Shown: positions 1 through 64,000 of the stretch, in pieces
How the letters are laid out: each line of letters begins with the position of its first letter
Numbering within the stretch: the stretch's first letter is position 1
DNA from: a bacterium
GTDB taxonomy: Bacteria; Patescibacteriota; Minisyncoccia; Phycocordibacterales; Phycocordibacteraceae
Length of the DNA: 64,000 nucleotides
NCBI GenBank assembly: GCA_027311385.1
Contig: DAICZA010000001.1
Span: 5,271-69,270 of the forward strand
Direction: 5' to 3'
The notes under the pieces: generated by a model
What the model was told of the DNA's origin: nothing
Databases searched by the model: none
What the model saw: only the letters and a program-made list of their open reading frames with translations
Position numbers and translations under genes: made by a program

Positions 1-477
1 CTCCTTCTCTCGCTCGGCAAAGATGTCCGCCAGTGCCCCGACTGTTTGCGTTTCTATAACGGTTCCACGGCGCTCGTCTGCAATTATTGCGCAGACGCGC
101 GGCGCGACGACACCCAGCTCCTCCTCGTGGAAAAAGACCAGGATCTCGCCGCCGTGGAGCGCGCCGGCACCTACAAGGGCCGCTATTTCGTCCTCGGCGG
201 CGTGCTGACCCTCACCGGCAAGGGCGCCATCCGCGAAAAAGAATTGGTGAAAGCGGTGGAAAAGCGTCTGAAAAGCAACTTGAGCGAAGTCGTCCTCGCG
301 CTCTCAGCGACAAGCGAGGGCGAACACACGGCCGACCGCGTGCGCGAGCTCCTCGCGCCGTACCGCGACCACCTGAGGATTTCCGTCCTCGGCCGCGGCC
401 TCGCCACCGGCAGCGAGCTGGAATACTCCGACGCCGAGACGCTCCGCGCCGCGCTCACGAACCGCAAAGAAACCTAA
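1..477 (+). CDS. recR: Recombination protein RecR (5'-truncated at window edge)
   Basis: Zn-finger CPDC...CNYC, then Toprim region (YKGRYFVLGG, SATSEGEHTA, GRGLATGSELEYSD). Confidence 0.92.
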   Translation, partial: LLLSLGKDVRQCPDCLRFYNGSTALVCNYCADARRDDTQLLLVEKDQDLAAVERAGTYKGRYFVLGGVLTLTGKGAIREKELVKAVEKRLKSNLSEVVLALSATSEGEHTADRVRELLAPYRDHLRISVLGRGLATGSELEYSDAETLRAALTNRKET

Positions 478-522
478 CCTCCCTCCGAGTAATATGCGGC
501 CGGGACGAACGGCTCTCTTTGT

Positions 523-894
523 ATGGGGCGATTACTCTTTTTTCTCTGCATCGTTGCTCTGTTCGGCTACGCCATGACGACGCTGACGATCTCCCGGGGG
601 AACGTGGCGGTCGCATCCGCGGCGCAGGGCGTGTCGGTGCTTGACGCGGTGACGGCGATTTCAGCGGATTTTACTGAAACGGGAACGCTCGTATTCTATC
701 CGAATAACACCGGCCCGGTGCCGTACCTCTTCTATCAGAATCCGAACGGAAGCACCGTGGCAAAGGCGCTCGTGTTCCCCTACTCATCTCCAAATGACTT
801 TTCTTCGTGGGTCGGTGCGCAGATTTCCGTAACGGGGCACGTCAACAGCGAACATGTCATCGTCAGCACTATCACCTACCTCTCCGCACCGTGA
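523..894 (+). CDS. Hypothetical membrane-anchored/exported protein
   Basis: 123-aa ORF with N-terminal hydrophobic segment. Confidence 0.6.
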   Translation: MGRLLFFLCIVALFGYAMTTLTISRGNVAVASAAQGVSVLDAVTAISADFTETGTLVFYPNNTGPVPYLFYQNPNGSTVAKALVFPYSSPNDFSSWVGAQISVTGHVNSEHVIVSTITYLSAP

Positions 895-895
895 T

Positions 896-1414
896 TCACG
901 CGTGCGTGTATAAAAGCTTCAGTTTCTCCAGTCCCCGATGCAGCTGCACGGCGATAGTATTTTTAGATTGTCCGGTGATAAGCGACATCTCGGTGAGCGA
1001 GAGGTCTTGCACATAGCGCATACGCAGTACCTTCCGGTACCGTTCGGGAAGCTGTTGGATGAGGAGCATCGCCGCCTTTCCGTCCAGGATGCTGAACAGA
1101 CGTTCGGTGTTGTCCTTTTCTCTCGGCTCATACCCTTTCTCCAGGAGCACATCAAGCGACGTTGTCTTGCGCTTCCGGTACTCGTCCACAATGAGGTTAT
1201 TGAGAATGTGGTAGAGAAACGCCTTCATCGTATCAATCTTTCCGCCTTTAACGAGATATTTCCACGTTTTCATAAAAGTGTCTTGCACCAGGTCTTCGCC
1301 CATTTCCTGGCTGTGCGTCTTAAAAAAGGCGTGAGCATTGAGCCCTCCCGCGTAGTTGCGGTAGGCCGTGGTTAACACCACTTGTCGCCGCGTCTCTCGC
1401 TGTGTAGGAGCCAT
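896..1414 (-). CDS. ECF-type RNA polymerase sigma factor
   Basis: Region 2 (EDLVQDTFMKTW, FLYHILNNLIVDEYRK) and region 4 HTH (LPERYRKVL...SLTEMSLITGQSKNTIAVQLHRG). Confidence 0.88.
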   Translation of the reverse strand: MAPTQRETRRQVVLTTAYRNYAGGLNAHAFFKTHSQEMGEDLVQDTFMKTWKYLVKGGKIDTMKAFLYHILNNLIVDEYRKRKTTSLDVLLEKGYEPREKDNTERLFSILDGKAAMLLIQQLPERYRKVLRMRYVQDLSLTEMSLITGQSKNTIAVQLHRGLEKLKLLYTHA

Positions 1415-1608
1415 ATGAGTGAAGACGGATGCTTCAGTACCCTATGACACATATATTACAATCGCACTGAACTGCTGAGGAGAAAATCCGCACCGGCATT
1501 ACAGAAATGTTGCGCCGAAGGGAAAAGAAGCACCCGAACTCCAGCATACCCCAAAATGCCGTTCAAGGCAACTTGCAATAACTCCGGCTCTTCTGCGGCG
1601 TAGGTAGT

Positions 1609-2190
1609 ATGGAAACAATAAAAAAGAGTGCGGTACAACCCCGCAGCCCGGTTGGAGTCGACTTTGTTGAGCTGTTGTGGGAAAAGAGCTGGATCTATAT
1701 CAAAACCGTCGTTGATGTCGTCCGTGAGCCAATCCTCATCCTGGATAAGGACCTCCGCGTTATGGCGGCCAACGATTCGTTCTACCGCACCTTCCAGGTG
1801 GAATTGGAAGATACCGAGAAGAGGGTCGTCTACGAGCTCGGGAACGGGCAGTGGAATATTCCCGCGCTCCGGAAACTGCTGGAGGATATCTTGCCTAAAA
1901 ATACGTTTTTCAAAGGATTTGAAGTTGACCATGAGTTCCCGTTCATCGGGCGCAAAGTGATGATTCTGAACGCCCGCGAGATACATTTCAAGGAAGACAC
2001 GTCCTCAAAAGATTTCCCGCCTATCATCCTGCTCGCCATTGAAGACGTCACCGATATGATGGTGGTCGCCGAGACGCTTGCCGACCACACGAAGCAGACT
2101 GTGGCACGGTTTATGGAACGGACGCACGGGCTGGAAATCCATATAAAGAAACTGGAGAAAGAAATCAAGACGCTCAAAAAGAAGCCCTGA
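1609..2190 (+). CDS. Stand-alone PAS-domain protein
   Basis: VREPILILDKDLRVMAANDSFYRTF...YELGNGQWNIPALRKLLEDILP, resembling the PAS fold of CheR/CheB fusions and sensor kinases; C-terminal coiled coil. Confidence 0.75.
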   Translation: METIKKSAVQPRSPVGVDFVELLWEKSWIYIKTVVDVVREPILILDKDLRVMAANDSFYRTFQVELEDTEKRVVYELGNGQWNIPALRKLLEDILPKNTFFKGFEVDHEFPFIGRKVMILNAREIHFKEDTSSKDFPPIILLAIEDVTDMMVVAETLADHTKQTVARFMERTHGLEIHIKKLEKEIKTLKKKP

Positions 2191-2292
2191 CGCCGTCTGT
2201 ACTGACTGTAATATTCCCCTCGCTTGGGCGGCTTATTTGTAGAGCATTACAGGGCAAAAGGTCGAATTACCTACATAAATAACACAACTCCT

Positions 2293-3546
2293 ATGAACAA
2301 AATCAATACATTCTCAAAGAACATAGCAACTATAGCCGCCTTCTTCGCGCTCAGTCTGGCCGGCCCGAGTGCCGCGTTTGCGGCCACAGCACCTGACCTT
2401 GGGGCGGCTACCGGCTACTCTCTGTATGGCGATGCGGGAGTGACGAATACCGGTGCGGGGACTCATGTTTGGGGGAATGTTGGTGACAACAGTCTCGGTC
2501 ATCCCGGTCTTCTTGGAACACAAGTAGATGGAACGATAGATGCCGGCGTCGGAGTCGCTGGTGCTGCAGGAACAGCGTACGGCGCCCTCGATGCTCAAGG
2601 AGCTACGGGGAATCTCGACTTGGCCGGGACTCACACCGTTACGCCTGGCGTCTATACGGTCGGAGCGACGACATTGAATGGCACGCTCACCCTTGATGGT
2701 GCGGGCGTCTATATCTTCCGGAGCTCGTCCAGTATCTCTACGTCTGGCGCGGGAACGATGAATTTGATTAACGGTGCGACGGCATGCAACGTGTTTTGGC
2801 AGATTCCTACCTCTATGACAATCGGCACGGGTACGCACATGGAAGGAACGATTATCGCGCAAACCGGTCTCATCTCACTCGGAACGGACGCAACATTGGT
2901 TGGTCGAGCATTGGCGCATACTCAAGTGACGCTCGACAGCAACCAAGTCACCGAACCGACATGCGTGACGCCTCCTCCTCCCTCTTCGGGAACAGGCGGC
3001 AGCAGCACCGGCGCTCTCTACTTCCCGCTACTGCCGGCCATCAGCATTCTGAAGGCGCCGAATCCTTCAGTTCTTCCTCTCGGACCCGGACCCGTTACCT
3101 ATACCTACACCGTCACCAATCCGGGCAAGGTCGCACTGAACACCGTGTGGGTCAAAGACAATAAATGTGCTCCCGTGCAATACGTCTCCGGCGATACCAA
3201 TAGCAATGGATTGCTTGATTTGAGTGAGACGTGGACGTACACCTGCACAAAAACAGTTTCTCAGACGGAAACGGATACCGCGACCGCTCACGGGTACGGC
3301 GTCGCTCTGCGTATGGACGTGTACGCTACCGCGAACGCAACAGTCGTGGTATCCGCCCCGACGGTTACCGGAGAAGTGCTCGGCACTTCAACAAGCACGG
3401 TGCCTGTTGTGCCCGCTGTCCCCAGTTTCCCTAACACCGGATTCCCTCCTCAAGACACCACTCCGTGGATTATGCTTGTGCTCTCCGGCGTGCTTCTCGC
3501 GGCGTCAGTCTCGCTGACTATCGCCTTCAAGAAACGCGCGGAATAG
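2293..3546 (+). CDS. Ice-binding-family (DUF3494) surface protein with Ig-like domain and sortase sorting signal
   Basis: Signal peptide; DUF3494 motifs (TPGVY, LTLDGAGVYIF, ACNVFWQI, GRALA..QVTLDSN); C-terminal FPNTG + hydrophobic helix + KKR. Confidence 0.85.
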   Translation: MNKINTFSKNIATIAAFFALSLAGPSAAFAATAPDLGAATGYSLYGDAGVTNTGAGTHVWGNVGDNSLGHPGLLGTQVDGTIDAGVGVAGAAGTAYGALDAQGATGNLDLAGTHTVTPGVYTVGATTLNGTLTLDGAGVYIFRSSSSISTSGAGTMNLINGATACNVFWQIPTSMTIGTGTHMEGTIIAQTGLISLGTDATLVGRALAHTQVTLDSNQVTEPTCVTPPPPSSGTGGSSTGALYFPLLPAISILKAPNPSVLPLGPGPVTYTYTVTNPGKVALNTVWVKDNKCAPVQYVSGDTNSNGLLDLSETWTYTCTKTVSQTETDTATAHGYGVALRMDVYATANATVVVSAPTVTGEVLGTSTSTVPVVPAVPSFPNTGFPPQDTTPWIMLVLSGVLLAASVSLTIAFKKRAE

Positions 3547-3565
3547 CCACGGCGTCCACCCCACT

Positions 3566-4171
3566 ATGCGGCCGGGAATCTCATTGCGGCGCTCGCTGTT
3601 CGCGGTCGGCATTGCGGGAATCGTATGCTCCGCGGCGGCCATATACCTTCTGACGTCTGCCGCGCCCGGACGGAACTCCTCCACGGGGATGAGCCCGCCC
3701 CCGCTCGGCCAGGTCACACAAGCGGACGCGGGACTTCCCGTCCGCCTCATCATCCCGAAGATTCACGTTGACGCAGCGATTGAACATCTGGGCCTGACGC
3801 CCGAGGGAGCGATGGCGGTACCGGCGGGCCCCGCGGATGTTGCGTGGTATGATCTCGGACCGCGTCCCGGAGAAATAGGGAGCGCGGTTATCGCGGGACA
3901 CGTCGGATGGAAAGACAATATCCGCGCCGCATTTGATAGTGTGGCTTCCCTACGACCGGGAGACACGCTCTTTGTGGAGGACGCTCAAGGAGCATCGGTC
4001 ACGTTTGTCGTGCGCGAACTGCGTATGTATGACCAGAATCAGAACGACTCGGACGTGTTCACTTCAACCGACGGGAAAGCGCATCTTAATCTCATTGCTT
4101 GCGAAGGCGTCTGGGACGCGGCCACAAAAAGCTACTCAAAACGGCTCGTGATATTTACCGATAAAGAATAA
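3566..4171 (+). CDS. Class F sortase
   Basis: PVRLIIPKI, WY..GPRPGEIGSAVIAGH, LNLIAC, KRLVIF catalytic motifs. Confidence 0.88.
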   Translation: MRPGISLRRSLFAVGIAGIVCSAAAIYLLTSAAPGRNSSTGMSPPPLGQVTQADAGLPVRLIIPKIHVDAAIEHLGLTPEGAMAVPAGPADVAWYDLGPRPGEIGSAVIAGHVGWKDNIRAAFDSVASLRPGDTLFVEDAQGASVTFVVRELRMYDQNQNDSDVFTSTDGKAHLNLIACEGVWDAATKSYSKRLVIFTDKE

Positions 4172-4181
4172 TGCCCACATA

Positions 4182-4212
4182 CAAAAGCGCCCCCGTCACG
4201 GGAGCGCTTTTG
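4182..4212. terminator. Bidirectional intrinsic terminator
   Basis: CAAAAGCGC...GCGCTTTTG hairpin with T-run between convergent genes. Confidence 0.7.
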
Positions 4213-4229
4213 TTTTTTTGTAAAATAGG

Positions 4230-5579
4230 TTAGTACCGCTCCTGGACGAAGGTCAGCGCCTTCCCCTTCATATCCGCGCGGCCGGTGCGGCCGATGCGGT
4301 GCACGTAGTCCTCGTAGGTGGACGGCAAGTCGTAGTTGATGACGTGCGAGACGGCGGGGATGTCAATGCCGCGGGCGGCGACGTCGGTCGCCACGAGCAC
4401 ACTCACCTTCCCCGCCTTGAAGGCCTCCAGCGCCCGCTGGCGCGCGCCCTGCGTCTTATTGCCGTGGATGCTCTCCGCGTGGATGTGGAGACGCGAGAGC
4501 GCCTTGGCGAGCTTCTCCACGCCGAACTTCGTGCGGCCGAAGACGAGTACACGGCTGAAGTCGCGGTCCTTGAGCAATTCGGCGAGCACCTCAAATTTAT
4601 CCTTCCCGCGCGGGATGCGGACGACGTCCTGGTCAATGCTCGACGGCGTGTCGCGCGTCTTGACCGAGATGATGACGGGGCTTGAAAGGAAGTCGCCGAT
4701 GAGTTTCTCAATGTCCTTCCCCATCGTCGCCGAGAAGAAGAGCGTGTGGCGCTCCTTGCGCATCTTGGAGAGGATGAGGCGCATATCATCAATAAAGCCC
4801 ATATCCAGCATACGGTCCGCCTCGTCCAGCACGACGGTGCCGAACTGGGTTAAGACGAGCGCCTTGCGCTCCAGGAGGTCTTTCAAACGGCCCGGCGTGC
4901 CGATGACGAAGGCCGGGTCGTGCTTCAACTGGGAGATCTGCGGGCCGATGTTGGCGCCGCCGACCGCGACCATGCCGCGGAAGCCGAGGCCCCGGGCGAA
5001 GCCGGCGAGCTCTTTCTCTATCTGCACCGCGAGTTCGCGGGTCGGCGCCATAATGAGAATGCGCTCGCCTTTCTGCTTCATCACCTTATCAATGAGCGGG
5101 ATGAGGAACGCCGCGGTCTTACCGGTACCGGTCGCGGCGAGACCGACGATATCCTGCCCGAGAAGTGCGTGTGGAATGGCCTTATCCTGAATAGGCGTCG
5201 GGTTCTCGTACTTATGAGCGAGGATGTTCGCCTTTAGGTGCGCATTGATGTCAAAATCGGCGAATGTGTGCTCCGGCACGAACACCGGCTCCGAGGTCGT
5301 CACGACCGATTTGTTCATAAACTTGGAGATTTCCGCCTCCGTTTCGCCGAACGAGCCGAAGCCACCGCGCTTCCCTCCCCCGCGGCCGCCGAAACGCTGC
5401 GGGCGAGCTCCGTAGCCCCCGCGTGCGCCGTAACCGCCCTTGGACGAATACCGGCCCGCCGGTGCGCCAAAACTACCGCGTCCCGTTGAACGCGGCGAAT
5501 ACGGCCGGCTCGTGCCGCCGCTTCTTTGTGCTCCTGACGAGCTGCCTGCTGACTGATGATTCCATCTTCCTATTTGCAT
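4230..5579 (-). CDS. DEAD-box RNA helicase with RGG-rich N-terminus
   Basis: PTPIQ, ATGTGKT, PTRELA, DEAD, SAT, ARGID, HRIGRTGR motifs. Confidence 0.95.
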   Translation of the reverse strand: MQIGRWNHQSAGSSSGAQRSGGTSRPYSPRSTGRGSFGAPAGRYSSKGGYGARGGYGARPQRFGGRGGGKRGGFGSFGETEAEISKFMNKSVVTTSEPVFVPEHTFADFDINAHLKANILAHKYENPTPIQDKAIPHALLGQDIVGLAATGTGKTAAFLIPLIDKVMKQKGERILIMAPTRELAVQIEKELAGFARGLGFRGMVAVGGANIGPQISQLKHDPAFVIGTPGRLKDLLERKALVLTQFGTVVLDEADRMLDMGFIDDMRLILSKMRKERHTLFFSATMGKDIEKLIGDFLSSPVIISVKTRDTPSSIDQDVVRIPRGKDKFEVLAELLKDRDFSRVLVFGRTKFGVEKLAKALSRLHIHAESIHGNKTQGARQRALEAFKAGKVSVLVATDVAARGIDIPAVSHVINYDLPSTYEDYVHRIGRTGRADMKGKALTFVQERY

Positions 5580-5664
5580 GTGATATGTGAGTGAATAGTA
5601 ACTAAAACGAAGCAACGCAAGGCAAACGCCTTTTGCGGTGAAGTCTGTTCTCTAAAACGAAAAG

Positions 5665-5982
5665 TTAGGAGATAGAATCTATCTTCACTTTCAAGACCGG
5701 CTGGCGGTGGCCGACGCGCTTGTAGTAGCGGCTCTTCGGCTTGTATTTCACCACCTCAACTTTCTTGGCCTTCCCGGCGAGAACAACGGTGCCCTTGACC
5801 TCTGCGCCCTTAATGACGGGCGTACCGATGGTCGTGTCCGAGCCGTTGTCCACGAGGAGCACCTCGCCAAAGACAACCGTGTCACCCTTCTTCAAATCCC
5901 CCGGGAGCTTCTCAATAGCGATAGTGTCGCCCTTTGAGACGACATACTGCTTCCCGCCGGTCTTGATTACGGCCACTTCCAT
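5665..5982 (-). CDS. rplU: 50S ribosomal protein L21
   Basis: AVIKTGGKQY...GHRQ signature. Confidence 0.97.
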   Translation of the reverse strand: MEVAVIKTGGKQYVVSKGDTIAIEKLPGDLKKGDTVVFGEVLLVDNGSDTTIGTPVIKGAEVKGTVVLAGKAKKVEVVKYKPKSRYYKRVGHRQPVLKVKIDSIS

Positions 5983-6199
5983 AGTCCCGCCAATATAGCA
6001 TTTCTGCCCCCAATAGGCAAGCTTTGGGCTTCTGTGGTAGATTCTGAGGGCGCAGACCGTACTCTATTCCGCCCCACAAAGGCTGGGCCAGAGCATAGCG
6101 CACTGTCCGGGTGACAACGTCCGGACTTCCCGCCACGGAGAAGAGGTTGTACGGATTCCAAACCCGTAGCTCCCCCTCGACCTTCTCCGTGGCGTTTTT

Positions 6200-7240
6200 T
6201 TATTCCTCAGAGGTAACCGGCTTATCAAGCAACTCCGGCTCAATACCGATCTTTGACTCCGCGATGCGGTACACATCTTTATCTATTTTCCCAAGCTCTT
6301 TGTAGCCGCTGTTGTAGTGCGACACGCTTGTGCCGAGCGCGACGCCGAGCTTACGGTAAAACTCCTCGTAGGTGCCGATGTGCTTGCCCAGCTCCCCTAC
6401 CCGTTTCTGGATGTCTGCGGCCTTTTCTTCTATCTGGAGCGCTTTCAGCCCCTGCATGACCGTCTGGAGGTACGCGAGGAACGACGTCGGCGAGACAATG
6501 ATGACTTTGTACTTGCTCGCCGCTCGCTGTATGAGGTTCTCTTCGTCACCACCCCCGCCGATTTGGTTGGTTAGGAGGTCGTAGTAAATGCCCTCAGAGG
6601 GTATGAACATGAAGGCGAAGTCCATTGTGTCTTCCTCTGGGCGGATGTATTTGGCCGTCTCGGTGATGCGGAGCTTGAGGTCGTTTACAAACGCCTTCTC
6701 GGCGGCCGCGCGCTCGGGCGTCCCTACCTGTGCGCTCACGAAGCGGTTGTAGTTATCCAGGGAGAATTTGGAGTCTACCGGCACAAGCTTTTTATTGATG
6801 ACGATGACGGCGTCCACGATTTCGCCGTTCTTAAACGGGTACTGGATTTTGTAGTCCTCCGGCGACATCACGTTCCGCAAAACAGTTTCCAGATAATACT
6901 CGCCCAAGATACCGCGCTGTTTAGGATTCTTAAGCAAGTCCTGGAGCGACTGGAGCTGTTCGGCATAGGTCTGCGTCTGCCGGCCGATTTCTTTTACCGA
7001 CGTGAGCTCGGTGGTGATTTCCTTGATGAGCCGCGACGATTCCGAAAATTGCCGGTGGGCATTCTCCTGCATCGTGCGTGACGATTCCGAGACGCGCGCG
7101 TCCAGCGTGCGTGCGAGCTCCTGCATCTGCTGCTGGAGGAGGACCATACCGCTTCCCTCCTGCTCCGGCGTTTTGCGGCTCAAGAGGAAATACACCAAGA
7201 CGACGACCGCAACGGCGAGAATGATAGTCACGATATCCAT
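6200..7240 (-). CDS. rmuC: DNA recombination protein RmuC family
   Basis: TM anchor, coiled coil, RGILGE, VDSKF, DFAFMFIPSE, VSPTS motifs. Confidence 0.9.
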   Translation of the reverse strand: MDIVTIILAVAVVVLVYFLLSRKTPEQEGSGMVLLQQQMQELARTLDARVSESSRTMQENAHRQFSESSRLIKEITTELTSVKEIGRQTQTYAEQLQSLQDLLKNPKQRGILGEYYLETVLRNVMSPEDYKIQYPFKNGEIVDAVIVINKKLVPVDSKFSLDNYNRFVSAQVGTPERAAAEKAFVNDLKLRITETAKYIRPEEDTMDFAFMFIPSEGIYYDLLTNQIGGGGDEENLIQRAASKYKVIIVSPTSFLAYLQTVMQGLKALQIEEKAADIQKRVGELGKHIGTYEEFYRKLGVALGTSVSHYNSGYKELGKIDKDVYRIAESKIGIEPELLDKPVTSEE

Positions 7241-7324
7241 GCCTGTAGTATACCAGTATGCAAAAAGAAACCGGCGCTGATGCGTCGGTGTTTTAAGAAT
7301 GCTCTAGCGGCGATTTATTTGAGC

Positions 7325-7852
7325 TTAGGATTGTTTTGGACGCGGTGAGCAGCGGATTTTCCCCGATTCGACAGATAAGACCGATGAGGTTTTCCATTGG
7401 GAACCATCGAGCATGTCGACGAGCATCGACCGTCCTATTTTCAGAAAACTGATCTTGACCGTGGAAAAACCGAGAGGTCGGTCATCGCGAACTATCGTTC
7501 TCGTTCCGTCCCTTTCAGCTTTCCCAAGTCGGTATACCGAATTTCTGGTTTTGACGACGATTGCCCGTCTTGGAACTCCGAATCCAGGGAATACCACGAG
7601 ATTCATGATGCGCCCGCCGACACCGAATGCTGCTCCGTTCCATGTCTTCTTTTCTTCCCTGGTCAGTTCCCTTGTTGTTTTCTTTGGGAAATGGACATCA
7701 AAGAAGCCAAAACCGGATAGAAAACGCCCTACCCAGTCGTCTCCGTCCTCGCCATAGACAACGCAAAGCGAGGGAGATTTACGACTAATGTCTCCCGTCG
7801 TGTGGATCGCTTTGGTAGCCATCAAGTAGCGTACCGTTTTCAGTTGTTGCAT
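7325..7852 (-). CDS. Hypothetical protein (lower GC than neighbours)
   Basis: 175-aa ORF preceded by GGAAGGAG RBS. Confidence 0.6.
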   Translation of the reverse strand: MQQLKTVRYLMATKAIHTTGDISRKSPSLCVVYGEDGDDWVGRFLSGFGFFDVHFPKKTTRELTREEKKTWNGAAFGVGGRIMNLVVFPGFGVPRRAIVVKTRNSVYRLGKAERDGTRTIVRDDRPLGFSTVKISFLKIGRSMLVDMLDGSQWKTSSVLSVESGKIRCSPRPKQS

Positions 7853-8012
7853 AGAACTCTCCTTCCGAAGTTGAGTCGCGAATCCTTACTCTTACCCAAG
7901 GTCCTATTCTGGATATACAGAATATTTTTATAAAAGTCAATAGCTCCTGGCGTCCGAAATATGACAGAATCCTGACATTTCACTAGAATTTCGTCATGTT
8001 AGAATTTAGCTT

Positions 8013-8465
8013 ATGATCCACGAAACCCTGAAGCAATCCATCCCCGAGGCGCTCCGCGCCCACGACGAGGTCCGCCTCCGGACGCTCCGCTCGCTCGTGA
8101 CCGCGATGACCAACGAAGTCGTCGCCAAGAAGCGCAAGCCGGACGAATTCCTCACCGACGACGAGGCGCTCGCCGTCTTGAAGCGCGCCGCGAGCCAGCG
8201 CAAAGATTCTATTGAGCAATTTGAAAAAGCCGGCCGCAACGAACTCGCCGAGCCCGAGAAGCTGGAGCTCGCTATCATTGAGTCGTATCTCCCCCAAATG
8301 ATGAGCCGCGACGAGATAGTGCCCATCGCGAAGGCGAAGATGGCGGAACTCGGCGTCTCAAGCAAAGCCGACGCCGGCAAGTTCACCGGTGCGCTGATGA
8401 AAGAACTCAAAGGGAAAGCCGATGGCGCTGATGTGAAGGCGGTTGTGGATTCTCTCCTCTCCTAA
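8013..8465 (+). CDS. GatB/YqeY domain protein
   Basis: RLRTLRSL...KRAASQRKDSIEQFEKAGRNELAE...YLPQ...LKGKADG. Confidence 0.92.
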   Translation: MIHETLKQSIPEALRAHDEVRLRTLRSLVTAMTNEVVAKKRKPDEFLTDDEALAVLKRAASQRKDSIEQFEKAGRNELAEPEKLELAIIESYLPQMMSRDEIVPIAKAKMAELGVSSKADAGKFTGALMKELKGKADGADVKAVVDSLLS

Positions 8466-8645
8466 AAACAGGGCTCTGTGATTGCTTGTGTAGTAACTTC
8501 CACGTTATGTAATTACCGGCTCTGATCGGCACCTCCGGGTGTCGGTTTTGTTTTGATTATAGAACGCCTGTGGATAACTTGCTTTTTTATTACAACTGTG
8601 CTATAGTCTAATCGTTCACGTTCAACGAAGGAAAGGAGGTGTTCC

Positions 8646-8936
8646 TTGAGTACTACTGAGATTCAGAAGTTTACGGAGCGCGAGGCGGAAATGGGTGCCC
8701 GCCACGCACAGTCGATACGCCCCGTATCTGCTACGTTCGACAAACGATTCTTGTGCGAACGTGCAGATCTCGCGAACCAGAAATTGAAGCAGGACCCTCG
8801 CCTGGCCTTTTACCAGGTCATGCGGGAAGTTCTCGGCGACATTCGGGATTACGAGACGCGGCAGGCGTATAACACTGCTATCGCGAAAATGCTCAGCGAA
8901 CGCAGGGTCCTTCAGCGCCAGAAAGTCCCGGCATGA
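8646..8936 (+). CDS. Hypothetical protein
   Basis: TTG start after AAGGAGG RBS; upstream promoter-like sequence; downstream GGGTGGGTTGC/GCAACCCACCC terminator. Confidence 0.6.
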   Translation: MSTTEIQKFTEREAEMGARHAQSIRPVSATFDKRFLCERADLANQKLKQDPRLAFYQVMREVLGDIRDYETRQAYNTAIAKMLSERRVLQRQKVPA

Positions 8937-9042
8937 GAAAAGCCGGCATCAGTTCACGGGTGGGTTGCTCTGCAACCCACCCATTTTGTTTTTATACAGA
9001 AATCCTGATTGACTCCCCGTAAATCGGGAGTAGCATTATCGT

Positions 9043-9417
9043 ATGACATTCCCTTCCTCCGAATCCGGACATAACTCATTGGACGCCGCGGCGCATCAGG
9101 CAATAGAGATACACAACAAGCCGGAACATCTCCTCACCCCGGAAGAAGAAAAACTGCGGAGCGTAGAGCACACAGGCATTGAACTTACCGGCGCTGAACT
9201 CGCCGTTGTAAGGAAGGTCATTTTTGATTGGATGAAAGACACGGAAAGAAAGATTCCCATCCTTGAGCGCTCACTCAATGAAGCGACCGCGGTTAATTCG
9301 GATAGCACTCGGGAAGAATTACGGAAACTTAAGAAAGAACTCGCCTTCCTCAAGCACAACCTCGCAGAGAAACTTTTCCAGAAGGTAGAGGATACTGACA
9401 ACAGAGTGTCTATATAG
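9043..9417 (+). CDS. Hypothetical coiled-coil protein
   Basis: 124-aa ORF with TTGACT...TAGCAT promoter just upstream of ATG. Confidence 0.55.
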   Translation: MTFPSSESGHNSLDAAAHQAIEIHNKPEHLLTPEEEKLRSVEHTGIELTGAELAVVRKVIFDWMKDTERKIPILERSLNEATAVNSDSTREELRKLKKELAFLKHNLAEKLFQKVEDTDNRVSI

Positions 9418-9435
9418 TAGTGTGCACCTATAGAC

Positions 9436-9507
9436 GGCCTCATCGTCTAACGGTTAGGACAGCGCCCTCTCACGGCGTAAATCGGGGTTCGATTCCCCGT
9501 GAGGTCA
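9436..9507 (+). tRNA. tRNA-Glu (CTC)
   Basis: Acceptor GGCCTCA/TGAGGTC, anticodon arm GCGCC-CTCTCAC-GGCGT, T-loop TTCGATT; CCA not encoded. Confidence 0.95.
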
Positions 9508-9727
9508 CAAAAAGACACAAAACTCGGACTGCTCCGAGTTTTGTGTCTTTTTGTGAAGCCGGAGCGATGTGCGAGCAGCAGCGAGCACCGCGAGGCGAGG
9601 TCGAACAGCACTTACGCATTTTGCGAATACGTGGAGCAAAATGCTTAGTGACTGGTGACCACACATTGCAAGGTGTACTGGTCATGTAATGACCGATAAG
9701 CGTACTCGCGGTCCCCGTGAGGTCACA
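9508..9727. repeat. Hairpin-rich segment ending in a direct repeat of the tRNA-Glu 3' end
   Basis: TCCCCGTGAGGTCACA at the tRNA end recurs at 9712-9727; att-like duplication. Confidence 0.6.
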
Positions 9728-10997
9728 GCTTTTTCTCCCACCGCTTTTCCTGGCGGACGAGCCGCGCGGCGTCTTCGGGGTCCGCAAGGAGCGCCTTGAC
9801 GATGCCTTCGGTGCGGATTGACTGGGACCCTTTCACGAGGACGACATCGCCCGGGCGCACATACGCGGCAAGCGCGGCGGCGGCGGAACGCGCGTTATCA
9901 AAATGCATCGTCTCGGCCTTTCCCGGCGCCGCGACAAACGCACGCGCCCGGATGCCGACCGCCGCGATGACGTCCGCCGATTCGCCGGCGAGCACTCCGA
10001 TGCGCTCGTGTTCCGTAACCGAGTAGCGGCCGAGCTCCAGCATATCGCCGAGGACGGCGATGCGGCGCTTCGCATGCGGAAACGCCTTCAGCGTCTCAAG
10101 CGCTTCTTCTACGGCCACGGGTGACGCATTATAGGAATTATCAATGATGACGGAGCCGTTCTTCCCGAGAAGGAGCCGGCCGCGGCCGGGTGGCGGCTCG
10201 TAGCCCTCAAGCGCGGTGAGCGCGTCGGTAAGCGGGATGTCAAACGCGAGCGCCGTCGCGAGCGCCGCGGCGGCGGGGAGAATTTGCGCGTGTCCGACTG
10301 ACCCCTTCACAACGCACTCCCCGTGCTCGCCGCCTATCGTCGCTCTCGCCGCCATACCGGCAACCGCGCCTCCGGACTCATAGAAACGCACGTCACTCAT
10401 ACGCACCGAGGCGTCGCCCGCCGTGCCGTAGGAGATGACGCGCGCGGGTATGCGCAGGGCGTTATCAAGCGCATACGGGTCGTCGGCCGAGACGATGAGC
10501 GGCGCGGCGGGCGTAAGCGCATAGGCCGGCGAGAATTCCTCATCGCGGACGGCCTGCGGCGAGGCATACACCTCCACGTGCACCGGTATCTCGGGCAACC
10601 GCGTCACGACGACCGCGTCCGGCGTCGCAATGCGCAAGATGCGCGCGAGGTCACCGGGCTTGTCCGCGCCGACTTCCAGCACGAGCATCGTCGGGTAGTG
10701 ATTCGGCAAGATGAGGAGCGCAATCGCCTTCTTGAAGACCAGAAGCCACGAGAGCGGATTGTCCCACGGATTCTCAACGCCGAGGATAGTGAACGGGACG
10801 CCGAATTCGGTATTAAAACCTTTTTCGCTCTTGCGGCTGAAAAAGCGGGTCGCAAGCACGGTCGCGACAGCGTCCTTCGTGGAGGTCTTCCCGACCGATC
10901 CGGTCACCATCACGATACGCGGCCGGTAGCGGCGGACGACGCCCCGCGCGAGGAGCGCGAGGATGAACACAATGACGGGTTTAAATATTTTTTTCAT
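9723..10997 (-). CDS. murF: UDP-N-acetylmuramoyl-tripeptide--D-Ala-D-Ala ligase
   Basis: VTGSVGKTSTKD, DNSYNASP, VLGDMLELG, VLVKGSQ. Confidence 0.92.
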   Translation of the reverse strand: MKKIFKPVIVFILALLARGVVRRYRPRIVMVTGSVGKTSTKDAVATVLATRFFSRKSEKGFNTEFGVPFTILGVENPWDNPLSWLLVFKKAIALLILPNHYPTMLVLEVGADKPGDLARILRIATPDAVVVTRLPEIPVHVEVYASPQAVRDEEFSPAYALTPAAPLIVSADDPYALDNALRIPARVISYGTAGDASVRMSDVRFYESGGAVAGMAARATIGGEHGECVVKGSVGHAQILPAAAALATALAFDIPLTDALTALEGYEPPPGRGRLLLGKNGSVIIDNSYNASPVAVEEALETLKAFPHAKRRIAVLGDMLELGRYSVTEHERIGVLAGESADVIAAVGIRARAFVAAPGKAETMHFDNARSAAAALAAYVRPGDVVLVKGSQSIRTEGIVKALLADPEDAARLVRQEKRWEKKL

Positions 10998-11014
10998 ACT
11001 GCGGTGTTGTCCTG

Positions 11015-12769
11015 TTACCCCGAGCTCGCCGGGGCGCCTGTCTGGGTGCTCGGGAGGCCGCGGTCGGGCGGAACCTGGTAATAGTCAATCAGGAAGTGCA
11101 CGAGGTCAAGGAATGTGCTGTCCAGCGTCTCGGACGCATATTCCACGTGTTTCGGGTTATCTGTATAGAGCAGGATGATGAACCGCGGATTATACGAGGG
11201 GAAAAACCCGACAAACGAATGGAAAAAGCGGTCGGTGTAGTAACCGCCGCCGGGCTTGGTGAGCTGTGCGGTGCCGGTCTTCGCCGCAACCGACATCGTG
11301 GGAATAATCGCCCGACCGCCCTGCAGCACCGTATCAACCATATCGGTCATCATTTGCGTCGTCTCGTGCGCCGCTGTCGCTGAGAAGATACGCGTTGTCT
11401 GGCTCCAATCAAGCGTGCGGGTGATACCGGAATCCAGACGTACGGCGCTTGCGAGGTGCGGCTGTACCATCACGCCGCCGTTGGCGATGGCGCCGAGCGC
11501 GCGAATCATCTGCACCGGCGTCTCCGCGATGCCCTGCCCGAACGACGCCGTATCGTAATCAACCTGTTCCGGCTGGGAAAGATTAGAGAGGAGCGCGTGC
11601 CCCTCGTTCGGCAAGTCAATGCCCGTCTTCTGCCCGAAGAGTTCGGTGAAGTAGGCGCGGAATTTATCCTGCCCCAACTGCGTCGCGACCCACGAGGCGC
11701 CGACGTTGAGCGACTGAAGGATGATTTGCTCCATCGGGATGACGCCGCGCGCCTTTGAATCCCAATTGCAGATATGCGCATTGTTTACAGTGATGCAGCC
11801 CGTGTCGTCATAGGTGGTCTGCGGCGTGATGACACCCGCGTCCAGCGCCGAAGTCATCGTGAGCGGCTTCATAATGGAGCCGAATTCGTGCACGTGCTCC
11901 ACAAGCGGATTGCCGAGCAGGGTCGGGTCCACGTTCTGCAGGTTATTTTCGTCGTAGGTCGGATACGAGGTAAGCGCGATGATAGCACCGGTCGCGGGAT
12001 CCATAATGATGCCGCCCGAGTCGTCGCTTGAATACCGCTGATTCACCTTTGCGATATCGTCTTGGAGCCGCGTCTGGACCTCCGGCTCAATCGTGGTCAC
12101 GACGTCGCCTTCGTGTGCGTCCTTCGCGTTCACCAGCAGACTGCCCACGTTGGAGAAAAGCTCCGCAAAGAAATTTTTATACAGCGAGTCACCCGAGCGC
12201 GAGAGCACGCCGTCGTAGGTCGCTTCAAGCCCCGTTTGGCCGACCAGCGTATCGCCCGAACCGTAGGAGACGATGCCGATAGACTGCGCCGCGAGCGAGC
12301 CGCCCGGGTAGTAGCGCCAGCTTTCGCGCAGGACCTGGACGCCGGGAATGCCGAGTGCGGCAAGCGCCTGCCCGTCCGCGTCCGAGAGGTGGTGCGCGAC
12401 TTCCACGTATACCAGGTTCTTCTTCGCGGCGGCGGCGAGGAAAGCGTCGCGTGAGAGCGTTGATGAAGCGACGGCGCTTATCGCGCTATATGCCGCCGCG
12501 GGGTCGGTGATGGTTTGCGGATTGATGGCGACGAGAAATCCGGTCGCGAGCGTTGCCGCGGAAATGAGTGTGCCATCCTTGCGAGTGAAGTAGATGGACC
12601 CGCGGTCAAAGAGCCCGCTCCCGCCGGATGCGAATTGCCGGTCGGCTTTTTGCGCGTACTCGGCGCCGTGCACAATCTGGATGAAATAGAGGCGCAGGAG
12701 GGTCAAAAGCGCAGCAAGAACGATGAACGTGAGAACAAGGCGAATGCGTGAGCGAAACTGTGCACGCAT
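11015..12769 (-). CDS. ftsI: Class B penicillin-binding protein (FtsI-like); start codon rebuilt by element E1
   Basis: GSIMK (SxxK), SLN (SxN), KTGTAQ; position in mraZ-rsmH-ftsI-murF cluster. Confidence 0.85.
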   Translation of the reverse strand: MRAQFRSRIRLVLTFIVLAALLTLLRLYFIQIVHGAEYAQKADRQFASGGSGLFDRGSIYFTRKDGTLISAATLATGFLVAINPQTITDPAAAYSAISAVASSTLSRDAFLAAAAKKNLVYVEVAHHLSDADGQALAALGIPGVQVLRESWRYYPGGSLAAQSIGIVSYGSGDTLVGQTGLEATYDGVLSRSGDSLYKNFFAELFSNVGSLLVNAKDAHEGDVVTTIEPEVQTRLQDDIAKVNQRYSSDDSGGIIMDPATGAIIALTSYPTYDENNLQNVDPTLLGNPLVEHVHEFGSIMKPLTMTSALDAGVITPQTTYDDTGCITVNNAHICNWDSKARGVIPMEQIILQSLNVGASWVATQLGQDKFRAYFTELFGQKTGIDLPNEGHALLSNLSQPEQVDYDTASFGQGIAETPVQMIRALGAIANGGVMVQPHLASAVRLDSGITRTLDWSQTTRIFSATAAHETTQMMTDMVDTVLQGGRAIIPTMSVAAKTGTAQLTKPGGGYYTDRFFHSFVGFFPSYNPRFIILLYTDNPKHVEYASETLDSTFLDLVHFLIDYYQVPPDRGLPSTQTGAPASSG

Positions 12770-12885
12770 CCCGTTAGAAATAGAACACGAACGCACTTTT
12801 TGCGCCGTACTCTATCCAGCTAGTGTTTGTAATAACTGTCGTCATGATATTTTTTGGTGCGCTGTGTTCGTGATTTCTAACGGGA
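12769..12885 (-). mobile_element. Start-codon insertion element E1 (117 bp) at ftsI
   Basis: TIR TCCCGTTAGAAAT/ATTTCTAACGGGA; 4-bp duplication (+ strand CGCA at 12765-68 and 12886-89); original ATG at 12890. Confidence 0.85.
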
Positions 12886-12896
12886 CGCATGGCCCG

Positions 12897-13178
12897 TTAG
12901 CGCAGTGCGGTGACGCTCCTTGCGGGGACGAACAACTGAGCAGACGGCGCCGCGTACCCTTCGGCGAGATAATTCGTGTCCGTGACACTCGCCACGGAAG
13001 CGAGGTAGTGCGCCTCTAGCACGGCAACCGCAGCCTCGTCATTTTTAACCGATTGCGAGAATTCAACCGTGAGCGCCGCATAACTCATCACAACGGCGAT
13101 AAGACCGATGTAGACGACGAGCAGGACGCCGACGGCGCCGGAGGTAAGCGAAATAAATGAAAGACGAAGGTTATGCAT
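12897..13178 (-). CDS. Small bitopic membrane protein (FtsL-like by position)
   Basis: Single TM plus short helical tail between rsmH and ftsI. Confidence 0.6.
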   Translation of the reverse strand: MHNLRLSFISLTSGAVGVLLVVYIGLIAVVMSYAALTVEFSQSVKNDEAAVAVLEAHYLASVASVTDTNYLAEGYAAPSAQLFVPARSVTALR

Positions 13179-14208
13179 AAGAAAGAAGAGAAGTTAGCGT
13201 AGACGCCGATTCAGGGCGCGGTGAAGCCGTACCGCGCTCAAACACGCGCAATTTCGCGCTCCGCGCCCGGCGATTGGCGAGCAACTCCGCGCGCGACGGC
13301 GTGACGGGCTTTTTGGGATGAACGGTCCCCCACCCCGCCTCGGCCGCGTCGCGCAGGGTGTTCTTCACAATGCGGTCTTCAATGCTGTGGAACGAAATGA
13401 CTGCAAGTTTTCCGCCCGGCGCGAGCGCGGAAAAGGCGGCCGCAAGTCCTTCGCGGAGCGCACCGATTTCATCGTTGGCCGCGATACGGAGCGCCTGAAA
13501 TGTCTTCGTCGCCGGATGTATTTTCCGTTCGTGATACGAGCGCGGCGTGCCGGCGAGAACCGCGCGTACCAGGGCGTCGGTCGTGAGGATGCGTTCCTTG
13601 GCGCGCGCCGCCACAATGGCGCGCGCGATGGCGCGTGCGAAATGCTCCTCCCCGTACGTGAAGATGATATCCGCGAGGTCCGCTTCCGACGACATATTCA
13701 CAATGTCGGCCGCCGTCTCGCCGCCCTCGCCGTACGTCATCAGGAGCGGCTCGTCGTTCTGGAACGAGAAGCCGCGCGGCGTCGCGATTTGGTACCCGCT
13801 CCAACCGAGGTCAAACAGCATCTTGTTCACCTGGCCGATGCCGAGCCGCTCAAGAATGCGCGTGAGATTGCGGAAGTTGTCGTTGACCAGGTGCGCCACC
13901 GGGCGCTCGGGCCGGCGGTCGCGCGCGTAGGCCGCGCGCGCGCGGGCGACGGCGGCGGGGTCGGCGTCAATGCCGATAATCGTGCCGTCCTCGCCGAGCG
14001 CGGCGAGGAGTTCCGCGAAGTGCCCCGCTCCGCCCAAGGTCGCGTCCACGACCGTATCGCCCGGCGCGACGGAGAGCGCGGCGAGCACTTCCTGCATCAG
14101 CACCGGTTCGTGACGAGCCTCCACCCCGTTAGAGATATTCCTCTCGAGAGGTAGCAGGCGACGACGAGACGACGAACTTCCCTTTCCAAAATCTCTAACG
14201 GGGTCCAT
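13171..14208 (-). CDS. rsmH: 16S rRNA m4C1402 methyltransferase RsmH (N-terminus includes in-frame element E2)
   Basis: HEPVL, DATLGGAGH, FDLGWS, HPATKTFQALRIAAN, SFHSIEDRIVK, RARSAKLR. Confidence 0.95.
   Translation of the reverse strand: MDPVRDFGKGSSSSRRRLLPLERNISNGVEARHEPVLMQEVLAALSVAPGDTVVDATLGGAGHFAELLAALGEDGTIIGIDADPAAVARARAAYARDRRPERPVAHLVNDNFRNLTRILERLGIGQVNKMLFDLGWSGYQIATPRGFSFQNDEPLLMTYGEGGETAADIVNMSSEADLADIIFTYGEEHFARAIARAIVAARAKERILTTDALVRAVLAGTPRSYHERKIHPATKTFQALRIAANDEIGALREGLAAAFSALAPGGKLAVISFHSIEDRIVKNTLRDAAEAGWGTVHPKKPVTPSRAELLANRRARSAKLRVFERGTASPRPESASTLTSLLSYA
14124..14203 (-). mobile_element. Start-codon insertion element E2 (80 bp) at rsmH
   Basis: TIR CCCCGTTAGAGAT/ATCTCTAACGGGG; duplication TCCA at 14120-23 and 14204-07; rebuilds GTG; adds 84 nt in frame. 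Confidence 0.85.
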
Positions 14209-14209
14209 A

Positions 14210-14635
14210 TCAGTTGTCGCCGACGGTCTCGGCAAACGCGTCAGCATCGCGTTCAATCGCGGCCGTGTACTTCTTCCATGCCGCTTCGTTCCAGATTTCC
14301 ACCCGGTCGGCGACGCCGGCGATGACCGCCTTCTCCTTGATAGACGCGAACGACTTCAAGTGTTCGGGAATGAGCACGCGGCCCGTGCCGTCAACGTCGG
14401 CTTCCGATGAACCGGCAAGAAAAAGCCGCGCGAGGCCGCGGCGCGCCGCGTTCCCGTTTACCGCCGCCGCATACGCCGTCGCCTCCTTCTCCCACGCCTT
14501 GCGCGAGTAGACGTTGAGACAATGATCAAGGCCGCGCGTGACAACCACGACGCGGCCAAGATCCTTCCGGAATTTCGAAGGAATCGAAATCCTATTCTTA
14601 GAATCAAAAGTGTGTAGATATTCTCCGAGGAACAT
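14210..14635 (-). CDS. mraZ: Transcriptional regulator MraZ
   Basis: MFLGEYLHTFDSKNRISIPSKFR, DGTGRVLIP, GVADRVEIW. Confidence 0.95.
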   Translation of the reverse strand: MFLGEYLHTFDSKNRISIPSKFRKDLGRVVVVTRGLDHCLNVYSRKAWEKEATAYAAAVNGNAARRGLARLFLAGSSEADVDGTGRVLIPEHLKSFASIKEKAVIAGVADRVEIWNEAAWKKYTAAIERDADAFAETVGDN

Positions 14636-14666
14636 AGCGGAAGATGGCTGTGCGAGGAAGGAATAG

Positions 14667-14732
14667 GCCACCACTCCCATTTCCCACTCTGCTAACCATT
14701 TCTGGATTATATGCCACTTCCTCCCACTCCCC
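14667..14732 (-). promoter_or_regulatory. Putative MraZ operator (GTGG/TGGG repeats)
   Basis: Minus strand GAGTGGGAGGAAGTGG...GAGTGGGAAATGGGAGTGGTGG upstream of mraZ, matching known MraZ-box style. Confidence 0.65.
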
Positions 14733-14807
14733 TACGGGAGTTATCCACAGGCCAAAAAAGCAAAAGCCGGCGCGGCAGGAGCCGCGCCGGAGGAGGAGCG
14801 AACGCGT

Positions 14808-16292
14808 TTATCGCGGGCGCATCAGGGGAAAGATCTGCCCTTCACGTATGGAGACATCCTCAAAGAAGTCAAAGAGGCGTTCGGACACGCCGAAGCCGAA
14901 CGCCGGCGGCATACCGTATTCCAGTGCCTCTACGAAATCAGCATCCGGCATCTGTGCCTCCTCATCGCCCGCATCACGTAACTGCTGCTGTCGCGCGAAG
15001 CGCTCGGCTTGGTCTACCGGATCGTTAAGCTCGCTGAATCCTTTCCCTATCTCTGAACCGGCAATCATCACCTGGAAACGTTCCACGACGCGCGAGTCCT
15101 TCGCGCTCTTCTTCGCAAGCGGCTCCATATAGACCGGCACATTCACGAGGAACCCGGGGCCGGCAATCTCTTTACGAATTATTTTCCAAAGGCTATCAAC
15201 TGCCCGCGCGATGTTATATTCTGTGTGTTCGTATTTGATTCCAGCATTTTCACATATTTCAATCAGGTCACCGAGCGTTACTCTCTTCTCAGTTTTTTTA
15301 TACATCTCGGTAAGCGGATTCAACCCGAAACGATCCTCTACGAGCTTACAAAAGTCATACATCTCCCACTCTTTGCCCAAATCAACCTCAAATCCCTTGA
15401 TAGAAAAAACTCGCGTACCATACACCATGTCGGCGATGGTGCGGTACAGATCGGCAATCATCTCCATCCCCGCCTCGTAATCCTTAAACGCCTCGTAGAA
15501 TTCCACCTGCGTGTAGTCCTGCGCGTGTTCCGCCGACATTCCCTCATTGCGGAAGATACGACCGATTTCAAACGTCTTCGGCAGACCAGCGACCATCAGC
15601 CGCTTCTGCCAGAGCTCGCCGGCGCTGATGCGCAGGTACACATCCATATCGAGCGCGTTGTGGTGCGTCACAAACGGGCGCGCCTCGGCGCCGCCGGTTG
15701 TCGTCTCAAGCACGGGCGTCTCCACTTCCACGAAATCCCGCGCGAGGAGATACGCGCGAATGGTATTCCAAAATCGTGAACGCCGTTTGATGCGCTGTGC
15801 CAAATCTTTCGTGAGGAGGATATCCAGATAGCGCTTTCGGAACCGTTCGTCCTCGTCCTTGATGCCGAACCATTCATCGGGAAGCGGACGGAGTGACTTG
15901 GCGAGCATGCGCCACCCAGTCACGTCCAAGGACGGCATCCCGCGCTTGGTGGTAAATGCCATGCCGGAAACCTCAACGACATCGCCGGTATCAACGGCGG
16001 CAGTGAAAAGGTCGTACGATTCATCGCCGAGTTTGTCGCGCTGGACGAAGCACTGCCCTTTCGTCCCGTCAAAAATATCAATGAACAGCGAGCCACCATG
16101 CTCGCGGATGGAGAGCACGCGTCCGGCAAGCATTATCTGCTCGCTATTCTTTTCGAGCACAGCGTGGTTCTCGAGGAACTGCTCAACGGAATGCGTGCGC
16201 GAAGTGCGCGCCGGATAAGCGTCCATCCCCGCCTCTTTGAGACGGGCTATTTTCGCAAGCCGATCGGCGCGCACGGTCTCAAGCAAAGCCAT
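14808..16292 (-). CDS. lysS: Lysine--tRNA ligase (class II)
   Basis: VETPVL...GGAEARPFVTHHNALD, FRNEG, ALEYGMPPAFGFG. Confidence 0.96.
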   Translation of the reverse strand: MALLETVRADRLAKIARLKEAGMDAYPARTSRTHSVEQFLENHAVLEKNSEQIMLAGRVLSIREHGGSLFIDIFDGTKGQCFVQRDKLGDESYDLFTAAVDTGDVVEVSGMAFTTKRGMPSLDVTGWRMLAKSLRPLPDEWFGIKDEDERFRKRYLDILLTKDLAQRIKRRSRFWNTIRAYLLARDFVEVETPVLETTTGGAEARPFVTHHNALDMDVYLRISAGELWQKRLMVAGLPKTFEIGRIFRNEGMSAEHAQDYTQVEFYEAFKDYEAGMEMIADLYRTIADMVYGTRVFSIKGFEVDLGKEWEMYDFCKLVEDRFGLNPLTEMYKKTEKRVTLGDLIEICENAGIKYEHTEYNIARAVDSLWKIIRKEIAGPGFLVNVPVYMEPLAKKSAKDSRVVERFQVMIAGSEIGKGFSELNDPVDQAERFARQQQLRDAGDEEAQMPDADFVEALEYGMPPAFGFGVSERLFDFFEDVSIREGQIFPLMRPR

Positions 16293-16316
16293 ACGCTCTA
16301 CTATACCATCCGTTCG

Positions 16317-16790
16317 TCAGGCCACCTTCTCTATCGTATAGGTCTGCTTGCCCGACGGGGTCTCAAAGGTGAACATATCGCCCTTCTTCTTGCCCATCAG
16401 CGCGGCGCCCAAGGGCGAGACGTGCGAGAGCTTCTTCACGCGCATATCGGCCTCCTCGCTCCCGACGATGGTGTACTCGTGCACCTCGTCGCTCCCCTCC
16501 CGCTTGATGGAAACGACCGAATTGAAACTGACCTCGTTCTTCTTCTTGCCGTCGGTGAGAATCTTCGTATTTTTCACGAGGTCTTCCAGCTTCTTGATGC
16601 GCTCCTCGGTCGCAGCCTGCAAATCGCGCGCTTCCTGATACTCGGCGTTCTCCGAGAGGTCGCCGAGCGACCGGGCGTATTCCAAGTTCTTGGCAATCTC
16701 GGTGCGGCGCACCGTTTTCAGGTGCTCCAATTCTTTAATCATCTCGTCAAATTTTTCTTGCGAGACGAACGTGTCCTGTGTATCGGTCAT
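16317..16790 (-). CDS. greA: Transcription elongation factor GreA
   Basis: GDLSENAEYQEAR, SPLGAALMGK. Confidence 0.96.
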   Translation of the reverse strand: MTDTQDTFVSQEKFDEMIKELEHLKTVRRTEIAKNLEYARSLGDLSENAEYQEARDLQAATEERIKKLEDLVKNTKILTDGKKKNEVSFNSVVSIKREGSDEVHEYTIVGSEEADMRVKKLSHVSPLGAALMGKKKGDMFTFETPSGKQTYTIEKVA

Positions 16791-16825
16791 ATCTGGTGTG
16801 GTGAGGGCATTGTACGCGAGCGCCG

Positions 16826-18523
16826 TTATTGCGCAAGCGCCGTGGTCGTCGCGGTACCTCCCACATACGGCGAGTTCTCGGCATACAGTAAATCAAAAAG
16901 TTCGCGCATCACGTTTACGGACTGTTCGCCGGCGCCCGAGGGCCCGCGCTCCAGCACGACCGCAAACGCATACTGCGGATGGTCGTAGGGGAAGAACCCT
17001 TCTACCCACGAATTGTCGTACTGGTTGTGCACGCCCGTCTGTGCGGTGCCGGTCTTCGCCGCGACGGCAAGATACGGCAGATTGATGGCGGTCGCGAGCG
17101 CGCTCGTGACGCCGTCGCGCATACCCGCGCGCACCACCGCGAGCATTGCGGGATTGACCGACACGGTGGTATGCACGGGAATGGCGCCCGCGAGCAGGGT
17201 CGGCGTGAACAGGTCCCCGCCGTTGGCGATGGCCGCGGTCGCGCGCGCCATTTGTATCGGCGTCACCTGCATCCCGTACTGCCCGATAGCGGTAAAGTAC
17301 GTATCGCCGAGATACCACGGTTCGTTGAAGACCTGCTTCTTCCACGCCGGCGTCGGGACGACACCGCTCGCTTCTCCCGCGAGGTTGATGCCGGTCGTCG
17401 TGCCAAATCCGAACTGCTGGTACCAGTAATCAAGCCGGTCAATGCCGAGCCCCTTCTGAGAGCCGAACCCGCCGCCGACCGTGTAGAAAAAGACATCCGA
17501 CGACCAGGCGATCGCCTTCTCTGCGTTCACCGGCCCGAGCGCCTTCCATCCTTTGTAAAGAAATTCCTTGCCCGGGTGGTACGGGTCCGGGATGGAGAGC
17601 GAGCCCGTGTCGTTGATAATCGTCTGCGGCGTGATGATGCCGTCGGTGAGCGCACCGGAAGCGACAAACGGCTTCACAATGGAACCCGGCGCGTACACGC
17701 CCTGCACGGCATGGTCAATAAACGGACGCCCGATGTTTGTGTTGTATCCGGCAATAACGCTCGGCGGACCGCCGCTCGCCATCACGCCCGAATCGTAGCT
17801 CGGATACGAGACGAGCGCGCGCACGGCGCCGCTGTGCGTATCCAGAATGACGCCGCCGCCGGCAATGAATCCTTGCGTGCTCGCCACGTGCGCGAGTGCC
17901 TGCGCGAACCGCTGTTCAAGGTTTGCATCAAGCGAGAGTCGGAGCGTCTGACCTTCTTTTGCGGGGACGATGGTTCCTTCCGAGCGAACCTTGCCAAGCG
18001 CATCGGTCTCGGTCAACAGTTGCCCGTTCTTCCCCGCCAAAAGCCCGTCATACTCCGCCTCAAGGCCGGTCACGCCGGTCTCGGTCGTGTCGTAGTAGAC
18101 CCCGCTTGCGTCTTTCTTCGGATACGAAACGTAACCGATGATGGCACTTGCTGCGGGAACCGGATAGGCGCGCAGAACGGTGCCGTCCGCCGTCTGGACG
18201 TTTTCGGCGAGTACGACGCCGTGCATATCGGTGATGACCCCGCGCGGCGCGAAGAGCGTCGTAACGGCGAGGCTGTTGTGCGCGCTCTCGGCCGCAAACG
18301 CGGCGCCGTCGGTTACCTCCAGATTCCACGAACGGGAAACGAGCACGAGCATAAGAAGCGTGAGAACGGCGACGAGCGAAACAAAAGTTCTCTGCGACAG
18401 CGGCTTCTCAATCCGCCCTTCAAAACGGGCGCGGTCAAAAGCGGGCGCATTTGATGCGTCAAGGAATATTTCGTCGGGGGCTATCTCCGGATCGCGCCGC
18501 CGCTTCAGCCGCCATCGTTTCAT
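16826..18523 (-). CDS. mrdA: Penicillin-binding protein 2 (MrdA-like)
   Basis: PGSIVK, SSDVFFY, KTGTAQ; downstream of mreBC. Confidence 0.85.
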   Translation of the reverse strand: MKRWRLKRRRDPEIAPDEIFLDASNAPAFDRARFEGRIEKPLSQRTFVSLVAVLTLLMLVLVSRSWNLEVTDGAAFAAESAHNSLAVTTLFAPRGVITDMHGVVLAENVQTADGTVLRAYPVPAASAIIGYVSYPKKDASGVYYDTTETGVTGLEAEYDGLLAGKNGQLLTETDALGKVRSEGTIVPAKEGQTLRLSLDANLEQRFAQALAHVASTQGFIAGGGVILDTHSGAVRALVSYPSYDSGVMASGGPPSVIAGYNTNIGRPFIDHAVQGVYAPGSIVKPFVASGALTDGIITPQTIINDTGSLSIPDPYHPGKEFLYKGWKALGPVNAEKAIAWSSDVFFYTVGGGFGSQKGLGIDRLDYWYQQFGFGTTTGINLAGEASGVVPTPAWKKQVFNEPWYLGDTYFTAIGQYGMQVTPIQMARATAAIANGGDLFTPTLLAGAIPVHTTVSVNPAMLAVVRAGMRDGVTSALATAINLPYLAVAAKTGTAQTGVHNQYDNSWVEGFFPYDHPQYAFAVVLERGPSGAGEQSVNVMRELFDLLYAENSPYVGGTATTTALAQ

Positions 18524-18774
18524 CCCCTCATAGTACCCGCCCGGAGCCGGCTTCGCACGAAAAACGCGGCGGCCGTCACCAGCGCCCCGCAGAGCGTCGC
18601 AAGCGGCAGTGTATGGGCCTGCGGCGCGTAGTAGAGTGTATCGGCGAACAAGCCCGCCGCAAGCGGTACCAAGGGTTCGGTAAACGCACACACCAGCGCG
18701 AGAAGCGCCGCAAACGGCCACGGGAAGAAGACGACGGAAATAAGCGTCAGAACCGTCAGTGCTCCGCGCATCAT
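18520..18774 (-). CDS. Small membrane protein (MreD position)
   Basis: Hydrophobic 84-aa ORF, ATGA-coupled to mreC and to mrdA. Confidence 0.6.
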   Translation of the reverse strand: MMRGALTVLTLISVVFFPWPFAALLALVCAFTEPLVPLAAGLFADTLYYAPQAHTLPLATLCGALVTAAAFFVRSRLRAGTMRG

Positions 18775-19616
18775 GGCACGGTAGACGTCGCCTGCGAAAG
18801 TTCGCCGACGAGTGCCTGGCCGCTGTCGCGCACGACGACCCACGACGCGGAGAAGAGATTGAACGCCGGCGTGATGCGGAGCGTGACCGAGGGCGACGAC
18901 GGGTCGCTGTCAATGCGCGCGACGCTCCCGATGGCGAGCATACCCGGGCCGGGACCAAAGACGCTTTCGCCGACCGCGATGTTTGCCGACCGCGCGATTG
19001 AAGCGCTCATCGCTCCCGCACCGGAGCCCGTAATGACGAGCGGGGTGCGCGCCTGCCCGACCCAGCCGGTGAACGTCATCCCCGGCGACGAGAACAGTGT
19101 CACGCGGGAGAAATCGCTCGTGACGAACGAAACGACGCCGACGGGTACGCCGCCGTCGCCGAACGCTTCCATCCCCACGGTGATGCCGGCGTTCGCGCCT
19201 TCGGCGAGCACGAGCGTGTCATACGGACTCTCGGGCGGACGGGCGACGACGCCGGCGAGAATGTGAGCGGCAGTCGTCTTCTCCGCTGCGGGTGCGCCAA
19301 GCAGGGCGCCGAGGTCCGCTACTTTCTGGAGAAGCGTTTGATTCTCGCTCGCGAGTGCCGCATTTTCGTTCTGCAACTTTTCATTTTGAAGTGCGAGGTC
19401 CGCCGTGTTGCCGAAACTGGAGAGGAACGCGCGGCTTCCTGCAGCAACGGAACCCGCGGCGCCGAAGACCGGCGTCATCATCCGCCAAAAGACGTTCGGT
19501 GCGAGCAGGCGCACAAAGAGGAACAGAAGTACGAACGCCAGCGCCAGCGCGCCCCATGACATACCCTCCGGCGTGAGGAGCGCGTTACGCCTCGTTAAGA
19601 ATATCCTCTTCATCAA
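18771..19616 (-). CDS. mreC: Rod shape-determining protein MreC
   Basis: TM + coiled coil (LQNEKLQNENAAL) + beta domain; follows mreB. Confidence 0.85.
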   Translation of the reverse strand: MMKRIFLTRRNALLTPEGMSWGALALAFVLLFLFVRLLAPNVFWRMMTPVFGAAGSVAAGSRAFLSSFGNTADLALQNEKLQNENAALASENQTLLQKVADLGALLGAPAAEKTTAAHILAGVVARPPESPYDTLVLAEGANAGITVGMEAFGDGGVPVGVVSFVTSDFSRVTLFSSPGMTFTGWVGQARTPLVITGSGAGAMSASIARSANIAVGESVFGPGPGMLAIGSVARIDSDPSSPSVTLRITPAFNLFSASWVVVRDSGQALVGELSQATSTVP

Positions 19617-20637
19617 TAAAGAAATCCGCGTACGGCTCGGGGTCTTCCGTCACGATGCCTGCGCCCCGCACGACCGCCGAGAGCGGGTCCGGCGCGACGC
19701 GGACCGGCACGCCGAGCATTTTCGCAAGCACCTGCGGAAGCCCGCGCAAAAGCGCACCGCCGCCGAAGACGGTGACGCCGTGTTGGAGTACGTCGGAGAG
19801 TAATTCCGGCGGTGTTGCTTCAATAACCTCCTTCATTGTGTCCATCAGTGCATCAAGCGAAGGCGCAAGCGCCTCGCGGATGTGCGCGTCGGTCAGTGTG
19901 ATTTCGCGCGGGAGCCCGGTCGCGAAATCGCGCCCGCGGACGCCCCGCGTGAGCGGCTCGGAGAGCGGGACAACGGCGCCAACCGCTATCTTCACATCCT
20001 CGGCGGTACGCTCGCCGATACCGAGCTTGAACTCGCTCCGCACGAAATCAATGATGTTTTCATTAAAACGGTCGCCGGCGACATGCGAACTCTTGGCGGC
20101 GACGACGCCCTTGAGCGCGATGACGGCGATGTCGGTCGTACCGCCGCCGATATCAAGCACCATCGTGCCAACCGCTTCCGTAATCGGAAGTTTCGCGCCG
20201 ATGGCGCCCGCGACCGTCTCCTCCAAGATTATCGCTTCGCGGGCGCCGGCGTTCTTCGCGGCGTCGCGCACCGCGCGGCTCTGCACATTGGTCACGCCGG
20301 TGGGCACGCCGATGACGACGCGCGGGCCGAAGAGCCGTACGCGGCCGTTCTGCGCCTTGTTGATGAGGTAGGTGAGGAACTCTTCCGTCACCTCAAAGTC
20401 GGAGATGACTCCGTGGGATAGCGGGCGGATGGTGCGAATGTGTGCGGGCGTTTTGCCGAGCATCGTCTTCGCCTCCTTCCCGACCGCGACCACTTGATGC
20501 GTCTTGTCATTGACCGCGACCACCGACGGCTCATTGATGACCACGCCCCGCCCGCGCACGTACACGAGCGTATTCGCGGTCCCGAGGTCAATCGCGATGT
20601 CGCTGGAGAAGAGCGCGTTCTTGGAGAAGCGGGGCAT
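19585..20637 (-). CDS. mreB: Rod shape-determining protein MreB
   Basis: IAIDLGTANT, EPSVVA, DIGGGTTD, GGGALL. Confidence 0.93.
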   Translation of the reverse strand: MPRFSKNALFSSDIAIDLGTANTLVYVRGRGVVINEPSVVAVNDKTHQVVAVGKEAKTMLGKTPAHIRTIRPLSHGVISDFEVTEEFLTYLINKAQNGRVRLFGPRVVIGVPTGVTNVQSRAVRDAAKNAGAREAIILEETVAGAIGAKLPITEAVGTMVLDIGGGTTDIAVIALKGVVAAKSSHVAGDRFNENIIDFVRSEFKLGIGERTAEDVKIAVGAVVPLSEPLTRGVRGRDFATGLPREITLTDAHIREALAPSLDALMDTMKEVIEATPPELLSDVLQHGVTVFGGGALLRGLPQVLAKMLGVPVRVAPDPLSAVVRGAGIVTEDPEPYADFFIDEEDILNEA

Positions 20638-20640
20638 ACC

Positions 20641-21887
<1,247 letters not shown>

Positions 21888-21888
<1 letters not shown>

Positions 21889-21989
21889 CCCGTTAGAAGT
21901 CTTACTCATAGTCAAAAGTTATTACCGCGAATGTTTGCGTCGAAAGACCCTCGTTAGGTACTTGCCCTGGCCGCGGACTTCTAACGGGA
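21888..21989 (-). mobile_element. Start-codon insertion element E3 (102 bp) at proS
   Basis: TIR TCCCGTTAGAAGT/ACTTCTAACGGGA; duplication CTCA at 21884-87 and 21990-93; original ATG at 21994. Confidence 0.85.
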
Positions 21990-22032
21990 CTCATGCGCCA
22001 CAGTATACGCCACCCTGCCAACTCGGCAAAAG

Positions 22033-23121
22033 CTATCCGACTATCTTAAAGATGTCGTGGGCGGTCACGACGACCATGAGGAGGATGAGGAAAACGAAGC
22101 CGACCATATTAAGGGATTGGGCGATGCGCGGCTTGATGGGGCGGCGGATGACGCTTTCAATGATGACGAAGAGGAGCCGGCCGCCGTCCAAGGCCGGAAT
22201 GGGGATGAGGTTGATGAGCGCGAGGTTGATGGAAATGAGCGCCATAATGGAGAGCAAGTCGCCGAAGCCCTGCGCCGAAGCACTCCCGACGACGCCCGCG
22301 ATGCCGACGGGACCCGAAACCTGCGAGAGATTCGCGGTAAGGGTGAAAACGCCGGAGAAGAAATGCCAGAGTCCCGCCGCAGTCAGCGCTGTGGCGCTCC
22401 ACGTGAGCGCCGCGCCCTCGGTGAGCGCCGTCCCGAGCGAGAGCGGCACGACGCCTACCGTCGCGACATCCACGCCGAGCGCATAGCGAAACGGGTCGTT
22501 GGGCACGACGCCTTCCGCGGGCGTCGCGGTTATCGTTTGCGGCTGTCCATTGCGCAACACCTCAAGCGTGATGGTCTCCCCGCCGCTCTGCGAGATAAAT
22601 GTGGTAAAGCTCGCGGGGTCGGTCGCACTCCACTGCCCTGCCGCGTCCGTTGCCCTCACAATGGCGTCGCCCGGGAGGAGTCCGGCGGAAGCGGCCGGCG
22701 AACCGGGAAGAATGTCCGCCGCCATAAGCTGCAGATTCTGCGCGTGCGGGAGCTCGTTCGCTGATAATGCACGCGGTGTGCCGGCGACCAGCGCGCCCGT
22801 GATGAGCACGTACGCAAAGAGGAGGTTCATCGCGATGCCGGCCACGAGCACGAGCGCCTGCAGGATGTGCGGACGCCGCGAGAACGCGCGCGGGCCGGTC
22901 GCGTCATTATCTTCGCCATAAATCTTCACGAAGCCGCCAAACGGCAGCCAGTTGAGCGTATAGGTCGTCTCGCCTATCTTTCCGAGCACGGCCGCGCGCG
23001 GCGGATAGCCGAGCCCGAATTCATCCACGCGCATACCCGAGAGCTTCGCTACGACGAAGTGCCCGAACTCGTGCACCACGATGAGCGCGACGATGACCGC
23101 GATGAAAATAACAACGCTCAT
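22033..23121 (-). CDS. rseP: RIP metalloprotease RseP (M50, PDZ)
   Basis: HEFGH, PDZ domain, NLIPIPALDGG. Confidence 0.93.
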   Translation of the reverse strand: MSVVIFIAVIVALIVVHEFGHFVVAKLSGMRVDEFGLGYPPRAAVLGKIGETTYTLNWLPFGGFVKIYGEDNDATGPRAFSRRPHILQALVLVAGIAMNLLFAYVLITGALVAGTPRALSANELPHAQNLQLMAADILPGSPAASAGLLPGDAIVRATDAAGQWSATDPASFTTFISQSGGETITLEVLRNGQPQTITATPAEGVVPNDPFRYALGVDVATVGVVPLSLGTALTEGAALTWSATALTAAGLWHFFSGVFTLTANLSQVSGPVGIAGVVGSASAQGFGDLLSIMALISINLALINLIPIPALDGGRLLFVIIESVIRRPIKPRIAQSLNMVGFVFLILLMVVVTAHDIFKIVG

Positions 23122-23669
23122 TGGGCGATTTCTTCTTCTTTCCGTTCCAGAGTCTTCAACAGCGCCTCGTTGCCCGCGTCAATGAGTTTCTGTATCTCGC
23201 CTTTCAACCGTTTTACTTCGTCTTCGCCCATGCCGCCGGCCTTTTCCGCCGCTTCAAGCGCTTTCAAGGCGTCGGTGCGGTGCGCGCGGAGCGTGACCTT
23301 CGCTTGTTCGGTCTTATCGCCCGCAATCTTTGAGAGTTGAGTGCGCCGCTCGCTGGTCAGCTCCGGGAACGAGATGCGCAGACCCTGGTCGTCGGTAGAA
23401 ACGCCGACGCCGAGATTCGCGTCGGTAATACCCTTCTCTATCGCTTTCAGGAGCCCTTTGTCCCACGGGATGACGCGGAGCGTGCGCGCGTCCTCTACCG
23501 ATACGCTCCCGAGCTCGCGAAGCGCCGTGCGCGTGCCGTAAGCCTCGGGCTTCACGCCGTCAAGCAATGTGGGCGTCGCACGGCCGGTGCGCACACCGGA
23601 GAGCTCGCGCGCGAGCCATTCCTCGGTCTCTTTAATCTGCTCGTTTAATTTTGAAAAGTCGTAGGCCAT
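23118..23669 (-). CDS. frr: Ribosome recycling factor
   Basis: GVRTGRATPTLLD, PELTSERR. Confidence 0.95.
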   Translation of the reverse strand: MAYDFSKLNEQIKETEEWLARELSGVRTGRATPTLLDGVKPEAYGTRTALRELGSVSVEDARTLRVIPWDKGLLKAIEKGITDANLGVGVSTDDQGLRISFPELTSERRTQLSKIAGDKTEQAKVTLRAHRTDALKALEAAEKAGGMGEDEVKRLKGEIQKLIDAGNEALLKTLERKEEEIAQ

Positions 23670-23676
23670 ACCTCCA

Positions 23677-24384
23677 TCATACCAAATCCTTCGGCATAAC
23701 CAGCGAAAGATGCTCCAGAATCATCCGGACCGGCGCACTGCGGTCGTGGAGACTGCTCCGCAGGAGCGCGATGTCGGACAGGAGCGCGGCGGCTCCGCCG
23801 CCGCGCGTGAGCTTCGCGTATGCCGCCGCCTCAATGCCGTTGACGATTGCGAGCGCCTCCTCGCGGTTCTCACGCCGTTCTTCCTCGTCTTTCCCACTCG
23901 TGAGTTTCTTAATGAGCGCGCTCCGTTTCTCTTTGCTCGCTTTCATAAATGCTTCCGCCGCTTCAGGTATCGCCCTCTTTGGCCGGCCGGATACGGATAG
24001 TGAGATTTCTTGAACGCGGGAACGGAGCGTCGGGAGCAATCCGCCCAGGGTCGGCATAACGAGAAACAGGTATGCGCCTTCCGGCGGCTCCTCAAAGAGT
24101 TTCAGAAGCGCGTTCTGCGCTTCGTGATACGTACGGGAAGCCGCGATGATGATGACTTTCGTATCGCCGGCAAATGCGACCCCCGCGGCAAGTTCAGAAA
24201 CTCGCCGCGCATCCTCCACCGACAGGAGTCCGTACCGGAGCACGATGACATCCGGGTTCCCCTGCGCCCGCATCCCCAGCTCTTTCTCCGCCCACGCCTG
24301 CGCGGTTTTAATTCCCTCCTCCGCTTCCGCTTCAATGACAAATGCGTGGTGCCGAAGGTCCTGAGCAGAAGCGAAGGGCTGCAT
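23677..24384 (-). CDS. holB: DNA polymerase III delta' subunit-like
   Basis: EAQNALLKLFEEPP...LLPTLRSR. Confidence 0.8.
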   Translation of the reverse strand: MQPFASAQDLRHHAFVIEAEAEEGIKTAQAWAEKELGMRAQGNPDVIVLRYGLLSVEDARRVSELAAGVAFAGDTKVIIIAASRTYHEAQNALLKLFEEPPEGAYLFLVMPTLGGLLPTLRSRVQEISLSVSGRPKRAIPEAAEAFMKASKEKRSALIKKLTSGKDEEERRENREEALAIVNGIEAAAYAKLTRGGGAAALLSDIALLRSSLHDRSAPVRMILEHLSLVMPKDLV

Positions 24385-24439
24385 GAGGTGATTATACCGC
24401 GAAGCGAGCAATACCATTTTGGAAGCTCTCGGAGGCGAA

Positions 24440-24549
24440 GCGAAAAGGCCGCAGATGCAAGGCGCGGACGAGGAGCGGAGCGAGCCGTACTAAAACGGTA
24501 CGGTGAGCGAGCGCCGGAGCCCGCAACGCAGCAGGTGTGACCTTTTCGC
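24440..24549. repeat. Intergenic long imperfect hairpin (MITE-like)
   Basis: GCGAAAAGG/CCTTTTCGC ends; internal CCGTAC/GTACGG stem. Confidence 0.5.
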
Positions 24550-24553
24550 GAGA

Positions 24554-25579
24554 CTATTGTTTCGCCAAAATACTTTTCTGGTACGTATCCAAATGCTTCA
24601 GTGCGATGCCGGTGCCCCGCGAGACGCAGTAGTACGGGTCGTTCGCGAGCTTGGCGACGACGCCGGTGCGGCGGTAGACAAGCTCGGGCATCTGGCGGAG
24701 CTGAGACGAGCCGCCGGTGAGGATGATGCCGTTATCAATGATGTCGGCGGCGAGCTCTGGCGGCGTGTCCTGGAGCACCTTGCGGATGGCCTGCGTCATC
24801 TCGCGCAATTCGCGTGACATCGCCTGCACGAGGTCGTTCGTGGAAAGGTCCACCGTGCGCGGGAGCCCGCTTAAGAGGTCGCGCCCTTTAACCGGCAGGG
24901 AGAGCTCTTCGTTCATCGGCACCGCCGAACCGACTTTTATCTTCACTTCTTCGGCGGTCTTGTCGCCGATGGCGAGATTGTGCGCCTTCTTCACGTGGTC
25001 AATGATGGCGCGGTCCAGCCGGTCGCCGGCGCACTTCACGCTCGTAGACGCGACGATGCCGCCGAGCGAAATCACGGCGACGTCAATCGTCCCGCCGCCG
25101 ATGTCTGCGATCATACGCCCCATCGGCTCGTGGATGGAGATGCCGGCGCCGATGGCGGCGAGAATCGGCTCCTTCACCACGTACGCATTCTTCGCGCCCG
25201 CTTTCAGCGTCGCTTCAATGACCGCGCGCTTCTCGGTGGACGTCACGCCCGCCGGCACCGACACCAGCACCGTCGGCTTGAACGGGTTCCCTTTGAGCGC
25301 CTTGCGTATGAAATAGCGGAGCATCGCTTCGGTGACGCGGTAGTCCGCGATGACGCCGTCCTTCATCGGGCGGTACGCGATGATGTCGTCCGGCGTCCGG
25401 CCGACCATCTGCTTGGCCTCCGCGCCGATGGCGAGAATTTTGTTGCCGCCGTGCTTACCGTGCGCCTTGCCCACCGCCACCACCGACGGCTCGTTGATGA
25501 CGACGCCTTTCCCGGGCACGAAAACCAGGACATTCGTGGTGCCGAGGTCAATGCCGAGTTTGGGAGAAAAGAAGGACAT
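24554..25579 (-). CDS. mreB: Second MreB/Mbl actin homologue
   Basis: LGIDLGTTN, EPSVVA, RPMKDGVIADY, DIGGGT, LTGGSS. Confidence 0.9.
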   Translation of the reverse strand: MSFFSPKLGIDLGTTNVLVFVPGKGVVINEPSVVAVGKAHGKHGGNKILAIGAEAKQMVGRTPDDIIAYRPMKDGVIADYRVTEAMLRYFIRKALKGNPFKPTVLVSVPAGVTSTEKRAVIEATLKAGAKNAYVVKEPILAAIGAGISIHEPMGRMIADIGGGTIDVAVISLGGIVASTSVKCAGDRLDRAIIDHVKKAHNLAIGDKTAEEVKIKVGSAVPMNEELSLPVKGRDLLSGLPRTVDLSTNDLVQAMSRELREMTQAIRKVLQDTPPELAADIIDNGIILTGGSSQLRQMPELVYRRTGVVAKLANDPYYCVSRGTGIALKHLDTYQKSILAKQ

Positions 25580-25645
25580 ACCGCCTATAGTATCGCCCCT
25601 CGTGTCCCCATGCAAAGTTTTCTCGCAAGATGGTACGATGGCCGT

Positions 25646-26956
25646 ATGCAAGGAGAGATGAATTTCGTCATTGACGGCGGTAGGCCGCTTTCGGGCACGG
25701 TGGAAACGAGCCGCTCCAAGAACGGCGCCGTCGCGCTTCTCGCCGCTTCGCTCCTCAACAAAGGCCGCACGACGCTCCACCGCGTGCCGAAAATAGAAGA
25801 AGTGAACCGGCTCATTGAGGTGCTTCGCTCAATCGGGGTCGGCGTTGAATGGGAGGGCTCAAGTCTCGTCATCACGCCATCCGAAAAAATCGACGTCGGC
25901 CTCATTGACCGAGCGGCGGCAACCAAAACACGCAGTATCCTGATGTTCATCGGCCCTTTGATTCACTTGTTTAACGATTTTGAATTGCCGCAGTCGGGCG
26001 GCTGTACGCTCGGCCTGCGCTCCATCCGCCAGCACCTATGGGTGCTGGAGAAGTTTGGCGTCACCATAGAGACGCTAACCGACCGCTACCACATCCGTCA
26101 TGACGGGCTCAAAAGCGCGACGGCGATTCTCTACGAGGCGAGCGACACCGCGACCGAAAACGCGTTGTTCGCCGCCGCAAAAATCCCCGGCACGTCCGTC
26201 ATTAAATACGCATCCGCCAATTACCAGGTGCAGGAGGTGTGCGGCTTCCTGCGGGCGCTCGGCGTGAAGATTGGGGGCGTCGGCACCAGCACGCTAACCG
26301 TCACGGGCGTCAAAGACATTAATCAAGACATTGCATACTCAGTGGCCGAGGACCCGACCGACTCGATGTTTTTCATCACCGCCGCCATCGCGACCAAAAG
26401 CGCGCTCACCATCACGAAGGCGCCGATTGAATTCCTGGAAGTGGAACTGTTCGTACTTGAGAAAATGGGCCTGCAATTCTCCGTTACCGACGCGGGCGTT
26501 TCAGAAAACGGCATCACCAAACTTGCCGACATCCACATCAGGCCGTCGGAACTGGTCGCCTTCCCGGAAAAAATCCACGCGCGCCCCTACCCCGCGCTCA
26601 ACATTGATAACCTGCCGTTCTTCGCCGTCATCGCCACCCAGGCGCAGGGGACGACGCTCATCCACGACTGGTCGTACGAGAAGCGCGCGATTTATTACAC
26701 CGAACTGGACCGCCTCGGCGCCATCACCAACCTCCACGATCCGCACCGCATTTCCATCGAGGGGCGCCGCGAGCTTAAAGCTGCCGAGGTCATCTGCCCG
26801 CCCGCGCTCCGGCCCGCGACCATCATCCTCGTCGCAATGCTTGGCGCAAAAGGCCGCTCCATGCTCCGAAATGTGTACAGCATCAACCGCGGCTACGAGA
26901 ACATCGTCCGCCGCCTGCAGGAACTCGGCGCGTCCATTGAGGCGCACACGGGCTAA
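25646..26956 (+). CDS. murA: UDP-N-acetylglucosamine 1-carboxyvinyltransferase
   Basis: SKNGAVALLAA, SGGCTLGLR (catalytic Cys), INRGYE. Confidence 0.92.
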   Translation: MQGEMNFVIDGGRPLSGTVETSRSKNGAVALLAASLLNKGRTTLHRVPKIEEVNRLIEVLRSIGVGVEWEGSSLVITPSEKIDVGLIDRAAATKTRSILMFIGPLIHLFNDFELPQSGGCTLGLRSIRQHLWVLEKFGVTIETLTDRYHIRHDGLKSATAILYEASDTATENALFAAAKIPGTSVIKYASANYQVQEVCGFLRALGVKIGGVGTSTLTVTGVKDINQDIAYSVAEDPTDSMFFITAAIATKSALTITKAPIEFLEVELFVLEKMGLQFSVTDAGVSENGITKLADIHIRPSELVAFPEKIHARPYPALNIDNLPFFAVIATQAQGTTLIHDWSYEKRAIYYTELDRLGAITNLHDPHRISIEGRRELKAAEVICPPALRPATIILVAMLGAKGRSMLRNVYSINRGYENIVRRLQELGASIEAHTG

Positions 26957-26967
26957 CCGCGCCGACT

Positions 26968-27261
26968 ATGAAATCAATCCGCGACATTCTCCCCGAGTTT
27001 GAGAAAAAAGCGGCGGCGGCACCGAAGGGACGGAAGCGCCAGACCGAGCGCGGCGAGCTGATGCGGTTTTTCCTGCGCCACTTGAACTACTCCCGCAAAC
27101 AGGACGGCCTCCCGCCGATGACGATGGCGCACCTCGGCACCGTGCTGGAGCAAATCCCGACACAGGACTTGTACTATCTGAAAAGCGTCTGCAGTCAGGC
27201 GAAAAACTTCGGCAAAAAGTTCTGGTGGGAACTGGATCCGGCCAAGCACCCGCCGCGCTGA
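26968..27261 (+). CDS. Hypothetical protein
   Basis: 97-aa ORF co-oriented with murA. Confidence 0.6.
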   Translation: MKSIRDILPEFEKKAAAAPKGRKRQTERGELMRFFLRHLNYSRKQDGLPPMTMAHLGTVLEQIPTQDLYYLKSVCSQAKNFGKKFWWELDPAKHPPR

Positions 27262-27287
27262 TTTTTTGGTATACTCCGCCACATGAA

Positions 27288-27405
27288 TCCCGTTAGAGAT
27301 AGCGGGCACGGCTCGCAGGGTCGATTACCTGCCGTTATTACCAATGATAACCTCGATAGGTGTTCGCGGCGTACTTTATACGCTCGTACCCTATCTCTAA
27401 CGGGA
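27288..27405 (+). mobile_element. Start-codon insertion element E4 (118 bp) at def
   Basis: TIR TCCCGTTAGAGATAG/CTATCTCTAACGGGA; duplication TGAA at 27284-87 and 27406-09; original ATG at 27283. Confidence 0.88.
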
Positions 27406-27944
27406 TGAAAGACATCGTACAAGACGGGGCGGAGGTGTTGCGGGATATCGCGAAGCCGGTGCCGGAGGAGCTGTTCGGCTCCGCGGAACTCGCGACGCTT
27501 ATCGCGGATATGACCAAAGCACTTGATAAGGAGCTTGAGGGCGTCGCGCTCGCCGCGCCGCAGGTTGGTGTGTCCTACCGTCTCTTCATCGTGCGGAAAG
27601 ACCGCACCCTGCCTCCCCCGCCGGAAGCTACGGAAGGTGCCGCGCTACCGCCCCCGCCGCCGCCCGAAGTGGAGGTGTACATCAATCCCGAAATCGTAAA
27701 GACCTCCCGCAAACGCGCCCGCGCCGACGAAGGGTGCCTCTCGGTGCGCGGCGTCTACGGCACGACGAATCGGCACGAACGCGTCACCATCCGCGCACGC
27801 CGCCCGGACGGTTCCCGAATTGAACGCGGCGCCGGCGGCTTGATGGCGCAGATATTTGAGCACGAGATAGACCACTTAAACGGCATTCTCTTCATTGACC
27901 ACGCCGAGCACCTCATCCAGATCCACCATGCCGCAACCGCATAA
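27405..27944 (+). CDS. def: Peptide deformylase; start codon rebuilt by E4
   Basis: GVALAAPQVG, EGCLS, HEIDHLNG. Confidence 0.96.
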   Translation: MKDIVQDGAEVLRDIAKPVPEELFGSAELATLIADMTKALDKELEGVALAAPQVGVSYRLFIVRKDRTLPPPPEATEGAALPPPPPPEVEVYINPEIVKTSRKRARADEGCLSVRGVYGTTNRHERVTIRARRPDGSRIERGAGGLMAQIFEHEIDHLNGILFIDHAEHLIQIHHAATA

Positions 27945-28752
27945 GTTTGTATTTTTCGGGACACCGAAAGTTGCGAGCGAGACGCTCGCGACGCTTCTCG
28001 CGCGCGAGTTCGTTCCCGCACTCGTGGTGACGTCGCCGGACGCGCCGCAAGGGCGCGGCCTCGCACTGACTCCCTCGCCGGTTCGGGTGCTGGCCGAGGA
28101 GCACACCATCCCCGTTCTCACACCGGAGACCCTTGGTGCCGAGACGATTTCCGCCATCCGCGCGCACGGGTGCGACTACGCCGTCGTCGTCGCGTACGGA
28201 AAAATATTCCCGGAAGAACTCATTTCAGTATTCCCGAAAGGCGTCCTCAACGTGCACTATTCGCTCCTGCCGAAATACCGCGGCGCGACACCGCTTGAAG
28301 CCGCATTGCTCGCGGGCGAGCGCGAAACCGGCGTGACCGTCCAGAAAATGGCGCGGGAACTGGACGCGGGCGACATCGTCGCACAGGAAGCGACGCCTAT
28401 CGCGCCGGACGAGACCGCCCGCGAGCTGCGGCCCCGGCTCATCGCACTCGGCGCACAATTACTTGCCGACACGCTCCCCGCATTTGAGCGGGGTGACCTC
28501 GCCCCGACAGTGCAAGACGCGTCGCGCGCGACGCACTCGCACAAATTAAAAAAAGAAGACGGTCTTCTTGAACTCAGCGCGCCCGCCGAGGAGAACTGGA
28601 ACAAGTACCGCGCCTACGCCGACAGCATCGGCACGTATTTCTTTGAAAACGGGAAGCGGATGAAAATAACGAGTGCGGAATTCGCCCAGGGTGTTTTCCG
28701 CGTCCTGCGCGTCATCCCCGAAGGGAAAAAAGAAACCGCGTACCGCGCCTAG
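27928..28752 (+). CDS. fmt: Methionyl-tRNA formyltransferase
   Basis: FFGTP, VVAYG, NVHYSLLPKYRGATP, LDAGD. Confidence 0.95.
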   Translation: MPQPHKFVFFGTPKVASETLATLLAREFVPALVVTSPDAPQGRGLALTPSPVRVLAEEHTIPVLTPETLGAETISAIRAHGCDYAVVVAYGKIFPEELISVFPKGVLNVHYSLLPKYRGATPLEAALLAGERETGVTVQKMARELDAGDIVAQEATPIAPDETARELRPRLIALGAQLLADTLPAFERGDLAPTVQDASRATHSHKLKKEDGLLELSAPAEENWNKYRAYADSIGTYFFENGKRMKITSAEFAQGVFRVLRVIPEGKKETAYRA

Positions 28753-29111
28753 CGGTCGCGGCGGAGCATATTCTTAATTGCGGAGCTGCCGCGCTTCCAG
28801 AGCCGGCGCGTGCGCCCGCGCGAGCGCCGTATCTCCGCCTCCAGCTGGCTCCTGACCCGGTCGGCGGCGCTCTCGGGAGTCGGCTTCACCGCCTCGGCAT
28901 GGAATACCGTGTCATTGATGACGAGCCGTGCGACGAGACGGCACGGCTCCGACGAGCGCCCCTCCGGCGGCGCTTCCTCCACTTCTATTTCAAGCAATGC
29001 ATTCTCCTTCTCGTCGCCGAGCAGGCGCAGCGGGGCCGCGAGCTTCTCCTCTACCAATGCTTCCGTCTCAGGCGAGAGGTGATACTTCGTTGCTTTGATA
29101 GTGATGTTCAT
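28749..29111 (-). CDS. HPF/RaiA family ribosome-associated protein; start codon rebuilt by E5
   Basis: MNITIKATKYHLSPE..LVEEKL...AADRVRSQLEAEIRR pattern. Confidence 0.75.
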   Translation of the reverse strand: MNITIKATKYHLSPETEALVEEKLAAPLRLLGDEKENALLEIEVEEAPPEGRSSEPCRLVARLVINDTVFHAEAVKPTPESAADRVRSQLEAEIRRSRGRTRRLWKRGSSAIKNMLRRDR

Positions 29112-29227
29112 CCCGTTAGAGGTAGGAAATCGGAGATTTCCGTACGATTATTGATAATGGTTTTCACCCACTGTCACATAGTTTACCACAAGACCTTAAT
29201 TACCCAAGGTTTTGACCTCTAACGGGA
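29111..29227 (-). mobile_element. Start-codon insertion element E5 (117 bp) at the HPF/RaiA gene
   Basis: TIR TCCCGTTAGAGGT/ACCTCTAACGGGA; duplication TTCA at 29107-10 and 29228-31. Confidence 0.85.
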
Positions 29228-29242
29228 TTCATAGGCAGGAGG

Positions 29243-29461
29243 TCAGCTACTAATGCTTACCATCTTAGCCCGAGAATGATGTCCTGTCAGTATGCGCACT
29301 GCGCCAACCGGCTTCCCGACGCGGAGCGCGACGAGCTCGCGCACGCGGGTGTTCGCGCGGTTCTGCGCTGCCGGCTCGCGGACCGCTATGAGGAGGGTCT
29401 CGCCTTTTTCTTCCACCCTCTCGCGCTTCGCGCCCGGTGTGACGAAGATTTTTATAAACAT
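29243..29461 (-). CDS. DUF167 (YggU-like) protein; start codon rebuilt by E6
   Basis: IFVTPGAK...VREPAAQNRAN...ILTGHHSRAK. Confidence 0.85.
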   Translation of the reverse strand: MFIKIFVTPGAKRERVEEKGETLLIAVREPAAQNRANTRVRELVALRVGKPVGAVRILTGHHSRAKMVSISS

Positions 29462-29577
29462 CCCGTTAGAGACAGGGTACGGAATCTCCCTGTACGGCCG
29501 TCTTATTCGGCTTCGCACTCGACCTTATGAATATATGCATGGTGTCCATATTACCGTACTCGCTGTCTCTAACGGGA
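29461..29577 (-). mobile_element. Start-codon insertion element E6 (117 bp) at the DUF167 gene
   Basis: TIR TCCCGTTAGAGACAG/CTGTCTCTAACGGGA; duplication AACA at 29457-60 and 29578-81; original ATG (29582) overlaps the glutaredoxin TAA. Confidence 0.88.
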
Positions 29578-29581
29578 AACA

Positions 29582-29821
29582 TTACTGCGGCGCGTACTGC
29601 TCGCGCAGGTAGGCGTCAATGTCTGCCGACTCATACATCTCTACGCCGCGCTCGCTATCCACGAGGTACGGCACCTGGCGCTTGCCACCGCGGGCGACCA
29701 GCTCCGCCGCAACCGCGTCGTCCGCAATATTCTTCTCATCAAACGTGAGCCCGAGCTCCGCGCCGGTATCCAGCACCTTGTGGCAGAACGGGCATCCGGT
29801 TTTTACATACAGTGTCAGCAT
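29582..29821 (-). CDS. Glutaredoxin family protein
   Basis: CPFC, GGKRQVPYL, MYESADI. Confidence 0.9.
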   Translation of the reverse strand: MLTLYVKTGCPFCHKVLDTGAELGLTFDEKNIADDAVAAELVARGGKRQVPYLVDSERGVEMYESADIDAYLREQYAPQ

Positions 29822-29833
29822 AGTGAATGAGGA

Positions 29834-30316
29834 TTAGGGTCTCGCATACCGACCGACCAGTTCCGTTTCGGCAAGAAGAAGCGGCGCGAGCGCGTCCAGC
29901 ACCTGCCGTTTCGTCGGCGGTTCATTGAACGAGAGCATGCTCGAAAGCGCGTAAAGTTTGAAGAAGTAGCGGTGCTCGCGCGGCTCGTGCTCGGGCGGCG
30001 GGCACGGACCCACGTAGTGCGGCTCGCCTCTCGTGGTGAGCCCGGACGTGCCTGTCGTCCCGCCCTCGGGAATCCCGGCCGTATCGGCGGGAATGTTGTA
30101 GAGCGTCCAGTGGTCAAACACGTCAATGCCGAACTTCTCCTTCGCGAACTGCGGAATGTCGGGGTCGTCCATAACGAGCACGAACGATTTCGTCCCCTCC
30201 GGCGCACCGCTCCACGCCAAGGGCGGCGAGAGCTCGCCATCGCCGTCGCAGGTGTATTTCGCGGGTATCATCCCGTCGTGCTCAAATGCCGGGCTGGTAA
30301 GGGTGAACGTTTCCAT
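29834..30316 (-). CDS. YbhB/YbcL (PEBP) family protein
   Basis: YTCDG..SPPLAW, MDDPD, HW, YVGPCPP, HRYFFKLYAL. Confidence 0.92.
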   Translation of the reverse strand: METFTLTSPAFEHDGMIPAKYTCDGDGELSPPLAWSGAPEGTKSFVLVMDDPDIPQFAKEKFGIDVFDHWTLYNIPADTAGIPEGGTTGTSGLTTRGEPHYVGPCPPPEHEPREHRYFFKLYALSSMLSFNEPPTKRQVLDALAPLLLAETELVGRYARP

Positions 30317-30320
30317 AGGA

Positions 30321-30695
30321 TTATTTTGACGCACGGGCGCCGAAGTAACAAGCCTCGACGTTATTCCCGTCGGCGTCGTGAACAAATGCGGCATAGTAAT
30401 TCGGGCCGTAGTCGCGGCGGAATCCCGGGGCGCCGTTATCTTTGGCGCCGGCCTTGAGCGCAGCCGCGTAGAAATCCTGTACCGCCTTTTTGCTTCTCGC
30501 TCGAAACGCGATGTGCGTGGCTTGCGGCCGCTTCTGCACTGCAATGATGAAGCTCGCGTGCCCTCCTTCCATAAAGCCGGCGGCGTCCGGCGCCCATTCG
30601 TACTTCAGCTTGTAGCCGAGCGGCTTCAGCGCAGCGGTGTAGAACTGCACCGCCCTGCGATAATCGCTCACCGGAATTGAGACATGCTCAATCAT
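30321..30695 (-). CDS. VOC/glyoxalase family protein
   Basis: HVSIPVSD, HIAF, DNGAPG, YYAAFVHDADGNNVEA. Confidence 0.9.
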   Translation of the reverse strand: MIEHVSIPVSDYRRAVQFYTAALKPLGYKLKYEWAPDAAGFMEGGHASFIIAVQKRPQATHIAFRARSKKAVQDFYAAALKAGAKDNGAPGFRRDYGPNYYAAFVHDADGNNVEACYFGARASK

Positions 30696-30770
30696 GGCGG
30701 CAGTATACCATTGCGACATAGCATTTTTCGGTTAGTATACGAATACGCCCCTGCAAAGGGGCTAATAGAT

Positions 30771-30880
30771 TCCGCGGGAGCTCAGTGGTAAGCCCTCCGG
30801 GCTTTCTGCGTCGGCACTCGGCAGAAATGAATGTGCAGACGCATTCATTCCGCCTCACTTCTCGCAGTAGAGCGGATCGC
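30771..30880 (+). pseudogene. Degenerate copy of the tRNA-Asn 5' half interrupted by a ~76-nt insert
   Basis: TCCGCGGGAGCTCAGTGGTA (30771-90) and GTAGAGCGGATCGC (30867-80) each match the tRNA at 30920-50 with one mismatch. Confidence 0.55.
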
Positions 30881-30953
30881 CTCGAGAACATCGTGCAAGT
30901 TCATCGTCTGCAGTTCCATTCCGCGGTAGCTCAGTGGTAGAGCGGCTCGCTGT

Positions 30954-31518
30954 GGTTAAAGTTCAGAACCCGATGGTATACTGCACAGAGTATGCCAAAA
31001 GAAAAAAGAACTTATGCCGATCGTGCCGAGTATTTGCGTAAGGCCGTTTCCGAACGTCGTAAGAAACTTCGTGAAATGGCGCGCGAATACCGGGGCGGGA
31101 AATGTATGATTTGTGGTTACAAACGGTATTCGGGAGCACTTGATTTCCACCATCGAGACCCCACGAAGAAAGACTTTGGTCTTTCTGTGAAGGGACTTAC
31201 GCGATCGTGGGAGAAAATCAAAATAGAGATTGAGAAATGTGCTCTCGTGTGCGCAAACTGTCATCGCGAAATACATGCAGGCATTACGCAGCTTCCTACA
31301 GAAATGTAGACTGAAAACGAGGTGAATTCGGGGAAACCCTAACAGAGGAAATGCTGTGGGCAATCCCGAGCCAAGTCCCGAGAGTAATCAAGGGAAAGGT
31401 GTAGAGACTATCCCGCAAGGGAGTAGACCGAAAGGTCGAAGCGCCTCGCATCCGACATTTACGAAATGTAAAAAGGATGATGATATAGTCCATCCCGCCA
31501 GTAACGGCGGAACAAATG
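30954..31518 (+). ncRNA. Group I self-splicing intron in the tRNA-Asn anticodon
   Basis: 5' exon ends in U and intron ends in G; core motifs GAATTCGGGGAAA (P), AATCCCGAGC (Q), GTAGAGACTA (R), GATATAGTCC (S); candidate IGS TTACGCAGC at 31284-92. Confidence 0.9.
30992..31309 (+). CDS. Intron-encoded HNH homing endonuclease
   Basis: CMICGY...ALDFHHRDP...KCALVCANCHREIH. Confidence 0.88.
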   Translation: MPKEKRTYADRAEYLRKAVSERRKKLREMAREYRGGKCMICGYKRYSGALDFHHRDPTKKDFGLSVKGLTRSWEKIKIEIEKCALVCANCHREIHAGITQLPTEM

Positions 31519-31980
31519 TAACGAGTTGGTCGTAGGTTCGAATCCTACCCGCGGAGCTAGAAACAGTTAGGCCCTAATGCGAAAGCATCGGGGTCTTACT
31601 GTTTCTCTTCGTCGGTAGGATTCGAAGGCCGGAGGCGGACGCGCCGAGGCGGGGTCGCGCAAAATCTCAGCAGAGATTTATGCGCGACCGAGTCCTGCTC
31701 CCGGAGCCGAGTGAGCAAAACAAAAGAGCCCTCTTCAGGCTCTTTTGTTTTCGAGCGAGGCTCCGCGGGTATGCCTACATACCCGCGGAGCAAGGTAGGG
31801 ATGGAAGTGTGATAGCCTTATGGCATACAACGTGGCGCGAGTGGGCAGGTCATGACTATCGTGCTCGTAGCCATTGCCCTAGCCGGTATTGTCGGGGTGT
31901 GTGCGGCCAGCGCGGAGGGCTCCCGGGAGAGCAACCGGGCACTTGACGAGACTTGCACAAAATTGGATTATTATGGAATC

Positions 31981-32841
31981 ATGCGCTCTTCAAGAATTCA
32001 GCAACAGGCGCTCTTCATAACACTCCTGGCGTGTCTCTTGTCTCTCGTCGCCTATAAGGTATGGGGTACCCGGCAGACTCCCGTCTCTCAGACGGCCACG
32101 GTGGCAACTTCTATCGAGTCATGGGGTGAACTGGCTCCCGTGCCGGCAATCCCTGTCCTGTCCGCTGGATTCCCCTACATCGAGATTTTTGACAGCTGCA
32201 ACTGGGCGTACGCGGGCACCTGCGTCAATTTGCGTTCGGGTCCGGGCACGAATTTCCCCGTCGTGATGCAATTGCGGAACAATATAGTACTCAAGGTGGC
32301 GAGCACCACGGTGGTAGACGGCCGCACCTGGTACCAGATTGGCTTTGACGCCGAAATTCGTTACCCCGAACGCGTAACGAGCGATTGGTATGTCGCTGCG
32401 GATTATGCGCGGCTATTCTACGACCCCGGCCTCCTTGCGACGACAACAGGGGTGGACGCTTCGAGTGCCAAGCGGATTGTCATAGACCGCACCAAGGAAA
32501 TGCTCTACGCATACGACGGAGACGCGCTCTTCATGCAGCAAGCCATATCGGTTGGCCTGGAACTCACGCCGACGCCGCGCGGGACTTTCTATATATATCG
32601 CAAGCTGCCCGACAGCTACATGCAAGGCCCGATCCCGGACCTCAGTGACCAGTACTACGACCTGCCCGGTGTCCCGTGGGACCTCTATTTCACCAAGGAC
32701 GGGGGTGCTATCCACGGCGCGTATTGGCACAATAACTTTGGGCGGCCGTGGTCGCACGGATGCGTGAACTTGCCGCCCGCCGCCGCCGAGGTTCTCTACG
32801 AATGGGCCGATCTCGGAACGCCTGTCATCGTGACGGACTAG
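31981..32841 (+). CDS. L,D-transpeptidase with SH3-like domain
   Basis: VNLRSGPGT (SH3b); TPRGTF, AIHGAYWH, SHGCVNL. Confidence 0.9.
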   Translation: MRSSRIQQQALFITLLACLLSLVAYKVWGTRQTPVSQTATVATSIESWGELAPVPAIPVLSAGFPYIEIFDSCNWAYAGTCVNLRSGPGTNFPVVMQLRNNIVLKVASTTVVDGRTWYQIGFDAEIRYPERVTSDWYVAADYARLFYDPGLLATTTGVDASSAKRIVIDRTKEMLYAYDGDALFMQQAISVGLELTPTPRGTFYIYRKLPDSYMQGPIPDLSDQYYDLPGVPWDLYFTKDGGAIHGAYWHNNFGRPWSHGCVNLPPAAAEVLYEWADLGTPVIVTD

Positions 32842-32880
32842 ACGCTTGCCAAGTATCCCTGCATTTGAGATGATTGTTCG

Positions 32881-33606
32881 GTGTTAGCGTTATTTGCCGC
32901 CATCGCAGCGACAGTCACGTGGGTCGCCTTCCCCGCGACGCTCTACGAGGCGCCTACTCGTCCGGCTATTCACCAAGCAACCGCACCGCCGGCATTTTCT
33001 GTTGCACTCGCGCACGCCGAAACTGCCGGGTCTCCATCCATTTCAAAAGCCGCGCCGTCCGCAGCCGCCACAACAGCCGTCCCGAGCGTACCGTTCTTTT
33101 CCCAGTTCGCCGACATCGCTTCGCCTACGTGGCAGAAAGTGGGGTGTGGCATTACGGATCTCACGATGATCATCGATTACTATCATCCGGACGCCGTGTC
33201 GGTAGAAACCATGCTCAAAAAGGGCATCGCCGCGGGTGCCTATGACTACAATGCCGGCTGGATATACCAAGGGTTGATTGACTTGTCGAAGCTGTACGGT
33301 CTTGACGGCGCGTATTACGATCTGACCGCGCTCAATGCGGAAGCCGCATACGCTGCGCTCGCACAACACGTAGAGGCCGGACCGGTCATCGCCTCAGTGC
33401 ACTATAAATTTGACCCCAAGAACACTATTCCACACCTCGTCGTCATCAACGGCATCAAGGACGATATTGTGTACTACAACGATCCCGCCGCGAGGGAGGG
33501 TGCGAAGTCTATCTCTAAGTCAAACTTCCTCAAGGCGTGGAAGAAGAGAATCATTGACTTCCGTCCCTCTACTCAAAGTCGTGGGGTCGCCCTTGATTCA
33601 CACTAG
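32881..33606 (+). CDS. C39-like peptidase family exported protein
   Basis: VPFFSQ, GCGIT, HLVVING, YNDP. Confidence 0.8.
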   Translation: MLALFAAIAATVTWVAFPATLYEAPTRPAIHQATAPPAFSVALAHAETAGSPSISKAAPSAAATTAVPSVPFFSQFADIASPTWQKVGCGITDLTMIIDYYHPDAVSVETMLKKGIAAGAYDYNAGWIYQGLIDLSKLYGLDGAYYDLTALNAEAAYAALAQHVEAGPVIASVHYKFDPKNTIPHLVVINGIKDDIVYYNDPAAREGAKSISKSNFLKAWKKRIIDFRPSTQSRGVALDSH

Positions 33607-33675
33607 TGGTACCTCTTGGCATATACATATAGTTTTGATACGGCTTTTTTATTTTCACCCGGGTTCCCTGGCGCG

Positions 33676-34068
33676 CTATGCGCCCTCTTTCAGTGCCGCA
33701 AGCGCTTCCTCTTTTGTTTTAAGAAACGTGATGTTCTCGCGGCTGGAGAGTGCTGAGATTATCTCGCCGGCAAATTTAATCGTCGGGTTCGCACCGAAGC
33801 AGAGCGTCTTTGTTACGTACGGGCGGTCTACCTTCTCAAGATTGGCGAGCAGGAGCATTGCGCTCGGGTCATAGGTGCCGCTCAACTCGGTCAGGTCAAT
33901 GAGAATCGGGAGCGGTCGCGACGCTTTCTCGGATTCCTCGCGGATGAATGCGTTCGCCTTTTTAATATCTTCTTCAAGTAATGGGAGGCGCTCTCCGGTG
34001 AGCTCCCCTTGAATGACCATAAGTATGACTCCGTCCTGAATTGAGACCTCCAGTGGGCGATTTTCCAT
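33676..34068 (-). CDS. Hypothetical protein (STAS/SpoIIAA-like)
   Basis: ILIDLTEL and C-terminal FLKTKEEALAAL pattern. Confidence 0.6.
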   Translation of the reverse strand: MENRPLEVSIQDGVILMVIQGELTGERLPLLEEDIKKANAFIREESEKASRPLPILIDLTELSGTYDPSAMLLLANLEKVDRPYVTKTLCFGANPTIKFAGEIISALSSRENITFLKTKEEALAALKEGA

Positions 34069-34261
34069 AGAATAAGTGTACCATCGCTCTCTGTCCGCAC
34101 GAGGTTATCCCCACGTCGCTTGCGGCGGTCTGACAGCCCGCGAGCCATTGACAAACACATTTATAGAGTGTATAAACAACGCCAGGTGGTTTCTAAGCCT
34201 AACCGGGGTTTCTCCTTTGGAGATGCCCCACCGACAGTTGTCCTTTGATGGGAGACATACC

Positions 34262-35179
34262 ATGAAAATGCGTGTTTTGGCGGTCCTCGCGACCGTGATG
34301 TTGTTATTCGGGTGCGGTGGTGGCGGAGGTGGGAGTAGTGATTCGGCGGCTCCGGCCGCTCAAAATCCGTCTTCCTCAACTACTTCCACTGCTGAAGTAA
34401 AAGCACTCTCGACCACACCGGCAAAAGGTGCGGTCGTTCCCCCGGATTCGTTTTCGGGAGTCACGTATCAATTCAGCGGTGCCCTTGACCCGGCGAGTGT
34501 GAAGGCGGCAGGAAACATAACCCTGTGGGCCGGCGCGTCCGGTATCCCCGGGAATGCTGTTCCCCTCACGGTCACAGTAAGCGCTGACGGCAAGTCGTTC
34601 ACCGTTACCACGACGGGGAAGTTGAACTACTCGCAACCGTACGTGCTTACCGTAAAAGGTCTGACCGATTCGCTCGGCCGTCCGATCCAGGTAGACGACC
34701 TAGCCTTCAGCACCACGGGTCTGGACTGCACCGGGCTCACTGCCTGGTCCACGGACTACGAGACATGCAAATACCCCGTTGGGACACAAATCGTTAGCAT
34801 CAAGCAACTGCAAGACAGCAGTTGCACCAGCGATAAGTGGACCTGGGACAATGCGTGTTTCGTCACCGCTGTTCACAACGGAACGGTGCAAATTGCCGAG
34901 TCGCTCGACATAGCAGAGAACGACGACCCGGTGATATTCGCATTGTTTGCGGATGCCGCCGATGTAAACGTCATCCTGCCCTTTGACGTCGTTAACCCGA
35001 AAGCTCCGAAACCAATCGGCGGGAATATCCTCGCCGGATTGCCGGGAGCAGTCATCAATTGGGCAACCGGAAACATGGGAATCCGCCTGAATCTTAGCGG
35101 CATCCCTACCGTAGGTCTGTATCAGTTCATGTATAACCCGACGAACAAGGCCTTCGTCGGCGAACTTGTGACGCCGTAA
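34262..35179 (+). CDS. Lipoprotein with Ig-like domain
   Basis: Lipobox LLFGC + Gly linker; Big_5-like region (STTPAKGA...FSGALDPASV...YVLTVKGLTD); own TTGACA/TATAAA promoter and terminator. Confidence 0.7.
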   Translation: MKMRVLAVLATVMLLFGCGGGGGGSSDSAAPAAQNPSSSTTSTAEVKALSTTPAKGAVVPPDSFSGVTYQFSGALDPASVKAAGNITLWAGASGIPGNAVPLTVTVSADGKSFTVTTTGKLNYSQPYVLTVKGLTDSLGRPIQVDDLAFSTTGLDCTGLTAWSTDYETCKYPVGTQIVSIKQLQDSSCTSDKWTWDNACFVTAVHNGTVQIAESLDIAENDDPVIFALFADAADVNVILPFDVVNPKAPKPIGGNILAGLPGAVINWATGNMGIRLNLSGIPTVGLYQFMYNPTNKAFVGELVTP

Positions 35180-35238
35180 AGGACCGGCGTCAAAAGCCCC
35201 CTCCGCTGTAGTGCGGCGGGGGCTTTTTGTTTATACCG

Positions 35239-36294
35239 CTACTTCCCTTGCCCGTAATATTTCTTCAGGAGCGCGACGTGCTCCGCGTACGTATCGCTGC
35301 AGTGGATATTCCCCGCTTGGTCGTTGAAATAGTAGAGGCACGACGTCTGGAGCGGGTTAAGCGCGGCCAATACCGCGGCGACCGAAGGATTCGCGATGGG
35401 CGTCGGCGGCAGTCCGGAATGCAGGTAGGTGTTGTACGGCGAGCGGCGGTACATATCTGCGGGCACAACCGTCGGCCACCAGCTGGTGGCCGCCGCGGTA
35501 TTCGCTTTTGCATACTGGAGGGTGGAATCTATCTGCAGATTCATGTTGGCAAACAGGCGGTTCCAAATGATGCCGGAGACGAGCCGCATATCGGTGGTAC
35601 CGATGGTTTCGCGCTCTATGAGCGAGGCGATAGTGAGCGCTTCGGAGAGCGGTACCACGGCGGCCGTGCTCGTCGCGTAGTGATTCAGAACGTCTTGCGT
35701 AAAGCGCTCGTTCACGAGCGCCTGCACGGCCTGCGGCGCCATCCCGACGGTGACGAGGTACGTCCCGGGTGCAAACGAGCCCTCAACAAGCGGCAGCGAC
35801 GAAGTCGCTGTGGCGGTGAGGAACTTCTTCTTCTGCGCGGCGTTCCACGAGAGCGCTTTCCCGAACATCTCCGCCGCCTGCTCCTTGCGCATCCCCGGCG
35901 CGATGGTGACGAACCGGCCGTCCGCCGCCGCGAGGTCCTGGTACGCCGCCGTTCCGGCGATAGTCAGCGCCAGCCACCGGAACGCGCTCCAGAGCGCGTT
36001 CCCGGTGTCCCCTACCGCCGCCGCAAGCGGAGAATTGGGATTCTCAAGAAACGCATTCACCTGCGGGTCTTCCACAATCAGCTTGTCCTTGGGATACACC
36101 GTCACGGGAAACGGCGCCGACGCGGACGAATGAGATTGTTCGTACTGAACGGAGAGCGTAAAAAAGAACGGGACGGCATACAGCACGGCACACGTGACGG
36201 CTACCGCGAGCGCGCCGCTCCAGAGCAACCGCGAGAAGCGGCTTTTCGTATTTTGTTGCGGACGGCTTTTAGAATCACTTGGTATTGTTTTCAT
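35239..36294 (-). CDS. mltG: Endolytic transglycosylase MltG
   Basis: IASLIERE, LQIDSTLQY, SPYNTYLHSGLPPTPIANP. Confidence 0.9.
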   Translation of the reverse strand: MKTIPSDSKSRPQQNTKSRFSRLLWSGALAVAVTCAVLYAVPFFFTLSVQYEQSHSSASAPFPVTVYPKDKLIVEDPQVNAFLENPNSPLAAAVGDTGNALWSAFRWLALTIAGTAAYQDLAAADGRFVTIAPGMRKEQAAEMFGKALSWNAAQKKKFLTATATSSLPLVEGSFAPGTYLVTVGMAPQAVQALVNERFTQDVLNHYATSTAAVVPLSEALTIASLIERETIGTTDMRLVSGIIWNRLFANMNLQIDSTLQYAKANTAAATSWWPTVVPADMYRRSPYNTYLHSGLPPTPIANPSVAAVLAALNPLQTSCLYYFNDQAGNIHCSDTYAEHVALLKKYYGQGK

Positions 36295-36300
36295 ATGAGC

Positions 36301-36894
36301 TCAAGCCGAGGGCATAAAGAGCAGGCTGACGAGTGCGAAGAGTATCGCGCTGTAGAGGCCCCACGTCGCCGCGACGAGGAAAAATGTTGGCCCCCCGAGA
36401 ACGTAGATGAACAAGAACAGCAGCGCGAACGACTGGAGCACCATTTTCACCTTCCCCGTCGCGTTCGCCCCCGCGCTCCGGCCGTATGCGTACCGGTACA
36501 CGGCCCGCGCGCTAAGGACAACCTCAAGGAAGATAATGAGCGCCGCCACGCCGATGCCTATGTACCGCGTGACGAGGATGAGCGCAGTAGAGCCGATGAG
36601 CAGTTTGTCGGCCAAGGGGTCGGCAATCTTCCCCCAGCGGGTTATCTGGCCGCGCGTGCGCGCCATCGCCCCGTCAAGCGCGTCGGTGAGCGCGGCGGCG
36701 GCGAACACCGCCGCGCCCCACGCATAACTCTGCACCAAGAGGAGCGTGATGACGATAGGGACGGACACGAACCGCACGACCGTCACCGAGTTCGGCGAGA
36801 CCGAACGCGGAATGAGCCGCAGTATCGTGGCGCGCAAGAAGTCGTCGGCAATCTTCAGATGCGGCCCTGCTTGCTGTCTCGTGTGTCCGCTCAT
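36301..36894 (-). CDS. CDP-alcohol phosphatidyltransferase
   Basis: PNSVTVVR, DALDGAMAR...GKIADPLADK. Confidence 0.9.
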   Translation of the reverse strand: MSGHTRQQAGPHLKIADDFLRATILRLIPRSVSPNSVTVVRFVSVPIVITLLLVQSYAWGAAVFAAAALTDALDGAMARTRGQITRWGKIADPLADKLLIGSTALILVTRYIGIGVAALIIFLEVVLSARAVYRYAYGRSAGANATGKVKMVLQSFALLFLFIYVLGGPTFFLVAATWGLYSAILFALVSLLFMPSA

Positions 36895-37010
36895 AGCTGT
36901 CTCTCTGTTATACACCATCGGGAAGCGTTCCCTCGCCTTTCTGCGCGCAAACTCGTGCACAAACAACCGGACACATTGCGATAATGAATAGTTCGTGGTA
37001 CTATCAAGGG

Positions 37011-37247
37011 ATGAAATCGCCCGATGTAGACCGACTGCGGAGCGAGAAGCCGATTTCTTTTTCAGACTTCTTGCAGTCATACAACGAGAATCTCCCCGCG
37101 GCGTTCCCGCGCGCCTCGCTCGCGCTCCTGCGCGAGTTCAAGAAAGCGAACGCGTCGCTCTTTAAGGAAGGCAACCTGTGGTCGCTTGACCAGCACCGCA
37201 AAAAAGTGATGGACTGGCTCACGTCACGGCAGCTGAAACAGCTCTGA
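37011..37247 (+). CDS. Hypothetical protein
   Basis: 78-aa ORF with TACTAT -10 six nt before ATG. Confidence 0.6.
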   Translation: MKSPDVDRLRSEKPISFSDFLQSYNENLPAAFPRASLALLREFKKANASLFKEGNLWSLDQHRKKVMDWLTSRQLKQL

Positions 37248-37290
37248 GGATACCGCCTGCGGCACACCGCGGCCGTGCTACGCTGGAGGT

Positions 37291-38310
37291 ATGGATACCC
37301 ATCGGGTAGAAAGCAATTCCCTCCTCGCGCTCTTTCTCGGCGCCTCCATTCTTCTCTTTTTCGTCTTCGCGCCGTTCTTCGCGGCTCTGTCGCTCGCCGC
37401 AGTCTTTGCGATACTCCTCCACGCGCCGTACGAGAAACTGGTCCGCCTTTTCGGCGGATGGAAGAGCGCGGCCGCCCTGCTCACCGTCGGCGTGATGCTT
37501 ATCTTCTTTATCGTACCGCTCTTCTTCCTGGGAACGCAGATCGCCCAGGAAGCGCACGGGCTCTACACGGGAATGAACGGAAACGGAGCGCAGTACGTGC
37601 AAACGCTCCAGACGGCGGCTGAGCATCCGCTCCAGCAGATATTCCCCGGCTTCGTATTCAACTTGAATGCGTACATCGGGAACACGCTTGTCTTCATCTC
37701 GGATAATCTCGGGTCGCTCATCTACCAGACGCTGTACGTGCTCTTTGAAACATTCCTGATGCTCTTCGCTCTCTTCTTCTTCCTGCGCGACGGACGCGGC
37801 TTCCTCGCGGCATTCGCGCGGATAAGCCCGTTCGGGAAAGATACGACAAACGACATTCTGGACAAGATGTACCGGACCATCCAGGCGGTGATGCAGGCGA
37901 CGCTGTTCGTGGCGCTTGCCCGCTGGATATGTCTCGGCATCGCGTTCACGCTCTTCGGCATACCGAATGCGCTCCTCTGGAGCAGTGTCGGCGCCCTTCT
38001 CGGAATGATTCCCGGCGTCGGGACGCCCGTCGCCCTCGTCGGCGCGGTCGCGTATCTGTACCTCCTCGGCAATCTTCCCGCCGCGGTTCTCCTCGCACTG
38101 CTTGGCATCGTCATCGTCGTGCTTGTGGACAACTTGCTCACGTCGTACTTCTTCAGCAGGGGACTCCAGGTATCGCCGGTGTTTATCCTGTTCTCGCTCC
38201 TCGGCGGCATCGTCTTCTTCGGGCCGGTCGGGTTCGTACTCGGGCCGCTCATTCTTTCAGTATTCCTCTCCGTCATCCGCGTCTACGGCCGCGAAGAAAA
38301 TAGGGCCTGA
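37291..38310 (+). CDS. AI-2E family transporter
   Basis: Multi-TM; LFFFLRDG, IPGVG, LLGGIVFFGPVGFVLGP. Confidence 0.9.
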   Translation: MDTHRVESNSLLALFLGASILLFFVFAPFFAALSLAAVFAILLHAPYEKLVRLFGGWKSAAALLTVGVMLIFFIVPLFFLGTQIAQEAHGLYTGMNGNGAQYVQTLQTAAEHPLQQIFPGFVFNLNAYIGNTLVFISDNLGSLIYQTLYVLFETFLMLFALFFFLRDGRGFLAAFARISPFGKDTTNDILDKMYRTIQAVMQATLFVALARWICLGIAFTLFGIPNALLWSSVGALLGMIPGVGTPVALVGAVAYLYLLGNLPAAVLLALLGIVIVVLVDNLLTSYFFSRGLQVSPVFILFSLLGGIVFFGPVGFVLGPLILSVFLSVIRVYGREENRA

Positions 38311-38371
38311 TGGCCCGCAGAAAACGCGGCCGCCCCTCTCGGGGCGGCCGCGTTTCTTTCTCTCTTATTCC

Positions 38372-38602
38372 CTATTGCGTCCAACCGCTCATCATCCCGT
38401 AGCCGTAGCCACCGTAGCCGTTTCCATAACTTCCGTGGAGCATCCCGCGCAGTTCGCCGAACTGCACGCCGCACCAGAAGATGAAGATGGCGACCAGAAT
38501 CTTGATGGCAATATGCGCCCAGTGATGGCGTCCGTGCCAGCAGTGGCCGCAGTGGCCGCACCCTTCCCGCCCCTCTCTCATTTCTTTTGTCTCCGTATCC
38601 AT
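38372..38602 (-). CDS. Small His/Gly-rich membrane protein
   Basis: CGHCGHCWHG, TM helix, GYGMM tail. Confidence 0.55.
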   Translation of the reverse strand: MDTETKEMREGREGCGHCGHCWHGRHHWAHIAIKILVAIFIFWCGVQFGELRGMLHGSYGNGYGGYGYGMMSGWTQ

Positions 38603-38901
38603 ATGCTTTGTATTACAGAATATAGGGTCAGTATACACGATGAACGCCTATCAAATAAAGCTCCAACTGTCCATCCTTAAGGAGGATGACGATGCTGTCT
38701 GGGTATGTATGCTCTCCCGCTAAAGGTTACGCCGGTACTGGAAGACGTGGGGAGTATTGAACCCCCGCTACTGCCCCCGCCAGACGAGGAGAATAAACAG
38801 TACACTCCATCCGAAAACGGTACGCATAACTTTCTTTTATCGTAGCATAAGGTGGATGTCATTTTCTCTTTCTCCCGCGCAACGGTATACTGCCGACCAC
38901 C

Positions 38902-39765
38902 ATGACCCCGCGTGCCCGCCCTCCCCTTGTCCTGACTATTTCCGCCCTCGCCGTGCTGGCGGGAATGCTCCTTGTGCTTCAAGGAAGAACGGCGCCTGCC
39001 GTCCGACCGTCTCCAGGCAACGAAACACTCTATGCCGAACTCCCAATACACGCGACGCAAACGGTCCCTCCCGCGACGGCGTCCACAACGGAGGTTGCCC
39101 TGCCGATTTTGGTCTACCACATCGTCCGGCCGAGCTACCCGAGCGACAGCGCGGCCGTGCGGGCGCTCGCCCAGACGCCGGAAGTCTTTGACGCACAGAT
39201 GCAGTACCTGAAAGACGCCGGCTACCACGTCGTATCGTTTGGCGCGCTTGAGAACTATTTCCGCGACGGCACCCCGCTCCCTGCTAAACCGGTCATCATT
39301 TCGTTTGACGACGGCTGGGGCGACCAGTTCAACTACGCCTTCCCCATTCTGGAGAAGTACCAGTACACGGCGACCTTCTTCGTCTTCACAAACCCGATAG
39401 GCAAGGGCGGCTTTATGACCTGGGACGACTTGCGGACGCTCGTGAAGGCCGGTATGACCATCGGCAGCCATTCGCGCTCGCATCCATACCTGACGAAAAT
39501 CACCGACCCCGCCGTCCTCTGGAACGAAATAGACGGAAGCAAGAAGCTCCTGGAACAGAACCTCGGCATCACGGTCAACGAATTCGCCTATCCGTTCGGG
39601 CAGTACAATGCGACGACCACGGCGCTCGTGCGGCAGGCCGGCTACCGCTCCGCCCGCGGCGACTTCTACACCGGCAAACAGTTCTCCAACCGGCTCTATA
39701 TGCTAAGCGCGCTGAATGCGCCTACGACGCTGGCGCAGTTTGAGCGGCGGTTCCCTGCTCAATGA
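38902..39765 (+). CDS. Polysaccharide deacetylase (CE4)
   Basis: PILVYH, SFDDG, GSHSRSH, FAYPFG. Confidence 0.92.
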   Translation: MTPRARPPLVLTISALAVLAGMLLVLQGRTAPAVRPSPGNETLYAELPIHATQTVPPATASTTEVALPILVYHIVRPSYPSDSAAVRALAQTPEVFDAQMQYLKDAGYHVVSFGALENYFRDGTPLPAKPVIISFDDGWGDQFNYAFPILEKYQYTATFFVFTNPIGKGGFMTWDDLRTLVKAGMTIGSHSRSHPYLTKITDPAVLWNEIDGSKKLLEQNLGITVNEFAYPFGQYNATTTALVRQAGYRSARGDFYTGKQFSNRLYMLSALNAPTTLAQFERRFPAQ

Positions 39766-40414
39766 GTTCCCAATCGCGCGGGAAAAGATGCCGGGCGATG
39801 TTGAATATGCCGTACGCCATAAACGGCGCCGCAAACACGTCAATGGAATAATGGATGTGCGCAAGCAACACCGCCACGCCGAAGACGAACGACAGCACGA
39901 AGAAGATGATGCGCGCCAGCCGTTCCCGCCAGAAAATAAGCGCCATCAGAAACGGCAAGGCGGTGTGTCCAGAAAAGAAGAAGCCGGTCTGGAAATTGAG
40001 ATAGAGATAGATACCGTCAAAGATGCCCGCACCCGGGTTGATATTGCCCGGGTAAATGCCGACGTGCGTCAGCGAGACGAACAAGGCGCGAATGGCGATG
40101 AAAAGCGCGACCGCCTTGAGACTGAAGAGGACGTGGCGCGGGCGCAGGAGCACGAAGAGCGACCCCGCGAGGATGCTGATGAGCGCGCCTTCCACAATGA
40201 TGAAATTCAGGTTCACCACCGGCAAATTATCCAGGAGCAAGTCTCCCACGTAGGTAGAGGTCGGCCGGAGCGAATACGCGAGCTCATACAAATTGGCGAA
40301 ATGCTCGGCGACAAACGCGCCGGCAAGCAGGAGGAGAGCGCCGAGGAGCGAGTACCGGTACGCCGGACCGAATATATCTCGCAGGGTGAAAGCATCAGTG
40401 TGTCGTGTCTCCAT
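39722..40414 (-). CDS. PAP2-related membrane protein (sphingomyelin-synthase-like)
   Basis: FFSGHT and HIHYSIDV motifs. Confidence 0.8.
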   Translation of the reverse strand: METRHTDAFTLRDIFGPAYRYSLLGALLLLAGAFVAEHFANLYELAYSLRPTSTYVGDLLLDNLPVVNLNFIIVEGALISILAGSLFVLLRPRHVLFSLKAVALFIAIRALFVSLTHVGIYPGNINPGAGIFDGIYLYLNFQTGFFFSGHTALPFLMALIFWRERLARIIFFVLSFVFGVAVLLAHIHYSIDVFAAPFMAYGIFNIARHLFPRDWELIEQGTAAQTAPAS

Positions 40415-40593
40415 AGCGGCCGATGATAGTACGAAGTGTAGCAGACCGGCGGACGCGAACGGCCTGTTGACAAGAAACTGCAGGTCTGCTATTCTGTGTG
40501 CATCAACCAGCGCTGGATCCAAAGAAGTGGGATCGAGCTTCTCTCTTCGGCTACTGATTTGATACCTTAGTCACACACACTATCTACTGCAGT

Positions 40594-40803
40594 ATGCAAA
40601 ACGGTACAGTCATCAAGAAGAACCAGAACGGCTTCGGCTTCATCAAAGTTGATGGAGCCGCGGATGGCGCGAAGGACCTTTTCTTCCACTCTAACGAGCT
40701 CCAGAACATTTCGTTTGACGAGCTCCAGGAGGGAGACAAAGTCTCGTTCACCATCGGCGACAGCCCGAAGGGCCCGAACGCCCTCGGCGTCAGCAAGGTC
40801 TAA
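40594..40803 (+). CDS. Cold-shock protein
   Basis: GFGFI (RNP1), LFFH (RNP2), KGPNA; TTGACA...TATTCT promoter and long 5' UTR. Confidence 0.93.
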   Translation: MQNGTVIKKNQNGFGFIKVDGAADGAKDLFFHSNELQNISFDELQEGDKVSFTIGDSPKGPNALGVSKV

Positions 40804-40818
40804 GCAATTAGATTGAGC

Positions 40819-40850
40819 AGAAATCGCCCCGCGAAAGCGGGGCGATTTCT
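40819..40850. terminator. Intrinsic terminator hairpin
   Basis: AGAAATCGCCCCGC-GAAA-GCGGGGCGATTTCT. Confidence 0.75.
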
Positions 40851-41253
40851 ATGTGGTGTAGTGCTTCACGCACCGGCAGCCGTAGGGCTTGATATGCTCG
40901 TCAAAATATTCCTCTCCGTAATCGTAGGTGAACTCTTCCCCCGCTTTGATGCTTTTTATCGCGTCAATGAAAATGCGCCCGCGCTCTATTTCCGGTTCGC
41001 AGTTGGGTGTGCAGGAGTGATTGATGTACCGCGCGATGTTTGAGCGCGCCGCGCCGTCAATGGTCTTGCGGGAGTTCACCTCAAAGAGATACTTGCTCCG
41101 GCTGGTGTACTCCTCGGCCGTGGTGAGCGTCCGGCCGGCGTATTCAATGATGCGCTCCCCTTTTTTGTACGGGCGTGTCGCGAAGAGGCCGAGTCCGGCA
41201 CTCGCTCTCCCCACCCGAACACCGTCGGGGTATGTTAGTTTCTTTCTCGCCAT
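40849..41253 (-). CDS. SET-domain protein
   Basis: GLGLFA, RYINHSCTPN, GEEFTYDYG, post-SET CRC. Confidence 0.92.
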   Translation of the reverse strand: MARKKLTYPDGVRVGRASAGLGLFATRPYKKGERIIEYAGRTLTTAEEYTSRSKYLFEVNSRKTIDGAARSNIARYINHSCTPNCEPEIERGRIFIDAIKSIKAGEEFTYDYGEEYFDEHIKPYGCRCVKHYTT

Positions 41254-41289
41254 ACCGTTTCGTCTCTCCGGTATAGCATTTCTCCGGCG

Positions 41290-41979
41290 CTATTTCCACT
41301 CAATGAGCTTCCCCGCTTTGAGTTCCATAGCATCGGCGCGGCGCACGTAGCGCCAGTTCCCTTTCGGCACGAGGAAATAATGCTTGCGTTCGGCGAGCGC
41401 GTCGGCGACGTTCCAGAGATCCGTCTCGGCGGTGAGCCACGCCGCGCCGATGCGGTCTGCCCCCGACGGGGCGCCGATGCGGTCTGCCCCCGACGGGGCG
41501 CCGATGCGGCGCATATCGAGCGGCTTGGAGTAGCACTCCAGTGTCTTCTCCCGCGTCTCGTTCATAAACCACTCGTGGAAATACGAGAGCGCGAGCTCGC
41601 GCGGCGTCCGGTACACGGGGTCGCGGAAGCGGAGCACGGCGTGATTCGTCTTGCTGATGGCGCCATAGCGCCCGCCGCGCGCATACAGCGCCACGACGTG
41701 GTCCACGTCGCCCTTCCCCATCCGCGACGACAGATTCATGATAATCGGCGGCTCGCCGTGGACCCAGAGCGCGGCGGCGGCAAGCAGAGCGCCCTCAATG
41801 CAGTGCGCCTTCTTCTCGCGCAGGACGCGGCGCGGGGACATATGCGTATCACCGCTCTTCTCCAGATTGAACGGGAGCGTGTCCAGGAAATCCTGAATCT
41901 TCGCCGGCGTAGAGAGCCGCGAGAGCGTCTCATACTCACCGCGATTGAATCCGGATTTGGCGCGAGTGAGATGCTTCAT
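41290..41979 (-). CDS. Conserved hypothetical protein (transglutaminase-like Cys/His); start codon rebuilt by E7
   Basis: AHCIEGALLAAAAL, DHVVALY, GAISKTNH, RDPVYRT.RELALSYFHEW. Confidence 0.75.
   Translation of the reverse strand: MKHLTRAKSGFNRGEYETLSRLSTPAKIQDFLDTLPFNLEKSGDTHMSPRRVLREKKAHCIEGALLAAAALWVHGEPPIIMNLSSRMGKGDVDHVVALYARGGRYGAISKTNHAVLRFRDPVYRTPRELALSYFHEWFMNETREKTLECYSKPLDMRRIGAPSGADRIGAPSGADRIGAAWLTAETDLWNVADALAERKHYFLVPKGNWRYVRRADAMELKAGKLIEWK
41444..41509. repeat. 27-bp in-frame tandem repeat (2.4 copies)
   Basis: GCGCCGATGCGGTCTGCCCCCGACGGG x2 + 12 nt, encoding RIGAPSGAD repeats. Confidence 0.9.
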
Positions 41980-42260
41980 CCCGTTAGAGATAGGAAACGC
42001 TTCAGTCTGTTTTTTAGATATCGTTTCCCCATCCCGGTTTTTAGATACGTCTCCCGAGCCGTTGCGTCGTTTAGATTGCGGCATGCTTCGTAATATACCA
42101 GTTCGTAGGGGCGGTGGCGTTTCGTCCACCCGCGTGGGGCTGTCTGGTGCTGGCTGAAGCGTTTCCGTAAATCATTCGTGACACCGGTGTACCAATAATC
42201 ACTTGTGAGGCTTCTGATGACGTACACATAGCACATGTTGTCATCTCTAACGGGATTCAT
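41976..42260 (-). CDS. GIY-YIG nuclease (94 aa) encoded across element E7
   Basis: YVYVIRS...WYTGVTNDLRKRFSQH...TKRHRPYELVYYE...ARETYLKTGMG; starts at host ATG, TGA overlaps rebuilt ATG. Confidence 0.9.
   Translation of the reverse strand: MNPVRDDNMCYVYVIRSLTSDYWYTGVTNDLRKRFSQHQTAPRGWTKRHRPYELVYYEACRNLNDATARETYLKTGMGKRYLKNRLKRFLSLTG
41979..42255 (-). mobile_element. Start-codon insertion element E7 (277 bp) carrying a GIY-YIG gene
   Basis: TIR TCCCGTTAGAGAT/ATCTCTAACGGGA; duplication TTCA at 41975-78 and 42256-59. Confidence 0.9.
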
Positions 42261-42322
42261 CCCGAAATGATACCGCATAAAAAGAGCGCGCCCCGAGACG
42301 GGGCGCGCTCTTTTTATATGTC

Positions 42323-42877
42323 CTAGTATTGAAGCGCGAGCGGGGTACTCGTATCGCCGGTGACGAGCGCCGCGAGCGCGGCCTGCGTCTTAGGAATGCG
42401 GTTGATAGCCACGTACCCGACGACGCGGACCGTGACGCCGCTGCAGACGCCGAGCACTTGTGCCGCGTTCCGCTTCCCCTTATCGGCGGTCGTATAGTCG
42501 GCGTTCGTCGGGAGCAACACGTCAACACGGTCGGTGTAGTGGGCATTCATCGTGTCTGCGATGACGCGATACCCGATGTGCGGCGCGACGACGTCATAGC
42601 CGCAGGTATCTGTGGATGACGCGGACGAGCCGTCAATCTCTATGATGGTGCCGAACGGCAAGGTGCCGGCGAGGTCCGGAGAGCGCGCCGCGACGACTTC
42701 CGGATTGGAATACGCGCCGGAGGCGGTCTCAAGCGGGCTGCTGTCGGTCTGTGCCGGGACGGCATTGTACGCGGTGAGCGTCACCGTATAGCTCGGTACC
42801 ACCGGCACGGCCGCATACGCGGGCGCGGCGCCGCCGGACAAAAGCAAAAACCCCATCAGGGCTGTGAGTGATAGCAT
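42323..42877 (-). CDS. Exported 3D-domain-like protein
   Basis: TAYNAVPAQTDSSP.ETASG, LPFGT, DTMNAHYTDRVD. Confidence 0.75.
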   Translation of the reverse strand: MLSLTALMGFLLLSGGAAPAYAAVPVVPSYTVTLTAYNAVPAQTDSSPLETASGAYSNPEVVAARSPDLAGTLPFGTIIEIDGSSASSTDTCGYDVVAPHIGYRVIADTMNAHYTDRVDVLLPTNADYTTADKGKRNAAQVLGVCSGVTVRVVGYVAINRIPKTQAALAALVTGDTSTPLALQY

Positions 42878-42961
42878 TGGATGTAGTTACCGAAATAGCT
42901 AGGAGCTACCTCGTTATTTTCATCTTAGCATATTGACAATATGCTGTCAATAGGTTGAAAA

Positions 42962-44365
42962 CTAGAATTCCTGGAGATGCGCAAGCACGTTTACGATGAC
43001 CGAGGCCTTAGCGCTGGTGCCGTAGCTGTTCACGCAGTCAATCGCGTACACGGTCTGGGTCGTAATGGAATCAGTTGTGCCTGCGGAACTAAGACCGGTC
43101 TTCGGCCATCCCGTGGATGTGGGGTTTTTGGTAACGGTGCAGGAAGTCGCATCTGCGGATGACCACGCGATTGATACGTTATTCGGTGTCGCCGGATTCA
43201 CGCGCGCGGTACCGGTTTGGCCGTTCACGGTAAATGTCGTGACTGACGGGACGATGACCGTCACCGTCGCATTGGCGGGCGGCGGCGGGCCGTAGGTGCC
43301 GCCGGTGCAGGTGAGCGCGTAGGAGGTGGTGGGAGGACTTGGAGGAACCGTAGCACTTACTCCCGTTGAATTGGAGATTGCACCGCCAGTGTTGAAACCG
43401 CTTCCGCCGGAGCACGATGTCGCACAAGTAGACCCGCCTGGGACCGACCACGTAAGCGTCGTGTTCTGCCCCTGATTCACTGTGCTCGGCGTCGCGGTAA
43501 GCGTGGAGGTGCAGGCCTGAACCGGAACGCCTTGAGTGCCTGTGCCGCTGTCAGTACAAGTAGCGGTCGTACTGCTGTGCGTGATGGTATCGGTTACCGT
43601 AACCGATGCGCTCTTCTGTCCGGCCGTGATGTAGGTTTTCTGGACCGAGGCTGTGGAGCCGGAAAGACCATCAGTACCAGTCCACGAGTAGGTGTATGAA
43701 CCCGACCCGCCCACGGTTGAGGAACTCCACGTGACCGGCTGATTGACGTACGGGCTTGCGGGGGAACCCGTACACGTGGTGACTATCTGGCCGGCGCAAA
43801 TGGCCTGGCTGGAACCGGTCACACCGTACGTGGAACCGTTGGTCGCCGTCCCGCTCGCGCTTATCCACCCTACCGGCGTGGAGCCCCATGCATACCCTGT
43901 CCAGCCGCAGGTCGGGCTCTGCACCATACCGTAGGAAGAGCCGTCGCTCGCGGTGCCCGAAAGCGATATCCAGCCGTCCCAGCCGCCGCTGTTGCCGTCA
44001 AGTGCGCCACTGCAGGCGTTTTTGTTGGCGAATGCCGCACACGCGAGCGCCCAGCCGGTGACTTTCCCGGTTACGAAATTGACTGCGGGAGCAGGGTGCG
44101 AGCCGTCAGATGCATTGAAGCTTATCCAGCCGATATTTGACGACCACGCGTAGCCGGAGAGTGCTCCGCTCACACTATCTTCGGACACGCCGTAGCCCGG
44201 ACCGCTGAAGCTGATCCAGCCCGTGTTTGAGGACCACGCGTAGCCGGAGAGCGACATTGCGGACGCGTTCGCAGTGCCGTGCAGGGTCAGGAGAACCCCG
44301 AGCGCAACAATGACCAGCACCGGCAGAGAGGAGCGGAGGCGGCGGAGCAGTGGCGCAGATGACAT
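42962..44365 (-). CDS. Ser/Thr/Gly-rich surface protein with PKD-like domain
   Basis: Signal peptide; repeated SGYAWSSNxGWISF motifs; YTYSWTGTDGL PKD-like region. Confidence 0.75.
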   Translation of the reverse strand: MSSAPLLRRLRSSLPVLVIVALGVLLTLHGTANASAMSLSGYAWSSNTGWISFSGPGYGVSEDSVSGALSGYAWSSNIGWISFNASDGSHPAPAVNFVTGKVTGWALACAAFANKNACSGALDGNSGGWDGWISLSGTASDGSSYGMVQSPTCGWTGYAWGSTPVGWISASGTATNGSTYGVTGSSQAICAGQIVTTCTGSPASPYVNQPVTWSSSTVGGSGSYTYSWTGTDGLSGSTASVQKTYITAGQKSASVTVTDTITHSSTTATCTDSGTGTQGVPVQACTSTLTATPSTVNQGQNTTLTWSVPGGSTCATSCSGGSGFNTGGAISNSTGVSATVPPSPPTTSYALTCTGGTYGPPPPANATVTVIVPSVTTFTVNGQTGTARVNPATPNNVSIAWSSADATSCTVTKNPTSTGWPKTGLSSAGTTDSITTQTVYAIDCVNSYGTSAKASVIVNVLAHLQEF

Positions 44366-44366
44366 A

Positions 44367-44666
44367 TTATTTTTTCGGCGTCAGCGATTCCAATACCGCG
44401 TTTGTGTCGGCCGGTGTCGGCGCAGGAGGAGACACCGACGCAGACGTCGTCCCCGCCGCGGGAGCGGGCGTGAGTTCGTTTAGTACCGTCGGCGCAGCCG
44501 GAGTACTCGTCGCGGTGAGTGAGTTAAGCACATCCTGCCGTGCGGGCTGTCGCCCCGAGACAAACGGGAACCAGCCGGCGACCCAGCTCGCCCAAAGCCA
44601 CCCGAGAAGGATAACTACGACGAGCATCAGCACTAAGAGGTACGGTTTTCCGGAGGAAGTTTCCAT
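44367..44666 (-). CDS. Hypothetical membrane-anchored protein
   Basis: TM + Pro/Thr-rich tail. Confidence 0.55.
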   Translation of the reverse strand: METSSGKPYLLVLMLVVVILLGWLWASWVAGWFPFVSGRQPARQDVLNSLTATSTPAAPTVLNELTPAPAAGTTSASVSPPAPTPADTNAVLESLTPKK

Positions 44667-44735
44667 ATGATTATCCTTTCATACAGTATACCTGGTGGTT
44701 CGGTTTGGCATTTGGATGTTGTGGAGAACGGTTCC

Positions 44736-45323
44736 CTATTTCTTCGCCGGCGGAGGGGTGTTCACGACGGGAGCAGTACCCGTGGTGCTTGCCATGCCAG
44801 TCGGGACGGCCGTCGTCGCCATACCGGTGACCGTGACGGTGGCCGCGTCAAAGGAGGACGCTGTTGAGACGTCCTTGCCGGCGTCAACCGTGACCATATC
44901 GCCCGCCTTGAGGTCGGAGAGCATAATTGTCGTCTGCGTGACGGGCATCGGCATTGGCGGCGGGGTTGCGGTGGTGGACGTAGCGGATTTCTGTACGGCT
45001 TTCTGATATGCCGCCATCTCCTGCTGGAAGACCGTCGGGTCAACCGGTGTACTCTTCACTATCTTGGTGGAGCTTGTCACCGTAACGGTGCGCGTGGCCG
45101 GTGTGGTCACAAACGGATTCGGCGATTGCGGCGTGTTGAGCGTGATGGTGTTGCCGGAGATGCCCTGTATCGTGCCGGAAACGGAGGTCATCGCCATCTG
45201 CGGCGGAAACGCTTCCTTCGCTTTGGTGAGTATTGCCGAGTATTGGTACCCCGCCCCGGCGTAGCCGATGACGCCGCCAATGATGAGCGCAATGATAACG
45301 CTGATGAAAGATGTTTTGGTCAT
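44736..45323 (-). CDS. Hypothetical membrane-anchored protein
   Basis: N-terminal TM; Thr-rich beta region. Confidence 0.6.
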   Translation of the reverse strand: MTKTSFISVIIALIIGGVIGYAGAGYQYSAILTKAKEAFPPQMAMTSVSGTIQGISGNTITLNTPQSPNPFVTTPATRTVTVTSSTKIVKSTPVDPTVFQQEMAAYQKAVQKSATSTTATPPPMPMPVTQTTIMLSDLKAGDMVTVDAGKDVSTASSFDAATVTVTGMATTAVPTGMASTTGTAPVVNTPPPAKK

Positions 45324-45380
45324 AGGGCTAGTATATCGTGGTTATTTTTTGTACTGAGGCCGGGCTGTGGAAATGTCCGT

Positions 45381-47366
45381 TCATTTCTTTAATAACTCTT
45401 GGACTTGTTGCTGTAACGCTTCTATTTCTTTCTGTAGAGTGTCAATTGTTTTTTGTTGGGCGTTGATTTTACTATCCAACGCCTGTACGCCTACTAAGGC
45501 GACACCGGCAGGGTCAATGGTTGAAATTGATTTATTATTGTCGCCCAATCCGAAGATTGAGTAGAAATCTTCGGCGACAGGACCGATATGTTTAGCACCT
45601 GTGTCCGTTTTATACACCCATTCGGTAATAGGCAGTTGATCGATTTTGCCTAATATTGATTGCGCGTCAACAGGAGTAAAGTTTTCCTTCAAGTTGCGGC
45701 TGGAACCGTTCACCCAATTGGCACCCGATGTATACTCACCATGGCTTCCCTGAAAATCAACACCTGATGCGCCATAGCCTTGGACGCCAGTCCAGCCGTA
45801 GCCGGATACGCCGATGCCGCCGGAACCGTAGGAGTTGCTACCGCTACCGGCGACGCCAACGATGCCCTCGCCGTAGACTCCGTCCTGGCCGCCCTGGCCG
45901 TGGACGCCATAGCTGGTGCCCCAGCCGTAGGTGCCGGTAAAGCCGCCCTCGCCATAAACGCCATAACCGCCGCTACCATTGCCAGCGATATTGCCGTAGA
46001 CACCATAGGCGGTGCCATTGCCGTAGACGCCATAGCTGCCGCTACCGTAGACACCTTGGCCGGTACCGCTACCATAGACGCCGATAGGACCGCCAGTGCC
46101 GGTTACACCATAACCTCCGGTCGTACTAATACCCGTGACGCCGTTTGTGTTACCAACGACCCGTTGAGCATCGAATTCTCCAGCGTAAGGAGTTGTGATG
46201 TAGCCGGCGTTGTTGGCGAGCTGACTCACATTCGTCAGGTTCCCGGAGGTCCATATCCTCTGCCAACCGCCGGTGAAGCTGTCGCCGTTCTGGATGCGGT
46301 AATAGAAATCACTGGGGTTATAGAAATTGCCGAGAAGCTGGAAGCCGTAGTTGTTCGCCGTGTTGACGTGGCGGAGGTTGAGGAGCGCCCACCAGGAGGT
46401 GTAGGGGACGTTGGTACCGGTATAGCCGTTATAGAATCCGGAAGACAACCAACTGTTTGGATCGCTAATCGACGTCGTCTTGGTGCTGTTGTCGCCGTAG
46501 ACGATGCGCGAGATATCAACACCGCTAAGCGTTGCGGCGTTGCCGCCGCTTGAGGACGGCCAGCTCGTGATGCAGGAGCCGCTGAGGCAGATAGACCCAG
46601 CGACGTCCAGCTTCCCCGCTGGATTCGTCGTCCCGATACCGACATTACCGCTCCCATTGATGTAGAGCCGTGAAGCGCCCCCGTTAGCTTGGAAGAGGTC
46701 AAGGAAATTCCAGAAGCGGAACTGCTCGCCATCGCCGGTTGTATTATGTATCGCATGATTCGTGTCGCCGGGTCCGGCCAGATACAGATAATTTCGCTCT
46801 ACTGATATGTCGCCTGAGACGTCAAGCTTCACTCCCGGGCTATTCGTCCCAATACCGACGTTGCCGCCGGAGAGTGCCAGTGTCGGCGTTCCTTGTGAAC
46901 CGCTAAAGTTCCACGGGAAAAAGCCTAGCGTATTCGTATTCTGGACATACCCCATTTGCCAAACATAATTACCCTGTCGAATAAATGCCAGAAGGGCTTT
47001 AGCTGTATCGGCTGGACGGGTTAAGTTAACCATGCCGTAAGTATTACCGTTATCAATTCCCGAATCGCCGATGCTTAACACCGGCTGAGCAGTTGTACCG
47101 TCTATCTCAAGTTTAGCCCCCGGGCTCACCGTCCCGATGCCCACGTTGCCGGACTGGACGATGAGGCCGTTGGTCGCGCCGCCCGTGTTGAGGAGGAGAC
47201 CGCCGGTCTTCGCCTGCGCGTTTGCGCTCGTGTCAAGCGGCGCGGATGCGTCGCCGTTTGGCGGCGAGGTAGACGGCTGGGTGAAAGCGAACGCCTGGAC
47301 GCCGATAGACAAGAGAACGGCGCCGACGACGAGTGCGATTTGCGAGAGATGATGCCGGAGGTTCAT
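45381..47366 (-). CDS. Secreted fibre-like protein with C-terminal intramolecular chaperone (peptidase S74) domain
   Basis: Signal peptide; GNVGIGT repeats; GVYG repeats; SSRNLKENF...HIGPVAEDF + coiled coil. Confidence 0.82.
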   Translation of the reverse strand: MNLRHHLSQIALVVGAVLLSIGVQAFAFTQPSTSPPNGDASAPLDTSANAQAKTGGLLLNTGGATNGLIVQSGNVGIGTVSPGAKLEIDGTTAQPVLSIGDSGIDNGNTYGMVNLTRPADTAKALLAFIRQGNYVWQMGYVQNTNTLGFFPWNFSGSQGTPTLALSGGNVGIGTNSPGVKLDVSGDISVERNYLYLAGPGDTNHAIHNTTGDGEQFRFWNFLDLFQANGGASRLYINGSGNVGIGTTNPAGKLDVAGSICLSGSCITSWPSSSGGNAATLSGVDISRIVYGDNSTKTTSISDPNSWLSSGFYNGYTGTNVPYTSWWALLNLRHVNTANNYGFQLLGNFYNPSDFYYRIQNGDSFTGGWQRIWTSGNLTNVSQLANNAGYITTPYAGEFDAQRVVGNTNGVTGISTTGGYGVTGTGGPIGVYGSGTGQGVYGSGSYGVYGNGTAYGVYGNIAGNGSGGYGVYGEGGFTGTYGWGTSYGVHGQGGQDGVYGEGIVGVAGSGSNSYGSGGIGVSGYGWTGVQGYGASGVDFQGSHGEYTSGANWVNGSSRNLKENFTPVDAQSILGKIDQLPITEWVYKTDTGAKHIGPVAEDFYSIFGLGDNNKSISTIDPAGVALVGVQALDSKINAQQKTIDTLQKEIEALQQQVQELLKK

Positions 47367-47449
47367 TGCCGCTTTTTTATACTCTCGCAGTATACCCTTC
47401 CTCAAGAAACGGGCACCGGGTCAATAGCCGGAAATGTGGATAGCGGACG

Positions 47450-48004
47450 TCAATTGACGTCCGCCTCCGGAACCTCTTTCACTACCATTTTGCGAGCCAG
47501 GTAAAACGTGACGCAGGCGACCGCGATGCCGATGACTGCCCCGCCGATAATATCCAACGGGTAGTGCACGCCCGCTGCGACGCGGCCGATGGTGATGACC
47601 GCCGCCGCGATGAAGAACCACGTGCCCCACGTCTTATTGTAGAAATAGAGCGCCGTCGCCATCGCAAAGAAGAACGTCGCATGCCCCGAGGGGAACGACC
47701 ATGCGCTGTCGGTGAACAAATTATGCACATTGGGGAGCGCATTGAACGGCCGCACCCGGTGGTAGAAAAAACGGATGACCTCAGCCACGCCGAACCGGGA
47801 GACGACGCTCGCGATAGAGGTCACCCAGAATATTTCCCACTTCTTCCGCACCGGATAGCTTGAGAAGTAGACGGTGACGAAGAAAAGAATGCCGACGATG
47901 TACGCCAGATACGACGCGCAGAAGACAATGAGCCAATCAAGCACGGGTGAATGCCCCGCAAGACTGTTCAGGGCGTAGAAGAGCTGGGTATCAAGAGCCA
48001 TCAT
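47450..48004 (-). CDS. PAP2 family phosphatase (undecaprenyl-PP phosphatase-like)
   Basis: RVRPF, SFPSGHA, GRVAAGVHYPLD. Confidence 0.9.
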   Translation of the reverse strand: MMALDTQLFYALNSLAGHSPVLDWLIVFCASYLAYIVGILFFVTVYFSSYPVRKKWEIFWVTSIASVVSRFGVAEVIRFFYHRVRPFNALPNVHNLFTDSAWSFPSGHATFFFAMATALYFYNKTWGTWFFIAAAVITIGRVAAGVHYPLDIIGGAVIGIAVACVTFYLARKMVVKEVPEADVN

Positions 48005-48025
48005 AGTGACAAATTTTTTATTATA

Positions 48026-48520
48026 TTAATGCATCGGCACGAGGGAACCGACGACGACGCCCATAATAATAGCCGCACCGCCCAGAAGCGCCATCCGCGC
48101 GCCGCGCCAGACCATCGGCAGGCGCGAGAAGCGAGCGCTCGCCATCCCGACGATGAAGAGCGCGATGATGGAGACGCCGATGGAGGTCGCGAGCGCGACC
48201 CACGTGCCGAAGATGAGGTACGGCAGAAGCGGAATGAGCGCCGCGACGACGAACGTGACGAACATCACCGCGCCGGCGGCGACAGACGGACCGTCGGCGA
48301 CGTCGGCCTTGCTCGCATACTCCTCCGCCGATTCCTCGGAGAGGAAATTCCCCACCGCCATGGAGAACGCTTCCACAAAGGCGTAGACAATGCCCGTCAG
48401 AGCCAAGGTCGCGTGCGGCGCGCCCGCGACATCAATGCCGGCGAGGAGCCCGACGGTGGAGACGAGACTGTCGGTCACGCCGAACACGATGGTGCGCAGA
48501 TAGAGCGCGGGCGATTTCAT
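48026..48520 (-). CDS. VIT1/CCC1 family transporter
   Basis: IVFGVTDSLVST, AFSMAVGNFLSE, LIPLLPY. Confidence 0.88.
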   Translation of the reverse strand: MKSPALYLRTIVFGVTDSLVSTVGLLAGIDVAGAPHATLALTGIVYAFVEAFSMAVGNFLSEESAEEYASKADVADGPSVAAGAVMFVTFVVAALIPLLPYLIFGTWVALATSIGVSIIALFIVGMASARFSRLPMVWRGARMALLGGAAIIMGVVVGSLVPMH

Positions 48521-48609
48521 AAAAAGGATCATAGCATGCGCCACACCGTTGTTTCCCCAAAAGAAAACCCGGCCGCGTTGCGCGGCCGGGCGTCGCTCCA
48601 AGGCGGAGC

Positions 48610-49656
48610 TTAACCGGGGAAAACGATCCCGGCGGCTTCGTAGTCTTCGCGATACGGTCCGTAGGTATCCGGAGCAACGAACGCCAGCACAACTTCGCCG
48701 GATTCATTGCGCACGCTGTCGAGCTTTCCCCGAAACTTCAGGGAGAGGACCGAGAGCAATCCCCCGGCGAGGGCAAATCCGGTACTTTCGCCGCCGATGA
48801 TTTTTTTCCCGGGGTCATCCGGAGCATGTTGCCAGAGAGCCGCGCTGAAGGTGAGCGACTCGTGCAGACCGACGTAATTCACGTCGTCGGCGAGCATACG
48901 CCACGGCAATCCGGGTTTTCCGCCGAGATGGAGACCGATTTCGGTGCGGACACCGCCGACGGAACCATAAGGCTCAACAGCAACCGCCACACAATGCAAC
49001 CGGTGGGGCCGTGCCCGATTTTTGAATGCCTCTTTCAGCGAGAGAACCGTTCCGGAAAAAGTCCCGCCGCTGCCGACGCCGCACACCAGAATGCCGAGCT
49101 CCGGCAACTGCCGCGCGATTTCAGTTCCTATGTCCATATAGGAATCGGGATTATCGGGATTCCAGTACTGCTGTGTGTACCAGTAGCCGTGCCGGCGCGC
49201 GAGATCTTCCGCCCATTTCATCGCGTGGACCGCATTGTCGGCGAATTCAAGTTCAATGCGTTTGTTCGCACGCAACCGGGCAATTTTCCCCGGCTGGAGC
49301 GAACGCGGTACGACGGCGAGAACACGCTTGATCGGGAAGTCCGGCGCCAGCACGAGCAACCGCTCAACTACCCAGGCAAGCCCTTCGCCGAAGTTCCCCG
49401 ATGTGGACTCCACGATGGTGTCCGTACTGAGGTACTCGCCGCGTTCAATGCCGCGTGCGATGATGCCGCCGGCCGGCCATACCTTAATGTTCTTGACCTC
49501 GTTTTCGTAGCCGATGACGGCATGCAAGCGAATCCGATTTTCAAGACAAAATTCGTCCCACGGCCTCGGAAGCACCTGCCGGTCTACTTCAACCACCCGA
49601 GGCACAGCACGACCATTGTTCAGGTCGTACCATGTTGCATCCATTACTGTGTTCAT
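48610..49656 (-). CDS. PLP-dependent cysteine-synthase-family enzyme (divergent)
   Basis: IVESTSGNFG, QYWNPDNP, CGVGSGGT, GESTG, APD. Confidence 0.8.
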   Translation of the reverse strand: MNTVMDATWYDLNNGRAVPRVVEVDRQVLPRPWDEFCLENRIRLHAVIGYENEVKNIKVWPAGGIIARGIERGEYLSTDTIVESTSGNFGEGLAWVVERLLVLAPDFPIKRVLAVVPRSLQPGKIARLRANKRIELEFADNAVHAMKWAEDLARRHGYWYTQQYWNPDNPDSYMDIGTEIARQLPELGILVCGVGSGGTFSGTVLSLKEAFKNRARPHRLHCVAVAVEPYGSVGGVRTEIGLHLGGKPGLPWRMLADDVNYVGLHESLTFSAALWQHAPDDPGKKIIGGESTGFALAGGLLSVLSLKFRGKLDSVRNESGEVVLAFVAPDTYGPYREDYEAAGIVFPG

Positions 49657-49799
49657 TCCGTTCTCCTCTGAAAAATGGAAACAAAAGAAGGCGTTGTTGT
49701 GCCCTTCTTAACCGTAAAGGGCTCCCGGCTGGAGCATACTCCCTCCCCGCCGCGGACGCCACTTTTTGCAGTATGGGCGGGATGCCCTATACTGCCCGT

Positions 49800-50498
49800 A
49801 TGGATTCATCAACACCCCAGCCCGCCAAGCTCATCACCGTTGACGGCGTCACCTATGAACGGATTCCCATCAAGGTGCCGCGCCTGATTGAGTTTGGCGA
49901 GAATCTTGAACAGGTCATCAAAGCGTATCTCCTGCCCCACTACCAAAAGGGCGACTGGGTGGCGCTCTCCGAGAAACTTATCTCTGTTTCGCAGAATCGC
50001 GTCCGGCACATCTCTACGGTGAAGGTGACGTGGCTCGCGCGCTTCATCCAGAAGGGCGTGAAGAAGCATAAAAATATGACGGCGTGGAACAATCCGGCGA
50101 AAATCCAGGTCGCGATAGAAGAGGCCGGCGTGTGGCGGATTCTCCCGGCGATGGTCATCGGCGCTCTCGGCAAACTCGTCGGCATCCGCGGACTCTTCTG
50201 GATTATCGCGGGAAACCGCGTCTCGGAGATTGACGGCTTCATCCCCGAGGATATGTATCCGTACACCGAGTGGGCCGTGCTCCCGCCGCCGGACCCGCAG
50301 GGCGATTGCGACCGCATTGAACGCGACCTCGGGATACCGAACATCACCGGCGATATGAATTTCATCGGCGTAAAGATTCTGGGGGTAAGCTCGGGCGTCG
50401 GTATGGATAAGAAAACCGTGCGGAAGATTTTGCTGGACAATCCGCTCGGACAGGGCAATAAGATGACGCCGTTCTGCCTCGTCCGCCGCGCCGGCTAA
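49800..50498 (+). CDS. CofE-like (F420-0:glutamate ligase family) protein
   Basis: ALSEKLISVSQ, IDG, DNPLGQG..TP motifs. Confidence 0.65.
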   Translation: MDSSTPQPAKLITVDGVTYERIPIKVPRLIEFGENLEQVIKAYLLPHYQKGDWVALSEKLISVSQNRVRHISTVKVTWLARFIQKGVKKHKNMTAWNNPAKIQVAIEEAGVWRILPAMVIGALGKLVGIRGLFWIIAGNRVSEIDGFIPEDMYPYTEWAVLPPPDPQGDCDRIERDLGIPNITGDMNFIGVKILGVSSGVGMDKKTVRKILLDNPLGQGNKMTPFCLVRRAG

Positions 50499-50505
50499 AC
50501 ACACT

Positions 50506-51285
50506 ATGCATCTGCGCAGCAGGATAAAGCGATACGTGCCGTGGCCGCTCCACTACCTGTACCGGAAGCTGTACTACGCGCCGCAAGACCTTCCCGCCAT
50601 CGCCGGATTCCTCTTTCATACAACCGCATCGCCGACAACCTTCGGCGAGCGCCTGCGGCTCGTCGGCGCGTTCTACCGCATTTCCTACCGGGTGGACTGC
50701 CCGCACACGGAGCACGAGCTCATCACCATCGCGCGCGCCATCCTCAATCTCGGCACCAACGTCCCGGGTGTCATCGTTGAAGCGGGCGCCTACCACGGCG
50801 GAAGCACAACGAAGCTGAGTCTGGTCGCGAAGCTCGCCAAGCGGAAACTCGCGGTCTTTGATTCCTTTGAGGGGATGCCGGAAAACACCGAGGCGGGCGG
50901 CGCGAGCATCTACGGGCGCGAGCACCACTTCCCGAAAGGAAGCCACGCCGTCGGCCTGGAAGAAGTCCGGCACAACGTCGCGACGTACGGCGACAGCTCC
51001 CGCGTGAGTTTCCATAAAGGGTGGCTGAGCGACACTCTGAAAGACTTCACCGAGCCGGTCGCCGCCGCGTGTATGAACGTGGACCTCGCCCAGTCCACCA
51101 AAGACTGTTTGAAATATTTGTATCCGCTCACGAGCGCGGGCGGCGTGATTTTCTCGCAGGACGCGCACTTCCCCTGGATTATTGAACTCCTCGGCGATGC
51201 GGCGTTCTGGGAAAAGGAACTCGGGGTACCGAAGCCGGTAATACGGAATCTCGGCTCCTCAAAGTTCGTCGCCATCCCGCGCTAG
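50506..51285 (+). CDS. TylF/MycF/NovP-family O-methyltransferase
   Basis: VPGVIVEAGAYHGGS, FDSFEGMP, KGWLSDTL, VDL. Confidence 0.85.
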   Translation: MHLRSRIKRYVPWPLHYLYRKLYYAPQDLPAIAGFLFHTTASPTTFGERLRLVGAFYRISYRVDCPHTEHELITIARAILNLGTNVPGVIVEAGAYHGGSTTKLSLVAKLAKRKLAVFDSFEGMPENTEAGGASIYGREHHFPKGSHAVGLEEVRHNVATYGDSSRVSFHKGWLSDTLKDFTEPVAAACMNVDLAQSTKDCLKYLYPLTSAGGVIFSQDAHFPWIIELLGDAAFWEKELGVPKPVIRNLGSSKFVAIPR

Positions 51286-51353
51286 CCGTTCATCTGTGCA
51301 TTACGGCGCCGACATACGGCGCGTGATGCTACTATGAAAGTGCTCGCGCTTCT

Positions 51354-52703
51354 ATGGACCCGATTTTTATAGCGAACATTGTCGCGCTGCTTTTTTCCTT
51401 CTTTGTCGTTGGAGCAATTCTCGGTGCCGTTTTTTCAAAACCGGAGACGAGGAAAACACTCCTCACGGAGACCGCGCGGCGGCTTCGCGTGCTTATGTTC
51501 GGGTGGGAATTCCCGCCCTTTAATAGCGGCGGCTTGGGTGTCGCCTGCCACGGACTCGTCCGCGCGCTCTCCGGCAAAAATCTGGACATCACCTTCGTTA
51601 TGCCGAAGCGCCTGCCCGACGCAGTCCCCTACGCGAAAATGGTTTCGGCTGAAATAGAAAAAATAACCGGCTCTTCGGTTAGTTATTCGGTTAATTCCCC
51701 CGTTACTCCCTATGTTTCCAGCGAATCGTACGCAAAATATACGGACGGCACGCCGGTGTACGGTTCGGACCTCGTGAGCGAGGCGAGGCGCTATGCGCAG
51801 TTTGGCGCAAAAATAGCGGCGCAGGAACCGCACGACATTATCTACGCGCACGATTGGCTCTCCTTCGGCGCCGGAAGAGCCGCGAAACGCGTCTCCAAGA
51901 AACCGTTCATCGCCCACGTACACTCCACCGAGTTTGACCGGGTAGGCGGCGATACTGTAGACCAAAACATTTACGACCTTGAACGCGCCGGAATGCACGA
52001 AGCCGACCGTGTTGTCACCGTGTCGGGCAGGACAAAAGACATCGTCGTCGGGCGCTACGGCGTACCGAAAAACAAAGTGCAGGCGGTGTGGAACGGCATT
52101 GACGGCACGACGGCGCCCGCCCCCGATCCTTCCGTTCCGGCACGGCTTTCGGCGCTGAAGAAAGCCGGGTACAAGATTGTCCTCTTCATGGGGCGCATCA
52201 CCATCCAAAAAGGCCCGGATTATTTTGTACGCGCGGCGCGGCGCGTCATTGACCGCGACCCGAACGTGCTCTTCATCCTTGCCGGCTCCGGCAATATGGA
52301 GCGGCAAATGATGCACCTTGCCGCGTCGCTTGGGATCGCCGACAAAATGTTGTTCCCGGGATTTTTGCGCGGGGCGGAGCAGCACGAGGCCTACGCGCTC
52401 GCCGACCTGTTCGTGATGCCGTCGGTCTCCGAACCGTTCGGGCTCGCGGCTCTGGAAGCTATGCGGATCGGGACGCCGGTTATCGTCTCAAAACAATCCG
52501 GCGTCGCCGAGGCAGTCAGCAATGCCCTCCAGGTGGACTTCTGGGACGTTGAGAAGATGGCGGACCTCATACTCTCCGTGCTTGAATCTCCCGCACTGCG
52601 CGATGCACTCTCAAAAAAGGGTATCGCCGAGGCCGCCGGCCTGACCTGGGACCGTTCGGCAGACGAGGTGCGAACGCTTATAGATCAACTCGTACCTGCT
52701 TAA
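51354..52703 (+). CDS. Glycosyltransferase family 4
   Basis: FGWEFPP..SGGLG, HDW, HSTEFDR, SEPFGL. Confidence 0.9.
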   Translation: MDPIFIANIVALLFSFFVVGAILGAVFSKPETRKTLLTETARRLRVLMFGWEFPPFNSGGLGVACHGLVRALSGKNLDITFVMPKRLPDAVPYAKMVSAEIEKITGSSVSYSVNSPVTPYVSSESYAKYTDGTPVYGSDLVSEARRYAQFGAKIAAQEPHDIIYAHDWLSFGAGRAAKRVSKKPFIAHVHSTEFDRVGGDTVDQNIYDLERAGMHEADRVVTVSGRTKDIVVGRYGVPKNKVQAVWNGIDGTTAPAPDPSVPARLSALKKAGYKIVLFMGRITIQKGPDYFVRAARRVIDRDPNVLFILAGSGNMERQMMHLAASLGIADKMLFPGFLRGAEQHEAYALADLFVMPSVSEPFGLAALEAMRIGTPVIVSKQSGVAEAVSNALQVDFWDVEKMADLILSVLESPALRDALSKKGIAEAAGLTWDRSADEVRTLIDQLVPA

Positions 52704-52704
52704 T

Positions 52705-53910
52705 ATGACGTCGGTCTGCCTCTATCTGCAAATACATCAACCCTACCGCCTGAAGCGGTACACGGTCTTTGACATCGGTCATGACCGCGACTATTTCAAT
52801 GAGAACGGCGAGAACGATCTCAACAACCGCCGCCTGATGCGCAAAGTCGCCGAGAAATCCTATCTGCCGACCGCTGCGCTCCTGCTCCGGCTTCTGGAGG
52901 CGCATCCCGAGTTCAAGGTCTCTCTCTCCTTCTCCGGCGTCGTCCTGGAACAGATGGAACGCGACGCTCCGGAGGTGCTTGCACTCTTCACGCGGCTGGT
53001 CGCGACCGGCCGCGTTGAAGTGCTCGGCGAAACGTACTATCACTCGCTCTCCTTCTTCTACTCGCGCGCGGAGTTTGAGCGGCAGGTGGCACTGCACCGC
53101 GAACTCATCCGGCGGCTTTTCGGCGTTAGTCCGCGTGTCTTCCGCAACACCGAACTGGCGTACCGTAACGACCTGGGCACCTGGGCCGATGCGCACGGAT
53201 ACGCGGGTGTCATCACCGAGGGCTGGGACCCTGTTCTCGGGTGGCGAAGCCCGAATTACGTCTATCGCCCGCAGGGCGCGAAAAATGCGCGGCTCCTCCT
53301 CAAAAACTATCGTCTCTCGGACGACATCGCATTCAGATTCTCATCGCAATCCTGGGCGGGGTGGCCGCTGACGACCGAGAAATTCGGCCAATGGGTGGCG
53401 GCGGCGGAGGGCGATACGGTGAACCTCTTTATGGATTTTGAAACTTTTGGCGAACATCAATGGGAATCAACCGGCATTTTCAATTTCCTTGAACACCTGC
53501 CGAACGAACTCCTCAAGAATCCGCGCGTTGATTTCAAGACGCCCTCGGAAGTCATCGCCGCATACGAACCGAAAGATGAAATTGACGTCCCCTCCATCCT
53601 CACGTGGGCGGACACCGACCGCGACCTCACCGCCTGGGTCGGCAACGACCTTCAGCGCTCCGCCATCGGCACGCTCTATGGTATGGAAACGGGCGTGCTC
53701 GCGCGCAATGATGAAAAACTTACCGAGGATTGGCGCCGCCTCCAGACATCCGACCACTTCTACTATATGTGCACGAAGTGGTTCGCTGACGGCGATGTGC
53801 ACGCGTATTTCTCACCCTACTCAACTCCCTACGACGCGTACTCGTCCTATATGAGCGCGCTGAAAGACATGGAACTGCGCCTCCGGACGGCTCCGGTCGG
53901 TTCACCATAA
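52705..53910 (+). CDS. Glycoside hydrolase family 57
   Basis: HQP, ETYYHS, RNTE, DFETFGEH, QTSDHFYYM. Confidence 0.92.
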   Translation: MTSVCLYLQIHQPYRLKRYTVFDIGHDRDYFNENGENDLNNRRLMRKVAEKSYLPTAALLLRLLEAHPEFKVSLSFSGVVLEQMERDAPEVLALFTRLVATGRVEVLGETYYHSLSFFYSRAEFERQVALHRELIRRLFGVSPRVFRNTELAYRNDLGTWADAHGYAGVITEGWDPVLGWRSPNYVYRPQGAKNARLLLKNYRLSDDIAFRFSSQSWAGWPLTTEKFGQWVAAAEGDTVNLFMDFETFGEHQWESTGIFNFLEHLPNELLKNPRVDFKTPSEVIAAYEPKDEIDVPSILTWADTDRDLTAWVGNDLQRSAIGTLYGMETGVLARNDEKLTEDWRRLQTSDHFYYMCTKWFADGDVHAYFSPYSTPYDAYSSYMSALKDMELRLRTAPVGSP

Positions 53911-53915
53911 TCGCT

Positions 53916-55892
53916 ATGCGCGCTCTTATCCTCGGCAACGGTTCGCTCCTCGTCACACTTGATGCGACCGGCGAGGTCCGCGACCTCTATTTCCCCCATG
54001 CCGGACTGGAGAATCATACCGGCGGCGATACCCGGCACCGAATCGGCGTATATTGCGACGGCGCGCTCTCGTGGCTTTCGGAAGACCCGCGGTGGGAAAT
54101 ACAGGTGTCCTGCGAGGAGGACTCCCTTGAGAGCCGCATTACCGCGAAGAATCCGGCGATTGAGGTTGAACTCGCGTTCCGCGATATCGTCTACAACGAG
54201 AGTTCAATATTCCTCCGCCAGATTACGGTCACGAACCGCGCCGCACGGGCGCGGGAGATTAAGTTGTATCTCGGGCATAAATTCACCATCGGCCAATCCC
54301 ACGGCGGCGAAACCGCCTACTTTGACCCGGCGACCAAAGTCATTATCCACTACAAGGGTAAACGCGCCTTTCTCATAAATGCGGAGTGCGACGGGGTGCC
54401 GTTCTCGGACTATGCCATCGGCATTACGCACTTTGAAGGAAAGCAAGGCACGTACCGCGACGCGGAAGACGGGGCGCTCTCAAAAAATCCGATTGAACAC
54501 GGGCATGTTGACTCGGTCATCGGGTTGTATAACCGGTACGAGGCGGGAGCAGAAAAGCAGGTCCGCTACTGGCTTGCGGTCGGCGATTCAATTGAACGGA
54601 CGCTGGAACTGAACGCGTATGTGCTCAAGAAGAGTCCCGAGCACCTCGTGAAGACCGCCGGGAATTATTGGCAGGCGTGGATTAACCGGTACCCGTGGAG
54701 TTTCTATCGTATGTCTCCCAAGACCGTAGCACTTTTCAAGAAATCGCTTATGTTCGTACGCGCGCACGTGGACGACGGCGGCGGCATCATCGCTTCCGCC
54801 GACGCGGCGGTTCTGCAATTCGGAGAAGACACGTACGCTTATGTCTGGCCGCGCGACGCGTCCTACGCGGCGCTCGCGCTTGACCATGCCGGCGACACCA
54901 ATGTCGCGGAACGGTTCTTCAATTTCTGCAACGCGGTCATCAGCAAAGACGGATATTTCATGCACAAATATCTGCCCGACCGTTCGCTCGGCTCTTCGTG
55001 GCACCCGTGGATACGGGACGGCGTAGAACAATTACCCATCCAGGAAGACGAGACGTCACTCGTCATCTGGGCGCTCGCCAAACACTATACGCACAGCCAC
55101 GACCTGGAGTTCATAGAATCCCTCTACAATTCTCTCATAGAAAAGGCGGCGAATTTTATGGCGGCGTACCGCGACACCGCAACCGGACTCCCGAAACCGT
55201 CGTACGACCTCTGGGAACAGAAGCACGGCGTCTCAACGTTTACTTCCGCCGCCGTGTACGGTGCACTCTCGGTCACCGCCGACCTTGCCGGCATTCTCGG
55301 GAAGGAAGACCGCAAGCAATTCTACCTCGCCGCCGCCACCGAGGTTCGCGAGGGAATCCTGACCCATCTGTTTGACCCGGAAACGGGGAGGTTCGCGAAA
55401 ATGATTGAGACCGTTGACCGGAAAACGGTGTACGACTCCCGGACGGATATCTCAAGCGTATACGGAGTCCTTTCTTTCGGCGTACTGCCGCCGGATGACC
55501 CCCGGCTTGCAAAAGCATTTGAGAATACGGTTGCACGATTGTCGGTCCAGGGCGGCGTTATGCGCTATGAGGATGACCACTATTATGATGACAACGCGGC
55601 GGACGGCGTCAGCAATCCCTGGTTCATTACGACGCTTTGGTACGCGGAATACCTCACGGCGCGCGCAAAAAGCGAAGAAGATTTTGCAAAAGTGCGGGAC
55701 ATTTTTGAGTGGGTCGCCCGCCACGCACTGTCTTCCGGCGTCCTTTCCGAACAGTTATCGGCAACAGACGGCACCCAGCGTTCGGTCGCCCCGCTTATGT
55801 GGAGCCACGCCGCCTACGTAAACGCCGTCTTGAATTATCTTGACCGGCTCGCGGAGGTCGGCATCTGTCCGGCCTGCAATCCGGTCCCGTGA
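53916..55892 (+). CDS. Glycoside hydrolase family 15 (glucoamylase-like)
   Basis: YVWPRD, QEDET, DLWE, LSEQ, PLMWSHA. Confidence 0.92.
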   Translation: MRALILGNGSLLVTLDATGEVRDLYFPHAGLENHTGGDTRHRIGVYCDGALSWLSEDPRWEIQVSCEEDSLESRITAKNPAIEVELAFRDIVYNESSIFLRQITVTNRAARAREIKLYLGHKFTIGQSHGGETAYFDPATKVIIHYKGKRAFLINAECDGVPFSDYAIGITHFEGKQGTYRDAEDGALSKNPIEHGHVDSVIGLYNRYEAGAEKQVRYWLAVGDSIERTLELNAYVLKKSPEHLVKTAGNYWQAWINRYPWSFYRMSPKTVALFKKSLMFVRAHVDDGGGIIASADAAVLQFGEDTYAYVWPRDASYAALALDHAGDTNVAERFFNFCNAVISKDGYFMHKYLPDRSLGSSWHPWIRDGVEQLPIQEDETSLVIWALAKHYTHSHDLEFIESLYNSLIEKAANFMAAYRDTATGLPKPSYDLWEQKHGVSTFTSAAVYGALSVTADLAGILGKEDRKQFYLAAATEVREGILTHLFDPETGRFAKMIETVDRKTVYDSRTDISSVYGVLSFGVLPPDDPRLAKAFENTVARLSVQGGVMRYEDDHYYDDNAADGVSNPWFITTLWYAEYLTARAKSEEDFAKVRDIFEWVARHALSSGVLSEQLSATDGTQRSVAPLMWSHAAYVNAVLNYLDRLAEVGICPACNPVP

Positions 55893-56026
55893 GCCGCTAG
55901 CGCACACCAGATCGGCGACGAACTGGGGTCGGGCGGCAACGACGAAGCGGTCTATAAAACAGACGCGCAAAAACTATATTTTAAGGCGTCTTTTGGTTGT
56001 TGCAGTGTTTGATTTATAAAAAGTGC

Positions 56027-56054
56027 TTGACAGGATTTTATAACCTGCTATGAT
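56027..56054 (+). promoter_or_regulatory. Sigma70-type promoter
   Basis: TTGACA-16 nt-TATGAT. Confidence 0.7.
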
Positions 56055-56060
56055 AGCACT

Positions 56061-56342
56061 ACGTTCTAGTCGGGAGGAGATTCCTGCCCCAACGAGCGTT
56101 GTGCCGGCGAGGCTTCGGTCACGCTTTGCACAGGAGGTAGATGTACCTGGAGAGAGAGTAGGAGGTCGGCTGCCTAGGAGCCGATAACATTCGGTCTCAT
56201 GAACCGAATCGTTCCGCGGAAATTCCGCCAGTGCGGCGGGGGAGCTCTGAAAGGACGGGATGAGCTCCGTCGTTTTGTGCCGGATCGCCCAAGGGCGATC
56301 CACGGGGTGAAGGTTGACCGCAGGTCTCCTTCACCCCTTTTA
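56061..56342 (+). ncRNA. Candidate structured ncRNA of unknown family
   Basis: Lies between the promoter and a GGGGTGAAGG/CCTTCACCCC-TTTT terminator; several hairpins; no credible ORF. Confidence 0.45.
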
Positions 56343-56424
56343 TTTTTCTATACTCAATTCTTCATAAGCCGCACGAGGCGGATGGTTTCAAACGAGTGAG
56401 TTCATTTGTTTTGTCCACAAATCA

Positions 56425-56449
56425 ATGATGGGTTTCCGAAACCCATCAT
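56425..56449. repeat. REP-like palindrome copy 1
   Basis: ATGATGGGTTTC-C-GAAACCCATCAT perfect inverted repeat. Confidence 0.85.
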
Positions 56450-56451
56450 GT

Positions 56452-57153
56452 ATGATGAGGAAGATGGAACTTTGGCACGCACTCAATCGGGGCGTTGACG
56501 GAAGAGATCTCTTTCTAGATTCTCAAGATTATGCACGCTTTGTTCACAATCTCTACGAATTTAACGACGTAGCCCCAGCTGATAATCTTGTGCGTCTCTT
56601 TGATCCTTCTGGTATGAGGGATTTCCGAAACCCTTCATTTAGGAAAAGCCGCAAGATGTTGGTGGATATTCACGGGTGGACATTGATGAAGAACCATTAT
56701 CATCTTTTGCTATCCGAAAGAATCGAAAACGGTATTAGATTATTTCTTCGCAAACTGAATGTTGGCTATGCAAATTATTTCAACAAACGCTACGAACGGA
56801 AAGGAACCCTTTTCCAAGGACATACAAAGAAAATATTGATCGTGCGCCAATCGCATTTTCTTTATATTCTCCATTATTTGCACCTTAATCCGCTTGATTA
56901 TCTTTCAGGTGCACAAGAATGGCGTCTGCGCAGTAAAAACGGGATCCGGGGCACGGGAGCAGCATTAGAACATCTTGACTCATATCGCTGGAGCAGTTAT
57001 CTCGATTATACTGGCAAAAAGAACTTCCCTTCTATTCTTACCCCGTCTCTTTTTAAGAATGTGCTCGGTGACTATCGCGATTCGCTCAAGGAATATCTTC
57101 ATGACGCCGAGTATGAATACGATGACGGTATAACGAGACTGACTATGGAATGA
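56452..57153 (+). CDS. REP-associated tyrosine (Y1/HUH) transposase, RAYT-like
   Basis: HALNRG, LMKNHYHLLL (HUH), YFNKRYERKGTLFQ, YLHLNP, YRWSSY; AT-rich relative to flanks. Confidence 0.88.
   Translation: MMRKMELWHALNRGVDGRDLFLDSQDYARFVHNLYEFNDVAPADNLVRLFDPSGMRDFRNPSFRKSRKMLVDIHGWTLMKNHYHLLLSERIENGIRLFLRKLNVGYANYFNKRYERKGTLFQGHTKKILIVRQSHFLYILHYLHLNPLDYLSGAQEWRLRSKNGIRGTGAALEHLDSYRWSSYLDYTGKKNFPSILTPSLFKNVLGDYRDSLKEYLHDAEYEYDDGITRLTME
56614..56638. repeat. REP-like palindrome copy 2 (inside the transposase ORF)
   Basis: ATGAGGGATTTCCGAAACCCTTCAT. Confidence 0.75.
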
Positions 57154-57174
57154 TGGGTTTCGGAAACCCTTCAT
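57150..57174. repeat. REP-like palindrome copy 3 (inverted; contains the transposase stop)
   Basis: ATGATGGGTTTCGGAAACCCTTCAT. Confidence 0.85.
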
Positions 57175-57198
57175 CGGGAGTGATTGAGAACATACTCG

Positions 57199-58908
57199 CT
57201 AGCGCATAAGCCGCACGAGGCGGATGGTTTCAAACGAGTGGCGCCCGTGGAGGGCGTGGAAGACGGGCGAGAGTTTATCGCCCTGCGCCTCCGCGAGCGC
57301 CTCATGGACTTCGCCGACGATATCCAGCGGCACGAGATGCGCGAAATCACTGCGCGTGAGCTTGCCGATGTCTGCGAGCTCTTCCAAGTGATGCACGACC
57401 GTTGACGGGACAATCCCGCGCGCCTTCGCCGCGTCCTTGAGACTTTTTGCGTCCCGCACGGCGGAAAGCGTTTCCGCAAGCCGTCCCGGCAATCCCGCCG
57501 CCGTTGCATTCCCTTTTCTGTCTCCTGTTTTTTGTTTTTTACCTGCCGTCTCTTCCATCCATGCGCCGCCCATCGCTTTGACGAATTTTTTCTGCATTCC
57601 AATCTTTTCCGCCTCCGGCATCTGCACAAATGCGTCCCGCGCCGCCTCACTGGCGGCGCGGAAATCCCGGTCCTTCTCCAAAATCTCCGGATGTACCTCA
57701 AGCGCGCGCTGGTTGAGACCGGTGAGGTACACGCCGGAGAGCCGCCGCACGCGCGAGAGCGCGACGTATCCCTGCCCGTATTCAAACGCTTTGGAGAGGT
57801 CCATAATCGCGGCGTCCATACTCATCCCCTGGCTCTTGTGCACCGTCATCGCATAGGCGAGCCGCAGCGGCACCTGCGCGACGCTCGCCTTCACCTTTCC
57901 CTGCTCTTCCAGCTGCCACTCCATCGGCTCGGTAGAAATTTTCAGGCCGTCCTTCGTCTCAACGATAGGCATTCCGCCCGCGTCGGTGCCGATGACGACG
58001 CCGAGCGTCCCGTTGACGAACCTTCCTTGCGGCGAATTCTTGGTGAACATCACCGCCGCGCCTTCTTTCAATTCCAATGTCTCCGGCGAGAGACAGCCGC
58101 GCTTCAGCCCCTCTACGAGCGACTCTTTCCCTTTGGAACTCATACGGAAGGTCAGCACCTTGCCCGGGAGCTTCGCGAGCTCGGCGGCGTTGATGCGGTC
58201 CACGTCGGCGTTGTGCGAGAAGAGCTTCGGCGCGCCCAGTACCACATCCGATGTGGTACTGGGCAAGCCCGCTTCGGATTCTCCCGAGCCGATGCGACGT
58301 GCGTTTAATGCTTCATAGTGGAGCTCCTCTACGTTCCCCGCGCGGATTGCCGAGAGTACGCCGAGGAATTCCGCGTCGTCCTGCCGGTACTGCTCGGTGA
58401 GGTAGCAAGTGATGAGGTTCAGGTCGCGCCACAGGGGCGACGTGTACGCGAATTGGACGTCGCGGGCGCGCGACACCGGCGGCAACTGGAAGAAGTCGCC
58501 CACGAGTATAAGCGTGAGCCCGCCGAAGGGTTTATCCACGCGCCGCACTTCGCGGCAAATCGCGTCCGCCATTTCAAACGTCGTCGCCGAGAGCATGGAA
58601 ATCTCTTCAATGATGAGCACCTTCGCTTTCTGGATGCGCCGCGCGACATGCTCCTTGCCCGCGATGCGGTCCACGTCCGCGCGAGAAAGCGACTCGCTGA
58701 TGCCGATGCCGCTCCAGGAGTGGAGCGTCATTCCGCTTACGTGCGTCGCGGCGATGCCGGTTGCCGCCGTCACCGACGGCTCAATGCCGGAATCGCGCAG
58801 CCACGCGACGAACTCGTTGATGGTGTGTGTTTTCCCGCTCCCGGGCTCGCCGGTGAGGTACACGTTCGCACCCGTTTTCAATATGGTCAGCGCTTCGCCT
58901 TGGGTCAT
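57199..58908 (-). CDS. PIF1-family helicase with C-terminal HTH
   Basis: LTGEPGSGKT, EEISM, GDFFQLPPV, LAYAMTVHKSQG, GQGYVALSR. Confidence 0.92.
   Translation of the reverse strand: MTQGEALTILKTGANVYLTGEPGSGKTHTINEFVAWLRDSGIEPSVTAATGIAATHVSGMTLHSWSGIGISESLSRADVDRIAGKEHVARRIQKAKVLIIEEISMLSATTFEMADAICREVRRVDKPFGGLTLILVGDFFQLPPVSRARDVQFAYTSPLWRDLNLITCYLTEQYRQDDAEFLGVLSAIRAGNVEELHYEALNARRIGSGESEAGLPSTTSDVVLGAPKLFSHNADVDRINAAELAKLPGKVLTFRMSSKGKESLVEGLKRGCLSPETLELKEGAAVMFTKNSPQGRFVNGTLGVVIGTDAGGMPIVETKDGLKISTEPMEWQLEEQGKVKASVAQVPLRLAYAMTVHKSQGMSMDAAIMDLSKAFEYGQGYVALSRVRRLSGVYLTGLNQRALEVHPEILEKDRDFRAASEAARDAFVQMPEAEKIGMQKKFVKAMGGAWMEETAGKKQKTGDRKGNATAAGLPGRLAETLSAVRDAKSLKDAAKARGIVPSTVVHHLEELADIGKLTRSDFAHLVPLDIVGEVHEALAEAQGDKLSPVFHALHGRHSFETIRLVRLMR
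58234..58264. repeat. Perfect 31-bp palindrome within the PIF1 coding sequence
   Basis: GCCCAGTACCACATC-C-GATGTGGTACTGGGC. Confidence 0.85.
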
Positions 58909-58926
58909 AAACCGTCAGTATACCCT

Positions 58927-61602
58927 CTATCGGTGCGCGAGCGTATGCGCCGTCCGTACGAGCAATTTCCGCGCTTCTTCTACGATGAGGATGGACGAGG
59001 CGATGATGATGATGCCGAGCCACTCGGAGAACGAGAGCGGCACGGTGTGCAGGATTGCGCGCAAGAACGGCGTGTACAGCGCCAGAAGCTGCAGCGCAAC
59101 GACCGTGAACGTCGCCCCGATGAGGTAGCGGTTGGAGAACGGGTCCCGGAAGACCGACTCGGTCTCCGAGCGGCAATTCCACGCGTTCATCCACTGGAAG
59201 ACCGCGAGTATGGTGAGCGAAATCGTCCACGCCTTCACCGGGTCGCCGCCGACGTTCAGTGCAAAGAGGGAGAGCGTGCCTACCATCATCGGCGCCGCCA
59301 TCAGAATCATGCGCAGACCCATACGGTAGTCAACCAAGTATTTCTTCGGGCGCTCAAACCGGCGCCGGAGCAGATTCCGTTCCTCGGGCTCCATCGCAAG
59401 CGCCACGTCCAAAAAGCCGTCGGTCACGAAGTTGAGCCAGAGAATCTGCACCGCAATGAGCGGGAGCGGGAAGCCGAGAATGAGCGCGCCGAGTATCACC
59501 GATACTTCCCCAAGACTGGTTGAGAACAGGTACAGCACGACTTTCTTGATGGTAACGTAGATGCTTCTCCCCTCTTCCACCGCCGAAATGATGCTCCCGA
59601 AATTATCGTCAAGGAGAACGATGTCGGCCGCCTCCTTCGCGACTTCCGTCCCGATGACGCCCATCGCGACGCCGAGGTCCGCCGCGACAAGCGACGGCGC
59701 GTCGTTGACTCCGTCGCCGGTCATAGCGATAATTTCGCCCCGCTTCTGGTATGCGCGGATGACGCGCAATTTATGTTCCGGCGTCACGCGCGCGAAAACC
59801 GATACCGCCTCAAGCTGTCCGGCGAGCGCCGTGTCCGAAAGCGCGTCCATCTCCTCGCCGGTAAGCACGCGGTCGCCCGGGTGGAAGATACCCGCCTCCT
59901 TCGCGATGGCGCGCGCGGTGAGCTTGTGGTCGCCGGTTATCATCACGACCCTGATGCCGGCGCCTTCCGCCCGCCGCACCGTCTCGGCGACGCCGGGCCG
60001 GAGCGTGTCTTGAATGCCGAAGAATCCGCCGAACACGAGGTGTTGTATCGGCTCGGCGTCGTGCGCCGGATGCGCGTCTTCCCGCACCGCGTACGCGACT
60101 GTGCGCAATCCCCGTCCGGACATATCGTCGGAAATCTCCGTCACATAGGTGCGCTCCGCGGCGCTTAGGGCGCGCGTCGTCCCCCCGGTGCGCACGCGTG
60201 TGCACAGCGCGATGACCGCCTCGGGCGCGCCGATGACGCTCACCAGCGCTGTGCCGTCCACCGCGTGCGTCGTCGCGTGGTACTTCAGCCGGTAATCAAA
60301 CGGCACTTCAAAGAGGAGCGGCGATTCGGCGATGAGGTCGTCTTTGCGGAATCCCATTTTCTCGCCGAGGACAAGCAATGCCGCTTCGGTCGGGTCGCCG
60401 GCGACGCGCCAGCGCTTATCGGCTTCGGTATACGAGACGCGCGCATTCGCGAGAAGCGCCGCGACTTTCCCCGCAAAAAAGAGCGCCTCGTGGTCCGCCG
60501 GCACCACGGCCGCTCCGTCCTGCTCCACCGCGCCGGTCGGCTCGTAACCGACGCCGCCGACGCGGTACGTCGTACCCTCGGCGTATATCTCGCGCACGAC
60601 GAGTTCGTTCTTGGTAAGCGTGCCCGTCTTATCCACCGCGATGACGCGCGCCTGCCCGAGCGCTTCCACCGCTTGGAGCCGCTTCACGAGCGCATTGCGC
60701 TTGCTCATCCGCCATACGCCGGTCGCAAGCACGAGCGTAATGACGACCGGCAATCCTTCGGGGATGATGGACACCGCGAGCGATACGACGGTCGCGAAAA
60801 TGACGGAGAGCGCCTGCCCTTCGGCAAGACCGAGCAGAAGAATCGTGACGCTCACCACAGTGACGACACTGATGATAGCGCGCGACAGCGAACGGATATC
60901 CGCTTTGAGCGGTATCTCCGATGTGATGGTATGGATGGAATGCGCTATCCGGCCGAGGGCGGTCGCACTGCCGGTTGCGACCACGACGGCTTCGCCGTTG
61001 CCCGAGACGATGCTCGTGCCCTTGAACACCATATTCACCTGCTCCGCCACCGGGACGTTCTCGCGCGAAATCGTATCCGCCGTTTTCCCGACCGGCTCCG
61101 ACTCTCCGGTCATAGAGGCTTCGTCAATCTTCAGCGTGTGCGCGGTGCGGATACGCGCGTCGGCGGGGACTTTTTCTCCCTCGTTCAGGAGCACGATATC
61201 GCCGGGAACGACCTCGCGGTCGGGGATGATGACTTCGGTGCCGTCGCGCATCACTGTCGCCGTCGTCTCGCTAAACGCCGTGAGCGCGCGGAGCGTGTTC
61301 TGCGCCCGTCCCTCCTGAATCAGGCCGACAATCGCATTAAAAAGAAGTACGGCGAAGATGATGACGCCGTCGGTCACTTCGCCGAGCAGGAGAACCGCGG
61401 CCGCGGCCGCGAGGAGGATATAGATGAGCGGGCTCGCAAACTGCCGTAGGAAGAGGGTGAACAGGCTCGGCGTCTTCCCTTTCGGCAGTTCGTTGGCGCC
61501 GAACTCCTGCAGGCGCCGTTTCGCAACGGCGGCGGAAAGTCCGTGCTCATTCGTCTCCAGTTCCGCAAAAATCTCCGGAATTGCTGTTGCGTACCAGTTC
61601 AC
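58927..61602 (-). CDS. Cation-transporting P-type ATPase (type II)
   Basis: TGES, PEGL, DKTGTLT, MITGD, TGDGVNDAP. Confidence 0.95.
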   Translation of the reverse strand: MNWYATAIPEIFAELETNEHGLSAAVAKRRLQEFGANELPKGKTPSLFTLFLRQFASPLIYILLAAAAAVLLLGEVTDGVIIFAVLLFNAIVGLIQEGRAQNTLRALTAFSETTATVMRDGTEVIIPDREVVPGDIVLLNEGEKVPADARIRTAHTLKIDEASMTGESEPVGKTADTISRENVPVAEQVNMVFKGTSIVSGNGEAVVVATGSATALGRIAHSIHTITSEIPLKADIRSLSRAIISVVTVVSVTILLLGLAEGQALSVIFATVVSLAVSIIPEGLPVVITLVLATGVWRMSKRNALVKRLQAVEALGQARVIAVDKTGTLTKNELVVREIYAEGTTYRVGGVGYEPTGAVEQDGAAVVPADHEALFFAGKVAALLANARVSYTEADKRWRVAGDPTEAALLVLGEKMGFRKDDLIAESPLLFEVPFDYRLKYHATTHAVDGTALVSVIGAPEAVIALCTRVRTGGTTRALSAAERTYVTEISDDMSGRGLRTVAYAVREDAHPAHDAEPIQHLVFGGFFGIQDTLRPGVAETVRRAEGAGIRVVMITGDHKLTARAIAKEAGIFHPGDRVLTGEEMDALSDTALAGQLEAVSVFARVTPEHKLRVIRAYQKRGEIIAMTGDGVNDAPSLVAADLGVAMGVIGTEVAKEAADIVLLDDNFGSIISAVEEGRSIYVTIKKVVLYLFSTSLGEVSVILGALILGFPLPLIAVQILWLNFVTDGFLDVALAMEPEERNLLRRRFERPKKYLVDYRMGLRMILMAAPMMVGTLSLFALNVGGDPVKAWTISLTILAVFQWMNAWNCRSETESVFRDPFSNRYLIGATFTVVALQLLALYTPFLRAILHTVPLSFSEWLGIIIIASSILIVEEARKLLVRTAHTLAHR

Positions 61603-61766
61603 TAGTGCAGTGTATCAGCTCCGACCGGGGCCGGCAGTACCGCCGTCTCAATGTGCACCTGTTCCCAGAAAATGCCCAGGTCGAACGCAATGAGGAACGT
61701 GGCGAGGAACACGATAACCGCCGCAAGCTTTGAGTACCAGGTCACTTTGTTCCATTCAATCTTCAT
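61602..61766 (-). CDS. Small membrane protein
   Basis: MKIEWNKVTWYSKLAAVIVF; TATACT 7 nt before ATG. Confidence 0.55.
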   Translation of the reverse strand: MKIEWNKVTWYSKLAAVIVFLATFLIAFDLGIFWEQVHIETAVLPAPVGADTLH

Positions 61767-61790
61767 ACAGCCGAAGTATAGCAAACGGGC

Positions 61791-62264
61791 TTATGCGCTT
61801 TTCAAGCGGCGGGCGGCGAAAACGGCGGTGACGAACGCGGCGATGAAGAACAGCAGGCCGGTGAAGCACGGGCTTTGGACCGGCGACACGCCGGGCGTGC
61901 AGATAAAGGCGGAGGTAGGAGGGCCGAAGAGCTTGTAATACTCCACCGCCTCGTACGCGACTACCGACGCGGCGAACACGACACAGAAGAGGAGGAAATT
62001 GCGCAGCCGGCGCTGGTTCACCGGGTGCGGCCTCTGGTACGCGCGCACCGACCAGAACAGCGCGACGAGAAATGCCGTGGAGCCGTAAAAGCAGGCGGTC
62101 GTGAGCGGATTCGGGACGGTGCAATCAGTGAAGCGAAAGAGCGTCCCATAGAGTGAATGAAAGGTGCTGAATTGGGAAAGCGTCGCTGACCAGGCGAAGA
62201 CGGTGCCTCCGAACAGGAGAAGCGTCTGGACGAGGAGGATATTTTTTGTGTCGGTTGTTTTCAT
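61791..62264 (-). CDS. Four-TM membrane protein with two Cys pairs
   Basis: Internal duplication C...NPLTTACFYG / C...SPVQSPCFTG. Confidence 0.65.
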   Translation of the reverse strand: MKTTDTKNILLVQTLLLFGGTVFAWSATLSQFSTFHSLYGTLFRFTDCTVPNPLTTACFYGSTAFLVALFWSVRAYQRPHPVNQRRLRNFLLFCVVFAASVVAYEAVEYYKLFGPPTSAFICTPGVSPVQSPCFTGLLFFIAAFVTAVFAARRLKSA

Positions 62265-62273
62265 AGCGTGTTG

Positions 62274-62807
62274 TTAGCGGATGCCGCTGTCGCAGGAAAT
62301 GCTCGTCGTCGCGTACGCGCCCGCCGCGACAGTGACGACGACCGGCGCGCAGCGCGGGAGCGCGGCGCCGCCGCCTGCGTTGAGCGTGTAGGAACCGGGC
62401 GCAAGCGGGAGTGCGAACGCACCGGTCGCGTCCGAGTTCCCGATGAGAAGCGGCTTTGCAGAGCCGGTGCGGTACACCGCTATCGCCGTCGCGTACGGCT
62501 TGTCGGCGCACTGCGGGTCGGGCGGATTCCGCATCACCGGGCAGGTCGGCCCGAGTGAGACCGTCCCGCGCACGCCGGATGTGCCGGGAGGAGTGCCGCT
62601 CGGCGTGGTCGTCGCCGTCGGACACGGGGCGAATTCGCAGTCCGGCCCGACGCGCCCGACGGCGGAGCCGTCGGGGCAGAGTTTCGCCTCCAGCGAGCAC
62701 GCCTGACCCGCCGGGGCCGGTGCGGTGCGCGTGTCCACGACCCAGAGCGCTATGAGAACCGTCACCGCGACAATGACAATGATGGAAGTGTATTCCTTCA
62801 TCGTCAT
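62274..62807 (-). CDS. Exported Cys-rich protein
   Basis: ACSLEAKLCPDGSAVGRVGPDCEFAPCP motif and GPTCPV beta domain. Confidence 0.7.
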   Translation of the reverse strand: MTMKEYTSIIVIVAVTVLIALWVVDTRTAPAPAGQACSLEAKLCPDGSAVGRVGPDCEFAPCPTATTTPSGTPPGTSGVRGTVSLGPTCPVMRNPPDPQCADKPYATAIAVYRTGSAKPLLIGNSDATGAFALPLAPGSYTLNAGGGAALPRCAPVVVTVAAGAYATTSISCDSGIR

Positions 62808-62992
62808 TTCTTGTGCTTCGTCCGGTCGGTGAGTTTATATTTCATTCCGGCCTTCGGCGCGGGAGGAAATTTCTTTCCTTTGACGCTCGTTATCTCTTTC
62901 TTGGTCTTGTGCCGCGACGGGCCGATTTTGGCATACTGGGCGGACACGGGGACTTTCTGGCCGGGTTTGAATGTCTTGTTTTTGGTCGCCAT
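62804..62992 (-). CDS. Small basic protein (YjzC-like)
   Basis: FKPGQKVPVSAQY...EITSVKGKKFPP. Confidence 0.6.
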   Translation of the reverse strand: MATKNKTFKPGQKVPVSAQYAKIGPSRHKTKKEITSVKGKKFPPAPKAGMKYKLTDRTKHKK

Positions 62993-63045
62993 ATGCCTTT
63001 CATCGTATCACCGCCACAGACACCGCGGCGCGAAGTCCACAGACC

Positions 63046-63345
63046 TTACACCAGTGGGAAGCCGGCGCTGTGCCAGGAGATGACGCCGCCAACGACGTTC
63101 GCTGCCCTCACACCTGCCGAGGCGAGGAATTGGCACGCCATCCCGCTCCGGTTCCCGCTCGCACAGATGAGACAGAGATTCGGCATCGCTCGCAAGCGGT
63201 CAACCGCGTGAGGCACCATCTGGAGCGGAATGTTTTCCGACCCCTCTACGTGCGCGTCGGCATATTCGGCCGGCGAACGCACATCAATAATCGTCGCGCC
63301 TCCGGCGCGACGATTATTCAGTTCTGCAACGGTTATCTGTTCCAT
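63046..63345 (-). CDS. Rhodanese-like protein
   Basis: IDVRSPAEY..HVEGS.NIPL, CASGNRS, GG..SW. Confidence 0.9.
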   Translation of the reverse strand: MEQITVAELNNRRAGGATIIDVRSPAEYADAHVEGSENIPLQMVPHAVDRLRAMPNLCLICASGNRSGMACQFLASAGVRAANVVGGVISWHSAGFPLV

Positions 63346-63465
63346 ACGCGGCCAGTATACATAAAATCACACGCCGAGTGTACTCCCTACAATACAATTT
63401 GGTTTGCTACAGAAACGAAAAGCCCACGATGGAGCGCGTGGGCTAATCGTGGGCCATGGGATGTT

Positions 63466-63978
63466 TTATCCCATAACGAGCTTCACAAGCGGATTGTTCT
63501 TGTCGGACCAGTTCTTGGCCCCGACCTGCTTTGAAAAGAACTGCCTTAGCAAGTCTTTTGATGCCTCCTGCAAAACTCCTCCCGTGATCACCGGCCGCTC
63601 TTCCTGGAATCTCGGGCAGAGCATGGAAGGATTCTTGAGCAGGAAGCCACCGCCGCCGTACGGGTCGTCAAGCGCGTAGACGATGCGCGAGACACGTGCG
63701 GTCATGAGCATACTAAGGCACATGATGCACGGTTCCAGCGTCGTATATACCGTAAATCCGTCCAGATTCCGCGGTCCTTCCCTGCTCCACAACGCTTGGT
63801 AACAGCCGTTATGCTCGGCGTGGTCAAACAACGGGTGGTTGATGCCGGTCTTTCGGCCGTGAGCAACGACCTGTCCGTTTCTGACGAATACCGCCCCGAC
63901 GGGGATCCAGCTATTGTTCAACGCCAGTCCCGCCTGTTCCAACGCGAGTTGCATAAAATCCTCGTCAGTATCTTTCAT
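63466..63978 (-). CDS. Zn-dependent nucleoside deaminase (TadA-like)
   Basis: PVGAV, HAE, TLEPCIMC. Confidence 0.85.
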   Translation of the reverse strand: MKDTDEDFMQLALEQAGLALNNSWIPVGAVFVRNGQVVAHGRKTGINHPLFDHAEHNGCYQALWSREGPRNLDGFTVYTTLEPCIMCLSMLMTARVSRIVYALDDPYGGGGFLLKNPSMLCPRFQEERPVITGGVLQEASKDLLRQFFSKQVGAKNWSDKNNPLVKLVMG

Positions 63979-64000
63979 TTCCGCACCTCTCTCTAATTTC

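Follow-up and report, generated by a model that had tools for sequence, protein, structure and literature searches.

Start-codon insertion elements with hairpin-type ends in a Patescibacteria genome and a GIY-YIG nuclease as their putative mobiliser

Bacterial MITEs such as Correia, RUP and ERIC are short and gene-less, carry inverted ends, generate a fixed target duplication and occur in many copies beside genes. We know of no family of prokaryotic insertion sequences whose transposase is a GIY-YIG nuclease; GIY-YIG enzymes act by hydrolysis and are not known to carry out strand transfer. SsnA, a single-domain GIY-YIG enzyme, binds the stem of a DNA hairpin and cuts a few bases upstream whatever the loop, and Chenal et al. 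(2025) put forward the hypothesis that NTS-ssnA-NTS is a domesticated mobile element (PMC11893778). Mycobacterial interspersed repetitive units (MIRUs) are short, apparently mobile repeats found at start codons; harm is limited by an ORF within the repeat that couples to the host gene at -4 nt, and the idea of the start codon as a safe harbour is already in print for them (PMC12548453).

Our window, the whole 64,000-nucleotide stretch of DNA that was analysed, had been reported in a sequence-only reading to hold seven elements with perfect 4-bp duplications and the anatomy A|TGNN...R|TGNN, and all seven were found where that reading had placed them. Six are gene-less and 80-118 bp long, each at the start of the gene for which we name it: the ftsI copy (12769..12885, minus strand, 117 bp, duplication TGCG), the rsmH copy (14124..14203, minus strand, 80 bp, duplication TGGA), whose C...G ends rebuild a GTG, the proS copy (21888..21989, minus strand, 102 bp), the def copy (27288..27405, plus strand, 118 bp), the HPF copy (29111..29227, minus strand, 117 bp) and the DUF167 copy (29461..29577, minus strand, 117 bp). 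These gene names, given by the same reading, agree with Pfam. The seventh, copy 7 (41979..42255, minus strand, 277 bp, duplication TGAA), lies at the start of a conserved 229-aa gene and is the full-length, putatively autonomous form. The ends YCCCGTTAGA are indeed shared by all seven, but the inverted repeat is 13 bp long (YCCCGTTAGA-RRY) and not 10. The interiors had been described as largely unrelated; several unrelated classes do exist among gene-less copies, but the ftsI copy falls into a subfamily A and the HPF copy into a subfamily B, each with further members in the genome (alignment z up to 10.6 and 12.1, respectively). Even within these subfamilies ungapped interior identity is 33% (A) and 46% (B), and this lack of homogeneity, with interiors very divergent at a fixed length, sets the copies apart from MITEs, which they resemble in being short and gene-less, with inverted ends, a 4-bp duplication and empty alleles.

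The source genome (G000, 638 kb) contains 38 candidate elements and 68 exact half-sites, compared with a mean of 4.6 (maximum 43) for 200 permuted 9-mers, an excess that is not due to chance. One core match, at 9446, lies inside tRNA-Glu (9436-9508) and was discarded. Across the family, gene-less copies measure 28-130 bp and the full-length form about 277 bp. Their ends were shown to co-vary as an exact 13-bp stem: among 274 elements, positions 1, 11, 12 and 13 were paired in 260, 259, 254 and 243 (133, 130, 152 and 127 expected), while position 14 was not paired beyond chance (94 vs 91 expected). Inner stems also co-vary. As for the origin of the interiors, capture from elsewhere in the genome was rejected, BLAST returning only sibling copies and one 15-nt match, and an nhmmer search with a profile of the nuclease-bearing element described below gave no match, which argues that gene-less copies are not simple deletion relics. 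In a viral collection, six paired gene-less copies were found among 78 half-site loci, and four matches at full-length spacing were attributed to chance. The sequence-only reading had recognised no described family, and an Rfam scan of positions 12000-43000 likewise matched none to the elements, its only match being a group I intron at 31222-31511. No description of the family was found in titles and abstract openings of the literature, and a full-text search with the end motifs gave only unrelated titles among the 40 of 112 matches listed.

The sequence-only reading had suggested a search for larger copies with a transposase or recombinase gene. Copy 7 does encode an enzyme, in a gene that this reading had missed, but its product is a GIY-YIG nuclease (PF01541, E 4e-16; sole domain). 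The 94-aa ORF (41976..42260, minus strand) starts at the captured host ATG, runs through both inverted repeats and ends at a TGA that stems from the duplication and overlaps the rebuilt ATG; starting from an internal Met at 42236 gives an 86-aa protein, P0001. All 89 homologues at least 58% identical lie between both ends, as opposed to one of 20 below 58%, a count biased for the right end (not the left) because it encodes the last residues of the query. In 79 of 90 nuclease copies the stop follows directly after the element end; 41 of the 90 are in frame with the captured start, and only 55 show a perfect duplication. Catalytic-type residues Y, Y, G, R, H and E are conserved, and with dN/dS of about 0.1 (0.06-0.17 in ten pairs) the nuclease is under purifying selection. 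Its clade spans several phyla, the nearest named relatives being Patescibacteria. The clade is present in 8 of 14 element-rich genomes and in 3 of 107 others, a comparison in which kin count as independent and each full-length copy itself adds two half-sites; six of the 14 element-rich drafts have no member. Among the paired elements examined there was no cargo gene besides the nuclease, and no NCBIfam profile scored above cut-off for it. The structure model, from a single sequence, was modest (pLDDT 66; fold matches E >0.001). In sequence and in fold the nuclease was closest to UPF0213/Slx1-like proteins (BH0048, PDB 1zg2; Slx1), though both matches were weak (E 0.003 and 0.012); the searched literature yielded no description of these proteins as parts of mobile elements. 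As for membership of the CDD clade cd10448, a plasmid search gave three weak matches only. We do not claim a second stem inside the nuclease gene, where columns are mostly invariant and co-variation is weak (53 vs 41 and 73 vs 66 expected pairs of 77).

Like the Ssn system, this family combines a single-domain GIY-YIG enzyme of about 94 aa with its own flanking hairpin repeats, dispersed in many copies and indifferent to what the loop contains (PMC11893778). The spacings between Y, Y and E are 11 and 46 here, next to 11 and 47 for Y6/Y17/E64 of SsnA, and on visual comparison the NTS, which starts with TCA followed by a TCCCG...CGGGA-type stem, resembles one strand of our ends. The arrangement differs, however: SRMs are described as separate hairpins of 20-50 nt on each side of the gene, whereas here the two ends form one stem with the gene as its loop, and the published degenerate SRM pattern matches none of the 38 elements. 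Target duplications, empty sites and start-codon targeting are absent from the consulted portions of the Ssn account (PMC11893778).

Empty alleles in relatives, which the sequence-only reading had proposed to look for, were found at all seven sites, in most relatives. The ftsI site is empty in 26 of 29 relatives and filled in G005, G050 and G054; the rsmH site is empty in 28 of 29, the def site in 28 of 29 (G115 has another subfamily there), the proS site in four of five (a related 102-bp copy in G050), the HPF site in 22 of 23 scorable relatives (a different 81-bp copy in G108) and the DUF167 site in all ten (L400-L409). At the site of copy 7 no element end is present in 27 of 28 scorable relatives, and a gene-less copy occupies the same ATG in G059. 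The rsmH ATG was also hit by different in-frame copies in G017 (104 bp) and G010 (65 bp), and in general the same ATG can be occupied by different subfamilies in different genomes. The filled ftsI sites are not monophyletic (p-AU 3e-63), and sister genomes differ (filled G050 and empty G095; filled G000 and empty G092). The family is shown to be mobile by its insertions at numerous unrelated genes, with a precise duplication of 4 bp. Excised or empty forms, also suggested as a check, were not seen in contigs of four runs from one study over one 16-kb stretch, contigs being assemblies that drop rare variants.

Two explanations without mobility were weighed against these data. An assembly artefact might be suspected in a draft genome of 47 contigs, but contigs of run X1, possibly the source sample, run without differences across the def and DUF167 copies and cover the left junction of copy 7 too, and recurrence of the family across many independent genomes excludes an artefact for practical purposes. 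The repeats might instead be regulatory leaders or recombination-control sites kept by the host, a domesticated counterpart of Ssn/NTS that no longer moves. Copies within G000 are old, as the subfamily A interiors attest, some copies (ftsI, proS) are common to more than one species, inner stems co-vary, and SsnA restricts incoming DNA at its repeats (PMC11893778). Yet every site is empty in most relatives, sister species differ, the target genes share no common function, and copies of the nuclease gene that are 85-90% identical to P0001 are found at several genes unrelated to each other, which indicates recent movement. Domestication is thus improbable for the family as a whole; it may apply to individual old copies and is compatible with mobility.

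Among 331 elements the duplication was 4 bp in 186, 3 bp in 12 and 5 bp in seven, and the 4-bp target reads Y-N-N-R in 183 of the 186. Such a target also flanks both sides in excess where the flanks differ (66 of 97), so the 4-mer may be a recombination core that moves together with the element and allows precise excision. Enrichment at starts was confirmed genome-wide: 27 of 31 copies with perfect duplications in G000 lie on an ATG (2.6% by chance), so that roughly one in twenty gene starts carries an element (27 ATG targets among some 590 called genes), essential genes included. Together with the empty sites, this supports the proposal of a MITE-like selfish element with translation starts as its safe harbour. 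Whether starts are chosen or merely spared is a separate matter. The location could be pure survivorship, with insertion at any R|YNNR and persistence only of copies that spare genes: all 46 non-start targets are also Y-N-N-R, other lineages have many copies at Y-N-N-R sequences that are not starts, TAAA/TTTA among them, as well as tandem arrays, and ATGNR starts are preferred (25 of 27 targets vs 55% of starts). Against this, 24 of the 27 ATG targets are called starts (p 1e-16), although non-genic, non-start ATGs outnumber start-region ATGs by 3783 to 709, the intergenic count from our crude gene caller being inflated because it covers only 79% of the genome. We hold survivorship as the whole explanation to be possible but doubtful; sequence preference and loss of insertions within genes account for only part of the start-codon choice. 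Targeting of leaderless transcription starts through an open promoter complex was not supported: 15 of 27 targets and 200 of 508 other starts had a -10-like box 4-9 nt upstream (p 0.11). By hand count, one subfamily A type uses TGCG at four of five distinct host genes and other types at one of 12, which is suggestive only of a subfamily-linked target memory.

In many gene-less copies a mini-ORF has stayed open and connects the old start with the new one. From the captured ATG, the ftsI and DUF167 copies each have a mini-ORF of 38 codons, its stop 4 nt short of the rebuilt ATG; that of the def copy has 41 codons and a TGA overlapping the rebuilt ATG (ATGA), and that of the proS copy has 30 codons, with its stop 13 nt ahead. 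The rsmH copy is in frame, so read-through would add 28 residues. In the HPF copy the mini-ORF has only ten codons and stops 88 nt before the rebuilt ATG, and bridging also fails in the ftsI-site copies of G005 (116 bp) and G050 (115 bp). Coupling in the seven window copies is thus -4 overlap in two, +4 in two, and in frame, +13 and unbridged in one each. The captured-ATG frame was open in 25 of 37 copies (+4 class) compared with 31 of 185 control frames, which carry stops from conserved sub-terminal motifs; in G000 alone, reverse-strand frames were often open too (17 of 42, vs 10 of 14 captured-ATG frames). We reject selection on the peptide, as no codon-position pattern was seen (variability 0.60/0.63/0.61), leaving at most selection against stops. 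Insertion at a start codon with an internal ORF at -4 nt recalls MIRUs as described, which differ in their mycobacterial host; here there are 13-bp inverted ends, three coupling modes (-4, +4 and in frame) and a candidate mobiliser. To our knowledge, MIRUs have no known mobiliser.

As the best reading we propose that an autonomous GIY-YIG element probably moves MITE-like non-autonomous derivatives in trans, the nuclease being the likely mobiliser. It would recognise the stem formed on one DNA strand, with the variable interior as loop, and cut both the ends and the target at their R|YNNR junctions, after which host repair would seal the joint. In this genome insertion is almost always one base into a start codon, the last base of the element (A or G) rebuilding ATG or GTG. 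The full-length element would have no translation signals of its own, the captured codon serving as its start and the duplicated TGA as its stop. Host genes would stay expressed because ribosomes from the old ATG either read through in frame, as predicted for rsmH, or finish a mini-ORF 4 nt to one side of the rebuilt start (-4 or +4) and re-initiate there.

A competitor to a GIY-YIG mobiliser is a transposase whose gene lies elsewhere, either DDE with a Y-N-N-R target or a Y1/RAYT-like HUH enzyme, acting on what would be ordinary MITEs with the nuclease as a passenger. A DDE transposon typically shows inverted ends and a fixed 4-bp duplication. Hairpin substrates are usual for HUH enzymes, and with REP/REPIN-RAYT and IS200/IS605 the family shares hairpin-forming repeats, tandem arrays in some genomes and a small partner enzyme. 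Five Y1-like ORFs and a single gene for an rve-type integrase are present in G000. Some half-sites in the examined loci still lack a partner, and IS elements get lost from short-read drafts. However, none of the five Y1 loci of G000 and none of three DDE/rve loci has a pair of these ends, and the symmetric 4-bp duplication also departs from REP/RAYT and IS200/IS605. PF01609 and PF13358 were found in none of five element-rich genomes, PF12762 in one and PF00665 in two, and Y1 genes do not track the element (11 of 14 element-rich genomes vs 56 of 107 others, not significant). No parent IS combining these ends with a DDE or HUH gene was found for four DDE families in five draft genomes, with unpaired half-sites left over. 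A passenger need not be one and the same gene, under purifying selection, over several phyla; the sole coding partner found was this nuclease and not a DDE transposase, and the free co-variation of four end positions, another departure from MITEs, suits a paired stem better than a sequence read by protein. We therefore consider a foreign transposase unlikely.

We lean slightly towards the 277-bp unit being a self-contained transposon of an undescribed class, in which a 94-residue GIY-YIG nuclease, free of any DDE, HUH or recombinase domain, would mobilise hairpin-ended DNA, find gene starts and borrow the host's start and stop codons. If so, we know of no autonomous prokaryotic element as small as this one, and at this size it is a testable unit. 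Where the Ssn account offered mobility as a hypothesis only, this family adds its footprints: duplications, empty alleles and dispersal. If the 94-aa nuclease recognises a 13-bp stem with any loop, it could serve as a compact DNA tool. The elements also cause systematic mis-annotation of start codons in Patescibacteria, and they show how selfish DNA persists in streamlined genomes, the starts of essential genes included.

The seven small elements at the starts of ftsI, rsmH, proS, def, the HPF gene, a DUF167 gene and a hypothetical gene were confirmed at the sequence level, together with their 4-bp flanking duplications and the order A-TGNN-element-R-TGNN, in which the element's last base and the duplicated TG recreate an ATG or GTG (the rebuilt start) downstream of the original host start (the captured ATG). 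The gene names given by the sequence-only reading match the named Pfam families at six sites, and the seventh gene has no Pfam match. A genome-wide scan of the 638-kb source genome, G000, reported 38 candidate elements, 31 with a perfect duplication. Twenty-seven of these 31 are inserted one base into an ATG, compared to 2.6% of random positions, bearing out the proposed enrichment of genome-wide copies at start codons; the remaining four are split evenly between GTG and other 4-mers. A crude gene caller, which gave 589 genes and 79% of the genome as coding, placed 24 of these 27 ATG targets at starts, two between genes and one within a gene, while starts make up only 15.8% of non-genic ATGs (p 1e-16), a contrast that is inflated because the caller under-calls genes. 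Among the three targets not called starts, one has an ORF that leaves its contig, one has an ORF of 31 codons, and the third starts an ORF of 444 codons. Shortly before the captured ftsI ATG, 8 bp that overlap the ftsL stop codon (window 12893-12900) match the end core, the exact 9-bp part of the end; this match was not seen in relatives, and is either a chance match or the footprint of an earlier copy.

These are almost certainly real mobile elements. Empty alleles, which had been anticipated, were present in relatives at all seven sites. Among the best-scoring 30 same-genus orthologous loci of 116 genomes with a match, empty single-start sites were found in 28 of 29 relatives for rsmH and in 26 of 29 for ftsI; among the best-scoring 30 of 114, they were found in 28 of 29 relatives for def and in 22 of 23 scorable relatives for HPF. 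For copy 7, the 277-bp element (window 41979-42255, minus strand) at the start of a 229-aa gene, the site was empty in 27 of 28 scorable relatives among the best-scoring 30 same-genus orthologous loci of 66, one locus being dropped as its contig begins inside the gene. Smaller sets gave empty single-start sites in 4 of 5 relatives for proS and 10 of 10 for DUF167. The empty def site of one relative (G023) and the rebuilt site of G000 differ by only a few bases. The four genomes filled at ftsI were set as a group before the tree was built, and a clade of them is rejected (p-AU 3e-63), which implies recurrent insertion or precise loss. At def, HPF and the copy-7 host gene the same ATG holds different subfamilies in different genomes, as does the rsmH ATG, where the copies measure 80, 104 and 65 bp and every one is in frame. 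The distribution is patchy: by hand count from tables, at least 10 half-sites (single element ends) occur in 14 of the 121 genomes from the genus and, elsewhere in the phylum, in 20 of 300 genomes. The copy-7 host gene also contains a 27-bp unit tandemly duplicated in frame (window about 41450-41505, minus strand), which most relatives lack.

In 274 distinct elements, chosen on the exact 9-bp core only, complementarity between the ends was far above independence at the variable positions 1, 11, 12 and 13, but not at position 14. In subfamily A, the type of the ftsI copy, the stem resumes for another 7 bp beyond a bulge of 4 nt, and two of its pairs co-vary (19 and 17 of 20, each versus 10.2 expected). 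Elements of the 60-65-bp class form two inner hairpins. The chemistry may proceed via a single-strand hairpin, a reading that we hold tentatively. The duplication is 4 bp long in 186 of 331 elements, and the duplicated 4-mer is Y-N-N-R in 183 of these 186, including all 46 non-TG targets. Where perfect ends have unlike flanks, both sides are Y-N-N-R in 66 of 97 elements and each side in 78 of 97, compared to 15-29 for offset controls; possible causes are deletions mediated by the ends, recombination of a copy with its neighbour, and a core that travels with the element. In an unselected metagenome sample, 60 of the 123 elements with enough flank, among 131 listed, rebuild the start of an ORF of at least 80 codons, and many C...G-ended copies among the 131 use TAAA/TTTA targets. 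On these counts, start-codon targeting is a trait of only part of the family overall, and it is dominant in G000. Locus L315 and loci L440-L489 (genomes G144 and G171) hold nested copies as well as minimal hairpin copies of 28 bp, in BIME-like tandem arrays at TAAA/TTTA. Viral contigs (L511, L522, L523, L551) carry short gene-less copies at start codons, in which GGAG(G), resembling a Shine-Dalgarno sequence, sits just within the right end, and copies of 29-62 bp at L168, L304, L309 and L317 are crossed by long open frames and are possibly in-frame insertions within genes.

In G000, -10-like boxes peak 6 nt before the ATG and many genes appear leaderless, so that insertion would part native signals from the coding start. 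The frame from the captured ATG is an in-frame fusion at rsmH, gives an ATGA overlap with the rebuilt start at def and copy 7, and stops before the new start by 4 nt at ftsI and DUF167, 13 nt at proS and 88 nt at HPF. This frame is open in 25 of 37 copies of the +4 class versus 31 of 185 control frames, and in 10 of 12 copies of subfamily A versus 1 of 24 controls, with no codon-position signal in subfamily A; the copies are related, some stops in the control frames are conserved, and there are counter-examples. The available text of PMC12548453 places the optimum of translational coupling at -4 to +3 nt, fading by about +40. Translation is probably bridged from the captured to the rebuilt start.

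Copy 7 encodes a GIY-YIG domain, which the sequence-only reading had missed; the other six elements are gene-less. The 94-aa nuclease frame runs from the captured host ATG through both ends, and its stop is the TGA in the duplication, which overlaps the rebuilt ATG. We collected 109 homologue loci from the matches listed, 30 by a genus search and 79 by a genome scan, a set that counts the copy-7 locus itself and two or more duplicate pairs. Among them, all 89 homologues of at least 58% identity lie between both ends, versus 1 of 20 below 58%. Nuclease elements at these loci are mostly 273-282 bp long, and among 90 nuclease copies the duplication is perfect in 55, a stop directly follows the end in 79, the rebuilt start opens a long ORF in 60, and the captured start is in frame in 41. 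Against its ten closest relatives among the homologues listed, dN/dS was 0.06-0.17; record titles of the matches listed name several Patescibacteria groups, Omnitrophota, Planctomycetota and Desulfobacteraceae. The nuclease clade is found in 8 of 14 element-rich genomes versus 3 of 107 others, kin not being independent. Sequence and fold searches gave UPF0213 and Slx1 as weak matches. No other cargo gene was found in G000, nor in subsets of the loci, some with unpaired half-sites, from G005, G010 and five more genomes and from six distant genomes plus 78 viral loci.

At L037 and L038, full-length nuclease elements stand at the starts of proteins like the window's peptide deformylase, the site at which G000 has a gene-less copy. 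More distant GIY-YIG genes (44-48% identity; L012, L013, L015, L017, L029) have other inverted repeats, 12-22 bp long, on either side, which suggests sister element families, and other distant GIY-YIG genes, at L016, L018, L019, L020, L024 and L027, end, by eye, directly at an apparent tRNA gene start.

The family resembles MITEs in anatomy, MIRU in its choice of insertion site (in the available part of PMC12548453), and Ssn/NTS in that a minimal GIY-YIG goes together with hairpins (PMC11893778); its elements do not match the SRM pattern of Ssn from that paper. A limited search found no DDE parent, and the element family has no Y1 partner. A Y1/RAYT-like transposase ORF (window 56425-57153, plus strand; PF01797 at cut-off), one of five in G000, is without the family's ends. 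The window also holds a group I intron match (31222-31511, plus strand; RF00028, 79 bits), and contig joints around 30935-31519 suggest that it interrupts an RNA gene. In the accessible part of PMC12455944, GIY-YIG genes are mentioned only as transferred from Patescibacteria, and we found no description of the element family in the openly licensed literature. As judged from sequence, the GIY-YIG protein is a candidate mobiliser of the family, the best-supported reading and one that we modestly favour, and there is a fair chance that the family represents a new class of transposon.

Follow-up and report, generated by a model that had tools for sequence, protein, structure and literature searches.

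The gene for peptide deformylase (def) is preceded by a 118-nt insertion, E4, in the stretch of DNA analyzed here (64 kb, hereafter the window), which belongs to a 638-kb patescibacterial genome. E4 is flanked by two copies of TGAA, where empty sites hold a single one, and its last base is the A of a new ATG from which the host gene is read. The features of the locus are as follows.

27267..27275, + strand: extended -10-like motif TG-n-TATACT, 7 nt 5' of the original ATG, putative promoter
27283..27408, + strand: E4 leader ORF, 41 codons (MNPVRDSGHG...TLSLTG), from the host's original ATG to a TGA
27284..27287, + strand: left TGAA of the 4-nt target duplication
27288..27405, + strand: E4 element, 118 nt, non-coding miniature copy
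27288..27302, + strand: left terminal inverted repeat, 15 bp, perfect in E4
27391..27405, + strand: right terminal inverted repeat, whose last base is the A of the new ATG
27405..27944, + strand: host peptide deformylase (def), 179 aa, assigned by PF01327 (E 1.8e-41) and orthologues
27406..27409, + strand: right TGAA of the target duplication, which completes both the new ATG and the TGA of the leader

Copies of the element at the start of def

The TGA of the E4 leader overlaps the rebuilt ATG as ATGA, and the right terminal inverted repeat (27391..27405) contains a TAA that serves as the stop for copies whose leader arrives in the +1 frame. The motif upstream of E4 suggests a leaderless transcript beginning at 27283; by eye, a similar -10-like hexamer lies ∼7 nt before ATGAA in most of the def orthologues with an empty site. 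A formyltransferase gene lies 3' of def. An ORF of 97 aa upstream of def (26968-27261) had no Pfam match, and its orthologue bears an element in two relatives (L157 and L388).

We compared 30 def loci from the genus, in which the start was located in 22 and not located in 8. Among the located starts, 20 are empty, E4 occupies one, and a different TAA-type copy, 114 nt long, occupies the last. Since two unlike copies occupy this start in relatives, the site was hit twice independently and its reading as an insertion is secure. The nearest relatives of E4 itself, L357 and L371, are both 117 nt long and exit at the TAA. E4 is one base longer, with the extra base near 27375, which indicates that its +2 exit is a fallback. 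E4 is predicted to fold into a long stem (-55.3 kcal/mol, z -3.45). A search of window positions 27000-29800, which cover E4, E5, and E6, with the Rfam 15 covariance models gave no match at E<=0.1, nor did a search of the leaders of E1, E4, and E6 against NCBIfam at the same threshold.

Exact pairs of YCCCGTTAGA and TCTAACGGGR occur seven times within the window. The six copies other than E4 are listed below.

12769..12885, - strand: E1, 117 nt; leader of 38 codons (12890-12774) that ends at the TAA of the repeat
14124..14203, - strand: E2, 80 nt; in-frame N-terminal fusion to RsmH/MraW (Pfam)
21888..21989, - strand: E3, 102 nt; 30-codon leader; the host is a class II tRNA synthetase gene
29111..29227, - strand: E5, 117 nt, subfamily A; leader stop at codon 11; the host is an HPF/S30AE-family gene
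29461..29577, - strand: E6, 117 nt; leader of 38 codons (29582-29466) that ends at the TAA of the repeat; the host is a DUF167 gene
41979..42255, - strand: E7, 277 nt, gene-bearing; GIY-YIG ORF 42260-41976, 94 codons

The initial annotation had translated all seven copies, and the lengths and stops it gave for E1 to E7 match the sequence. Its count of six interiors open nearly end to end is narrower when hand-over is defined strictly, as five of the seven copies hand over (shuffle mean 1.3, P=0.003). The leaders of E1 and E6 end on the TAA 4 nt before the new ATG, whereas that of E3 has a stop that ends 13 nt before the new start and does not hand over. Furthermore, E7 had been counted among the leader peptides but is a GIY-YIG nuclease gene (PF01541, E 5e-16) that runs from the host ATG to the TGA in the target duplication. 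Elsewhere in the window, a perfect 24-nt inverted repeat with a 4-nt loop is present at 9505-9556.

A family of miniature elements that targets start codons

The 638-kb genome contains 35 candidate pairs. A perfect 4-nt duplication is found at 30 of them, 28 of which come directly after an ATG or GTG; the oriented copies number 27. E4 is a miniature, non-autonomous copy of a start-codon-targeting mobile element, in which the TGNN of an RTGNN start is duplicated and the start is rebuilt with the last base of the element. The family has the structure of a MITE: it is short, bounded by inverted repeats, flanked by a target duplication, found opposite empty sites, and present in many copies. No mobility enzyme was found inside the miniature copies, as judged by NCBIfam on the leaders of E1, E4, and E6. 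The terminal repeats of the family span 13 bp, and positions 11-13 are complementary in 96-99% of the 100-135-nt copies through several pair types, i.e., they covary. In the right arm of copies in this size range, pairing extends past the 13 bp after a 4-nt bulge, which is most often TCCT (137 copies). A resemblance to integron attC sites was also considered, but the order of the core motifs is reversed.

At least 636 distinct copies were gathered from this genome, its relatives, a GTDB scan, and a metagenome scan. We kept the 453 that combine a perfect duplication with a start codon upstream and whose orientation is unambiguous, and dropped 183. The sets used for statistics (346 copies of 100-135 nt, 440 of <=135 nt, and 387 with a protein host) were drawn from copies among the matches listed. 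Because the search patterns demanded RTG at the right end, start targeting was judged from this genome only. Among the matches listed, records with the same pattern are mostly from Patescibacteria, with some labeled Omnitrophota and Planctomycetota.

Several copies extend this picture. Two short ones lie in an rRNA operon (G000 contig C26, 250-312 and 912-978, the latter L636), inside the 23S gene and between 23S and 5S, and similar copies of 60-63 nt are present in three relatives; the targets are not start codons alone. At L325 (G041, 1505-1613) and L583 (G067, ∼504-612), the repeat pair brackets a whole tRNA gene (Ala-CGC and Val-CAC, respectively), which, on visual inspection, sits within the anticodon loop of a tRNA-like gene. 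These two loci lack a perfect target duplication, and one end is followed by TGAA. They may tie the element family to nested tRNA genes, and the stalk of this genome's nested tRNA-Ile was found to hold no such repeat. The same host starts carry different subfamilies across species (L143, L354, L160, L335, and G000 C10 5093; also L147, L392, L457, and L338), pointing to insertion hot spots or replacement. Lastly, tandem or nested copies (L396/L397 on G190 C41, L020, and L454) were found, in which an earlier copy had rebuilt or left the start codon that a new copy then entered.

The GIY-YIG form of 271-283 nt is the one gene-bearing form found with these ends among interiors of 30-60, 85-115, and 240-270 nt, the lengths covered by the scan of other genomes. 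Its ORF starts at the host ATG or at an internal one and ends on the TGA of the duplication. The GIY-YIG form is a candidate mobilizer of the family. We considered the short copies as relics of this ORF and rejected the idea, since the nuclease frame is the TGA frame while the short copies are depleted of stops in the TAA frame, and just 3 of 440 interiors align to the 12 GIY-YIG copies. Two more small GIY-YIG genes (G000 C44 4040-4258 and C33 15176-15376) have no exact repeat copies. Like E7, UPF0213 protein BH0048 (PDB 1ZG2) is a single-domain GIY-YIG protein. The same is true of the Ssn nucleases (cd10448), which are associated with NTS/SRM repeats according to the relevant passages of the paper (PMC11893778); E7 likewise has its own inverted repeats on either side. 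The terms "start codon", "Patescibacteria", and "CPR" occur 0 times in the main text of that paper, whereas a 4-nt duplication and start targeting characterize the elements described here.

Stop codons in the frame from the old start to the new start

The expectation of the initial annotation that stops would be depleted in the frame of the upstream ATG, relative to the other frames and to shuffled controls, held up. In this genome, 12 stops were found in the ATG frame as compared to 29 and 43 in the other sense frames and 31.8 ± 5.1 in shuffles, and 10 of 19 copies were open in the ATG frame versus 3.5 ± 1.6 in shuffles. The larger samples agree, although their P values are overstated as the copies are related. 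In the size range of 100-135 nt (346 copies), the frame of the old ATG is open in 172, versus 50 and 45 for the other sense frames; dinucleotide shuffles of the same copies gave 56 ± 7, and one antisense frame reaches 99. Counting all exits among copies of <=135 nt, 229 of 440 hand over (74 ± 7 in shuffles), as do 202 of the 387 that precede ORFs of >=60 aa (73 ± 7, maximum 89). The excess persists when one copy per sequence cluster is taken (85/189 versus 37 ± 5) and across 55 clusters at 60% identity (26 open versus 10 ± 2.5). The six-of-seven ratio of the window is overstated as a genome-wide rate, which is 16 of 27 oriented copies, or 13 of 24 copies with a protein host (5.3 ± 1.9 in shuffles, P=0.0002); the latter set leaves out E7, the copy within the 23S rRNA gene, and a copy that has no host ORF. 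Taken together, these counts show statistically that stop codons are selected against between the old and the new start. Strict hand-off is absent from 211 of the 440 copies, and 185 of these 211 precede intact ORFs of >=60 aa. Such broken copies before intact hosts indicate that hand-off is not indispensable.

It had also been proposed that the right end of the element returns ribosomes to the host in all three frames. The three exits do exist; their use, however, is unequal, and each length family has one exit. Among the 440 copies, 158 exit at the TAA, 28 at ATGA, and 43 as fusions (N-terminus only). The TAA exit, with the stop 4 nt before the new start, belongs to families of 78, 105/108, and 114-123 nt, the in-frame fusion to families of 62/65 and 77/80 nt, and the ATGA overlap is the design of the ∼277-nt GIY-YIG form. 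Of the copies of 49-70 nt, 31 of 39 are in frame 0, of which 28 are open fusions, while at 71-99 nt the open copies are 11 of 19 in frame 0, 12 of 19 in +1, and 0 of 15 in +2.

At 100-135 nt, the +1, +2, and 0 classes hold 191, 90, and 65 copies, of which 143, 25, and 4 are open as compared to 34, 13, and 8.6 expected; the 4 of 65 in frame 0 fall below chance. When stops are counted in frames anchored at the right end, the TAA frame contains 329, versus 823 in the host frame and 703 in the TGA frame, and the TAA-anchored frame stays the depleted one even in classes 0 and +2. On this pattern, the 0 and +2 copies look like frameshifted +1 copies, and alignments of orthologous loci contain frameshifts of this kind. 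Open +2 copies have a TGA target in 28 of 29 cases versus 63 of 81 closed ones (P=0.022), and these fallbacks thus appear to be filtered by target.

At a rebuilt RTG, frame 0 is automatically continuous with the host if it is free of stops, and an ATGA target always offers an overlapping TGA; a passage of PMC12548453 likewise points out that the start codon gives three of the four bases of an ATGA overlap. Since two of the three exits follow automatically from rebuilding the start, the evidence must come from the interiors and their lengths. The TAA in the invariant repeat is the only special exit, and it may serve DNA recognition.

Proposed translation through the element and its alternatives

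A leaderless mode of initiation is suggested by the sequence that precedes the insertions. The old ATG is preceded at 5-9 nt by the hexamer TAnnnT in 151 of 344 copies (24-42 in shifted controls), and the new start by an SD-like motif in 10 of 346. In this genome, the hexamer is present at 14 of 27 element sites and at 116 of 380 other long-ORF starts, called crudely as the first ATG (P=0.03). Genome-wide, the same spacing before the first ATG of these 380 ORFs gives 26 in a shifted control, and SD-like motifs number 35. Copies with the -10 motif hand over in 111 of 192 cases and those without it in 110 of 235 (P=0.025). In 219 copies, every second of the set, the predicted unpaired probability of the new AUG region (-10 to +3) increases from 0.07 to 0.44 if the first 16 nt are kept unpaired. 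Failing leaders that stop at codons 6-9 make up 17 of 211, and this stretch is also conserved in sequence.

From these data, we propose the following mechanism. Many hosts would be leaderless or operon-internal, and the new start is almost without a Shine-Dalgarno sequence. In the mRNA, the paired repeats would enclose the region from -13 to +1 of the new AUG. On starting at the old AUG, a ribosome would unfold the stem and then either run on into the host frame or stop beside the new AUG and reinitiate. Opening of the stem would require the first codons only, which may explain the tolerance of later stops. E4 would derive from the TAA type by a one-base shift and would remain functional thanks to its ATGA target; its upstream stop overlaps the downstream start as in coupled gene pairs. 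It is likely, judging from the sequences, that translation of the leader unfolds the repeats and allows reinitiation at the host gene, and selection against stops probably makes the insertion largely non-polar, such that it stands before essential genes without silencing them. One observation against this reading is that copies also occur in the rRNA operon, where translation is absent.

What is selected was considered further. The initial annotation had inferred selection for leader peptides, of which the depletion of stops stands and the peptides do not, as their sequence is unconserved. Leader-frame dN/dS is 0.84 (0.69-1.05) over 30 independent pairs, the control frames give 0.87 and 0.72, and there is no third-position excess; it follows that stops, not amino acids, are selected against. 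We therefore consider it very improbable that functional small peptides are encoded by the leaders. Such peptides would fit two observations, the recurrence of motif-like stretches within the largest family and a dN/dS of 0.59 (0.39-0.95) for the central 15 codons in 16 same-host pairs, but the control frames are equal to or lower than the overall ratio, three leaders have no NCBIfam match, and the conserved stretches coincide with paired segments. (In the same 16 pairs, dS is ∼0.22 in the element interiors and ∼1.4 at synonymous sites of the adjacent host genes, which partly reflects the choice of the most similar pairs and may also reflect interior constraint or recent exchange.) A founder effect deserves more weight, though we regard it as unlikely: a few source copies would have happened to be open, for instance as captured gene fragments, their descendants would decay neutrally, and the host would begin by ordinary initiation at the rebuilt start. 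This would account for the roughly half of copies that are broken, the dN/dS near control values, and the frameshifted and stopped copies at orthologous sites. Ongoing selection was judged against open founders by pairwise tests of extant copies. At three identity cut-offs, 13, 6, and 6 stop gains were found between related copies as compared to a full neutral expectation of 41, 28, and 20, i.e., 0.2-0.3 of expectation in the ATG frame and 0.76-1.08 in control frames. Under a conservative, halved null (open ancestor, neutral since), the test is weak (P=0.05, 0.013, and 0.14), and an unhalved simulation (4 stops versus 23.9 expected) was set aside since it overstates the effect, half of the differences belonging to the other branch. 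Gaps between related copies also lack an excess of multiples of three (204, 105, and 64 for 1, 2, and 3 nt), as founders would predict. On the other hand, the excess of open copies holds over the 189 clusters and, at 60% identity, over the 55; lengths in separate families are fitted to different exits; and decay would not be expected to make open +2 copies depend on a TGA target. The comparison of extant copies thus lends modest support to ongoing selection. No link was found between hand-off and host conservation (P=0.18). Selection against stops probably acts mainly on source copies or new insertions, with weaker maintenance later.

The element could also bring its own promoter and a leaderless mini-ORF (TGnTAnnnT-N7-ATG in the TAA frame), with the host re-expressed from inside and the old ATG minor, a reading to which we assign a low probability. 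Subfamily A (E5 and loci such as L132, L143, L147, and L341) has a conserved internal TGnTAnnnT-N7-ATG, the same signature as host leaderless starts, and E5 has lost the internal ATG. The motif is followed by an open frame to the TAA in 21 of 440 copies, versus 0.4 in shuffles and 3 and 1 in other frames, with 15 of 40 in the subfamily-A cluster; in addition, an internal ATG is open to the TAA in 81 of 176 non-hand-off copies (32 ± 5). Nevertheless, the largest family seldom has the signature (5/145), the fusion families lack it, and it is not seen in E4; its carriers are not significantly more often broken upstream (P=0.10 and 0.84). An internal start would still end in coupling at the TAA and so complements the preferred reading. 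That reading, which jointly combines a start-targeting MITE, a leader frame selected against stops, one exit per length family, and hand-off by unfolding and reinitiation, is the explanation we consider best and reasonably probable. A further-reaching version is more tentative and, in our estimate, falls short of even chances: the elements would be self-spreading non-polar cassettes and translation-gated switches, in which the repeats silence the start unless a peptide-indifferent leader is translated, with families independently tuned to one of three exits and one family having its own leaderless promoter.

In engineered non-polar cassettes, the insert restarts translation of the downstream gene. 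The elements described here differ in that they are natural, self-spreading, and without a ribosome binding site. In the passages that bear on them, the enterobacterial MITEs RU/ERIC (PMC2759123) and the Rickettsia palindromic elements (RPEs; PMC10969869) are bounded by inverted repeats, have open frames, and form in-frame host fusions, as does the 62/65-nt family. "Start codon" occurs 0 times in these two main texts, and the passages found describe no targeting or rebuilding of starts. RPEs are described as encoding a conserved peptide (PMC10969869), whereas the peptide of the present elements is unconstrained and a stop next to the new start is their main exit; fusions, found here in 43 of 440 copies, lie at the N-terminus only and not within host proteins, and peptide conservation was not seen in the TAA-exit class. 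According to the passages on Neisseria REP2 and Borrelia IR-A (PMC3184786), those repeats lie immediately 5' of genes, supply an ATG, and form stem-loops, features which are shared here, and the promoter-like motif of subfamily A resembles the promoter-supplying repeats described there. REP2 and IR-A also supply a ribosome binding site, whereas our elements rarely have an SD-like motif and keep the host's old start upstream, where it opens the leader frame. The geometry of translational coupling, as set out in parts of PMC12548453 and PMC6728339, is the same: a stop within a few bases of the start or an ATGA, and structure over the downstream start. A ribosome that opens the stem and then arrives beside the new AUG would fit both coupling models in these sources. 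The known cases concern neighboring host genes, whereas here the upstream ORF comes from a mobile element and coupling is putative; PMC6728339 also cites a closely spaced gene pair that was not coupled. ORF-bearing MITEs, start-supplying repeats, and repeat-flanked GIY-YIG genes are already known; the present elements are a start-codon MITE family probably shaped to be non-polar. Among the main texts searched, which included few subscription journals, we found none that treats this family or selection on the leader frame of comparable elements.

The findings bear on how a mobile element can occupy the starts of core genes (in the window, those of def, rsmH, and a tRNA synthetase gene) and yet leave a host with a 638-kb genome alive. 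They provide sequence evidence for selection on translation per se, not on a protein product. For annotators, the lesson is that the element is the source of MNPVR... N-termini and of small ORFs in these genomes. If coupling is true, hundreds of natural stop-start junctions with and without intact leaders would make the unfolding and reinitiation models testable in a lineage in which leaderless starts seem to be common. If the elements are in fact switches, reinitiation behind selfish DNA would be the sole route to translation for dozens of core genes in each genome, and the copies would amount to several hundred natural reinitiation experiments in mostly uncultured bacteria.

Follow-up and report, generated by a model that had tools for sequence, protein, structure and literature searches.

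A host gene of 229 codons lies on the minus strand of the window (the whole 64,000-nucleotide stretch of DNA that was analysed), and its start codon carries an element, E7, with a single open reading frame for a small GIY-YIG nuclease. The features of this locus and the short copies E1 to E6 in the same window are collected in Table 1.

Table 1. Coordinates of E7, its host gene and the short copies in the window (TSD, target site duplication; S2, inner stem).
Feature	Position	Strand	Remarks
E1, short copy, 117 bp, TSD TGCG	12769..12885	minus	on ATG of a 584-codon ORF
E2, short copy, 80 bp, CCCCG type, TSD TGGA	14124..14203	minus	rebuilds GTG; frame open into host ORF
E3, short copy, 102 bp, TSD TGAG	21888..21989	minus	
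E4, short copy, 118 bp, TSD TGAA	27288..27405	plus	on ATG of a 179-codon ORF; left-ATG frame also ends at ATGA
E5, short copy, 117 bp, TSD TGAA, GAGGT type	29111..29227	minus	S2 is a small hairpin, GGAAATC-TCC-GATTTCC, then T, then the end
E6, short copy, 117 bp, TSD TGTT	29461..29577	minus	
Host gene, 229 codons, no Pfam family	41290..41979	minus	start rebuilt by E7; orthologues 57-80% identical
TSD of E7, right copy TGAA	41975..41978	minus	gives nuclease TGA stop and TG of rebuilt host ATG
Nuclease ORF, GIY-YIG, 94 aa and stop	41976..42260	minus	Pfam PF01541, E=5e-16
Element E7 proper	42255-41979	minus	277 bp, perfect 13-bp inverted ends; insertion relative to orthologues with an empty site
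E7 right end ATCTCTAACGGGA	41979..41991	minus	codes C-terminal SLTG; final A is A of rebuilt host ATG
S2, right arm CTGAAGCGTTTCC	41993..42005	minus	within LKRFL codons; single T (41992) between S2 and right end
S2, left arm GGAAACGCTTCAG	42154..42166	minus	within LRKRFS codons; element nt 90-102
E7 left end TCCCGTTAGAGAT	42243..42255	minus	codes nuclease residues 2-6 (NPVRD)
TSD of E7, left copy TGAA	42256..42259	minus	with A42260, original host ATG, now the nuclease start
-10-like box TATCAT	42267..42272	minus	the host's; 6 nt (TTCGGG), then ATG 42260-42258; leaderless arrangement
Hairpin with flanking A- and T-runs, terminator-like	42279..42315	minus	after stop of upstream gene (42325-42323); equivalents at orthologous loci

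The inverted ends of E7 are perfect (ATCCCGTTAGAGAT at 41978-41991 on the plus strand and 42243-42256 on the minus strand), and 13 matches to the ends at no more than 2 mismatches were found in the window, against 0.18 expected (largest number in 100 shuffles: 3). The anatomy could be refined to 13-bp ends, a 4-bp duplication (TGAA) and a last element base that is the A of the rebuilt ATG, with the insertion point at A^TGAA on the host start codon. This A was assigned to the element because the left flank reads GTG but the right start reads ATG at C26:250 and C42:25550. The single ORF of E7 opens at the old host ATG, crosses both ends and closes with the TGA of the duplication, which forms an ATGA overlap. 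An earlier, sequence-only reading of this DNA had described an ORF that begins MNPVRD at the host ATG (42260), passes through the left terminal inverted repeat, holds a complete small GIY-YIG domain and ends LSLTG through the right repeat with its stop overlapping the rebuilt ATG; each of these points was borne out by the 94-residue ORF at 42260..41976, by the position of its TGA (41978-41976) relative to the host ATG (41979-41977), and by the Pfam match described below.

That reading had also placed a TATCAT box 6 nt before the original host ATG, where it is indeed found (42272-42267), and had taken both promoter and start codon to be hijacked from the host. Orthologues of the host gene in four genomes (G007, G023, G008 and G010) are uninterrupted and retain the hairpin, then GGTATCAT, TATCCT or TATTCT, then 6-7 nt and ATGAAG or ATGAGG; the -10 box and the ATG are therefore the host's, since the insertion-free orthologues keep both. 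The orthologous locus in G017 resembles the same empty-site arrangement. A simple sigma-70 consensus scan of the E7 locus gave no full promoter with a -35 box; TATCAT went unflagged because the scan requires a -35 box, and the hairpin was unflagged as a terminator because its T-run pairs with its A-run. The comparison of orthologous sequences shows E7 to be an insertion at a host start codon that has taken over host signals, and the nuclease is presumably made from the host promoter and start codon. Among the 78 end-bounded relatives (a subset of the 80 best loci in the genome collection), the flanking ATG opens the reading frame in 55, of which 52 stop at the TGA of ATGA. At least nine relatives (L018, L023, L041, L045 and L088-L092) have no internal Met before the GIY motif. 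A nuclease ORF that really begins at the host ATG is supported by these reading frames and by the dN/dS given below.

The E7 nuclease matched Pfam family PF01541 over residues 9-76 (59.2 bits; cut-off 22.6) and consists of this single domain. Across 53 aligned relatives, Y11, Y24, R34, H38 and E70 are invariant and Y13 is kept in 90% or more; we take Y11 (GIY), Y24 (YIG), R34, H38 and E70 to be the catalytic residues. In an AlphaFold2 model (pLDDT 88), strands at 10-17, 23-28 and 52-60 form a three-stranded sheet packed by helices at 31-40, 63-73 and 76-93, as in the GIY-YIG fold. Foldseek matched this model to UPF0213 (1zg2), Slx1 and UvrC N-terminal domains, a profile comparison matched the nuclease to 1zg2 (E=3.7e-12), and the nearest solved structures are UPF0213 and Slx1. 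Outside the ends, the dN/dS of the ORF is 0.04-0.11, and the ORF appears to evolve under purifying selection. NCBIfam returned nothing above cut-off for this ORF (intron-endonuclease model TIGR01453: 16.4 bits against 56). A known transposase class (DDE, HUH, serine or tyrosine recombinase) was considered for E7 and rejected, its sole ORF being GIY-YIG. GIY-YIG enzymes act on DNA by hydrolysis, and joining of strands is not known for them.

Nuclease gene and ends, with nothing besides, recur as one unit in many Patescibacteria and on many different start codons. The sequence-only reading had asked whether GIY-YIG relatives are flanked by the terminal inverted repeats, and almost all are: the ends lie tight round the ORF in 58 of 69 order-wide relatives and in 78 of the 80 best relatives of the genome collection, with element lengths mostly of 271-298 bp and differing host genes. 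The right end encodes the C-terminal LSLTG or YLTG in all classes, and end variants alter both arms jointly (e.g. TCACG/CGTGA, CGTACGAAAT and CCCTGTTAAAT); 99.2% of outer-end cells are paired across 80 elements. Where the duplication reads TGGA or TGGG, the TCACG variant itself provides a TGA in frame. An exact 4-bp duplication flanks 53 of the 78 coding copies; some relatives have 2, 3 or 7 bp. Nuclease copies that are 85-88% identical sit at three different genes, and more distant copies at four more; in a single genus, E7-type copies are therefore spread over no fewer than 7 host genes, and tandem insertions into the rebuilt ATGAA occur among relatives. The distribution of the E7-clade nuclease within the genus is patchy (8 of 100 genomes), and a quick, poorly resolved gene tree is discordant with taxon labels, with one 99% clade mixing records labelled Paceibacterota, Kaiserbacteria, Nomurabacteria and Saccharibacteria. 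Around the two further small GIY-YIG genes in this genome, no convincing inverted repeats were found. A catalogue of ORFs between such ends, which had likewise been proposed, contained in this genome none besides the nuclease. Where the sequence-only reading had left open whether the gene is the autonomous agent or cargo, the recurrence of the ends, the lack of any other ORF in this genome and the copies at three genes favour a nuclease integral to the element; mere cargo is argued against because the relatives are end-bounded at different genes and under purifying selection.

Around 35 such elements are present in this genome (39 candidate pairs, 30 of them orientable). An exact 4-bp duplication TGNN flanks 29 of the 30 oriented copies; left starts comprise 28 ATG and 2 GTG, rebuilt starts 25 ATG and 5 GTG. 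An ORF of at least 72 codons follows 26 of the 30, which places these copies on the start codon of a long ORF. If non-coding and start ATGNR sites were equally tolerated, start-codon placement would be expected at 17.6% (P of 25 or more out of 30 = 8e-15). C is absent from the last position of the duplications, although 124 of 365 ATG-start ORFs carry it there, and the sites share only A-T-G-N-purine. No upstream target motif beyond ATGNR was found (a -10-like hexamer is present at 11 of 29 and 24 of 71 sites), and no tRNA was found at a recurrent non-ATG site; no motif beyond ATGNR accounts for the choice of start codons. The idea that the duplication is carried along was not supported, as the nearest-neighbour copy has the same duplication 8 times out of 21, where 5.2 would be expected (p=0.12).

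The short copies resemble E7 at their right end. E5 (29111-29227) had been said to share the subterminal sequence of E7, and both contain TTTCCTAYCTCTAACGGGA; the further suggestion that short copies can derive from the E7 type gains support from the common right-end layout of inner stem, one T and end. Only one nuclease copy, with GAGAT ends, is present in this genome; most short copies have GAAAT or GAGGT ends. Local alignment of short-copy interiors with the coding element gave scores not above shuffled controls, and only 5 of 6 GAGGT-type copies align with the coding form, over a collinear stretch of some 20 nt beside S2. The interiors of the short copies here are 55-81% identical, and these copies appear to be old. 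In 117-bp copies the left frame is often closed by a TAA that lies 7 nt upstream of the rebuilt ATG (12 of 30), and the frame of E2 measures 345 codons when read from the left ATG and 317 when read from the rebuilt GTG. In four DNA runs, available as contigs only, no joint that removes E7 was found, the contigs breaking at its ends; the sole joint, which connects 41997 with 42236 through 82 intervening letters, is another short copy. Neither activity nor an excision product nor an empty/filled polymorphism of E7 was seen in these contigs.

A second 13-bp inverted repeat, S2, lies inside the ORF and adjoins the right end. Across 80 elements, 94.2% of S2 cells are paired and 6 of the 13 pairs change on both sides; for both helices together, 160 cells are changed on both sides against 44 +/- 6 in shuffled alignments (0 of 500 reached the observed value), and slid controls gave 28-50% of cells paired. 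Wobble cells number 14 in S2 against 60 unpaired cells, and the outer stem has no wobble. An earlier inner-hairpin candidate (G-K-R with R-F-L codons; 82.8% of cells paired, one covarying pair) is superseded by S2. On these alignments S2, newly described here, covaries in a strictly Watson-Crick manner, and this strict covariation points to folded DNA as the substrate. No folding strand bias was detected: of 29 elements, the top strand folds more stably in 18 under DNA parameters and in 17 under RNA parameters, neither figure being significant. A search of the elements against Rfam gave no match.

Taken together, E7 is a start-codon insertion, and we think it rather probable that its 94-residue GIY-YIG nuclease moves both E7 and the gene-less short copies, with the nuclease itself presumably doing the moving. 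In this scheme, the nuclease would be expressed from the host promoter and the host start codon, and the host protein would then be made by termination-reinitiation at ATGA. In single-stranded or extruded DNA, the ends and S2 would fold into a branched hairpin; the Slx1/UPF0213-like nuclease would recognise this structure and nick at its base, a few nt out in the variable flank, like Ssn nucleases. Excision and insertion would be finished by host replication, repair and ligase, leaving the 4-bp duplication; host enzymes would be needed because a hydrolytic GIY-YIG nuclease alone cannot join strands. The short copies, which retain the ends and S2, would be moved in trans. A fuller version of this proposal, to which we give somewhat less than an even chance, is that E7, with its 277 bp, is the smallest known autonomous transposon and that its sole protein, a 94-residue hydrolytic GIY-YIG nuclease, represents a new class of transposition enzyme acting on the branched fold of two nested inverted repeats; E7 would aim at start codons, leave the host gene intact and have spread horizontally through Patescibacteria. 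Start codons being its target, such a transposon would take promoter, start and stop codons from the host gene.

An enzyme supplied in trans by the host or by another element, e.g. a Y1 HUH transposase of the RAYT-like kind that is frequent in these genomes, could instead move the ends and the short copies, with the GIY-YIG gene riding in the hairpin as a passenger or as a maintenance nuclease (cutting empty or competing sites, homing or addiction). The sequence-only reading had proposed to test whether nuclease and short copies co-occur, and they do so in part: within the genus, 5 of the 18 genomes that carry 117-bp copies also have an E7-clade nuclease, compared with 3 of the 82 that carry none, and G016 has GAAGT-type short copies together with a nuclease element with GAAGT-type ends. 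Elsewhere they do not: 13 of the 18 genomes with 117-bp copies have no E7-clade nuclease, and G010 has 26 short copies and, as its only related nuclease, one with ends of another class (ACCCTGTTAAAT). That reading had held that the nuclease would be mere cargo if genomes rich in short elements lacked it and shared another transposase; G010, with its short copies, no nuclease of matching ends and four Y1_Tnp matches, points that way, but Y1_Tnp is widespread and its enrichment is only mild (14 of the 18 genomes with 117-bp copies have it, and 54 of all 100). This genome has five Y1_Tnp matches, one of them within the window (C11:61917-62078), and these, like the hydrolytic chemistry that we know for GIY-YIG enzymes, are in keeping with a trans-acting enzyme. 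Y1 HUH enzymes of the IS200/IS605 kind would, however, be expected to produce neither a duplication nor terminal inverted repeats, and duplications flank nearly all oriented copies; the nuclease is the sole ORF found between such ends in this genome; and the identity of its terminal codons with the ends, together with the position of S2 inside the ORF, is unexpected for a loose passenger. We consider movement by a trans enzyme unlikely.

The Ssn nucleases offer a different account. SsnA of Neisseria meningitidis is a 94-residue protein with a single GIY-YIG domain, ssn genes are bracketed by NTS/SRM hairpin repeats with one small hairpin on each side, and Ssn nucleases cut only single-stranded DNA, upstream of their own hairpin (Chenal et al. 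2025, PMC11893778). The authors remark that the NTS-ssnA-NTS unit resembles an insertion sequence and propose its domestication, and their Discussion cites IS200/IS605 and REP/RAYT elements (PMC11893778). By analogy, the E7 nuclease could belong to a host-kept system that cuts single-stranded DNA at hairpin repeats and modulates recombination or transformation, with the repeats being regulatory targets spread by recombination and not transposon ends. Protein size, the single domain, the many hairpin-forming repeats per genome and the proposed domestication of an insertion-sequence-like unit all accord with this, but the exact duplications, variable flanks, empty orthologous sites and tandem re-insertions do not, nor do the discordance of the quick gene tree with taxon labels and the patchiness within the genus. 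The published degenerate SRM motif is not enriched in this genome (7 matches against a mean of 6.3 in 10 first-order shuffles), and none of its matches lies within 1 kb of the three small GIY-YIG genes. We regard a host-kept Ssn-type system as quite improbable. An RNA role, in which the inverted repeats would fold into a leader that controls translation between two identical AUGNN or allows it to be bypassed, and would be conserved as mRNA structure and not for DNA mobility, draws on the position of the elements at the 5' end of leaderless mRNAs, on the strong stem flanked on both sides by identical AUGNN and on the recurrent TAA before the rebuilt ATG, but is highly improbable given the strictly Watson-Crick covariation, in which wobble pairs are not favoured, the equally good folding of both strands and the lack of an Rfam family match, and duplications and empty sites prove DNA insertion whatever the RNA may do.

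Should the nuclease move the element as we favour, transposition would be achieved with far less coding capacity than in any catalogued insertion sequence (IS), and by an enzyme type that to our knowledge is not known to transpose in bacteria. A repeat family littering the gene starts of ultra-small bacteria, including those of long, probably essential genes, would be explained, E7 would be a natural parasite living entirely on the expression signals of a host gene, and the Ssn single-strand nucleases would be linked to a mobile ancestor. Enzyme-hairpin pairs in which the ends co-vary with the protein could yield small structure-guided DNA nickases, and annotation is also affected: in Patescibacteria genomes, the inserts displace the start codons that are called and give rise to spurious small ORFs.

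Compared with bacterial IS and their MITE derivatives (e.g. Correia/NEMIS, RUP, ERIC), the E7 family has inverted ends, a fixed-length duplication, differing and empty sites, one coding and many short non-coding copies, and presumably co-transcription with neighbours. It differs in having no DDE, HUH, serine or tyrosine enzyme, hence no known transposase class, only a 94-residue hydrolytic nuclease, and in inserting on start codons with the codon rebuilt; the smallest IS known to us is roughly 700 bp, against 277 bp for E7. IS200/IS605 and REP/RAYT elements use a Y1 HUH enzyme in single-strand 'peel and paste' and have neither terminal inverted repeats nor target duplication. E7 shares with them subterminal hairpins that would be recognised in single-stranded DNA, very small size and abundant hairpin repeats, but membership was rejected, as E7 contains no Y1 HUH ORF and duplications are present. 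In GIY-YIG homing endonucleases such as I-TevI and the Seg proteins, DNA is bound through a separate domain and the target is a single allelic site; the likeness lies in a selfish GIY-YIG gene spreading between genomes, and identity was rejected on the single 94-residue domain, the unrelated host genes and the sub-threshold TIGR01453 score. UPF0213 and Slx1 proteins (BH0048 1zg2, EF2693 1ywl, Slx1 6seh) are the best sequence and fold matches of the E7 nuclease. Slx1 cuts branched DNA, whose shape resembles the predicted fold of the ends and S2, carries further domains and needs a partner; UPF0213/Slx1-like proteins are, as far as we know, chromosomal, and we know of no described inverted-repeat flanks for them.

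Of the systems described so far, the Ssn nuclease with its hairpin repeats comes closest. A full-text literature search found no described GIY-YIG element with inverted ends and no start-codon insertion, and only the Ssn paper, whose supplements might list Patescibacteria homologues, was relevant. UPF0213 is the nearest solved entry among the PDB matches of the E7 nuclease and no Ssn entry is among them. In E7, one hairpin spans the whole gene, whereas Ssn has a small hairpin on either side, and E7 has an exact 4-bp duplication, targets start codons and takes its own start and stop codons from the target; the text of PMC11893778 does not contain the terms 'start codon', 'target site duplication' or 'Patescibacteria'. 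What the two systems share, as far as that text describes Ssn, is a single-domain GIY-YIG protein of 94 residues and a gene bracketed by inverted-repeat DNA that also exists in many gene-less copies; the cleavage position described for Ssn would fit a gene in the loop with its junction 4 nt outside the stem.

The sequence-only reading held that E7, a 277-bp insertion with a GIY-YIG nuclease gene, takes over the promoter and start codon of a host gene, and the anatomy on which this rested was borne out: box, ATG and overlapping TGA lie where it had placed them (see table), the frame matches the Pfam GIY-YIG domain (E=5e-16), and each border carries the 14-mer ATCCCGTTAGAGAT in perfect inverted copies. 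Across the window this 14-mer is matched 13 times (≤2 mismatches) against 0.18 expected. Comparison of all copies refined the element ends to 13 bp (NCCCGTTAGAGAT) and the target duplication to 4 bp (TGNN). The A or G completing the rebuilt start codon is the last base of the element itself; two copies with a left GTG and a right ATG show this directly. Of 40 related genomes, 15 have an orthologue of the host protein; the uninterrupted start region in G007, G023, G008 and G010 (G017 is similar) carries a hairpin, a -10-like box (GGTATCAT, TATCCT or TATTCT), 6-7 nt and ATGAAG/ATGAGG, so that the box and ATG left of E7 are host property, with E7 inserted between A and TGAA. A consensus promoter scan of the E7 locus returned no full sigma-70 site and no -35 box; transcription from the -10-like box is suggested by its conserved position.

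Features of the E7 locus, of other copies and of neighbouring sequence (window positions, or contigs C of the host genome G000)
Feature	Position	Strand	Remark
Upstream gene stop TAG	42325-42323	-	read on minus strand
GC-rich hairpin, A- and T-runs either side	42315-42279	-	read on minus strand
-10-like box TATCAT	42272-42267	-	six bases, then ATG at 42260
Nuclease frame, 94 codons	ATG 42260 to TGA 41978-41976	-	sequence reading
Inner stem S2, first arm GGAAACGCTTCAG	42166-42154		codons LRKRFS
Inner stem S2, second arm CTGAAGCGTTTCC	42005-41993		codons LKRFL
Host ORF, 229 codons, without Pfam family	opens at ATG 41979-41977	-	ATG overlapped by nuclease TGA; protein MKHLTRAKSG...
CCCCG-type copy, in frame, rebuilding GTG	14124-14203	-	80 bp
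CCCCG-type copies, in frame, rebuilding GTG	C24:3185-3249; C33:5717-5781		65 bp
Copies with perfect ends, not on ATG	C42:12708-12829; C22:55312-55372		
Copy with internal TATAAT	C46:4445-4561		
Group I catalytic intron (Rfam)	31222-31511	+	79 bits, full model length
Y1_Tnp (RAYT-like) match	56647-56808 = C11:61917-62078	+	four other places in genome
Host protein, G014 and G489 elements			MKIYSWNMLF...
Host protein, G473 element			MKSIGEILPD...
Host protein, G017 element			MKIYYIVNAR...
Host protein, G449 element			MIVDGRALAK...
Host protein, G034 element			MKEFELEPGE...
Host protein, G007 and G005 elements			MKVSLKWLQT...

A scan for paired ends in the assembly (637,727 bp, 47 contigs, 100% complete) gave 39 candidates, 30 of which could be oriented from an (A/G/T)TG on the left and a TG on the right; about five of the nine others look real and four are short and mismatched. 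An exact 4-bp duplication flanks 29 of the oriented copies (TGAA 13, TGGA 6, TGAG 3, TGCG 3, and TGAT, TGGG, TGTT and TGTA one each), the exception having TGAG/TGAA. Their left codon is ATG in 28 and GTG in 2, the rebuilt start ATG in 25 and GTG in 5, and what follows is an ORF of 72-599 codons (26), a short ORF (3) or a contig end (1). Sizes cluster at 115-122, 102-106, 78-80 and 61-67 bp, and E7 is the only ORF-bearing element; among end pairs up to 3 kb apart in this genome, none surrounds any other content.

A crude map of 656 ORFs (89% coding) places ATGNR at 873 sites outside coding sequence and at 187 called starts; if all such sites were equally tolerated, 17.6% of surviving copies would be expected on starts, and at least 25 of 30 would be found there with a probability of 8e-15. 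Start codons are genuinely preferred by the elements. The consensus of reconstructed empty sites is A-T-G-N-purine only, a -10-like box lies 5-9 nt upstream at about a third of them, and some others lie within operons, behind a stop codon. C is never the last base of a duplication, although it stands there in 124 of 365 ATG-start ORFs. The preference could stem from recognition beyond the pentamer or from survival, copies on start codons being lost only via precise excision. Two copies with perfect ends lie off ATG, one without a duplication and the other with CTAA on both sides. Three CCCCG-type short copies are open in frame, so that translation from the old ATG would continue across the insert into the host ORF (345 vs 317, 460 vs 437 and 622 vs 599 codons from the old ATG and the rebuilt GTG), which may extend the host protein N-terminally by 23-28 element-encoded residues. 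In one subgroup of the 115-117-bp copies (C46:4445-4561 in this genome, related copies in G005, G010, G014, G034 and G444), internal GGTATATAATGACAACGCCATGG is a perfect TATAAT with an ATG 9 nt later that might serve as an outward or internal promoter.

Several lines favour a nuclease gene that is integral to the element over one that is cargo. Relatives of the E7 protein (E≤1e-8) occur in 224 of 401 genomes of the order, and at 58 of 69 fetched loci a 13-nt inverted pair (≤2 mismatches) closely surrounds the ORF, the bounded elements measuring mostly 271-298 bp. The left codon is ATG at 24 of the 69, with an exact 4-bp duplication at 21; ATG or GTG is rebuilt at 40, and 22 are in frame from the flanking ATG, 16 of which stop at ATGA. 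A species-representative genome collection held 376 relatives, and among the best 80 of these (58-88% identical) 78 have the ends, 55 a left ATG (3 more GTG), 53 an exact duplication (TGAA in 49), 66 a rebuilt ATG or GTG, 55 a frame open from the host ATG and 52 a stop at ATGA; the two sets overlap in some genomes, and their counts are not additive. Close relatives are thus nearly always flanked by the ends, a point that the sequence-only reading had put up for checking. Record titles cover many groups of Patescibacteria, namely Paceibacterota, Kaiser-, Nomura-, Lipton-, Jorgensen-, Ryan-, Giovannoni-, Levy- and Daviesbacteria and Saccharibacteria, with a few bins titled Omnitrophota, Bacillota or Gammaproteobacteria. 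In every class the right end encodes the C-terminal (F/Y)L(S)LTG, and variant ends are altered jointly on both arms (TCACG, TTCCG, CGTACGAAAT, CGATAGT, CCCTGTTAAAT); TCACG creates an in-frame TGA inside the end at the stop-less duplications TGGA/TGGG (L022, L027). In at least nine elements no Met precedes the GIY motif other than that of the host ATG, which leaves the latter as their sole possible start. Outside end-encoded codons, dN/dS is 0.07-0.11 for E7 against each of its three closest relatives, and 0.04-0.11 when all six pairs are counted. The start-codon habit marks a sub-group, since ATG is not the site of more distant classes (46-50% identity), whose ends are ACCCTGTTAAATAA and others. 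The two remaining small GIY-YIG genes of this genome (33-39% identity) lack such flanks, and a quick, poorly resolved tree places them outside the end-bounded genes, a group of 143 rows.

The AlphaFold2 model of the nuclease (pLDDT 88) follows the beta-beta-alpha-beta-alpha-alpha order of the GIY-YIG domain, with low confidence at the nine end-encoded N-terminal residues. A profile of 53 relatives, in which Y11, Y24, R34, H38 and E70 are invariant, matched UPF0213 1zg2 best (E=3.7e-12), then UPF0213 1ywl and Slx1; Foldseek gave the same ranking, UPF0213 before Slx1.

Full-length relatives (≥60% identity) occur in 8 of 100 other genomes of the genus, and their host genes differ (see table), so that copies 85-88% identical sit on three unrelated genes. 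Newer elements lie inside the ATGAA rebuilt by an older one at L160 and L162 and in the left flanks of L135, L145 and L178. Loci L121 and L124, about 1.4 kb apart on one contig, are two coding copies on neighbouring genes; they share 85-86% identity with E7, and their proteins hardly differ from one another, a sign of recent local movement. Two non-ATG sites occupied by coding elements recur, GCTTG/CCCCGTTAGAGAA.../TGAAC(A/G)TGGTG in three records (L146, L151, L171) and ...CAG(T)TTTA/G(T/C)CCGTTAGAG... with conserved flanks in four genomes (L031, L042, L049, L056; no tRNA there by ARAGORN); either old insertions inherited in common or a second type of target may lie behind them. The ACCCTGTTAAAT-class nuclease elements L110 (G010) and L093 (G442), from two genomes of the genus, have the same flank (...GAAGCGAAGCGAAAATAGTAACC/ACCCTG...), at a site that is either orthologous or preferred.

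We consider it fairly probable that the nuclease mobilises the family. Its expected co-occurrence with short copies held in part: of the 18 genus genomes with 117-bp copies 5 have an E7-clade nuclease, vs 3 of the 82 without, but most copy-bearing genomes lack it, and G010 has 26 short copies with its only related nuclease bearing other ends. The short copies of this genome are old (interiors 55-81% identical) and may therefore outlive their parent. The chief rival mobiliser is a RAYT-like Y1 transposase, whose genes are mildly enriched in short-copy genomes (14 of 18, vs 54 of 100 genus genomes); such enzymes are not known to make a target duplication or to need inverted ends. The Y1_Tnp matches of this genome lie at or just below the Pfam cut-off.

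Folded as single-stranded DNA, E7 pairs its ends and forms an inner stem, S2, new in this analysis, whose second arm adjoins the right end with one T between. In 83 of 88 coding elements, the 13 nt beside the right end have their longest internal complement at this position, 180-199 nt from that end, with exact runs of 9-13 nt in 65 of those. Across an alignment of 80 distinct elements, 99.2% of outer-stem and 94.2% of S2 cells are paired, compared with 28-50% in slid controls. Ten pairs have changes on both sides; double-change cells number 160 vs 44 +/- 6 in shuffles (0 of 500 reach this), figures that overstate independence because the aligned sequences are related. One S2 pair is A-T in 50 and G-C in 26 without wobble, a second C-G in 58 and T-A in 14, a third takes all four Watson-Crick types, and wobble cells are rare (14 vs 60 unpaired). 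The changes fall at synonymous sites within conserved K-R-F codons and therefore cannot be explained by protein constraint. That S2 is a real structure is still indicated by the slid controls and by the variety of pair types. An RNA-level role of the inverted repeats is less likely: strict Watson-Crick covariation and equal fold energies of both strands point to DNA, not RNA, as the folded molecule.

In the GAGGT-type 117-bp copies, including E5, the S2 layout is retained around a loop of 3 nt (GGAAATC-TCC-GATTTCC, one T, end); taking approximately the S2 loop out of the coding element would leave their length. The earlier suggestion that short copies derive from the E7 type is thus supported in layout but not in alignment, where a collinear block of about 20 nt beside S2 aligns in 5 of 6 GAGGT-type copies with scores not above shuffled controls. 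The 62-65-bp class folds into an outer stem and two hairpins, the second adjoining the right end, so that a branched fold at the element base is predicted for every form.

On the observed anatomy, insertion, spread and two stems we build a model in which the nuclease would be expressed from the host promoter and host ATG, and the host protein by reinitiation at the ATGA behind it; twelve 117-bp copies have a TAA in the right end 7 nt upstream of the ATG, after which reinitiation could likewise occur. Movement is modelled by analogy with Slx1, a branched-DNA nuclease, and with SsnA, a single-domain GIY-YIG nuclease reported to accept loops of any kind and even a hairpin that is split (PMC11893778). 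The 4-bp duplication would be consistent with each strand being nicked 4 nt beyond the stem, and strand joining would have to be by host enzymes; we hold these details far less firmly than the role of the nuclease itself.

A domesticated Ssn-like role of the nuclease is less likely; the published Ssn motif is not enriched in the genome and is absent near any small GIY-YIG gene. The main text of the Ssn paper makes no mention of start codons, target duplications or Patescibacteria (PMC11893778), and a full-text literature search found no description of such an element. We file it as IS/MITE-like, akin to pairs of a nuclease and hairpin repeats; should the nuclease prove sufficient to move it, the element would represent a new class of transposon.
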